Origin: Chara braunii
Lineage: Eukaryota > Plantae > Charophyceae
Assembly (NCBI GenBank): GCA_003427395.1
Contig: BFEA01000012.1
Span: forward strand, 4,272,483 to 4,336,482
DNA length: 64,000 bases
Direction of reading: 5' to 3'
Below the pieces are notes generated by a model, which searched no databases, was not told the origin of the DNA, and saw only the letters and a list, made by a program, of their open reading frames with translations. Position 1 is the first letter of the stretch, and every line of letters begins with the position of its first letter. Shown here one piece after another: positions 1 to 64,000 of the stretch. Both the position numbers and the translations under genes were made by a program.

Positions 1-29
1 CGGTCGAGCCGATCAGCTTCCTGAGACCT

Positions 30-1118
30 CCGCACACCGTGTTCACCCCGGTAGGACCGAGTTCGGCTAAGCGAAATCGTTCGAAGAATCGTGGCGCTAA
101 CTTGCCCTGGCGAGCACATTTCTTTACCTGCACTATGTCCCCTAATTTATACTGGGGCCGAGGCCCAGCGTTCCCATTTCGGGCCTCATAACTTCGGACC
201 TGTCGTCCGTGGGCCATTTCGGTCATATGCTGTCTTTTTTCGGGTTAACCGGGGGAGGGATCTTTCCATTAACTCTAAGTGGCGCTGAGCCTTGTCTTTG
301 ATCGTTGCTCTCATGGCTCACCGCACAAGGATCGTCTCGTCATTCAAGCTTGATAGAGCTACGCAGACCAGACTATTGGTCCGTAGATGCAGGCTAGACT
401 ATTGGTCCGTAGTTGAAAAGGGGTCAGACCGGTGGACTCATGGGGTGTCCCTCGGTGGATAGCTAGGATGTGATCTACGATATCGGGCCAAGGCCTTGTA
501 TCACTAACTGCGATATTTTGCCCTAAGGCTGTCTTAATTACCCGGTTCGCATTTTCTACCAGTCCATTCGATTGAGACATATGGGGGGTCGTACTGTGAA
601 TGGAGACGCCATGTACGACTAGGCTCCTTAAGACTTCTCATCGGAATTCTGCCCCGTTGTCCGTTAGGATTTCCTCGGTCTCTTGATCCATTCCGAGGAA
701 ACGATTGACATACCTCACAATTTCCGCCGTCTGTCGCATTTTGTACGGGTAGGCATGGATCCATTTCGAGAAATCATCCATGAATACCAGGAGAACCGAA
801 TATTCGCAGTTATTCGGTCCAAGGGGCACGACAATATCTAAGGGGCACGACAATATCTGTCGTGTCCATGCCAACACTTTGGAACGACCGCTCGACTACA
901 TTAGGCACTATCGACCTAGACGGTTGAATCGGCGCCTTGTGTGCTGCGCAGACCGGACAATTTTTAACGATGAATTTAACATCATCCTGGATGTTAGACC
1001 AATACCACTCATTTTTGTCAATTACGGCCTCCGTGATCCTGACAGCAAAGTGAGTGGCAGTTTCTTCGTGGACCGATTTAACCCAGTCGTATTTCATGAA
1101 CGGATGAGGTACCGACAT
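30..1118 (-). pseudogene. Gypsy integrase relic (HHCC, DDE core, GPY/F-like tail)
   Basis: H-x5-H...CPVC, VGMD, ILTDNGAEF, SNGLVENAN, TPHESTGLTPF and YKLGDIVQVKK...KLAPRFFERFRL. A 19-bp tandem duplication at 821-859 shifts the frame. Confidence 0.9.
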
Positions 1119-1361
1119 TCAAATCCCACTACCGCCAGTCTTTCGTTTTTCCAACCATCCATCGTTCCATCGGTAATCCCGTGCCCTCTCGTTAGCTCGC
1201 CTCCGATCTTCCTTGGTGAATTTCCGGAGGGAGTTCCATACTACCGTGGCTATCAAAATGACATTTGTCCATACTTCCGCCCATTGAAATTTACGTGTTT
1301 TCTCCAACCCTTCGGACGGGGCTTCGAGGAATCGAGCCTCTGTCCCGATTTTATCGGTTCG

Positions 1362-1523
1362 ACACAAAGGACATAACCAGACTTTATCCGCGTTCCTGTA
1401 TTGAATATAGGAGTTATGGGCCTGAGAGACACACTGTTCACAATCTACCCACTCGACATACCCCTCCCCACTATGACGCATGGGAACCGAATAGACTCGT
1501 GATATCGCTTCGCAAAAATAACA
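1362..1523 (-). other. PHD-finger-like domain inside pol, between RNase H and integrase
   Basis: CYFC-x20-WVDCEQC-x4-H-x2-Y-x9-WLCPLC fits the C4HC3 pattern with one Cys (TGT) changed to Tyr (TAT). It is in the same frame as the RH ORF 1620-1871 and the INT ORF 810-1118. Confidence 0.75.
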
Positions 1524-1619
1524 AAATTTGTCAGGCAAGGAGAGAAGAGAAGAAGTTGAGAAGGGAGGAACGGGGTCTCTAGAGTTACCTTCTCCATCCA
1601 TGGCCATCATGTCCACATG

Positions 1620-2149
1620 TCACTTTCTGGACGCTCGGGGGAGAATGGACACTCCATTGTACAGGGGTCCCCTGACTGGCTCCGACTCCTTCCACGGAGT
1701 AATCTCTTTACCTTTAGCCACCTTGCTTAGCCAATGCAGTCGTGTCAACCCGTTTGCGTTTCCGTGCTTTTCCGTCTTCCGATGGATGATGTCGAAGTCA
1801 TATTCCTGTAGTCGGACAACCCACCGCCTAATCATGCCCGCATAGTTAGTGAGCCTCTTGAGAGCCAACAAGGGCTCGTGATCCGTGACGAGGAGGAACT
1901 TTTGTCCGTATAGATACGGATGGAAGTGTTGAATTCCCCAAACGACCGCGTAGCATTCCCCTTGAGGGGCCGAATCATTCCTCCTTTCGTCGAGAACAGT
2001 TCGCGAGGCGTATTCGACGACGTGTTTGCGGCCGTTCTTCCCCTTCTAGGCCAAAATAGTAGAGATTGCCTCAGGCTGCCAGTCTATAATGAGGATGAAT
2101 TGCTTACCCAGATCAGGCCGAATCAAAGTAGGCGCGAAGGCTAGGGCCT
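1620..2149 (-). pseudogene. Gypsy RNase H relic
   Basis: The minus strand reads ...QFILIIDWQPEAI...EYASRT...ECYAVVWGIQHFHPYLYGQKFLLVTDHEPL, then RRWVVRLQEYDFDIIHRKTEKHGNANGLTR. Confidence 0.9.
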
Positions 2150-3111
2150 CCTTTAAGGTGCCAAAGACCTGCTCACATTCCGCGTCCTACTTCAGTGACT
2201 GGTCCTTTCGTAAACGATTTGTAAGAGGTCGAGCGATTGTCGCAAAACCCTTAATAAAATGTCGGTAATACGAAGCCAGCCCCAGGAAGGCTCGAACCTG
2301 CGTCAGTGATGTGGGCGGAGGGGCTTCCCGAACCGCCTAGACTTTTCTCGAATCTGACCTAAAAAAACTCACTCTTTTCCAACGCAATCTTGAATCCATC
2401 ATCCCGCAATGCCCCGAGCGTCCATTCAATGTGTTGAGCATGCTCATGAAACGATTAAGAATACACCAAGATATCGTTCATGTACACAATGACGCAAAAG
2501 TTGATCATTCCCTGGGTTAGTCGGGTCTTGTTGACGAAGTTCTGAAAGGTGATGTTCATCGCTCTCTGAAAGGTAGCCGACACACTGGATATTGCCATAG
2601 GGCAACGAACCCATTGCCACGTGCCTTCGAACAATACGAACGTCGTTTTTGGCCGATCCTCCTCCTTAACCAGGATATGATGGAGCCCATGGCGGATATC
2701 AAACTTACTAAAATATATGGCACACCCAATCGCATCCAACAGATCATCAATTCAGGGGAGGGGGTACGCATCCTTGATCATGATGTCATCCAACTTCCTA
2801 TAATCAATGCATATGCGAATCGACCCATTCTTCTTCGGAACTAGAACTACGGGAAATGACCATGGTCCGCTAGCTGGCTCGATCCAACTGTTAGCTTCGA
2901 ATTCCCTGATTCGTTCTAACGTTGTCTTTCGTTCGGCGAGGAAGTATCGATATGGCTTGCTGTGGATTGGTGGGTGCATTCCGGTTTGGATTTCGTGCTG
3001 AATAACTAACGACAACCCGATATCTGTGTCCTCGACGCTAATCGCCCCTTGATATTTGATTAGGATATTTGCAATTAGTCGATGAGTTTCGTCGGGCACG
3101 TACTGGGGCAC
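2150..3111 (-). pseudogene. Gypsy reverse transcriptase relic
   Basis: PWSFPVVLVPKKNGSIRICIDYRKL...YPLP, YFSKFDIRHGLHHI and VIVYMNDILVYS (catalytic YxDD mutated to YMND). Confidence 0.93.
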
Positions 3112-3562
3112 ATGTAGTTCTTAGAGTTGTCCGTGTATGTTAATCGTCACTTGTTTCGAACCCATTTTACTATCATTCCCCGGCGGAGGGGCTGAGATAA
3201 ATGAGTTGTCCAATCTCCAGGAGAACACCGTGACAACCATCTGGGCGTCTTCTTCCCGGATCACCACGTGTTCTTCTGGTGTTACGTCGTCGTCGATGTC
3301 CTGCAAGCTTACGGGTTTCTTGGCGATCTTGATCCCGAGTTCGTAAGGGTGGTCGCGCCCAGGGGGTTCCAAATTTGTCGCTGTATCTCGAGATAAGCGG
3401 GGTGGTGGCTTCGTATAAGGTTCGAGGGGGTTCCAATGAATCAGCCATTCGAGACACTTGCACGAGTGGTTCCCCTAAGATTAGAGCTCTCGTCCGTTGG
3501 GGATTTCATTCCGTAAGGACGAATGTTCTTGTTGTTTTCTGCCGAACGGGGTAGCGCATCAG

Positions 3563-4342
3563 TTAGTGCACCATATCCTGGATTACGGGGTCTGATTCGT
3601 ACTCGCTGTCAAAAGAGTTACTTGACAACTTCGGTGCCGTTTTCCCTTGGTTTGTTTCCTTCCAGGTGATCACAAGGAGTGGTTCTCCAGTCTCGGGGGG
3701 TATTTTTCGGGTGGTAGGCAGCGTAGTCCAGAGAGTCAAGCGCATTAGGATAACGTATGGTTTTACGCCTGTATCCCGCAGAATGATTGACCGCCTCTCG
3801 AAATCGAGGTTGGCTCTTCGTGCGGTAAGGGTTGGTAATCCTAAAAGAACATCATATGTATTTACATCTAGTACCACAACATCTCCCAACGCGTTAACTT
3901 TCCCTAGTCAAAACGCAACATTTGTCATCCTTCCTACTACCTTGATTTTTTCCTCGTCGGTGGAGACAAGGTGATCTCCTTCTGCCAACGGGATCATATT
4001 CTTTCTTCTTCTTGCCCGTTCCACGACCCTCAAAGAAATGGCTAGGACCGTGGCCCCTGAGTCGATAATAGCATTGTACGGATTTCCCCAAACTTTTATG
4101 TCGCATTCCGTAGATTTCCATGGAATGGCCTTAATGCGCAAAAAATGATAATCTTTTCGGATGACTCCTAACCGTATCGGGTCCGAGGTGCTGGGGACAT
4201 CTGGTTTGTCTTCGTAGGCGGGGGCTTTTCCTTTAATGGCTGCTTGCTTAGTGAGGGCAAACCGTTTCCGGTTTACCTTACAATATTGCAACATTCGTTC
4301 ATTCGCCTGTTCCAATATGGACAACAGGTGTCCGATAGGCAA
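3563..4342 (-). pseudogene. Retropepsin (aspartic protease) relic
   Basis: AIIDSGATVLAIS (DSG motif) in ORF 3908-4342 and VVVLDVNTYDVLLG in ORF 3563-3889, with a frameshift between them. Confidence 0.85.
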
Positions 4343-4683
4343 GGGGATTCGATGATCCAGGACTCATACGATATTCGGGACATCAATTTCTCCCGTAACG
4401 AAACCAGGACCACCCGATTCCATTTATCCTGGGGACAGTCTCCATTCTGCTATTTCCCGTTGCTTGTTTGCTGGGCGGATTGTTCCAATCATTCCCAACC
4501 CTGGGTAGCCCAGCGAGATGTATTGATCGAGTGGGATAAGTTCTGCAGCTTCCTCCGTGGTAGCTATCGCACTCCCCCCCCTTCTATCTCCTTAATCATT
4601 GTGCCCATTCTTCTTGGTCCATTGGCTACGGGTACTGCTGCCACAGGGGCGGCTCCTACCCGGACTTGCGCTGGTCGGTTCGG

Positions 4684-5897
4684 GCAGTCCCGGGCCAGGT
4701 GGCCGGGCTGGTGACACGTGTAACAGACGCCTAGATTAGCTGCCGCACCACTTACAGCCTGAGCGAGGGCGCGCTACTGCTTGTGTTATGGGCGCAAGTC
4801 AGACGGCAATAGGGCGCATCGATCTCATCATGGCTTCTATCCGGGCATTATGCTCACGCTGTTCTTTTCTTGCTTTCTTGCATTAGGCTAACGAGCATTC
4901 AGGTTAGCTCCAGTATGGCGTTTGACTCGCTTGGTTTCGCGGGGGGATCTGGGGAAGGTGTAGGTGTGACCATCACAGACAGTCCCGTGGTTGTGTCCGG
5001 TATCGTTCTCGGGTAAGTAACGGGGTTGGAGGCGAAGGACATGTTTTCAAATTTGTTTTGGAGTATTGCTAGTTCAACCTTCGTTTTGTCCAACTCCGAC
5101 GAGTCCCCTTCCTTGGCGTGGTCTTCCCCTTCTAAGAAACTACCGACAAACTTCTTCTCCATTTCTTCCACAACATCCATGATTTGTTGCATGGTATGAT
5201 TGATGGGGGAAAACTACTTTCGCAGTTTCGCCCTCATCGTTCGACTATGGAGCCCATCGATAAACAAATCTCTTCTGACATTTTTGCCTCTTTCTGACTT
5301 AACAAACAACCTATAAAACCTACTGCGGTATTCGGCGATGGATTCGAGGGGATTCTGGACTCGGTCTTTGATCATGAAGAAAACCTGCTCAGGGTGGATG
5401 TAATCAAACCGGTTTAAGAAGTCCCTTTCGAAGGTCGGAAGATCTACCCAACCGTAAGTAGTGAACCAATGGTGCGCGTCCCCTTCCAATCTGGCAGGGA
5501 TGTTGATCCTGACCTCATCGTTATCGTATTGTTGTGCACCCAGCGTGGCTAACCATGCTCTGGTCAGATGATGTGCAGGGTCAAAGAGGTATAGATCAGG
5601 TAGGGTCGTCGGTGCGCGTGCTCGAGGGGCTAGGGCCCTACCAACATTCGGTGTTGGGTTGGCATTCATATTGGCGGTCGTCCGACCTGTCGATCTACTT
5701 TGGGTTACTATAGGATCACGTCGTGGCGCGTTCCTTTGCCTAGGACGCCCTCTGTTCGCTAGATCATCCCTTATATCCTTCCTGATCGGCAATCTTTGGG
5801 CCTGCCACGTGTCGACTCCGATACCAACCTCACGTCCGGCGCGACTTCCTGATCGGAGTGTGAGTGGGCCTGGAAGTGCGAAAAAGGGGTGTGCCAA
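4684..5897 (-). pseudogene. gag: gag relic with CCHC zinc knuckle
   Basis: ORF 5214-5897 has a retrotransposon-gag-like core (RLEGDAHHWF...FERDFLNRF...QNPLESIAEYRSRF). The minus strand at 4684-4725 reads CYTCHQPGHLARDC. Confidence 0.85.
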
Positions 5898-6346
5898 GGA
5901 TTTTAGGAAAGTGAGGGTGGAGTCTCAGGTCGGAACTGAGATCTCCTGTGGCAAGTTTCAGGGATAGGAATGCAAGAGGATAGGCGCGGGTCGAAGTCCG
6001 CTTCAATGCTTCTGAGCGTGGGGCTACCGCCTCTGTTGCTTCCGTCGTCTGGGTTGGACTCGTATTTAGTGCATCATCGGAACGCTATGGCCATCGCACT
6101 GTCGGATTATTTGTTGGCGTCGTACGTTCCTGGTCTCAAAATCCGACGCGGCCGGCCTCAGCCAAAGTCTGTGTGCCCGTTGTTCTTCCTCCGAGCGGGT
6201 TCACCGGATGAAGCCAGGGGCTCGGTACTCGCGGTCTTGCAAGCACTCCGAGCACGGGGGTTGGGGCCAATACGGAGCGATTGCGCATTGGGGGATGATG
6301 GTCAGCGAATGGAAGGGCAGTATGCGGTGGTAGGGAGGGAAGTCGG

Positions 6347-8510
6347 TGTCAAGCGCATCGGTCCGGCACCTAAAAAAATGGAGCGAGACCCTCCCGGCCA
6401 CCTCACGCAGGAGTTGATATTAATCCTCATCTCGAATACACATGGAGTTTTTCCGCAAGCCGCTCCGGCTGAGTGTGCCAGCCATACCTCTCGCGGGCCC
6501 CTACGACGAGATAGGGCCTACATGAGGCACGACTTACCTCCACCTTACGGGAGTTGTCACCTCCCTTCGATGGGCGTATCCCCGCCGAGCTACCAGTCCA
6601 CAGTACGGAAGCTAATCAGTTGCGATCGCAGAGGTGGACCAACCGAGGGCATTTCTCGTTCGTTGTAGCATAGAGGGTACGCGCGGTTTTACGCCTTTAT
6701 CGGACCCGAATGTGAACCGACGCTTTGGGGGGCCGAGGTCCCAAGTGCGACTCGTCGTCGGTCGACTATGACACATCCCACACACCATGCGTGCACCAGT
6801 CTAAAGAACATAAAAATAAAAAACACACACACATACACATACACATGTAGAACGACACAGAATAAATAACGTGACAACACTCCTAGTCCCTTAGTAGTCA
6901 TCCCATAACTCTCCGATGCGAAAATCGGATAGGCGTTGCGCGCGAGACTTAGTATAAAACCGCGCGGACGTAGGGCTAACTCATATCGACTCGCAATGCC
7001 GGCTTACGCAAGGACTCGTAATGATGACGTACTATGTAGTGACCATAATCGAGCGGTCCCTCATGGATCCGAATACCGTCTATGACACTCAAGTGTCAAA
7101 CTCGAAGTATCGTGAAGGTCTACCCCTTCATGATATTGCACAACTGAAGGAACTGCCGCGCGGCCTCCGCGGCACCTCCGGCCTTTAGGCTGAATGTCCC
7201 GACAGGTAGAGCAAATAGGCTCTGTGCAGGGGGTGATCCCTTCCATGTAGAGTCTAGGACCTGGGATGTCCTGGACAAGGACCTCGAATCCAGGCCCAGG
7301 ACCAACGTTCAACTAAGAAATCTTTAAGAAATACTCAACAATAGAACATTTTTCTTTTCCTTTCTCCATCTCCACCCCAATTAAACCCTTAAGCGTGGGC
7401 CCCTCAGGTCACGCAAACAACTAATATAAGTACATACATATACATATGTAAACGAGGTATAAGTATGTGATGATCACTTCTCACAATCACAGTGAGACTC
7501 CTCACAGCCATATATATGTGTGTGATCGCAGACAATCAAATCCAAAATCCGAACCACAGTACATACCTACAATCCCATCAAAGAGTCGACCAAAAGTCCA
7601 CGCACTACACATAGTCAACTTCAACCAATCTTTATACTCATACCCCTCGCTTTAGCCATGCAAGCCCCAACCTTTGTCAAACCTTCCATAATTAAATACT
7701 AAGTATCTTTGTTAAATGACCATTCAATAAAAGTCCGGCTGAAAACCTTAATAAAACAATAAAAATCACCAGGGCTAAAACCTTTTAGGTTGAGCATTGA
7801 GGATGGATTGGCGTTGAGTCGTAGACCAACGAATCGACAACCGACCTATATCAGTGCTAACAGAAGGTGATCCTTGTAGGATCAAGCTGAATCTAACCCT
7901 CATTTCGAATCAAACGTTTAAGAGGACCTGTAACTCAAGACAGACCAATCCCCAAGCTAAATCTATGATTCCAAATCGATATTAATCTCCATATCAGGAT
8001 TTCACCAAGGATCCAAAATTTGACTAACTCTTTGGTTTTGCAGAAATTTCGGCAGAAGGTCCCTGCCGCTGAGGTTGCCTTTGCGTCGTAGGTCAAATCA
8101 CCCACCAACTCACATGTACGTTGAACCGTGTCTCAAGACGGCCAGGGTCGAGGAATTTTGCCAGCACCCTGAACACGTAGGACTCTGAACGGCCCCCAAA
8201 ACCGGGTGCCGCGCTTGGTCTGAAAAGGATAGACAAAATTGAAATAAACATTCATAACAAAAATAATAATAATAATAACAATAATCACTTAGATAAAGCA
8301 AAACCGCAATGCGAGCGAAGAAAAAAAGGATCGTCTGTACCACCTTGCCCTGCAGGCAAACAAAACTATGTGGAATAGCCCCGTCGGACCCTCAACCCCT
8401 CGGTCCTTCCTACGCCGCCGCTCACTGATCTCAATCCTTGAGTCTTCTGAATGAAAGTCTGACACTGTAACCATTAGTGTCCTGCCCAAGGTTGAGCCTA
8501 ATGCCAGTAG
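6347..8510 (-). mobile_element. Large TGTC..GACA non-coding element, copy D (internally deleted, 5' end missing)
   Basis: The terminus tgtcaagcgcatcggtccggcacc is shared with the other copies. 6347-8060 matches 16695-18550 and 8100-8510 matches the reverse complement of ~11890-12350. Flank is TCGG. Confidence 0.85.
8099..8170 (-). pseudogene. Degenerate 28S (LSU) rRNA fragment in copy D
   Basis: Reverse complement gggtgctggcaaaat...ccgtcttgagacacgg..ttcaacgtacatgtgagttggtggg resembles recalled LSU GGATGCTGGC..AAT...CCCGTCTTGAAACACGGACCAAGGAGTCTAACATGT.TGCGAGT with a ~9-nt deletion. Confidence 0.6.
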
Positions 8511-8839
8511 TGGGTATGGTGGTCCTGACTTAAAGAGGCTGTCAAGACAGTGGTCTAATTAGTACTGGCCTGAGGTGGGCCGAACGAGGGTTGTCAGGCT
8601 GACGGGGGGGCCTGTCACCCCTGGTCAGTGGTGGGCCAAAACCAAGGCAATCAATAACTCTTAGGTGACAAATTGTTTATGTTATTTGTTATTTTATTAT
8701 TGGTCTTTAATTTTACTTATGTTACTTGATTTGATTGCCGCTTGACTATTGCTTGTTAGAGAATTTGCATGTTGGGATCATGCTTGGTGGTTTGTGAAAC
8801 TTGTTGTTTTGCAGGCTCATGCGGATTCATCTTAAGATC

Positions 8840-9015
8840 CCAGACCAGAGAAAAATAGAGGGGTTGGTATCCCCTTTGTTTGTCTAAGAAGTTGAGGACA
8901 CGCCCCACTCAGATCAGAGAAAGAGAATGGGGTTTGGTATCCCCTCCGGTTCCTTGAGAAGTTGAGAAGACGTCTCACTCATACCAACTAATAAGAAAAA
9001 GGGTTTGATATACCT
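8840..9015. repeat. ~70-bp tandem repeat, about 2.5 copies
   Basis: Recurrent ggggtt(t)ggtatcccct...agaagttgag..acg..cactca. Confidence 0.6.
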
Positions 9016-12000
9016 TACTCTTTATACTACTGACAACGAGTGTCTACAAGTCCAGACTGGCAGTATCTCTGAAATCACTATCAGAAGTGGGAGATAATGT
9101 AGCTTCTCCACTATAAAAGCTCAAAGAGGAATCAGATTTCAAGATGACAAGAGGTCAAAGTCAATTGCAGATGAGATAATTGAGATAAAATCGTTCTTAA
9201 ATTTCATTTGGTGGCCGACGGAGTGGTTTGGTTCACAGGGAACCTGCATCCCCAGCCTTAAGGTATTCAAATACTCAAGCCAGGGACGCTATGAAGAATG
9301 ATCTGAAATGAGAAATCAAGAAGAAAAGAAAATCAAAGAATTAAGGGAAAGATGTCATGCTTACACAATAAATAAAAGACGATCATGAATTTGACATGTC
9401 ACAAATCAAAAAGGAAGAAAATACAAAAGAGAGTACAACTATTAAGATGAGACTGAGAGGGGTCAACCTAAGGGATAGAGTAAGATGAGGCAGACAATAA
9501 TGCCCTACTTATCACAGGGGTAGTAGGTGCTTTTGGATTGTATGGAGTGGAGCAAGTGTCGGGAGCGCCATAGCGCGCCCCATATTTCTTAAGATAATAT
9601 TTCAAATTTGTTGGGGATGAAGTTCTTTCGTACCACCCGGGAAAAGAGTGGCGTGGCTGGGCACGTGAGTGTGTCCCATGCCCATACCTATCTTATTCTT
9701 CCTCTTCTGAGTTGATGTGCTTCTGGCACGCGGTGCCGACTCCTCTGGAGCCTTTCCTCCTATTCCGCCTCTTCCTCTTCCCTGTCTCCGACGTGCTTCG
9801 GACATGGTGAAAAGAGAAAAGAGTACGATATAGCAAAAATGAAGATTAAGAGAAAATTGTGAAAGCAGGAAGGATTGCACTATTAAGGAAGAAAGAGGAA
9901 AGCGGCTTCGCAGATCGCGCAATAACACTGCACTATGGGGAAAGAAAGTGTGTTGCTATACACCGGGAAAAGTGTACATTGATTGCCAACGCAAAATAGC
10001 GACGAAAAGCTCCGCTATAAATCGCAGTAGGAATGACTGAATGAATGAACTATCGGTCCTCGTTGTTTTATACTAAACTACCTACTTCTTTTGGCCCAGC
10101 AGGAACGTTGGGCGGGGGTTTGGTATCATGTCAGAGGGCGCGGTGTCATGACCCTCCGCTGCGTACCAGGCGGGTGCTCACGGACCTCCGTTGTTCCCTC
10201 CACTGTGTACCAGAAACTGACTTATGTTTTCCTCTGCATATTAGCTCCCTGCTCACGGGGACATAGTGTGCCAGATCCCTACTTACAGGAACTGCAGCAT
10301 GCCAAATTCGCTTGGATTGCACCGTGCTGCAGGACTGGTTCAGTCGACGCTTCCACTCACAAAAGGGTGGGTGCGCTACTGGACTTTCCATTGGTTCACG
10401 CAGGCTTAGCGCCCTGCTGTACAGCAGAGCACAACCGGCTTGTGGCCGTGGTAGCTGCCAGGCTCACCCACGGACGTGAGAGTGGACGGATCTGCATGAT
10501 CTTTTCAAATACACGCCGAGTTCCTGTAGTCGGGTTATGGGATAAAAAACTAAAAAGGGGAAAAAAAAATATAAAAGGAAAAAAAGTGGAAAATGAGGAA
10601 GTTGAAAAAGAAACACCTAGTTTTGGATCTGTATATGAGCCTGAGCCTTGACAGTGGAGAATGCTGATACGACAACCGCCGTGTTCCTTTTTCGGTTTTT
10701 TCCTTTTGCTAGTTTTCATCTTTCACTTAATTCTTATGAATTTCTCATTCCCCCTCCTACAATCATTTCATGGGGGAACAAACGGTTCAGTTTCAAATTC
10801 TTGGTTATAAATAGGCGGCCTAGACTGCCCGACCTTTGCACTTAGGTCATCGTGATTTAACTGGTGAGGTGCAATTAGTATTGGGCTCAAAACGAGAGCA
10901 CCTGTGGCTGCATCAATAGGGGACTCATCACCCCCATGGAAAGTCATGAGCCCCCCCTTGCCATCGGACACGGGTACCTTTAGGAGAAAGCCTCTTGAGT
11001 CAACTTTGAAGGGAGGGGGGCGCCTGTTGGGATCCCCTTATGGGACTGTCCCGCGCCGACCTCACGCCCTTAGTCTTTTCAAACTGATTTGAGAAGCGGG
11101 CTAGGAATGAAGGTTGAAACCTATTCGAGCAACCGTTGGGGTTTGAGTTTCCCCTCTGTTGATTTTGTTGTCCATCGGAGTTTCAATAACGGATTAATAA
11201 AATTAGGAGAGTCGCTGTAGGTAAAGCCTATTAAAGAAAGGGAAATGTGGCATTGGCTACTGGTCAGTAGGTGTGCACAATCAACTTTGCCTTGCCGGTT
11301 TTGATGGTCTGAAACTGAAGAGGAGTGAGCAGGTGGTAGGCCGTCTGTGTGCGACAGCGTGCCGGGTACCAAACTCAGGCTATTTCGGGAGTGTGCAACT
11401 ATGTCCTTGCACGGTGTCGGTGCTAATACCCTTACAAGGGTATCTGCCCTGTTTTTTTTGCAAGAGACAGAAAATAAGTTTTGTTTAAAGTCTAAGTACA
11501 CCATGCGAGGCACGACTGAGTCTATGGTCTACGCTGACTGAATGGTTGACAAGAGCAGAGACTCAGAGAGTGTATGGGCGCGTAGACTTAAGGCGCGTGT
11601 GATCTGTTTTGTCTTTGATGATTGTGAAAGTCGGCATAGTCGCCGACCAGAATTTTGATTTATGATTAAAGCAGGATTGAAAAGATTTTGCCTCGTGATT
11701 GGTGTACTTGACGGTGACTTGTGCGTACGTACGAAGGATGATGTCGACGGCGGCATGGTTCGGTATAGTCGCGAGGTGGACGCGAAAGGTTAACGGTCGT
11801 GAGTTCTGTTGATAGGCCGATCTGAGGGTTTGAAACGTTTCGGTAGATCTGCGTGTTGTGCACTGGCAGTATCCATTTATTTAGGTTGCTTTTAATAGTA
11901 GACCCAGCCTTGGACCTAGTACTATTGGTTACGATGTTGGACTCTCATATGAGAGATTCTGGGATCGAGATCGAGAGGCGACGACGTGGGATATCAGAAT

Positions 12001-12280
12001 GGCACGGAGAGACCGAAAGGTTGAAGGCCAAACGGGGCTCTCCCCGTTGGTTTCGTCGTCGACAGAGTTAGAACAATGCTAACATTCTCTTTTTCCTCGG
12101 CCGTCATATTCTGACGATTAAAAAGTTCTAAATACTTTTATTATTTATTGTGTTATTATTATTATTTTGCTCCGGCGCTCCTTGACTTAGGCGCGACGCT
12201 GGATTTGGAGGTCGTTGCGACGGTCGAGGGCCTTGAGCACGAGCCTCTCTTTCGTTGACCTTCGGGTTTCTGCGTGTTCG

Positions 12281-12348
12281 GGATGCTCGCAAAATTCACT
12301 TATTCCCCCGTCTTGAAGCGTGGACCGAGGAGTTCAGCGTGCATGCGA
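12281..12348 (+). pseudogene. Degenerate 28S (LSU) rRNA fragment in copy A
   Basis: cccgtcttgaagcgtggaccgaggagt versus conserved LSU CCCGTCTTGAAACACGGACCAAGGAGT is 23/27, all differences transitions. The flanks ggatgctcgcaaaat and tgcatgcga also fit. Confidence 0.7.
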
Positions 12349-14682
12349 CCAGGAGAGAGAGAACAATCCACAAGGTGGAAAAGGAAACCTGGGTGGTGCG
12401 GACCTTTGCAGGTGTACCGCCCTCCAGTCGTAAATCGGCCGCGAAGTTTAAGTATGTGTATGCCCGCGAGGACCCGAGAGGGGGTAAGCAGTGCCCAGAA
12501 GGAGTGGTCCGGGGCACTGTGGAAAGGCCACTGCAGCAGCCCATCTGTGGAACCCCTCTCCACGTCGATCACAAAAGTTCTCTTTTGAAAAATTGCTATT
12601 ACCGCCAGTGGCCGCATCGAGCCCAGTCCACAAAGGCCCACGCTAAGCGTCACGGTTGCAAAAGGCCACGTTGCGACCGACTGCCTGTGTGAGAGCTGGT
12701 TGTTCGAGGTCGAGGTGGTAGTGAACTCCGCCTGGACAGAACGAGAGGGGGAGGCTGGGACGGAGCCAGCCCGTGCAAATCGTTCGTCGAGCTTGGGCAT
12801 AGGCGGCGAGAGACTACTAGAGCCAACCTGTAACAGTTCTGAAGTTTCCCTCAGGATCGCTGGAGCTATTGAACAGTTACCCGTCCGCAGTGTGGCCTGT
12901 CGCCGACAGAGTATGGCGTGGGCATCGAAGGGACGAGAGGAACGACTACGAAGACAAGGTGTGACTGCGCACAATAAGAAGGTTGTGTCTAGGCGCATAC
13001 GGGAAGTAGAGGGCAACGAAAAATACTGTGGCGGAGGACCAGAGAAACAGATGAGGAGTCGGAATGAATGAACCTAGGCGGGATCCGCGCCCAGGTGCAT
13101 TCGGAAGTGAGGATGAAGATGGCGGAGTTGAACGGGGGCATGACGGGAAGAGAATTCGAGTTCTCACCCGATTCTTGACGAAATCGGGTGAACCGAAGTT
13201 GGAAGTTGGGGGTTTCAGGGCGGGCGACCCAGGATTTGTGACCGAGTTACTGTGAAAGTTAGTGTACGCGTAGGTTAGTAAGGAAAGATGTGCGCTAAGG
13301 CAACGGGATTATGATTATGATGAGAGGGAAGATTGCTTAGTTCAACCGTTTCTTGATAGAAACGGGCGAACTAAGATTCGTTTCGGGGGTTTTCGTGACA
13401 AACGAGTCTGATAATGAAGTTAACTTTAGAGGAAAACGACTAAGGTAGGAGCTACGACGAAAACGACGTGCACGAAGATGAAGAAGTGAGAGATTATGGC
13501 TGGAGTATGAATCAAGATTTTGCTCAATCCTTCATGAAATTGAGCGAGCAAAAAAAAGAAAGATATGGGTTTTCGATCATTATGAATTGAATGGCGGAGT
13601 CAACTTGAGTATTGGGTTAGTAGAATAGAGAGTAAATAGAAAATTGGGCTGCGCAAGGCTATCGGAGAGGATGCACATGGTCGGACGAAAAGGAAATAAC
13701 CCGTCCGTTTCTCGACGAGATCGGGTGAGGAAAGTCGTTGAACAAAAGTTTTGGGTTGCTGTCAGTTGGACGGTAGCATCGGTTCTGACTAAGAAGCAAC
13801 AGTTTTGTCGGCATAACTATCAGGTGCTGCGCCCGGGAATGGTTTAAAGAAGTAATGAATCTTTTCAATTTTTGTGAAAGATTCATACGGATTTTACTAT
13901 CCTATCGATGGAAGTGGTATCGGGCCACCTGCGAGATTGGAGATCTACTTGTTTGTGTAGCCCAATACGTGCGGCCTTCTGCACAAGTGAATCTCCCCAA
14001 CTTCCAGTAGAAGGGACAAATTGTCGAATCGAGGCCCCGCTACTGCATAGGTTGGTAGTCCTGCGGGTGCTAACTCGGTCCAGCCTGCTTCTGCTCGTAG
14101 CTGTGGTTGATGGAGTTATGCTCAATACTATTTTAAACCCGGTTGGTAGGTTGGCCAGATGCATGCAAGGTTTGGGAAGGAGAGGCCGGGCTTATTGTAG
14201 ACAGAACAGATGTATCGAAAGTTGACATGCTATGCCAGATTGCGCGTCAACAAGGAATAACAAGGAATAATGAAGGTCTGAGTGAGTCAGTTTTGTTTTT
14301 GGCAGGATGGACTGGCCACGCATGAAAAGAGTGGTGGACTAAAGGGAGAGGGTAAGAATCATTATGGTACTTGGCTGTGTTTCAGCGGAAGGTTCATCCG
14401 GTCACATACAACAGGTAAGGGCGCCGTAGAGGTTGGAGTCTCACTGATTGCGAGTGTGGCCGTGCCTAATAGTATTGTTGTCTGTTCATACCAACACTGC
14501 GTTCTGATAGGAAATAAGAGGATTGTACGAAGAGGACAAAAAAAAAAAAAAAAGGAGTTCAAGAGGGAGTGAGCCGACGGTGCAAGGAAGGGGACTCTTT
14601 GCTTCGAGTTTGGAGGATCGTCAGGAGGGTTAACTGTTGGCAATCGACTTCAGTTTGAACAGACTGCTGCGCATTCTGGCTG

Positions 14683-14940
14683 CCATTGCGGGGCCCTCGG
14701 GCGTATCCAGATATCAAGGCCCTCTCCTGGGAGTTGAGTTTGTCCCCGTCCTGTATCTCGAGAGTCTGAAACCCCTACTTTTGCCCTTCTTACTCTAAGG
14801 CTAATCGAGTTATGAGAGGAAGGCGGTATTGCAACCCGTAGGACTGCAACAAGACTTTGTGGGAGTCAGTCCACCGATTGCGGGAGCTCTGCCGGAACTC
14901 AGGAGGAGTTGTAGAGGCAGGGAACTGAAAGGTAACCATC
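14683..14940 (+). other. Conserved structured block of the large element ending in AG|GT(A) (copy A; homologues at 41425-41690 and 51803-52045)
   Basis: Conserved in all three complete copies while the upstream 2-3 kb is not readily alignable. Stems cctctc/gagagg and ctctgcc/ggcaggg. Confidence 0.65.
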
Positions 14941-15194
14941 AATTTCTTTCTATAAACCCTGTTATAACCCCTAACTGTTTTCATGACTATGTTTTGACTG
15001 AGTATACTGAGTGCACCCCTACTTTAAATTTTACGTTTGACTTTCATGACAAACCAGACATAATTAAAGGAATGATTGTGCAAGCTGCAATTTCAGTTTT
15101 TGTTTGTCTGACTGAAAGCAGATTGTGAGATTGCATCTGGGGGAAAGGTGGGGGGAAGACAGTTTTGCTTGTGTTTGACTAGGTCAACCAAAGA

Positions 15195-15722
15195 CTGGGA
15201 GAGTCTCCATAAGATTGGAGGACCCAGCGCTATGTTTATTTTTGATTGCCTAAAGGACCAGACAGGTTCCCATAAGATTGGGTGGTCTGATTGCTTTGAC
15301 TTGCAAGGGTTGTCCGTGCTTGATTTTCAAGGACCAAACATTTTTCCATAAGATTGGATGGTTTGGTCGCCTTGTTTTCTTTGGGGTTTCTTATGCTTTG
15401 TTAGTTTCTGAAGGGGAGTTAGGCACGTTCCATAAGATTGGATAACCCTAACTCTCTTTTGTTTCATTTCCGAGGAAGAAATTCAGGCAAAGGACTGGAC
15501 AGGTTCCCATAAGATTGGGTGGTCTGGTCTGGAGCCACGTACATGCTGGAACAAAAATGCTAAATTTGTTTATATCTTATATTACTTACTTATGAACAGG
15601 CTATTCAGACATTTTTCTATAAAATTGGATGGTCATACTATAACTTATCACCCACTAAAAGAGTATGAATTAAGAATAAAAATTCTGGTAAGAAGGGACA
15701 GGCTGAATCTTGATCTAAGATG
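15195..15722 (+). repeat. Array of stem-loops with TAAGAT loop (copy A)
   Basis: Loops at 15210, 15273, 15349, 15433, 15510, ~15620 (decayed) and 15716 (split by an insertion), plus one on the minus strand near 19660. Outer stems differ but pair (gaccaaac/gtttggtc, gagttagg/cctaactc). Confidence 0.8.
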
Positions 15723-16170
15723 CACAAGTGGTTAACGACCTACTGAAATTTTAAAATGAAAGATTCTGAAGTCTGTTAGCAGAGGTATGAAATCGGTGAA
15801 ATGGCATTAAGACACTTCATGTCATTTCAGGAGATTCAGGTGGTTTGAAAGTCAGATTTTATGTTTATTTTTCGTTTTGTTTTTTTTTTCGCCTATTTTT
15901 GTTTTGGTTCAACCATCAATGTTGTTGTGTGCCACTTGAGGTCATTTCAGGAGTTTCGGGAGGAGCCTGAAACCTCTGAAATGACCTGAAGTGGCTGAAG
16001 CTTCTGAAAGCGGTTTCAGATCTCCTATCCAAATTTTTGGATTGGGGCATATTAAACTTTTTTCAGACTTTCAGCCACTTCAAGTCATTTCAGGAGTTTC
16101 GGGTGGGGAGACCTGAAATCACTGAAATGACCTGAAGCGGCTGAAGCTTCTGAAAGTGGTTTCAGGTCCT
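15723..16170. mobile_element. Left piece of a satellite-containing insertion with 8-bp duplication CTAAGATG
   Basis: CTAAGATG at 15715-15722 and its reverse complement at 19843-19850. It contains the 148-bp repeat in the opposite orientation to 19905-21146. Confidence 0.7.
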
Positions 16171-16694
16171 TCGTTTTTTGAGAGCCTGTTCTCTCTCTCT
16201 GTGATCATGATTGACGTCTGATTGTAACCGCCTAGCGGTCCTGGTCCCTCTGTCGCCTCGAGTTGGCCTCTGGGCCGCTTTCCACAGGCTCAGTCGGCAG
16301 GTGGTCCCTCCGCCACTGGTCCAACCCGTGCCAACACAGAGTCTTCGCTGCGCTCATTTCGCTCTGCCCCCCGAGTGCCTGTCTAGGTAAGCATGTTCTC
16401 ATTCTGTAGTATCGGTGGAGGTCTCCACCTCATGGTACTTGATTGTTACTTGGACCTCAGTCATGACGTTGTCTCACCGACACCTCCGCTTGGCTTTGTC
16501 TTTTGCTTCAGTCACGACTGTCTGCAGTTTCTGATCCGCTCTCATCTCTTCCTCCCTAGCCCCCTCGAAGTTGATCATTAACTTGACCTTTTCTCCCCCG
16601 TCATAGTTGAGCATCGAGGTAATCCACGGTCCCTGCCTTGACATCGGTCTCCAACGCGTTATGAGGTTTCAATAGTCTGACCTATACTAGCCGT

Positions 16695-17820
16695 TGCCGA
16701 GCGCATCGGTCCGGCACCACACAAAACGGGGCGGGACCCTCCCGGTCGCGTCACACAGGAGTTGGTCTTATCCTCGTTGTGAATACATAATGGAGCTTCC
16801 ACAAGCCGCTACGGCCGAGTGCGCCAGCCATACCTCTCGCTAACCCCTATGACAGGATAAGACCTATGCAAGGCGCGACTTACCTCCACCTTACAGGAGT
16901 TGTCACCTCTCTTTCATGGGCGTATCCCCACCGAGCTACCAGTCCACGGTACGAAAGCTAATTAGTTGCAATCGCAAAGGTGGACCATCCGATGGCGTTT
17001 CTCGTACGTTGTAGCATAGGGGGTACGCACGGTTTTACTTCTCTATCGGACCTGCACGCAAACCGACATCTTGGGGGGCTGAGGTCCCAAGCGCGACTCG
17101 TCGTTGGTCGACTAGAACGCATCCCACAAACAACGCGTACTCCACTCTAAAAAACATAAAAATAAAAGCACACACACATACGCAGACATAAAAAGACACA
17201 GAACAAGCAACGTGACAACACTCTTAGTCCCTTAGTAACCATCTCATAACTCTCCGACGTGGAAATCAGATAGGCGTCGCGCGCGAGACTTAGTATAAAA
17301 TCGCGCGGGCGAGGGTCTCCCCATATCGACTAGCAATGCATGAATACGTAAGCAATCGTAATGGCGTACTATGTAGTATCCATAATCAAGCGGTCCCTTG
17401 TGGATCCAAGTACCGCTTATGACACTCAAGTGTCAGACTCGAAGTATCGTGAAGGTCTACACCTTCACGATATTGCACGGATGAAGGAATAGTTGTGCGA
17501 CCACCGCGGCACCTCCGGTTTTTAGGCTAAGTGTCCCGGTAGGTAGGGCAAATAGGCTTTGCGCGGGGGGAGATCCCTATCATGCAGAGTCGAGGACCTG
17601 GGATGTCATAGACAAGGACCTCGAATCAAGGCCCAGGACCAACGTCCGACTAAAAAATCTTTAAGAAGCATACAACAAATAGGGTTTTTTTTTTTCCTTT
17701 CTCAATCTCAACCTCAATTAAACTCTTAAGTGTAGGCCCCTCAGGCCATGTGAACACCCAATATAGGTTCATATATATATATATATATGCCTATGGTTTA
17801 CCGGGCAGTTCTGTTTGTGA

Positions 17821-17866
<46 letters not shown>

Positions 17867-19850
17867 AAGGGAATAAGTATGTGACGATCACTTCTCACAA
17901 TCACAACGGGGACTTCTCACAGCCATATATATGTCTGTGATTGCAGACAGTTAAATCCAAAATCCGAACTACAGAACATACCTGCAATCACATCAAAGAG
18001 TCAACAAAAAGTCCACGCACTACAGAGAGTCAACTTCAACCAATCTCTATACTCATACCCCTCGCTTTAGTCATGCAAGCCCCAACCTTCCATAATTAAA
18101 TACTTAGTACCTTTGTTAAATGGCCATTCAATAAAAGTCCGGGTGAAAATCTTAATAAAACAAAAAAAATCACCAGGGCTAAAGCCTTTTTAGGTTGAGT
18201 ATTGAGAATGAATTGGAGTTGAGTCGTAAACCAACGAATCGGCAACCGACTTGTTATCAGTGATAACAGAAGGTGATCCTTATAGGATCAAGCTGAATCT
18301 AGTCTTGATTTCGAATCAAACGTTTAAGAGGACCTGTAACACAAGACAAACAAATCCCCAAGCTAAATCTATGATTCCAAATCGAGAGTAATCTTCATAT
18401 CACGATTTCACAAAGGATCATTCTACTTAATTAATCTTGAGTCTACCCCTAAGTCAGTCCCTAATGAAAAGGTAGACCTTTAACAGAATCTTCTCTATAC
18501 AGAATGGATTGTCTAATCTAACTCCTCTAAACTAATAAAATTTCGGTAGCGCTTCTTGTAGGAAAAGTGTCTTTCCATAATTTATAATAACTCAAATATG
18601 AAAACAAAATTCAAACTCTAATTCTGGAAAGCCAAATTTTGTTTAATTCCCTGACTTAGTAAAAATTTGGGCATCATCTCCTTTAGAAAGGTAAACTTAT
18701 TAGATTTATACGAAGTCAGATAGAAACTCAAAAGTTATACTTGATTTCGATTTCAAGACAAAATTTAACTAACTCGTTAGATTTGTAGAAATTTTGGCAA
18801 CACTTCCTGTAGAGAAAGTGTTATTCCAAGATTTATACAGAGCTCGGTTCAGAATCTACGAAATGACTTTGACTTCTCAATGTCCAATTTTGTCAAACTC
18901 CCTGAATTAGTAAAAAAAAATTTGAGTAGCAGCTCCTTTAGAAAGGTAAACTTCCCAGATTTATACTAAGTCGGATAGGAACTCAAAAGTTAGACTTCAG
19001 TTCGACTTCAAGATAAAATTAAAAGACAAAATTTAACTAACTCCTTAGATTTGTAGAAATTTCGGCAGTGCTTCCCGTAGAGAAAGTGTTATTCCAAGAT
19101 TTATACAAAGCTAAGTTCAGAATTTACAAAATGACTTTGACTTCTCAAGGTCCAATTTTGTTTAACTCTCCGAATGAGCAAAAATTTGGGCAGCATTCCC
19201 TTTAGAAAAGAAGGCTTTCCATATTTTTATTGTGCCAAAAAGTCAGAAAAACTGGACCTTGGAAAAGACAAAATATGACTAACTCCTTGGTTTTGTAGAA
19301 ATTTCGGCAGCGCTTCCCGTAGAGAAAAAGGCTTACCAAGGTTTATACAAGATCAAGTATTAATAAATGATCCTAGAAAATGCAGGAATCGACCTAAGTA
19401 AAAATAAACTTAGCTCATAAAATGCAGGAATTGAAACTAACTCCTACGACTCTAGCACGTGGCGAGCAACTAAAGCAACTACCTATCAAACAAAAACTCA
19501 GACTAAGTAGTAACCTCACTCAGTCACATGCAGGTCAAAACCACGAAGGTAAGTACTCTCACCAGCCCAAAGGTCAACCTTATCAAACAATAGTTCATGA
19601 TCTTTCAATGATTTATTCCTTTATACCCAGCTTACATAAGGCATAAAGTTAGACCACCTAATCTTATGGGAACCTATCTAGCTTGGCCATAGAATATACA
19701 CAAACACAGAGCACTACAATTTTTTTCTTTTTTGGGCATATCACTAGGTTAGCCAGCCTAGTCGCCCTGGACCATTTAAGTATCAAAGTTATATATAAAT
19801 GTCTGCACTTTGTTTTTTAAGGCAACATATGACTGAACCGGTCATCTTAG
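16695..19850 (-). mobile_element. Large element copy A, 3' part (inverted)
   Basis: Terminus tgccgagcgcatcggtccggcacc. It matches the reverse complement of 42620-44700 and 45210-45952, and rejoins the 5' part through the CTAAGATG duplication. Confidence 0.85.
18530..19350 (-). repeat. ~240-270-bp internal tandem subrepeat of the large element (4 units; homologues at 43150-43700 and 53320-53620)
   Basis: The motif gaaatttcggcagcgcttcc(c/t)gtagagaaa recurs at ~18540, 18790, 19058 and 19298. Confidence 0.8.
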
Positions 19851-19904
19851 GAGAGAAAGTTAATAACTCGTAATATTTCCAAGTCCTTTTTCAGCCCCCC
19901 ATAC

Positions 19905-21146
19905 TATACCCATCCAAGCATTTGAACGGGGGAACCTGAAACCACTTTCAGAAGCTTCAACCACTTCAGATTATTTCAGAGGTTTGAGGTCTCTCCATCT
20001 GGAACTCCTGAAATGATATGAAGTGGCTGAAAATCAGAAAGCAGTTTCAGATCCCCCCATCCAAACATTTGGACGGGGGAACCTGAAACCTGTTTCAGAA
20101 GCTTCAGCCACTTCAAATCATTTCAGAGGTTTTAGGTCTCCCCACCCTAAACTCCTGAAATTATCCGAAGCCGCTGAAAATCTGAAAATGGTTTCAGATG
20201 CCCCCATCCAAGCATTTGGATGGGAGGACCTGAAAGTACTTTCAGAAGTTTCAGCCACTTCAGATCATTTCATAGGTTTCAGGTCCCTCCATATGAAACT
20301 CCTGAAATAATATGAAGTGGCTGAAGCTTCTAAAAGTGGTTTCATGTCCCCCCATCCAAGCATTTGGACGGGGGGATCTGAAACTGTTTTCAGAAGCTTC
20401 CGCCACTTCATATCATTTCAGAGGTTTCATGTCACCCCACCTGAAACTCCTGAATGGAGAGAAGGTTATCCATCTGAAACTCCTGAAATGATCTGAAGTG
20501 GCTGAAAATATGAAAGCAGTTTCAAGTCCCCCCATCCAAGCATTTGGACGGGGGGACCTGAAACCTCTTTCAAAAGCTTCAGCCACTTCAAATCATTTCA
20601 GAGGTTTCAGGCCTCCCCACCCGAAACTCCTGAAATGATTTGAAGTTGCTGAAAATCTGAAAGCGGTTTCAGATACCCGCATCCAAGCATTTGGATGGGG
20701 GGACCTGAAACCACTTTTAGAAGCTTCAGCCACTTCATATCATTTCAGAGGTTTCAGATCTCTCCATCTAAAACTCCTGAAATAATATGAAGTGGCTGAA
20801 GCTTCTGAAAGCGGTTTCATGTCCCGCCATCCAAGCATTTGGACGAGGGGGACCTGACATTGTTTTCAGAAGCTTCAGCCACTTCATATCATTTCAGAGG
20901 TTATAGGTCTCCCCACCTGAAACTCCTGAAATGATCTGAAGTGGCTGAAAATGTGAAAGCGGTTTCAGATGTCCCCATCCAACCATTTGGATAAGGGGAC
21001 CTGAAACTATTTTCAGAAGCTTCAGCCACTTCTAATCATTTCAGATGTTTCAGGTCTCTCTATCTGAAACTCCTGAAACGATATGAAGTGGCTGAAGCTT
21101 CTAAAAGCAGTTTCAGGTCCCCCCATCCAAGCATTTGAACGGGGGG
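19905..21146. repeat. Palindromic ~148-bp satellite, about 8.4 units
   Basis: catccaa(g/a/c)ca recurs at 19911, 20058, 20205, 20353, 20533, 20680, 20829, 20977 and 21125. Each unit has two ~60-bp inverted arms. Confidence 0.92.
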
Positions 21147-24100
21147 AGAGGTTTTTCAGCCATGTGCTTGGTTGAGAGGGGATCCTTTCTTCTTTCGTCC
21201 TTGTCGCAATGGGAATGCGCATTCGTCTTCTCGATTCGTGTCTAGCGACTCAACTTTCTTGAATAAGCGCATGAGGAAAGGACTTGCATGCATGCTCTGA
21301 GCACTCCATGCTCAATCAACGTGACAACGCTCTAGCCATTACGTGTGTGTGAGGGAGAGGGACTAAGGAAGAGCAGGTCGAAATCTAGCACATGAGAGGG
21401 GATGGAGTTCATTTTTACTGCTAACGTTTTGAATAATCACGTGGAACGTGTCTCTCCGCCTCAGGAGTAATGAAGTCGACAGTGAAAACTCTACGCTGAG
21501 CCTATGCAAGGCAACCCAAGTGGCGGGTCGGAGTCTACTAGGCAGATGCAGTCAAGAGACACGCGTCACATATAGGGAGGGAGACTAGGTTTAAAAAGAC
21601 TCGACGGGCGCTACTCCGCTGATGCATATATCATGCCCCGACGATGATCTTTTGGGTCATCTTCACCATAAACAGGATCTACTAGCGCATGGAACTATTA
21701 CTATCGCCATATTTTAGTTTTTTTTGAACAGGTGGATGAAAAAAACTTTGCGCACGTGCTTTGTGTATTTTGTATCTGACTGGTTTGGCATTGCACTATT
21801 TGCTGTACACTCTGAAAGTTGTATGTGAAGAGAAACCAGTGAGGGAGTGTGTGTGAGTACGCAGTACTCACGAAGAGAGAATTGAAATTTGCGCAAAAAA
21901 TCTGTGAAACCTACACAAGTGCTCTCGTTAGGTACCTTATATTCCCCTGTCGAGGGTTATCTGAACGACACTCGAACAAGATGTCTGCGCAGATAACATG
22001 GACAATTGTATCCCAGTTCTACGATGTGCCGTTTGGTCTCGAACATGTCACCACTCATCAAGCCGAGATGAGAGTTGACAGTGATGCAAGTCACTAGTTG
22101 GTGAAAAATTGTTTTCTCTTTTACGAGATGCACTAGGTACGGTAATAACACAAGTTGTTGATAACCCCCAAGTGATCTGAGAAGTCAAAACTGACATTGG
22201 GCGTTTGATATGAAGATGATTCCGCTAAGGTAGGCGGCTTGACCTTGTGCAATTAACTAGAGTTGCCTGCCCCTATCTATGCAAAGAGTATGACCCTACT
22301 ATGACCTTGAGCTACAACAATTATGAACACAACATCTTAGATGTCGACAAGGGAGGAATCACTTACTAGCTCAAACTCGTAAAAAAAAGGATAATGTGTG
22401 TCAAATTAGCTAACGACATCACGAAATCAAAGGGAGATTCACGATTCGATTATTGTTATTATTATCTAAGCATGTTTGCTACCCAGATGATGCAGTCTTG
22501 TCGGTTGTTGATAATGCAATGAGAGGGGAGACAACGCTACGCTCGACAAAAGATGCGTTTGGTTCTCACTATGTGATTCGGTAGATGGATCTATGTTTTT
22601 TACGCTGTATGCATAAGTATGACAAAGGGGGACTGAAGTCATAAGAGTGGTCAGTCTCAACTTACCTCTTTGGAGGATATGTAACACCTATGAAAGAAAC
22701 TCGTACAATTATATGAGCGTGTGATCTTACGAGTCTACAAATACTCATATGATCGCATGATTGTGCAACCGGATGAGCTCGCGGGCACTCAAGCGGATGA
22801 CTATGCGGTCTATAGATACTTGTGTGACTGCATGAGTGTGGGATCATACTAGCCTATGAATACTAGAATACAAGTGTCGGGGTGACTGTGATCTTTCAAG
22901 ACCCAGTGTCACCGCAGTAGTCTATAAAATCCTGTGTAAACCTGTGAGCGCGCGTTTGAGCCTACAGGCAAGGCTGTTAACTTAATCCGTCATTCTGGCT
23001 GTCTCTAGACGTGTGATTGAGATCAATCTTCTGTGAGTGCCGGATATGAGTAATGAGTCGTAGGGGAAGGAAACGATAGTTAAGAAAAATTATTTATCTA
23101 ATCGTTAAGTTTCTACTTTATGGGGTTTAATATTAGTTGCAATTAATGCTTCGAACACTGAAAGAAATTGATTAGTTTGCCTATGACGGTGATACACTAT
23201 CTATTACGTGGCACTGTATGTTGGGCACTAGCCAAAGACAAAGAAACCTTTATAGCCTTCGATGTTAAAAGGTTTCACGGCTCGGATAAGATTGTGTAAA
23301 GTATTTTGCCTTCCTTTCCGATCGTATTCTTGAGCGTTCTTAAGACCTTTGAGAAGTACGATTCGGTGAAACTTAAGGATGGTCACATAAATGTCAGGAA
23401 ACCCCATGAAATGAGGGCCATGAGCACTCCCAATTTCCCCTAGCTACAAATGAGCGTTTTGTTGCCTAGAAACTGAAGAGGGTGCGCCGTTGGTCTGAAG
23501 CGCTTGTTGCCTAGAAACTGAGGTGGTTTTACCTTCGGTCTCCCTCTGGCCCGCTCTACTAGCGTTTTTCGTTACCTGGGGGCAGGATTGCATTACCCGT
23601 CGTGATCTGATCAGAAGGGGACAAAAATTATATGTATGAAGTCATCGATTCCTAGGTCCCATATCAAAAGCACTAGTGAGAAAACGTAATCAAGACTACG
23701 ATGTTGGGTATGAGCACCTTTCCTCACCTGACTCCAAAAACATGTAAAACGCTCAGAGTAACTTCTCTTTGTATAAGTCTAGCCTAGTGTTGGAAGCTCA
23801 ACCGATGAGTGGTAACTAGGCGCTTGATCCAAAACAACCTGAAAGGCTGAGAGATATTCAGCATACAATCTTCCACCTCTAATAAGCAAGCTACACCCGG
23901 GTTGCCTAAGCTTAGAATTTTCGCACTACCTACTGAGTATTCCGACTGCGGCCACTTCATGAGTGAGCAGAATAGTACTCTGAATTTTCAAGAAACTCAT
24001 CACAAGTTGTTACCCTGAGGAATCAACTCTAGTAGTTATCGGATGGTTTGGGTGGATAGCAGGGTTGTTGAATAAAAATCGAATTGTTGTAATTGTCCAA

Positions 24101-27100
24101 CGTAGTTCACTCGAGCATCGGGTAGTTTTTCTGATAAATAGCGTCTTGTGCGCCATCCAGCCTCGTGTCTAAAGAGTGGTTCGGCAAAGGAGGCTAAAAC
24201 AAGTCTCTAGTATAATTTCTACTTGTGCCCTTTACAACCTGGGTTGGTATGTTGTAGTGGCTGAGATCAGCACCCGAGAGTTGTTTGTCAAAATAGTGTT
24301 CAGAGGTTGTACCCACAAATCCCATTGAAGACGGATATCATTTTCCTTTCCACAAAGCCCTGCCTAAGTTACCAATCATCTTCTTACCCTCCCTGTTCTT
24401 CGTAGGTTGACTTCTAGAGCGAAGCAAGCAGGTATGAAGGACGAAGAGACCCTAGTGATAGAAGACAGTCAACAAAGATAAGAAAGGAGGATGGGGGGAA
24501 AAAAACTATCAAAACATAACAAGGAACTAGGAGACAGTACTCGATGAGACTGGGGATGATGGGATATCGCACAACACGAAGGGGAGAAAGATTGATCGCT
24601 TGGAGAGACCATATTGATCCGGGAGAATTCTTCAAAACCAATCAAATCACATCGTGAGAGGATTAATTCAAGTTCCTCTTTATACGCTATTGTCTTACGA
24701 CTTCGAAGGTTCTCAGAAAGGACTAATAGGGACTTCCTATACAGGGACGGAAGCGGGAAAGAATAGGGGGCGAAGAGCGGTGCGTAGCGGAACCAAGAGT
24801 CAGACGAAGAAAACGAGAAGGAAGGCGAAAAGGAAAAGGGTATGAAAAATAGTTACGGATTTAAGAAAGATGGCACGAAGGAAAATGGTAGGGATTGCTT
24901 GAAATACAGCAGAGGGCGAGGGCATGCATGGCATTGTGCGAAAACAAAAATGCACCGAAACAGTCACACTTTGTCCAGTCCATCTCGAGAACCACTTCAA
25001 GATTGAAAAATTCAAAAACAATATTTGCGCGTGAAATTAGACAAGCGAAGTTTTACACCTATTCATATTTTTTCATAAAATTCATCGAGCCTTCCGAGAT
25101 AGATTTTGGGACACTCTTATGCAATGAAGGGCACATCAATGAAAACTTCGCGCAGAAATTTCGGAATTCCTAAGCCGAATAAAATTCCTGTTTCTGAGTA
25201 AATTCATAAATCCTAAAGAAAAGCAAATAAAATTTTTGAAAATCTCGAAAAAACAAAAATAGTTTGAAGTTGGGAGGCCTCGACGACCATTGACTTCATG
25301 CATTACACGCCGACCAAAATGAAGGTACCAAAAAACTCGTTAATGACCGAAAAGAAAAGAGTAGAAAAACAAAGAAATCCAGTAAGTCGTTCAAGCATGG
25401 ACGTTGGCACGTCATGCATCCGCATTATATGTCTTTGCTACATATGAACTCTTGTTTTTGTGCCTTGCTAATCATGCTAGTGTTTGCGGACAGATCCTTA
25501 AAGGATGTTATCAAAAGACATTTTATTTTTTTCTGATTGGTTTGGGTGTGCGTATCATTCTCTGCAACCTCCTCGAATGCCTACAGACACGAAGTGCTGA
25601 TCTGCTATCTGTCATAACCCTTCTCTATCGAGTAAATATCACAATGCAATTTTGATTAGACTATTGTTCTGCGTGTGAACATTAATCTTAATTTTATTTT
25701 ATTTTATTTTTTATGAAAAGAATTGTCAAAATGGGTAACTCCAAAACCTCAGGCGGTTCGGGTAAAGGAAAGGATCCGAAGATCCTCAAACTAACACCAA
25801 AGGTAAAAATCGAGGAGCAGAAAACCGCTTAAGAGATACGAGAAACGATTGAGCGACTATTGAAAGAGAAGAAGGTCGAGGATAAAAGAACTCATGAAGC
25901 CACTGAAAAGGTTGAATTGACCGAATTCTTCCTTAAAGTTGAATCTGGTGAACAATTCAACGAGACCCACAAGAAGTTGTCTGTATGGATCCATTTAGAG
26001 TGCACTGTAGTTACAAATGCTCACACAGACTGATTGCACATCATTTCTATAGTAGAGGACCGCCAGACCTAGATAGAGGTTAAGTAGACCTCCCTCTAAA
26101 AAACCCTTGATGACCTCCAGTAGCATTTGCGTGCTCCTACACCCCCACCTTTTATTGCACTCAAATTTCACCCCATTCTCATGCATCCTCCTCTTCTGTT
26201 GAGTTTTCGCGCATTTTAGGTATTAAGACACTTTTCACATTACTTTATTCATATTATTATTTTTTATTAATAATTCAATTATTTTTCATTATAAGGAATT
26301 CTCGGGCGTGGTCCCACTAGCAAAGAGGAGCGGATCGAATGCCTGAATTTAAACGAGTTTATGGAGATGTGCAGAAAATCGAGATTGAACTGCTTTTCTG
26401 CATCTGTGCTTAAAACACAACCAGATTCAAGAGCTCTATCCTATCCTTTTGGCTAGTGGAACCTCGACCCTCATTTCAGAAATTGTTGAATATTATTCAG
26501 TATTATTAAAAAAATTATATTATTATATATGTTTTTAATTTTTTTTTAAATATTTTTTTTTTACCAATTATAAGTAAGATACATAATAATAATCAATAGT
26601 TTAATAATTAATTGTATAATTTAAATTGTACAATATCAATTTTTTTTCTTTGAACTTTATTCAACTATTACTATCTATGTATGATTTTTTTTTTCTTCAT
26701 AAATTAGAATTTTTATCATTCTTTAAAATTATACATAAAGATTTATTATATATTTATTTATATTATTACAATATTTTTAATTTTATACTCTAATTGGTTT
26801 TATTTATCTTGTATATTTTATCTTGTATATATCTCTTTCTATTATTAAGTAAATTCTTGAATTAAAGCACAACTATTTACAATTTCGTTTGCCTACACCT
26901 GAGGGTTTAAGTTTGCTGTATCAATTTACGAGCACACCTGTTATGCAAAAGGTACGTTGTTAACCTTTGCAGATCTATCATCCATAATTGATTGATGATG
27001 CATCTTTCAACTTTGACGGATTGCTTTCATTGAGTTTCAGGTTTTCTATTACACTCCCTTTCTTAGGAAAATTGAGTACACCCAAAAGAAAACATGTTAC

Positions 27101-27244
27101 TCACTCAAGGAGCACAAACAATATTAAACAGTTACCCCTCGACCCCCTTGACTAGGGTCTATAGACTCCCTTGTGTTTGATACCGGGTACCTCAAAGTGT
27201 CACTGCCTGACATATTCATATGGAATCATCTCAACATGGACGAG

Positions 27245-29905
27245 GCAAATTGGGAGGCTTCTATTAAATCTTATTCGACGGGCTTTCCCTGTTTAAAGGC
27301 AAGTAAGATGACAACAATAATGATCCTCATTGGAAGCTCTATAATAAAGTGGGTTAACTTTGAGGGTTGCAAGTCTCAAAAGCAGCTTGCTAACTGATCT
27401 ATTGCAGTAGGGTTGGCTGAGAGTTTTCAACGCCTTGAGGCAAGGCTTGCAGACAAGGACGAGGCTCATAAGATTGTAGATAAGTTGATTTTGGTCAGAT
27501 AAAATACAAAGTTGCTTAATTAAGCTCTACGCAAAATTTGAACGTCTTACCTTCACTCTTGGTTTGTCCATGTTTGAGGAGGACAAACTGGCCTGGTTAC
27601 TCAGGGAAACACCTAATAAGTACAACACGATCTTGTACATTGTAGGCCACAAGCACCGACGATTCTTTGGCAGAGCACCCTTGGACATGGTGGTTGCACT
27701 TGATGTTCAATAAACATCCTACTACTCATATAAGATTGTCTATGAACCTTGTCCCTTTGACACAACTCACAAGTTTTAAAGTACGAGTAAGAAAGATTGT
27801 CCAAAACAATATACGTCTTTAGAAATTCAAAGTGACCGCAAGCATCGTGACTTTTTGATATCAGATGACTAATCATATTGCTATTATTAAGAATGTAAGA
27901 ACGATATTTCACCTCATTGACGATATACAACAAGTCTGAAATCATGGCATAGTCTGATTCAAAATTGTGGTTAGGTTGCAGAATTTTAATGATGGCGCAA
28001 AAGATTGGGTTATGAGGCAACACATCTGCAATACCTTGTCACGTGGAATCAACAAAAAAGTAAGTATTGCCAATGGTAGTAAAAATGTCAGGTCCCTTAT
28101 TATCGCACGTTTTTTTGTATTACAATTCAAAGTCAAAACCGTGTATGAATTGAATGTATTTTACCAGCTTATCAATGAACTAATTTTGGGTCTTCAACCA
28201 TTACAATGTGTCATTATTTGATGACACGTATGGGAATATATACAGCTCTTTCACATACACACTTATTTATCAATTCACTTTCTCCACATTAATTTTTTTT
28301 TTCACCCTAACGCCTGTTTTCAAAACTTTCTGACCCTACCTTACCGTTTGTATTGAATATTGATGCAAATCAGTACGAATTTGTTGTAGTTTCTCAACAG
28401 AATGGTGAGATTAACCTGAAGGAATTGTATATTCTCATTTGTGCCCTCAAACAAATATGTACCCTCAAAATGATGAGATGAACCTGAAAAACTGCACCAG
28501 ATTTTGTAATAATTTGCATCATAGTCAATACGAATGGTATGGTAGGGTCAGACTGTTTCAAATCAACCGCCAGGGTGAGGACTTTCTTTAATGTGGAGAA
28601 AGCGGATTGACATATACGTGACGTGGTAGATTGAGAGGTCTCTATTAAATCTTATTTAAAGGGCTTTCCCTGTCCAAAGGCAGGTAAGATAACAACAACA
28701 GTGACCCTCATTGAAAGCTATGCACTATAGTGGGTTAACTTTGAGGCTTGCAGAAAAAGAGAAGCCTCATAAGACTGTAGATAAGTTGATTTTGATAAGA
28801 TAAAATACAGAGTTGCTTAATTAAACTCTGTGCAAAATTTGAACGCCTTACCTTCACTTTTGGTTTGTCCATGTTTGAGGAGGATAAGTTGGCCTGCTTA
28901 CTCAAGACAACACCTAAGAAGTACAACACGACCTTGTACACTGAAGAACACAAGTACCGACGGTTCTTTGGCCGAACACCCTTGGACATGATGATTGCAC
29001 TTTATATTCAATCCACTTCCTCATACTCATATAAGATTGTCTATGAACCTTATCGCTTTGACATACTCATAAGTTTTCAAGTACGAGTAGAAAGGTTCTC
29101 CAAGAACAATAAAGGACTTTAGAAATTCAAAGTGGGCACGAACGTCATGACTCTTTGATATTAGATGACTGAACATATTACTATTATTAGGAATGTAGAA
29201 ACATTATTTCCCCTTATCAACAATATACAACAAGTCTAAAGTCATGACATGGTCTGACTCACAATTGGGGTTAGATTGCATAATTATATTGATGGAGCCA
29301 AAGATTGGCTTATGAGGCAACACATCTGCAATGTCTTTTCAGGTGGAATCAACAAAAAAGTAAGTATTGCCAATGGTAGCAAAAATGTCAGGTTTCTCAT
29401 TATCGCACGTTTTTTTGTGCTTCAGTTCAAAGTCAAAACCGTTTATGAATTGAATGTATTTTACCGGCTTATCGATGAACTAATCGCAAATTTTCATCCA
29501 GTGCAACGTGCCACATATGAGATCATACAATTCCTTCACATACACACTTACATGTCAATTCATTTTTTCCACATTAAAGAAAGTTTTCACCCTAGCGCCT
29601 GATTTGAAACTCTCTGACCCTATCTTATCGGTTGTATTGACTATTAATGCAAATCACTACAAATTCGGTGCAATTCTTCAGCAAAATGATGAGATTATCC
29701 TAAAGAAATTATATATTCTCATATGTACCCTCAAACAAATATGTACCCTTAAAATGATGTTACGAACCTGAAGAACTGCACCAAATTTTGTACTGATTTG
29801 CATCATTAGTCAATACGAACGGTAAGGTGGTTCATAGATATTCAAAATAGGCACCAAGATGAAGATTTGCTTTAAGATGAAAAAAGTGAATTAACATATA
29901 CGTAT
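27245..29905. repeat. ~1.3-kb tandem duplication of scrambled Gypsy fragments
   Basis: 27250 matches 28632 and 28600 matches 29885. It holds an INT HHCC relic on - (HDACGHF...KTCELCQR) and an RH-linker relic on + (LKLSDP...INANHYKFGAILQQ). Confidence 0.8.
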
Positions 29906-30233
29906 GTATGTCAAGGGAATATCCTTAGCTAGCAGGCTAGTTATGGGAGTAATAAAATTAATAAATTAATCTTATAATTACTATAAAAATGATTGGATAT
30001 CAGTAACTTTGAAATTATGTGTATTTACATTGTAATGATCTTAATGGACAGTCATTTACTTTTGATGGTTATATGATTCCAAAAAATGATCCAGAATTGA
30101 GATGATTGAAGGATTGTACAAGTAAAAAACTCATTTACGCAGCATGACATTTTTGTAGTAGGATGTTGGACTCGTAAAAGATCTGGTATCTCTAACTGTC
30201 TCTAGATGTGACTAGCCCCTAACAACGACATCT

Positions 30234-31391
30234 TTAGAGGTTTCCAACAAAGGTCGTCTGCAAAAATCGTATGTCGTAGATACACAACATAATAAATACA
30301 AAAACTCTGTCAATTTTGTATTTGTTTTCTATCCCAATATGTATTTTTTTTCTACGATGATCAGCATGGTCTTCAACAATGTTGGTGAATACCAAAATAT
30401 TATTCAAATACACAACAACAAAGTTTTCCAAATATGGTTTGAAAATGCAATTTATTTCAATCTGAAAATTACATGATGCACTGCACAAAGCAAATGGGAC
30501 GACCGGATACTCATAGCCATCATATCGGGTTTTAAAGGTTGTTTTGTGCACATGCTCGTCAACCATTTTGATATGATGATACCTGAATTTAGTATCATAT
30601 TTGCAAAAAACTTTGCAACCCTCCACCATATCCAACAAGCTATCGATCTTATGCAAGGGCTAAAAACTCTTTCTAGTGCTCTTATTCAGACCTTTGTAAT
30701 ATATAGACATCCTGATTACACCACTTGCCTTTGGAAAAAATCATTTCGTTTTTTTGTCAAGTATTCTAATTACTTCCTCAACTCATCCAGTTGAGTAGGT
30801 GACACTTTGTAGACTATTTACTTGAAACACGTAACATAATTTGGATGTCATGCTTCGTTTGTATATGGACAAGTGCAGTAGACTTTGTGCAAATCAACAA
30901 ACTCTTCAACCACTTGTTGAATGCAAACATCAATTTATGAAAGAAAGAGGTGTTAATTTGTTTGAGTGACATAAGTCACAAACAATTTTTATAGACAAAT
31001 TGTAAAATTTTATGGTTTTCACGCAGTAACTTATCTCAAGATTATGATTAGTAACTAAAAAACAATATCTTAGCTCATCTTGTTCATTCTTCAGTTGAGC
31101 GTCAGACAAAGCATAGTCAATTGAAGGATTGGTGACCTTCAACCACTTCTATCTGATTACTAGATCATATGGAAGGTGAGGGAAGACATAAAAGAATAAA
31201 TATGTTTTAATTTTCTTTTTGTTGTTAAAGGCGAACGATACACTTTTAACCAACAGTTTCCTTGAGAAAGAATGTGAGGTACCTAGCTTAATATCAAGAC
31301 AATGCTTGAGGTTTGGAACCTTGAGACCAGGATGAAGTTCCTGAATTTTTTTCGATGAAATGAAATTTCTGGTTGCTCCACAGTCAAGCAT
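30234..31391 (-). pseudogene. Old AT-rich Gypsy protease and RT relic
   Basis: LDCGATRNFI and IDSLLDMVEGCKVFCKYDTKFRYHHIKM...KTTFKTRYDGYEYPVVPF...VVVYLNNILVF. Confidence 0.85.
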
Positions 31392-32243
31392 GATTTTTTT
31401 CTGGTTTTATTAATTTGAGGGAGGAGCATGAAAAGTTCCAATCTATTCTTCGTCGCCTGAAGATGAAAAAAACAACAATGGTCACTAATCTCATAAGAGT
31501 TCATCAATAAAAGTTTCAATGTATAAGAACATTCAATCCTCTAAGGCCATACAAAAATCAGGCTCGTATTTTGATTCCTTGCATGACAGAAAGAGAGTCG
31601 GTTCAACGGAATTCGTTGTAGTTTTTGTTGGCCAGAGTAGTTTTATGAATGACCGCTGTCCCTATGATTCAATTAAGGGTGATCCTTCACATAAAACTCA
31701 CCCTCATACCCAAAATAAAATTTCCTTTCCTTCCTCTTATGTGATCGAGTGCTTCTAATCAAAGTCATCAATGCGTGACCCAACATTTGGCCAACAAGGG
31801 CTGATGATGCTTCTCCATCCTAGCCAGCTCGGAGAATTGACCCGCCCTAGTCAACGTCTGTCGAGTCATCATCAAATTTTATGACATATTTACCTCATGT
31901 CCCTTCTTTCAACTTTAAGAGGAAGAGGTAGTATCCATCTGGACAAATAATCTATGACAGATTTAACTTATTATTTAGAAGTTATTTGAAATGTTTACAC
32001 ACATGTAACGCTCATTAAAAGAGATTGTAAATATGAAAATCATAGTACACTATATTACTAGTTTATGTTTGGAACAAAAGAAAAACAAAAGTTCATTCAC
32101 ATTATTTTATCGCGTATTCTTGTTCGAAGTTTTTATGAACAATAATGTTTCTTTAAAAAGATGTTAAATTTCAACAACGCTAAATCTCTGCAGCGGGTCT
32201 CCATCTGCCCTGGCCTTATTCGGCTATTTGCCAGTTTAGCCTG

Positions 32244-32549
32244 TGTGACTTTGCCAGTTTGGCCTGTGAGACTAGGTCGTGGCCTGACCCCACAGGCCGT
32301 GTATTGTTCCAGTCCAGTCCAGTCCACTCCTACCCGGTACCATTGTCGGTACCAGACCAGTCCAGTCCAGCCCTGTCAGTTCGTTAGGGGTATACCCCAG
32401 TTGTTGTCTGTTTTTCAGATCATTCTTCATTCGACAACTTTGGAGTACATGCGTGTTAAGTCCGCGTTGGAGCTTCGCTGTCCCTTCCAGCTCCATCTCC
32501 ATCTCCTCCCCCTCAACCTTTCGTCCGCCATCCCGGCGGGTCCGTCACA
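32244..32549 (+). mobile_element. Putative short 5' LTR
   Basis: TGTGAC...GTCACA ends lie immediately before a PBS. The left boundary is uncertain. Confidence 0.5.
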
Positions 32550-32550
32550 C

Positions 32551-32562
32551 TGGTATCAGAGC
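32551..32562 (+). promoter_or_regulatory. Primer-binding site for initiator tRNA-Met
   Basis: TGGTATCAGAGC lies one base after ...GTCACA. The internal region disappears into the N gap. Confidence 0.85.
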
Positions 32563-32789
32563 GGGAACGTTCCCCGCTCCCACCCACCTTGATCCCCACA
32601 GTTGAAAAAAACGGTGCAAACCCGAAAGCGGGTTTTTGAGGTGTTTTTCGGGCGTTTTCGTGGTAAACAACTGACGAAAAGGTGCAGCGACGACGGAGCG
32701 AGAAGGCGCCGACACGTGCGCGCAAGCCCCAAGACCAAGACCGCCACACACGCACACGCACGCGCCACGTGCCCACGCTGCCCCGCCCC

Positions 32790-33569
32790 NNNNNNNNNNN
32801 NNNNNNNNNNNNNNNNNNNNNNNNNNNNNNNNNNNNNNNNNNNNNNNNNNNNNNNNNNNNNNNNNNNNNNNNNNNNNNNNNNNNNNNNNNNNNNNNNNNN
32901 NNNNNNNNNNNNNNNNNNNNNNNNNNNNNNNNNNNNNNNNNNNNNNNNNNNNNNNNNNNNNNNNNNNNNNNNNNNNNNNNNNNNNNNNNNNNNNNNNNNN
33001 NNNNNNNNNNNNNNNNNNNNNNNNNNNNNNNNNNNNNNNNNNNNNNNNNNNNNNNNNNNNNNNNNNNNNNNNNNNNNNNNNNNNNNNNNNNNNNNNNNNN
33101 NNNNNNNNNNNNNNNNNNNNNNNNNNNNNNNNNNNNNNNNNNNNNNNNNNNNNNNNNNNNNNNNNNNNNNNNNNNNNNNNNNNNNNNNNNNNNNNNNNNN
33201 NNNNNNNNNNNNNNNNNNNNNNNNNNNNNNNNNNNNNNNNNNNNNNNNNNNNNNNNNNNNNNNNNNNNNNNNNNNNNNNNNNNNNNNNNNNNNNNNNNNN
33301 NNNNNNNNNNNNNNNNNNNNNNNNNNNNNNNNNNNNNNNNNNNNNNNNNNNNNNNNNNNNNNNNNNNNNNNNNNNNNNNNNNNNNNNNNNNNNNNNNNNN
33401 NNNNNNNNNNNNNNNNNNNNNNNNNNNNNNNNNNNNNNNNNNNNNNNNNNNNNNNNNNNNNNNNNNNNNNNNNNNNNNNNNNNNNNNNNNNNNNNNNNNN
33501 NNNNNNNNNNNNNNNNNNNNNNNNNNNNNNNNNNNNNNNNNNNNNNNNNNNNNNNNNNNNNNNNNNNNN
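32790..33569. other. Assembly gap (N run)
   Basis: Run of n characters. Confidence 1.
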
Positions 33570-36059
33570 GTTCACACCCCATCACAAGCCAGCAAAACAT
33601 CCACGAAACAAAGAAAGGTCTGTCACAGCCAAAAAATACACTCCAGACACGCCGCTGGTACTAGAGGCACAGCATGGCCGCCTAGTAACGGCCCCGACCA
33701 CTGCCGCTCAACCTGACCGGAAAAAACCGTAGCAGGAGGCTAGCGAAGTCGTAGCATATATCGTCACAAAAAGAACTGCCCGGTAAATCGTTGGCAAGGA
33801 GAGAGAAAAGGACAACAAACGAGGGGCTGTGACAAACTGTTTCGTCGGAGTTTCACCGACTCATCAGGAGGCTGAACCCTCAACAGTCTGCAGAATCCCC
33901 TCACTGATTACACTGGAAGTGATAATTCACCTTAACCAAAATCAAAGTAGACTATCACTCACCCACACCAGAAGGAAAACTTTACAGACTGTCGATTCAC
34001 ACCCCATCACAAGCCAGCAAATATATATATGTATATATTTCGTATATATATCATCATAATCATCATATATATTCTTCACTATATTTCCACTGCTGCAGCA
34101 ACAGTTTGGCAGCAGTTCAAGATTACCCCCTGGCTAGGGGGCTGTGCAACTGTGGCAGCGGGGTGGTTGATCAAGATCCCAGCCAACCCTGAAACATCAT
34201 CATCATTGTCTTCTATTGCTGCGGCAGAAGGTCAGCAGCATCTTGAAGACCAAGATCCTGTGGATCTTGGTAGTGTTCTGTTCTTGGCCACCCAAGAGCT
34301 TAGTATCACTATGCTACCCACTAATATACTCTCCCCCAACCCCTTTTCTCTCACCCCCATTATCTACTCATCCTTTCTAACCCTACCATTACTCCCCCCT
34401 CCTACCTACCTCTTCACTCATCTTCCACAACCTTTTTTTTTTTCCTTCTCTCCTCTCTGCCCCACTCACCATCTTCTACTAATCTCATCTCCTCCTCTCC
34501 ACCTTTTCCATATCCTTCTCTCTCATTCTACCACCCTCCTCTCTCTCTTTCCCCCCCAAGTACAACCCCATTATCCCCATCTCCCACTTCACTCTTTCTC
34601 TTTCCCTCACATATTCCTCTCTTTCTTTATCACTCTTTCATCCCCCCTTAGGATAACGGACTTGATACGTGAAGCCGGTCTCATTCCAGACCATACGTTA
34701 CTGTCCATGTCTCAAGCAGGCGACGGGCGTATACGTGGACAGTAAGCCACGACTGAATTCGTGCTCAATGTCAATAGAGAGTCCGAGACTTGAGAATACA
34801 CGCGGCACTAGATTGCCTGAGAAGGTCACGCAAGGACCTAAACCTTCACCACCCTCCCAACTTCGAATTTTTCTGTTTTTCTTCTTTTGTCTTTCTTTTT
34901 AATTGAAATCTCCTCTTTCTTTTTCCAAAAAAAATTCGAATTACCACCTTCTTTTTTTATTTTCTGATTTATTTTATTATATTTTTTATTTATTCTGAAT
35001 ATTCGAATTTCTTTGCGGCATCCTCAAATCTGATTAGGATTTAGTCATTCTTCCTTTCGACACACATTTTAACCCCTGGGACTAACGAAGTGCTGGCGAA
35101 ATTTTTTGTTTTTGTTTCATACTAATCCTTTTCATCACATTTTGACCCCTTGGGGGTAGCGAAGTGCTGACAAAATCTTCTCATTTTACTTAGCCTTTCT
35201 TTCTCTTGGCACATTCTTCCCCCTATGGGGGGGAGGGAAATGCTGACGAAATTCCAAAAAAAAAAAAAAATCTTCCCGCTTCACAGTTTGTTTATTTATT
35301 TCTTTAATTATTTTAATTATTATTATTATTATTATTATTTTTATCTCAAAATTTTACTGTTTATTTTATTTTCTCCCCCCCTCCCCTCTATGGTTACTAT
35401 TTTTCTTTCGTGATTAGGTCGCTTCTACCCTACGCTAATCACTCAGACCCCGGTTAGGGTTTTCTTAGGGTTTTCTAGAGTTTAGGGTTCTCCTAACCCT
35501 CTACTCTCCCGCCTCCTCCCGTTGGGCACCCTGGACCCGAGCGAATCTTCTCTCCTCGACCGGATTCGCGCCAACATCTCACGCACGACCCACTGATCAC
35601 TGGGCGAGCCGACCCACGACTACCCACTCCACTCTCTCGGTCCCCTCCCTCTCACCAGTGGTCCCTTGTCCCCATACCACAACCCATCTCTCCCCCCACC
35701 TCCCACCATGTCTACCTTTGTTCCTCCACCGCCACGGACAGGGCTACAACTGAGGAGATCCCCGCGACGCAGTCCACATCCCAGGTCAGCGCGCAACCAG
35801 CGGCTCATGGTTAGGCCCATGCGGACACCGTGGACATCATGCCGTCCTTGTAGTGATCCAATCGCAACTTAGTATGCTTGGCCCATTGCGCTTGGCCTTG
35901 ACGTCAACCGCCTCAAAGGCTCTCCCCATCGCTCCACCCCCCCCATTCTAACACCCCATTCCCTACCGGCTGACCGAATGGTTCCCCACGACTCCGGCGA
36001 AACAGACATGGTGGTTCTCCCTTCCCTGCGGCTCAGGCCCAACACTGCCCCTCAGCCGT

Positions 36060-36500
36060 TGTCGAGCGCATCGACCCCCGCCTTTTTTTGCAAAAGAGCG
36101 GGAGCCCTCCCGACCGTGTCATGCAGGAGTTAAACAAAAATTAAACAAGAGACAACTCGGGGACGCCGCATAATTAACACTGCGAACCGCAGAGACGGGT
36201 GTGGTCGCATTGTCCTTTCGCTGCTTTAGCCAGATGCACCTGCTGTACATCCCGCCGTCCCCTACGACAGGATAGGTTCCCGCGAGTCATAAGCTTGCTT
36301 CCCTTAGGGGTTATCACCACTCTTAGGGGCGTCTCCTTACCGAGCTACCGACCCACGTGTGAAAATTTTCACATACAGTTGCAGAGGTGGGTAAGCGGAG
36401 GGCGTTTGCTCGCTCACTATAGTATAGGGACGCGCAGTTAAAACGCCTATTGAATTCGTACGCCGTCCGTTCCTTAAGGCGCTGATCTCCTAATTACGAA
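36060..36500 (-). mobile_element. Large element copy E, diverged 3' terminus (inner boundary uncertain)
   Basis: tgtcgagcgcatcg terminus plus cccctacgacaggatagg, ccgagctacc and gcagaggtgg motifs. Flank is CCGT. Confidence 0.7.
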
Positions 36501-38546
36501 GCATAGGCCGATCGACAAGGATGGTCTTAACCAAACGTGAAACCTCCTTGTCCCTTCAAACACGAGTCAAAAGAAAATTATAACAATTACATATAGTTAT
36601 ACCAAAAGGAACCATACTTCGTCGATAAGAATGTATATCCCATCTGCAATGATAATCGAAAAAATCAAAATCATTATTAAATACACAAGATCAAAATAAA
36701 ACTCGACCACTCCGGGTCGAACTCCAAAAAAATCATACAACCGCCAACGAGGAGTTGACTTTCGACAATAATATAAATGCAGCCGACACGGTAGTCGGAC
36801 AGCCTTAGTTTTGATTTGATGAGATGCGCTGCCAAAGTTATTCATTCTAACCCACCGCCGATTTAAGACTAGACCCACATACCCGACTTCATACGTTTCA
36901 TAATCGTTGACATACTGCTTTGCGGATGATTCTTAGTCAGGTGCATTGCTTGAACTGTTGCATGCCTCTCGCTCTAGGAAGTGGTCTGGGGTACTCCTCC
37001 TCGCCCTAGCACAAGACCCAGATCTTAGAAGTCGGGCCGGCTCCACCGAATCGGCAAAGTACCCCCCCCCATAGAACGGTCCACTCTGGGTCAATAAGAG
37101 GGTCGACTCCTAAAGCAACGAACCCCCGCCCTAGATGCTTTCCTTGAGAGAGAGGATGTATTCACTCTAAGTAACTTTCAATTATTCTTATCTCTCCTAA
37201 GTTTAGGGTAACTTGGACGAAAAGAAGACAGAGGAGACAAAGAATGAGAATCATTTGAACAGGTACAGGCAGATAAGGTAATTCGGGATAAAACTGGTAA
37301 TCCTCAGGAAAAGACTATGTCCATTTGATCTTATCTGCTTTATTTGATTCGAATTCGTTTTATGGCGCACACAAAATTGACATTTTTCAAAACAACCAAC
37401 CCTTCTTGGCATGCAGGGAGGTGAGAAGTCAAAAGAAAACACTCCATTTCATTTTCTCAAATAGGCATAATCAATCTCCTTTGCAAGCATCCTTCTACCT
37501 ACCTGCACACACAAAAACAACCACAAACCCAAAAAATCCATCAACTCATACTTCGATATATTTTGACAGGACAATCTCGTTTCGTCTCGTTGTCGGTGTG
37601 GATACCCTTACAAGGGCACTTGCACTGTTTTTTTGCAGTTGACAGAGAAATGGGTCGATTCATAATTAGTGGGAAGACCCCGCGAGTCGCAAGGGTTTGC
37701 AGACTAAAGATTCGGCGGTAACATCTAGGATTAGAGAGCGTGTGGGCGCGCAGGTTTGAGACACGCGTGACTTTTTTTCTCTTTAATCGCAATGGACGAC
37801 GTGGAGTGGATTCTGATCGACGTGCTTCATTATAACAGTTGTTTGTTTTGATTAAACTGACTAACCTATGAGCGCTCTTTTCTCTGGTTCCGCGTGGTAC
37901 GGTGGACGGTCCAGTGAGCATGTGTGGACTTACGCGGAATCTAGATGATGGGACCCGATGGATTCGGTTAGGGAAGGGTGGCCGCGGCACGATAGGTCGA
38001 CACGGATTTTCCGGTAGTCTTTTGTGCGAATACGGGCCGGGAAGTGGCATGGGGCGGTTCCTTGGCCCCAAAAGCCGTGGATTACCTCTTTATTAGGAGA
38101 TTTGTGCCTATTGGTACCAGGCTTGGACTTAGCCCTATAAGTTACATCATCGGACTGGTACGCAGCAGACGCAGGGATCGAGGCCAACGACATGCAGTAG
38201 AGGAGCAGAGCGCGACGGAAGGGCTTGAGGGGTTGATGGTCTTATAAGACTATCCCCCTTCCCTTTTGCTATCATGTCCCCCCCGCCTTTTGCTATCACG
38301 GGGGACGAGAGGGGTGTCGTGGTCTTGACCCGACCACCGCCCGTATTTATATATATACATATATATATTATTTCATATTTTTTTTTTTACTATTATCATC
38401 GCGTTCGTATGTGGACGCGAAAACACAGAGGGGACCCCCACGAGCTGGGGAAATACAGACCCGTGTTTGAATCCGGGCCACATAACTTGGTTGCTGAGTA
38501 AAACCAAATATTCTGAGTCGCCTGTTGACTCGGCGACCCAGGCTCT

Positions 38547-52297: not shown

Positions 52298-52962
52298 ACT
52301 GGACATTGTTTTTAAGTTGAATGGCCCAGGGCTATGTTTATTTGACTGTTTTATGAAGGACCAGGCATTGTTTATAAGCTGAATGACCTGGTTGTTGTTT
52401 TTATTTCTAAGGGTTTGCCTTGTTGATTTGTAGGACGCATTATTTCTAAATAAATAGCTTGATCTGTCTGTTTCTTTTGGGGTATCTAACTAAATTTCGG
52501 CTGAAGAATCCAACTTCATGCTTTGATTGGTTTGAGGATAGGCTGAACATTGTTTCTAAACTGAACGGTTTAACCTTTTGTTTTATTTTTGAGGGAGGAT
52601 TTCTGGTCTAAGGCTAAGCATTGTTTCTAAGCTGAATGGTTTGGCCTGAAGACCATACACACGAGTATAAACTAAGTATAACATAAAATATTTTACCTAT
52701 ACTTGCATGCGAACTGGCAGTTGGACATTGTTTCTAAGCTGAATAATCCAACACTAAGTTATATCATTAAGAAGAGAAAGTAAAGTACTGAGTATAATTG
52801 AAAATAATCTGGGCAAAACTGAGCATTGTTTCTAAGTTGAATGGCTCAATTCGCTACCTGTATTTTTATTTTTATTTATAGAACAAAGTCAAAAATTTAT
52901 TAAATTTTGGATATTAAACAGTTCAGGGCGACAAGACATTATTTCTAAGTTGAATGGTCTAG
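52298..52962 (+). repeat. Array of ~7 stem-loops with cattgtttc-TAAG(C/T)T-gaatg core (copy C)
   Basis: Variable but pairing outer stems: accagg/cctggt, aggctaagc/gtttggcct, gttgga/tccaac and tgagc/gctca. Confidence 0.78.
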
Positions 52963-55398
52963 TTATATGCCCAAAGAAAATAAAAATAGTTGTACAACCT
53001 GTTCGTGTACATTCTAAAGGCATGTCATATGTAAGTTGGGTATAAGGGAGAACTCGTTTGAAAGTTTCATGAACTATCTATGAGGACTTTTGACTTGGGG
53101 ATAGTGAGAGTACTTACTCTTTGAGGTATGGCCTTGCATGTGGCTGAGTGAGAGTACTACTTAGTCTAAGTTGCAGTTTAGACATATAGTTATTTAAGAT
53201 GCTCGCCACGTGCTACAGCTATAAGAGTTAGTTTCAATTCCTGCATTTTCTGAGGTAAGTTTTCTTTACTTTGCTTAATTCTCGCATTTTCTGGGATCAT
53301 TTATTATACTTGGCTGCGTATAAATTTTGATAAGTTACTTTCTCCACGGGAAGCGCTGCCGAAATTTTTGCAAATCAAAAATGATAGTCAAAATTTGACT
53401 TTTCAAATTTCAACTTATCGAATTTTTATAAACGGCTTAGTAAAAATCTAGAACGTTTCCTTTTCTAAAGGGAGTATTGCCTAAATTTTTACTAATTCGG
53501 GGAGTAAGACAAAATTTGACTTTGAAAAGTTGAAGATTATTTTTGTTTTCATATTCGGGTTGATATAAATTCTGAAAAGACATTTTACCAGCGTGAAGCG
53601 CTGACGGAATTTTTTTAATTAGAGGAGATAAATTATATTTCGACATGTGGCGACTCTGACAATCCACCCTACATAGGGGAGATACTGTCAAAGGTCTACC
53701 TTTCTTTGGGCACTGGCTTAGAGGTAGACTCAAAATTTTTCGTGGAAAGGTTTTAGGTGAGAGTGTGAAATGGGGATTTATTCTTCGTACACATATAAGC
53801 TTAGTTTGAGAATTGACCTGTCTTGTGGTACACGTCCTTTTGATCGTTTCGGTTCAGAATATGACTAATTTCAGCTTGACCCTACGAGGATCATCTTCTG
53901 TTATCACTGCTAACGGGTCGGTTGCTTGATAGCCGACTCGTTGGCTCACGACACTATTTTGTTTACACCTGTACCTCTACTTGATTGCCTTAGCCCTGAG
54001 ATTTAATATGTTTCTTTGATGGTTTTAACCGGACTTCTTTTAATGACGATTGTAAAAAAATTATAAAATTTATGGAGAGTTGCATCATGACTTGAGTGTG
54101 AGGCGTGGTGTGAGGTACAAGGAACAATAAAGTTGACCACATTGGTGTATGACAATGTGGCTTTCGTTTGTGTCTATGTTTTATGCAGTTTAGTATTTTT
54201 GGAGCTTGGTATATGAGCCGTACCTTGGAGACAGTGAGAATGACAACCATATGTCACACGATCTACATACCTGATGGGCTTATGTTTCCCCTTCTTTTAT
54301 TTTATCGCACGTCCTGATTCGATATATGATTGTTGGGATGTTTATTTATTTATTGGGTGATTTTGCTTGTTAATTTTCATAGTTGGACGTTGTAGTCCAT
54401 GACAACCGTCAATGTCAAATCCTTTGACTTCTCTTCAGACCCTGGATGATAAAGTTGGTCTCCAGGGTGATAAGAAACGATTATCACCACAGGTATGAAC
54501 TTGTGTACCACCCACTCTCTGCAGGGTGCAGAAAAGGGTGTGGCTCTCAACCACACTTCGCGGTTGTCTAGCGTCGAGAGATGAATCCCTCAAGGATGTC
54601 AGCCGACACTTGAGTGTCGAATGCAACCCTCGAAATTAACGAGGACCACATAAGTATGGGTACTTTATAGTACGTCATTATTGCGACTGCTTGCGTATGC
54701 CTGCATTGAGAGGCAATATGAGTTAGCCGTACGTCCGTGCAGTTTTATACCAAGTCTCACGCGCGATACCTATCCGATTTCCACATCGAAGAGTTATCAG
54801 ATGGCAACTAAGGAACTAGGAGTGTTGTCACGTTACTTGTTCTGTGTTGTTCTGTACATGTGTATGTGCGTGCATATTTCAAGTTTCATGTTCTTAGAGT
54901 GGTGTACGCGTGGTGCGTGAGATACTTCCTAGTCGACCGATGACAAGTCACGCTTGGGACTTCAACCCCCTAAGATGTCGGTTCGCGTGCGGGTCCGATA
55001 GAGGCGTAAAACCGTACATACCCCCTATATGCTACAGCAATCGAGAAATGTTGTCGTCTGGACCACCTCTGAGATTGCAGCTGATTAACCTTCGTATTGT
55101 GGACTGGTAGCTCGACGGAGATATGCCCACCGAAGGGAGGTGACAACTCCCGTAAGGTGGAGGTAAATCGTGCCTCGCGTAGGCCCTATCATATCGTAGG
55201 GGCTCGCGAGAGGTATGGTTGGCGCACTCATCCGGAGAGGCTTGTGGAAACTCAATGTATGTTCGCGATGAGGATCACACTGACTCGTGCGTGACGCGGC
55301 CGGGAGGGTCCCCCCCCATGTTGTGCAATGCCGGACCGCCGCGCTCAACTGCACGATGTTGAGCATTCTATCAAGCTCGTGCCTGACTATCGTGTTCA

Positions 55399-55474
55399 GA
55401 GAGGCGGTTATTGAAAGACCCGAAATTCGGCAAATTTTGATGAATTTTTCACCGAAACTGTTATATTTCCTTGA
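55399..55474. mobile_element. 76-bp insertion with 8-bp target duplication
   Basis: cgtgttca (55391-55398) and tgtgttca (55475-55482). Removal restores DYRVHHQTPYRL. Confidence 0.75.
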
Positions 55475-58400
55475 TGTGTTCACCATCAGACACCGTACCG
55501 ACTTCTGATTTCAGAGGCGACGGAACTCAAGCGTCAGCTTGAGGAGCTTCTTCGACTGGGTTTCATTAAACCTAGTAATTCCTTTTGGAGTGCACCCGTC
55601 CTTTTTGCTCGCAAAGCGAATATAACTCTCCGCCTCTGCATTGACTACTGCGGTCTTAACCGTTCCACGACTAATAATATTTATCCCATGCCTCGCGCGG
55701 ATGAGCTGTTTCACCGTCTGGCAGGCAACCGCTTCTTCACGAAGATCGATCTTCGTAGCGATTACCACCAGATCCGATTTGCCGCAGAGGATCAGCCGAA
55801 GACCGTCTTTCGGTCCCTCTTCGACCACTGTGAGTTCACAATGATGTCATTTGGTCTCTTCAATACACCCATTACCTTCTAGACGATGGTGAACGACATC
55901 TTCACGGACATCCTTAAGGAATACATTCTCATATACTTGAACGATATCTTGATCTACCGTCGTACCTTAGAAGACCATATCAAACACCTCCGCGATGTCC
56001 TACAACACTTACGCAAGCATGACTTCTATGCCAAGCTTAATAAGTGCTGCTTTGTCAAGCTCAAAGTGGACTTCCTAGGACACCATGCGCCTGCCAGAGT
56101 CTTTCAGGCCACATGGACGACGAGAAGTTCACTGTTATTGCATAGTGGCACGTCCTCACATCTACCAGGCAGCTTCGCATATTCCTAGGCCTCACTAGTT
56201 ACTATAGTAATTTCATCCGAGGATACGCGAGGTATTCCTACATCCTTACCTCCACCCTCCTCCGGAAGAACCCGCCATGGTTTTGGACACCCCTTTGCGA
56301 CGATATTTCTCGTAGCCTCAAGAAGGCGGTGACTTGTGCGCCGGTTCTACGCGTCCCTGATTTTGATCGTTCATTTATCGTCAGCACTGATGCGTCAGAT
56401 TTTGTAGTAGGAGCTATACTTTCTCAAGTATTTCCCTCTCCTCCTGATTCACCTTATCCCCATATCCCTCCTTTCCGCCCCTCCTCCCGCCGACACTGCT
56501 TCTCGACTGACGCCTACCCTTCCACCACTACTCCTTCACTGACAGTACTCCTGTTTCTTACTCTCCGACCATCGCGGAGGATGAGACTGTCAATGCTCGT
56601 GCTGAGGATTGTCGGATCGCCTTCTACCCCCGTCAGCTACTATCTGTCGAGATAAACTACACTGCAGATGAACGTGCGGTTCTCGCAGTAGTTTACGCTA
56701 CCCGACACTACCGTCATTTACCTGCACGGGGCGCCCTTCGCGATGCCCACGGACAACTCTGTTGCCCAGATTTTCCTCACGAAGCCCAAACTTTCTCCTC
56801 AACAGACACGCTGGTGGCTTGCATTATCCGAGTTCAGTTTCACCACTCAGCCCATCGACGGTAAAACGAACCATGTTGTCGATGTCTTGTCCCGCAAGCC
56901 TTATCACAATAAGGAACCCATCCATCTTGCTTTCATTTCCGTCACCATTGTTGATCAGTCAGTGATCGACACATATCGCACTCAATGCCATCACTGCCGA
57001 GATTATCCCGTAATCCATGCAACACTACGGAGTGGCAAGACTGTTCCCTCATACTCCCTCGGTGAGAATGCTCTCGTGTACTTGCATGACAAATCTAGTA
57101 AGCCAGAACCACGTATTTGCTTTCCCTTCACCGGACAGCTCCGTGTCCAGGCTATAACAAATTTTCATGACCAAGCACATATGAGCTTCCATAAGACGTT
57201 GACTCGTATTTGCCGTCTCTACGTTTGGTCAAAGTCCAAGGTCTTCTTCAAAACCTACATCCATGAGTGTCCTACCTACCAGGAGGTGAACAATGCAACC
57301 ACCTTCCATACCGGAGCCATTGGCAGTCCATCTCGATTGATTTCATTAATCCCCTCCGCCCACCCACTGAGCGCGGTCATGATGTTATCTTGGTCGTCAT
57401 CGATCGCTTATTTGCAAGAACAACAATCTTAGATGTTATAGAAAAGAAAGTTGTGACAATCCTCATGTACCCACATATGAAAAGGAAGTACAGTTATTTT
57501 CTATAAAAAATCTACAGTAATAAATAAAATTCCCATGAAAATACCACTCGATTGAATCCCCAAAAAAATCATTTCATAACCAGTAGCCTGCACGTTTTGT
57601 CCCGTGCTGCTATCGCATAGCCGCTCGTGAGGTCGCCGGCATCGTCTTCGACCAAGTCGTGAGAGATTACGACTTACCTTAGAGCATCATCTCCGAGCGT
57701 GACCCACGCTTTACCAACATACTCTGGCGACGCCTACACGAGGTGTACAGATCCTAGCTCCGCTTCTCATCATCTTACCACCCTCAGACGGATGGTCAGA
57801 CTGTGGTCACCAATAAAACTCTCGGTAATATCCTCCAAAAGTCTGTTAGGGAGAGCACACATGGAGATTGCGTACACCCATGTTGTTTCGCCAGTCACGG
57901 GGATGTTGCCGTTCTATTGCGATCTGGGCTACCACCCTTGCGTACCTACGGACTTCCTACGACCATCGCGGTTGCCCAGACATTCGTCCTGCGCTTGACG
58001 ACTGAAACGTTCATATGATGGCGCTTATGAAGAGCGCACACGAGGGTCTAGCCAACTCCCAAACTCACATGGCCGCAAGAACAAATCGCTCACGAATGGA
58101 TCACCCATTCAAAGTCGGTGACGATGTGCTCGTCGACGCACCCCACTTACAACTCGAAGCGTGGATACGCTTCGCAAGTTCATATGTCGTTTCTTCGATC
58201 TATGCCGCATCCTTCAGGTCGTCGATTCTGATACTGCCGTTAGTCCGGTCGATTTCCGTCTAAAGTTACCTGATTCCCTTCGACCGACTCACGTACATGA
58301 TGTTTACCACGTCGCCTTCTTGCGTCCTTATTCCAAACCGTTCGAGCGCTTAGCCGGACGCCCTTATGAGCAACCTCCACCTATCATGGTGGATGGTCAC

Positions 58401-58759
58401 AAAGAGTTCGTCATTTCTCACAACTTAACTTTTCACGGTAAGAAATATCGAAACAATAAAATTTTGTATGGATTTTTTTTGCTACTGCCTTGGATATTTA
58501 CTCTTCTTTCTAGATTTTGTTTTAAGAACATTCAATACACATTTGGTGCAATAAAAGTTCTATTTAACTTTTTAAGTTTTCGGAATGCTCTGCAAACTTT
58601 CACTATACGGGTTTCTGAATATTTCAACAACTTCGTGCATGGGTAAAACCAAACTCCGCGTTAAGAAAAGTAGCTAGAATACGTCTTACCTCAAGATTTG
58701 AAGTCACTGCATATATTCCTGCAATTGGACATGAAGAATTTTAATAAGAGTAACAATCT

Positions 58760-58900
58760 CGCCGAGTTACCGACGATACGCCTCCACGCATCGAGTACCT
58801 TGTGCATTGAAATACTATCCTGATGAGGAGGTTACTTGGGAGGCCCTCGAGCACTTGGAGCACCCCCGGATGTTGGTGCGCGCAAATGATCATGCTCGTT
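58760..58900 (+). other. Chromodomain relic at the integrase C-terminus
   Basis: RRVTDDTPPRIEYLVH*KYYPDEEVTWEALEHL fits the chromodomain motif YLVxWxxY...TWE. Confidence 0.8.
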
Positions 58901-59545
58901 GTGCTGAGACATTTCCTCAGCCGACTGATCCTCTTCCTCCTCCTCCGGCTGAGGAGATCGCTGAAGACGAGCCCACTCCCTCTAAGACCTTTCTTTAGCA
59001 GCAGCCGAACACGCCTCCCCACGTCCAAAGTGCATTCGTCGACGCCCTTGGTGTTCAGATGATTGACGATCTAATCACCTACTATCTCTTTATTGACTCA
59101 CACCATCAGGTACTACATCATCAACTTCTTCAGGATGTCAACGTTTTGCAGCTTTTCTTCGACATCAGCTCAACTACTACTTCATCGACGTTATCAACAA
59201 CCTCGACGACTTCATCTACCTTATCGGCTTCAACCACTTTCGTCGTGACTGCTTCATGTCACTACCCTGTTTATCCCCATGTGTCGCATAATTGTTCTCA
59301 CTTAGCAGACTCCCTCTTGAGTTCCGCTCTCCCTCGATAACGCATAGGCATTGGGACCGTAGCATTATATTCGCTGCCCTGCTCCCAGATCTAGCTCCCT
59401 CCCCTAGTCGCTGAGTTGTGCGCATGTTTCCCTCACCCACTGCCCTCATCACCCTAGTGCCGGCACTTGCATGTCTTCAGTCAAGCATATCTCCACCCCA
59501 TTCCAAACTCCCCTTTTCATGCTTGCATGGTGTTACCGTTTTGTC

Positions 59546-59702
59546 GAGCATTACCTACCTTAATGGTATAACTATTAGGGTCATTGATTTTGTTTCGCTA
59601 CCACTCTCCCACCTTCAGCCCGACGAGCATTACCTGCCTTAATGGTCTATCTATTAGGGTCATTGATTTTGTTTTGCTACCTCTCCCACCTTGAGCCCGA
59701 CG
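59546..59702. repeat. ~79-bp tandem duplication
   Basis: gagcattacct.ccttaatggt.ta.ctattagggtcattgattttgttt occurs twice. Confidence 0.85.
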
Positions 59703-60088
59703 ACCTATCCCACCTTCATGTGTGACTACCCTTAGGAGTTTCGATTCGTAGGCTGCATTCACCCCCTCTAAGACCATCCCACTCTTAGTAGTTCAACAAC
59801 ATGACATTATCTTGTAGCATATTGCCCTTTTTCCTTTCAGCACTGAGAACATTGCCGTTAACAGTCCAGGATTGTATCATGCTTCATTTCAGTTTTTGTT
59901 GTTAGTTAAGATGTCTACATTCATTTGACATTATGTAGCTTAGGTTACATCGCATGAACGCTGCATGGAGCTTGGTCCGCATCCTAGATTTCTCAGCTTT
60001 CTTTATTGCAAAGTTCCGCTGTTTTTGCGGATACCGTATTTGTGGCTCTTGCGATCCATTACTGTGGTGTTACCTTAGCAAACAGGTA

Positions 60089-60122
<34 letters not shown>

Positions 60123-60208
60123 TGTGTGTGTGTGTGCACGCGTAGCAAACCCAACAGCTTCATTAGGCATATCAGTTCCTACTGCAGCAACTATTGTAGG
60201 TGTTGCGT

Positions 60209-60256
<48 letters not shown>

Positions 60257-60842
60257 TGCGTGTGTCTGTATGTTGAGTGTGTATGTGCATGTGTGTATGT
60301 TTAGGAGTGCTGGGCAATGTCCCCAGGGACACCTCAACTCTTTCTCTGTCTATATATATACAAAACAATTTGGGCTCGATCAAATTGCGCACATTCATGC
60401 TCCGTATCATGGCTTCGGGTTCGGTCACCGAGCCCCAACACTATGTTCGAGGCCTAGAAAAGGATGGTCGACTAAACTCTCCCATGTCTACATTTCAGTG
60501 TCATTAAATCAATGAAAATATCTGACTTATATGCAAGATATCTCGATGAAACTGTTGCCTCTTTACTACGGGCCATGGCAGATACTTGATCCTGTGGGGT
60601 CAGATCCATTTGAAACTTCCTATCTGCTTGTCGTCCCCCTCGTACCAGAACCTATATGATCATCCGTACTTCAAAACCCCTGCTTTTCCAACCTGCTGAT
60701 GCAGTTCCTGATAGGCCACCGCAGTTTGGACCTATTCCTGGGAAGGGATACGGAGAGGATAAATTATATAGAAAAGAGGAACTTCTCAACTCTACAAATT
60801 CAGTTCTCCGGTAATATGAGCCTCAATAGAAAGGACAACTGC

Positions 60843-61169
60843 TCAAACATTCTACTTGTGAACACTCCTAGCTCAAAGTCCTCATTCCTCAAGGGTAAGA
60901 ATGCAATGACTTGCAGTATCCAATGCCGAGGTAGTTCCCTTAGGTAGCGGGCTTCGGGGCTTAAGCCCTAGACCTCCCTCTTCGTTAGTAGCCTGACTTC
61001 GGTGTTTGATTCAAACATTCTACTTGTGGACACTCCTAGCTCGAAGTCCTCACTTGTCAAGGGTAAGAATGCAATGACTCGGAGTACCCAATGCCGAAGT
61101 AGTTTGCTTAGGTGGAGGGCTACGGGGCTTCATCCCTAGCCCTCCCTCTTCCTTAGTAGCCTGACTTCG
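60843..61169. repeat. 169-bp tandem duplication
   Basis: tcaaacattctacttgtg.acactcctagctc at 60843 and 61012. Confidence 0.88.
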
Positions 61170-61319
61170 TGTGGATTGAATCTCTTCGGGGTTTGATTTG
61201 TTGGCCTCTCCCTTAGCAGGATTTTTTGCGATTGAGGCCCACTTTGCTTTTGATTGCTGCTTTTCCACTATTCCCTGTTTTCAGTCCAAATTCGGTCGTC
61301 GCAGCAAGAGGCTGGGAGT

Positions 61320-61405
61320 AGACCTTTTTCGGCCTTTTGGCTAAGATCAAGTATAGTATCTATTCTGATCAGTTTAATATCTGATGCATGGTCCATCAGG
61401 TCGCA
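61320..61405 (+). pseudogene. U2: 3'-truncated U2 snRNA retrocopy
   Basis: agacctttttcggccttttggctaagatcaagtatagtatctattctgatcagtttaatatctgat matches the U2 5' end. It has an A-rich tail and no Sm site, and GTAGTA is changed to ATAGTA. Confidence 0.9.
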
Positions 61406-62503
61406 ACAGAAAAAAACAAAAAGAAAAAGGTCGGGAGTCTACAAAAGTGTCGAGTGAAATTGTGAGCGTTATTGACACATCCAAGCCCAAACTAACATTA
61501 AAGAGCTGCAAAATTCACCACCCGTTATGAGACCTACAAAAAGCTGTAACCTCTGTCACACGCCGAACATGTTCGGCGCCCCACTAAGCATCTGAACACA
61601 TACCTCGGCCGAGCGGGAACCGGAAATGTCTGGCCGAGTGCCGCAAAAAAAAAAGGGCTCCCGAAGAAATCCAGGTGTCGCCGGTACAGGGCGCATATCG
61701 ACCATTCTGGTCCCGGCAAAGGGCATAGTGGGCGGCCACAGGTGCATGTGTGGGTGTGGGTGTGTGTGTGGGTGTGTGTGTGTGTGTTGCATCAGCTGTG
61801 TCCGCAGATGTGTGTGTGTGTGTGTGTGTGTGTCTGTGTGTTGTCATATTCGCTATACACTAAAAAAGCACGACTGTGCCAGACTGTTTCGTCGAACTTT
61901 CACCAACTCGTGTGTGTGTGTGTGTATGTGCACCAAACACAGCGGGTATACAGGCGCATCAGTTACTACTGCACCAGCTGCTTTAGGTGTTGCGTTCACG
62001 GGTATGTGTGTGTGTGTGTGTGTATGATCAGGAGTGACGTGCTATGCCCCCCAGGGCCTGCCAACCCATTTATAGATTAATTAAAAATAAATAAAAGTAA
62101 ATCAAAAATAAAAATGTCTGGGCTCGACTGATTTTGGGCCACGTTCGTTCAATACCGAGGGGTCGGATTCATTCACCGAGCCCAAACACGATGCTAATAT
62201 GCTAGTCCTAAAAAAGGATGATCGAACAGACTCTCCCTCGACAATATGACCATGTCATCAGGTCTGAGTGAAAATATCTCGATGAAGTTTTTGCGTCTTT
62301 ACTACTGCCCATGGCAGGTACTTGATCCTGTGGGGGCAGATGCATTTGAACCTTCCTATGTGCTCGTTGTACCCCTCATTTCAGAACCTATGCCATCTTC
62401 CATGCTTCAAACTCCTGCCTTTCAAACCTGCTGATGCACTTCCGGATACACCACCGTAGTTTGGACCTCCTAAATTCGGTCTTAGTGTCAAAAAGCTGTG
62501 AGT

Positions 62504-62590
62504 AGACCTTTTTCGGCCTTTTGGCTAAGATCAAGTCTACTATCCGTTCTGATCAGCATAATATCTGTTGCATGCTGCATCGGGCCATAA
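62504..62590 (+). pseudogene. U2: Second, more decayed U2 snRNA retrocopy
   Basis: agacctttttcggccttttggctaagatcaagtctactatccgttctgatcagcataatatctg followed by an A-rich tail, with the same flanks as the first copy. Confidence 0.88.
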
Positions 62591-63964
62591 CAAAAAGAGG
62601 GAAAAAAAAAAGCTCGGGAGTCTACAAAAGGGTCGAGTGAAATTGTGAACGCGTCCTTTTCCTCCTCCGCTACTCGTTCCTGTAGTGTCAAAAGGTTGAG
62701 AGTCCACAAAAAATGTCAAGGGACGGCTTCCTTTTCCGTTCTTCTTGACAAACGCTGGTAGAGGTCGCATCCTGGCAGGTGCTGCATTATTTTCCTACGA
62801 CATCATCTTCACACAGAGGGTGCTGGTGACCATAGCTGGGGCAACCTCAGTCGTGTACAAACAATGCTGGGCTCAAGACTCTACGCGCTACATGCGCATC
62901 CTCGTCTGTACTTTTAGGGTTACGTCAACTGCCTTTGAAGCAGCTGTCCCATAAAATCTTCTTCGAGCGTGGCACACTCCATCTTCATCCTATTCGTATG
63001 CATCCTGCGAGCTTCGCTCCGCTGTTGCGGGAACTCTTTATCTGCAGCTGGGATTCGAGGTCACTGCAAACGAAGTGTTGGCAGACTTAAAGTTGGGCGT
63101 TGCATGCACAACAGCTTGAGATTGGTGGCGAGGGAGGAAGAAGAAGACTCCCCTCTTGCAATGAAACTTTATGTAATTGGTTCCTGGGTATGTTAACATG
63201 GTTGTTTTTTTTCGGGAAAACGGTGTCGATTGGCTGGAGAGAGAGGGATATAAATAAAAAACTGATTAAATTCAACTCTTTTTTTTTTTGGATTTTAAAG
63301 TGCTTAAGGCGTGTATTTTCTCATTGGGTGTGGTGTGAATTCCTCTCTCCAAAATCTCTAGTCATTGGGCATGTGCGTGCAAGCATGTAGATGCTAAGCT
63401 GTATCTACTTTTAACGAGGCATGTAACACCCTGACCCGGTGCACATTCTTGAAGTATTAATCGCCTTTCTTGTCGATCCCCTGGCTTCATGATGCATGCT
63501 GCTTTGTAAACATCACTTAGAAGTCATGGCATGCATTATAATGCCATCGTTAGGTGTCTATACCCATATCTATTATCTAAACATTGAGAAAGCACAATGC
63601 ACCATTTCGAGAGATGGTTACTGGAAAGCCCAAAATTCAGGATTTTTGGCCACATCACCACAAGCAATGTCGTTGAAAACATCGCGAACCAACAATGCAC
63701 GCTCATAGTACAAACATAAAATAAAATAAAAAAACAGACGGGCAGAAAAAAAGAAAAAAAAATCAAAGCCACTACAAATTCATAAAACCCTGTTCGGAGT
63801 AGCTTTTGGAGTTGGCCAATACTATACTTTCTCCAAATTCGGTATCTTTGCCAACGTTTTCGTTACTTGTCAAAATGCGTCGGAACTGAATTCAACATAC
63901 CCTAAAGTATCACACACACACACACTAAACAAAAGGCAAACAAGCAAACATTCAACACAACAAC

Positions 63965-63997
<33 letters not shown>

Positions 63998-64000
63998 TAG

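Follow-up and report, generated by a model that had tools for sequence, protein, structure and literature searches.

Unusually long terminal repeats (LTRs) are a feature of LARD elements in the Triticeae, where they measure ~4.5 kb. In a survey of 80 plant species, the LTRs of large non-chromovirus Ty3/gypsy elements (the Ogre/Tat/Athila group) were "each up to about 5 kb", and an insertion preference for NCGN sites was reported as unique, among plant LTR retrotransposons, to the Phygy lineage of Physcomitrella (PMC6317226). TR-GAG elements are non-autonomous LTR retrotransposons in which gag is the sole ORF, with a primer-binding site (PBS) and target-site duplications (TSDs), and they are described as short (<4 kb) (PMC4350172). 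Here we analyzed a family of 7–9 kb repeats in a 64,000-nucleotide stretch of DNA (the window) and at other Chara loci. Very probably, these repeats are LTRs, and the LTR retrotransposons to which they belong form a TR-GAG/LARD-like family, non-autonomous and gag-only, in Chara braunii or a close relative, with each 7–9 kb unit being the terminal repeat of a 16–20 kb retrotransposon and not an element on its own. A previous examination of the window (the sequence-only reading) had put the repeats forward as a candidate undescribed system; loci at which copies pair around a PBS and gag-like region identify them instead as an extreme-sized case of a mobile-element type already known, and not as a new genetic system.

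The ends of the family in the window are precise and non-random. Its 5′ ends consist of TGTC and a conserved palindrome (3 in the window), and its 3′ ends read …GCGCTCGACA (6 in the window). Used as a profile, the initial 70 bp detected exactly three sites, at 11415, 37591 and 48395, all on the plus strand (E 1e-16 to 1e-18), and the final 120 bp detected six, at 45952 and 55350 on the plus strand and at 6347, 16695, 46735 and 36060 on the minus strand (E 1e-22 to 1e-32). The termini TGTC…GACA of the window copies and of five other Chara loci (L005–L009) correspond to 5′-TG…CA-3′ with short inverted ends. These profiles bear out the TGTC starts and GACA ends described previously, except that the last 4 bp of copy C are degenerate (AACT), and they return exactly the lengths given for copies B (8362 bp) and C (6956 bp). 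The features are as follows.

6347..8500, minus strand: copy D, an internally deleted LTR (3′-end profile) that retains LTR positions ~345–990, then a subrepeat, then the 3′ kb
11415..16169, plus strand: copy A, 5′ part of an LTR (5′-end profile; colinear with B positions 1–5024), with a leader containing the palindrome, a diverged region, the conserved block (14652–15298) and the first hairpin units (15807–16169)
16170..16694, minus strand: putative former 3′ flank of A/E, inside the inversion (525 bp)
16695..21211, minus strand: copy E, read as the inverted 3′ part of A's LTR (3′-end profile; colinear with B 5035–8362), with the 3′ conserved kb (16695–17787), 268-bp subrepeats (17847–19838) and an array of 147-bp palindromic hairpins (19847–21211; TRF)
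36060..36448, minus strand: copy G, a 3′-terminal LTR fragment of 0.39 kb (3′-end profile)
37591..45952, plus strand: copy B, full-length LTR (8362 bp) with flanks TCGT/CCGT, a 3/4 matching TSD of NCGN type; LTRs at L006, L007, L008 and L009 are colinear with it
38547..38647, plus strand: U6 snRNA-derived segment in B (Rfam U6, 46.4 bits)
41397..42049, plus strand: conserved LTR block in B, common to A (14652–15298), C (51786–52405), L006 (two copies) and L007
42625..44372, plus strand: tandem subrepeats of ~244–268 bp in B, with counterparts at 17847–19838 (E) and 53022–53924 (C)
44986..45952, plus strand: 3′ kb of B's LTR, conserved at all six 3′ ends (75–87% identity)
46735..48137, minus strand: copy F, a 3′-terminal LTR fragment of 1.4 kb
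48395..55350, plus strand: copy C, full-length LTR (6956 bp) with a degenerate end (AACT) and no TSD

Among the partial copies listed by the sequence-only reading, D and F stand, E becomes part of A, and fragment G is an addition. The 5′ terminus of D is not fixable more closely than between 8845 and 9035; an end at 9035 was rejected, the match there being weak and the 5′-end profile detecting nothing. The flank of F begins A-TGGCG, possibly a PBS remnant, and that of G begins ACGGCT. Window copies are only 70–87% identical to one another. Across copies, conservation is seen at the termini and in the 3′ kb, with a fast-diverging middle, a pattern typical of LTRs; the 2–3 kb "variable region" is homologous between copies, if very diverged. 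A conserved 3′ end had also been listed by the sequence-only reading, and we presume this kilobase to be promoter/R/U5. No coding capacity had been visible previously; no ORF inside the copies carries a Pfam domain, and the window contains no PBS of the family. An assembly gap (32790–33569) lies between copies and outside every one of them; before it lies a 5′ LTR end with its tRNA-iMet PBS (32551–32561), both from an unrelated element, and after it a hammerhead-bearing repeat; no conclusion here hinges on continuity across it.

Copy A had been taken as complete at ~7.46 kb once reassembled, and E as a separate, partial copy. We found that A is colinear with B up to B position 5024 and that E, on the minus strand, resumes at B position 5035, with the hairpin array sitting between the two colinear parts. 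Because colinearity stops and restarts in this manner, A and E are, judged from their alignment to B, a single LTR copy of 9272 bp; without the hairpin array it measures ~7.5 kb. The 525 bp of former flank (16170–16694) were inverted together with E, and a single inversion would account for the arrangement, its two breakpoints lying in the hairpin array and 525 bp past the LTR end. In element orientation, the first 4 bp of the inverted flank (ACGG) are identical to those just before A (11411–11414), and we read A/E as a solo LTR with the TSD ACGG that was later inverted across its private palindromic array. The 15 nt upstream of A bear a weak likeness to the conserved stretch preceding 3′ LTRs; should this likeness hold, A would have been a 3′ LTR, with the ACGG match to the flank of E due to chance.

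The sequence-only reading had offered two interpretations, exceptionally long LTRs or a class of integrase-mobilized elements whose cargo is structured RNA. Under the second, the 7–9 kb unit would itself be a non-autonomous, noncoding mobile element with TG…CA ends; A/E and B suit this picture, being single, flanked by 4-bp TSD-like sequences and devoid of an internal region. However, solo LTRs produced by LTR–LTR recombination likewise keep their TSD, and the single unit has no PBS or polypurine tract (PPT) of its own. The check proposed with these interpretations, whether two copies flank a PBS-bearing internal region, was positive at L005, L007, L008 and L009. Copies were paired as direct repeats around an internal region of 4.9–6.2 kb at L007, L008 and L009, and at L005 by both junctions, and nowhere in the window. 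The LTRs of L007 (3295–7055, 3.76 kb, and 13241–19781, 6.54 kb) are 93–94% identical and bounded by an exact 4-bp TSD (TCGT/TCGT), and the 16.5 kb element sits inside an older LTR copy of inverted orientation, which its insertion split cleanly. At L008 the LTRs measure ~7.8 and ~7.3 kb, lengths that include estimated gaps, and are 93–95% identical from one end of the repeat to the other; the element is ~20.5 kb long with flanks GCGA/ACGA (TSD 3/4 matching). The 5′ LTR of L009 (6.83 kb, gap-free) is ~90% identical to its partner, L006 carries a gap-free LTR of 7.94 kb after an internal region, and at L005 a single strand carries, in order, the 3′-terminal 247 bp of a family LTR, GG, the PBS, 4.9 kb and an LTR start. 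Since these loci show direct-repeat pairs flanking a PBS and a gag-like internal region, the units are LTRs, as the first interpretation held; for the window copies, assignment as LTRs is based on homology (75–87%) to LTRs at other loci, because none of them adjoins a PBS or internal region in the window. The paired loci, together with the 7.94-kb copy of L006, largely refute the stand-alone unit, which we regard as extremely improbable. No family copy was present in L001–L004 (~120 kb, loci recovered from gag-pol relatives), and a search for more copies by means of an antisense reading frame without stops in four of the 3′ ends gave no match.

The PBS, which is indeed invisible in the window as noted before, is 19 nt long, always begins 2 nt past …GACA and is conserved in L005, L007, L008 and L009. 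Its complement is the plant small RNA miR8175; this RNA, whose longer isoforms start UUCGAUCC, ends in CCA and is a tRNA 3′ fragment. We take the matching tRNA to be tRNA-Asp; no tRNA gene to compare with the primer was found in any locus examined. The stretch directly abutting the 3′ LTR is conserved in L005–L009 and is moderately purine-rich, not a clear PPT. The internal region holds one ORF, intact in five elements and under purifying selection (dN/dS 0.15–0.38). Retrotrans_gag matches occurred in 4 of 7 homologues (E 0.002–0.005, weak and below the curated Pfam cut-off), and one homologue is named a gag-domain protein by UniRef. A PDB profile search with the ORF found nothing and its AlphaFold model is poor (pLDDT 44); by sequence, the ORF is weakly gag-like. 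A gag-pol between two copies, which the sequence-only reading had proposed to look for, was not seen: internal regions of L005, L006 and L007 hold the gag-like ORF, and neither Pfam nor tblastx comparison with three gypsy pols detected pol in them. Nor did the sequences examined contain an autonomous partner or any pol linked to the family.

Coding sequences of autonomous Ty3/gypsy elements do lie near two window copies, which could make D the 5′ LTR of a gag-pol at 1–5924 (minus strand), or C that of a pol at 55475–58643 (plus strand). On the minus strand D is followed by gag, protease, reverse transcriptase (RT), RNase H and integrase, and RT, RNase H and integrase begin 125 bp past C. Yet the left gag-pol has its own U5 (5824–5917, 87–91% identical to relatives) and its own tRNA-iMet-type PBS (5816–5826), 523 bp beyond the end of D, and in its intact relatives L001 and L002 the LTRs are unrelated and 2.35 kb long, with TSDs that are not NCGN. 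D as the 5′ LTR of this gag-pol was therefore dropped, L001 and L002 placing that element's U5 and PBS elsewhere. A profile of the left element's LTR matched across the window by its last 100 bp only. The right pol is only 28–35% identical to the left pol, and no PBS follows C. We consider this assignment very unlikely. The gag piece adjoining D matches Chara braunii proteins only (72–78% identity), which marks the window as Chara braunii-like.

Integration of the family favors NCGN sites, which flank 8 of 11 insertions (p ~2e-9; window CG frequency 0.044). TSDs are exact in L007 (TCGT/TCGT) and A/E (ACGG/ACGG), match at 3/4 positions in L008 and B, and are absent in C. A retroelement of TPRT type (Penelope-like) and a DNA transposon of foldback type were also considered: 3′ ends are more numerous than 5′ ends, the inverted, 5′-truncated copies D, G and F lie upstream of the full copies A, B and C (3/3 in the window), and the composite G…B has identical outer flanks (CCGT/CCGT). 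The flank match is expected, however, because of the NCGN preference, and F does not resemble C more than it resembles other copies, nor does G resemble B more. Moreover, the inverted fragment at L007 is demonstrably an older copy split by nested insertion, the paired direct repeats, tRNA PBS and 4-bp TSDs at other loci are traits of LTR elements, and there is no RT/GIY-YIG ORF or transposase, leaving this the least probable of the readings weighed here.

A fixed modular RNA architecture, with a hairpin array as a common module and an ncRNA fragment in A, B and D, had been central to the sequence-only reading. We found the hairpin array (fold z = −21) in A/E only; B, C and nine other Chara loci lack it. 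Rfam supported an ncRNA fragment in B alone among window copies (U6, 46 bits) and in neither A nor D. In B the U6 segment is preceded by a tRNA-T-arm-like stretch, and the same module, U6 included (Rfam 57.3 bits), recurs in the LTR of L005. The conserved block has a mean column identity of 73% (6 copies aligned), but covariation in it is negligible (−2.25 of −54.3 kcal/mol), leaving RNA structure there unsupported. With array and U6 private to one or two copies, structured RNA is not common to the family, a further point against the stand-alone unit and its proposed cargo. The great length of the LTRs is instead very likely due to a fast-evolving, U3-like region of 2–3 kb, the conserved block and tandem subrepeats, not to nested foreign elements.

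Under the LTR reading, a full element, as seen at the other loci, comprises a 5′ LTR (TGTC…GACA, 3.8–7.9 kb), 2 nt, the 19-nt PBS, ~5–6 kb of internal region with one gag-like ORF, the conserved stretch, a 3′ LTR and a 4-bp TSD. Following the standard LTR-retrotransposon cycle, from which these steps are inferred, transcription would begin within the 5′ LTR, in its conserved 3′ kilobase, and terminate in the 3′ LTR, minus-strand synthesis would be primed by the tRNA at the PBS, RT and integrase would be supplied in trans by a putative autonomous Ty3/gypsy element, and integration would occur preferentially at NCGN sites. The window would then hold LTRs only: A/E and B solo (B with a 3/4 TSD), C complete without a TSD, and D, F and G deleted or truncated. 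LTR-finding pipelines usually limit LTR length to a few kb; given this limit, LTRs of 7–8 kb would be missed or left "unclassified", and such elements would swell the share of a 2-Gb algal genome that counts as unknown repeats.

Our literature search, which did not cover the Chara genome paper, returned no description of this family. Tentatively, the family may represent a charophyte lineage of gag-only LTR retrotransposons not described before, whose LTRs (up to 8.4 kb gap-free) would be the longest on record for the green lineage and whose integration at NCGN sites would be like that of moss Phygy; with a U6 snRNA and tRNA-like module in the LTR of one subfamily, it could spread Pol III-type gene copies. 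Ogre/Tat/Athila elements likewise have very long LTRs with tandem subrepeats, large noncoding regions, PBSs for non-Met tRNAs (tRNA-Asp among those in non-chromoviruses) and TSDs of 4–5 bp (PMC6317226). The Chara family differs in its gap-free LTRs of 6.5–8.4 kb as opposed to ~5 kb, the maximum reported across 80 plant species, widening the known size range, and in having no pol; since the elements are seen without pol, placement in the Ty3/gypsy phylogeny is impossible. TR-GAG shares the organization, but the Chara elements are 16.5–20.5 kb long with LTRs of 3.8–7.9 kb and a weak gag signal, making them a case of a gag-only parasite able to carry LTRs of 7–8 kb. LARD elements are also non-autonomous, with unusually long LTRs and a long internal domain; that domain is noncoding, whereas the Chara family keeps a gag-like ORF under purifying selection. 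A/E and B resemble solo LTRs in being single, bounded by a 4-bp duplication and without an internal region, and depart from the usual ones in size and, for A/E, in an inversion apparently mediated by an inserted palindromic array. Phygy shows the same NCGN preference; its elements are short, autonomous and described from Physcomitrella only, whereas the Chara family offers no RT or integrase for comparison, and the occurrence of a preference known from a moss lineage suggests that it is older or more widespread.

Self-comparison and end profiles confirmed the giant ORF-less repeat family in the window, and the sizes read from the sequence alone for its full copies B (8362 bp) and C (6956 bp) were borne out. 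The family is represented by the following copies and fragments:

6347-8500 (-), fragment D
11415-16169 (+), copy A
16695-21211 (-), fragment E
36060-36448 (-), fragment G
37591-45952 (+), copy B
46735-48137 (-), fragment F
48395-55350 (+), copy C

All three 5′ ends (11415, 37591 and 48395) begin with TGTC and carry a conserved palindrome around CCCTTACAAGGG, and 3′ ends (…GCGCTCGACA) were found at six positions (45952+, 55350+, 6347-, 16695-, 46735- and 36060-). Identity between copies is 70–87% and lies mainly in the first 60–200 bp, a 650-bp block (B, 41397-42049), tandem subrepeats of 244–268 bp and the final kilobase. The 2–3 kb between leader and block align only as colinear patches (58–72% identity), and this stretch is homologous and fast-evolving rather than a set of foreign insertions. 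LTRs usually combine conserved termini and a conserved 3′ kb with a fast-evolving middle containing subrepeats; the conserved ends and 3′ kb of this family, with its diverging, subrepeat-bearing middle, follow that pattern. No Pfam domain was found in ORFs within the window copies. Two full copies are each preceded at short distance by an inverted, 5′-truncated LTR fragment (G before B, 36060-37590; F before C, 46735-48394). At another locus, L007, the same arrangement proved to be a nested insertion. The family may be prone to inserting into its own LTRs.

Alignment shows that A and E belong to a single copy. Colinearity with B extends in A through B position 5024, and in E, on the opposite strand, from B position 5035 to the end. 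Palindromic units of 147 bp occupy both A/E junctions (15807-16169 and 19847-21211). In order, A is followed by 525 bp of unrelated DNA, the inverted 3′ part and the inverted array; a single inversion with breakpoints within the array and 525 bp past the LTR end gives exactly this order. The 4 bp preceding A and the 4 bp following the end of E are both ACGG. Reassembled, the copy measures 9272 bp, or ~7.5 kb without the array. The array folds extremely strongly (z = -21), and we found it neither elsewhere in the window nor in nine other Chara loci; being confined to A/E, it is a private insertion and no family module.

The window also contains these gag-pol sequences of other elements:

1-5926 (-), degenerate Ty3/gypsy element that follows D on the minus strand (gag, protease, RT, RNase H, integrase)
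30237-30659 (-), Ty3/gypsy pol remnant of another family
55475-58643 (+), Ty3/gypsy pol remnant of another family

The left element is ~70% identical to intact elements at four loci retrieved through its relatives (L001-L004), and its gag fragment (5217-5924, -) matches only Chara braunii proteins (72–78% identity). That D is the 5′ LTR of this element was ruled out by two intact relatives (L001 and L002), which have 2.35-kb LTRs (TGTGACG…GCGTCACA) unrelated to the giant family, a tRNA-iMet-type PBS, and TSDs of AGGT and GTGT. The left element's own U5 (5824-5917) and tRNA-iMet-type PBS (5816-5826) lie 523 bp past the end of D; D thus only adjoins the LTR belonging to this element, or else interrupts it. 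The left element is unrelated to the giant-LTR family. In these two relatives the 3′ LTR ends in 8 nt, GCGTCACA, that are absent from the 5′ LTR/PBS junction (e.g. L002 9768, 18110, 20449); the same 10 nt also occur just upstream of the 3′ LTR start, as seen in two independent insertions. The remnant starting 125 bp past C carries RT, RNase H, an integrase zinc domain and an SH3 domain; it is 28–35% identical to the left pol, and no PBS was found after C. Near the remnant at 30237-30659 lies a 1.3-kb tandem duplication (27443-29903).

Full elements were found at other loci. A degenerate 27-nt 3′-end pattern scanned over a metagenome collection returned a single 6.6-kb contig, L005 (BFBZ01003667.1), which on one strand reads the last 247 bp of a family LTR, GG, a 19-nt PBS, a 4.9-kb internal region and an LTR start (TGTC and palindrome). 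Its 245-aa ORF matched Chara proteins, whose loci, all in assembly GCA_003427395.1, yielded full elements with these LTRs:

L006, 7.94 kb, gap-free, behind an internal region
L007, 3295-7055 (3.76 kb, with a 3.4-kb internal deletion) and 13241-19781 (6.54 kb), 93–94% identical
L008, ~7.8 and ~7.3 kb (estimated gaps included), colinear at 93–95%, flanks GCGA/ACGA
L009, 5′ LTR of 6.83 kb, gap-free, ~90% identical to its partner

The L007 element has an exact TSD (TCGT) and sits inside an older LTR copy in inverted orientation (3210-3291, 19782-20927), which it splits at an ACGA site 82 bp from the end of that copy. Four elements share the conserved PBS, every time 2 nt past …GACA. The complement of this PBS has exactly the sequence of a plant small RNA catalogued as miR8175, which is a tRNA 3′ fragment, since longer isoforms start UUCGAUCC and the 3′ end is CCA; the matching tRNA we take to be tRNA-Asp(GUC). 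With LTR pairs around a PBS-bearing internal region at other loci, the first of two readings offered from sequence alone, exceptionally long LTRs, proved right.

The internal region (4.9–6.2 kb) contains a single conserved ORF of 290–400 aa, intact in five elements (pairwise dN/dS 0.15–0.38). Four of seven ORF homologues matched Retrotrans_gag at E 0.002–0.005, below Pfam's cut-off, and one is called a gag-domain protein by UniRef. A profile search against PDB gave no match, and the all-helical AlphaFold model is unreliable (pLDDT 44). No pol was detected in the internal regions of L005, L006 and L007 by Pfam or by tblastx against three gypsy pols; with no pol and a single gag-like ORF, the elements are non-autonomous and probably gag-only.

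The second reading, an integrase-mobilised class carrying structured RNA, relied on a fixed RNA architecture that did not hold up. Besides the array private to A/E, U6 snRNA-derived sequence occurs in two places, each time after a tRNA-T-arm-like stretch, GTTCGAATCC:

38420-38647 (+), window, in B (Rfam U6, 46 bits)
225-480 (-), L005 LTR (57 bits)

Rfam found no U6 in A, C, D or L006-L009. The module, ~1 kb from the LTR 5′ end, belongs to one subfamily; it looks like a Pol III transcript captured during reverse transcription. In the conserved block, covariation contributes -2.25 of -54.3 kcal/mol.

The window itself is eukaryotic and rich in repeats, with no CpG depletion (observed/expected 0.85), and contains U2 retropseudogenes and the U6-like piece alongside several decayed gag-pol remnants of Ty3/gypsy type. 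The gag matches, and the source of all related loci retrieved through proteins in assembly GCA_003427395.1, place it in Chara braunii or a close relative. The U2 copies (61320-61442 and 62504-62608, +) are 3′-truncated, followed by A-runs, and sit within a 1.7-kb direct repeat (60415-60733 / 62163-62468). An assembly gap (32790-33569) lies outside every family copy, and no result hinges on continuity over it. To its left, a canonical tRNA-iMet PBS, TGGTATCAGAG (32551-32561, +), directly follows an LTR end (…GTCCGTCACA); another LTR retrotransposon thus begins there, with the gap in its internal region. Immediately to its right, direct repeats ~424 bp apart (33570…, 33993…) flank a type III hammerhead ribozyme (33834-33889, -) whose catalytic core (CUGAUGA…GAAA) is intact and which scores 45.8 bits, slightly below the Rfam cut-off of 48.5; the arrangement could represent a tandem repeat of retrozyme-like or hammerhead-bearing type.

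NCGN was the TSD or flank in 8 of 11 independent insertions (A/E, B, D, G, L006, L007, the older copy in L007, and L008; p ~2e-9 against the window CG frequency of 0.044). This preference, shared with the Phygy lineage of Physcomitrella, has been reported for that lineage only, and tRNA-Asp is among the tRNAs used by non-chromovirus gypsy elements (Neumann et al. 2019, PMC6317226). NCGN preference and tRNA-Asp use suggest a non-chromovirus Ty3/gypsy partner.

Together, the sequence-only observation largely stands, as does its giant-LTR reading, and its claim of a new system does not: the family is an LTR retrotransposon of known type whose LTR length is out of range. LTRs >3 kb are infrequent (PMC3485330), and a survey places the upper size of plant LTRs at ~5 kb and of whole elements at 24 kb (PMC6317226). 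TR-GAG elements are gag-only, but are <4 kb (PMC4350172).
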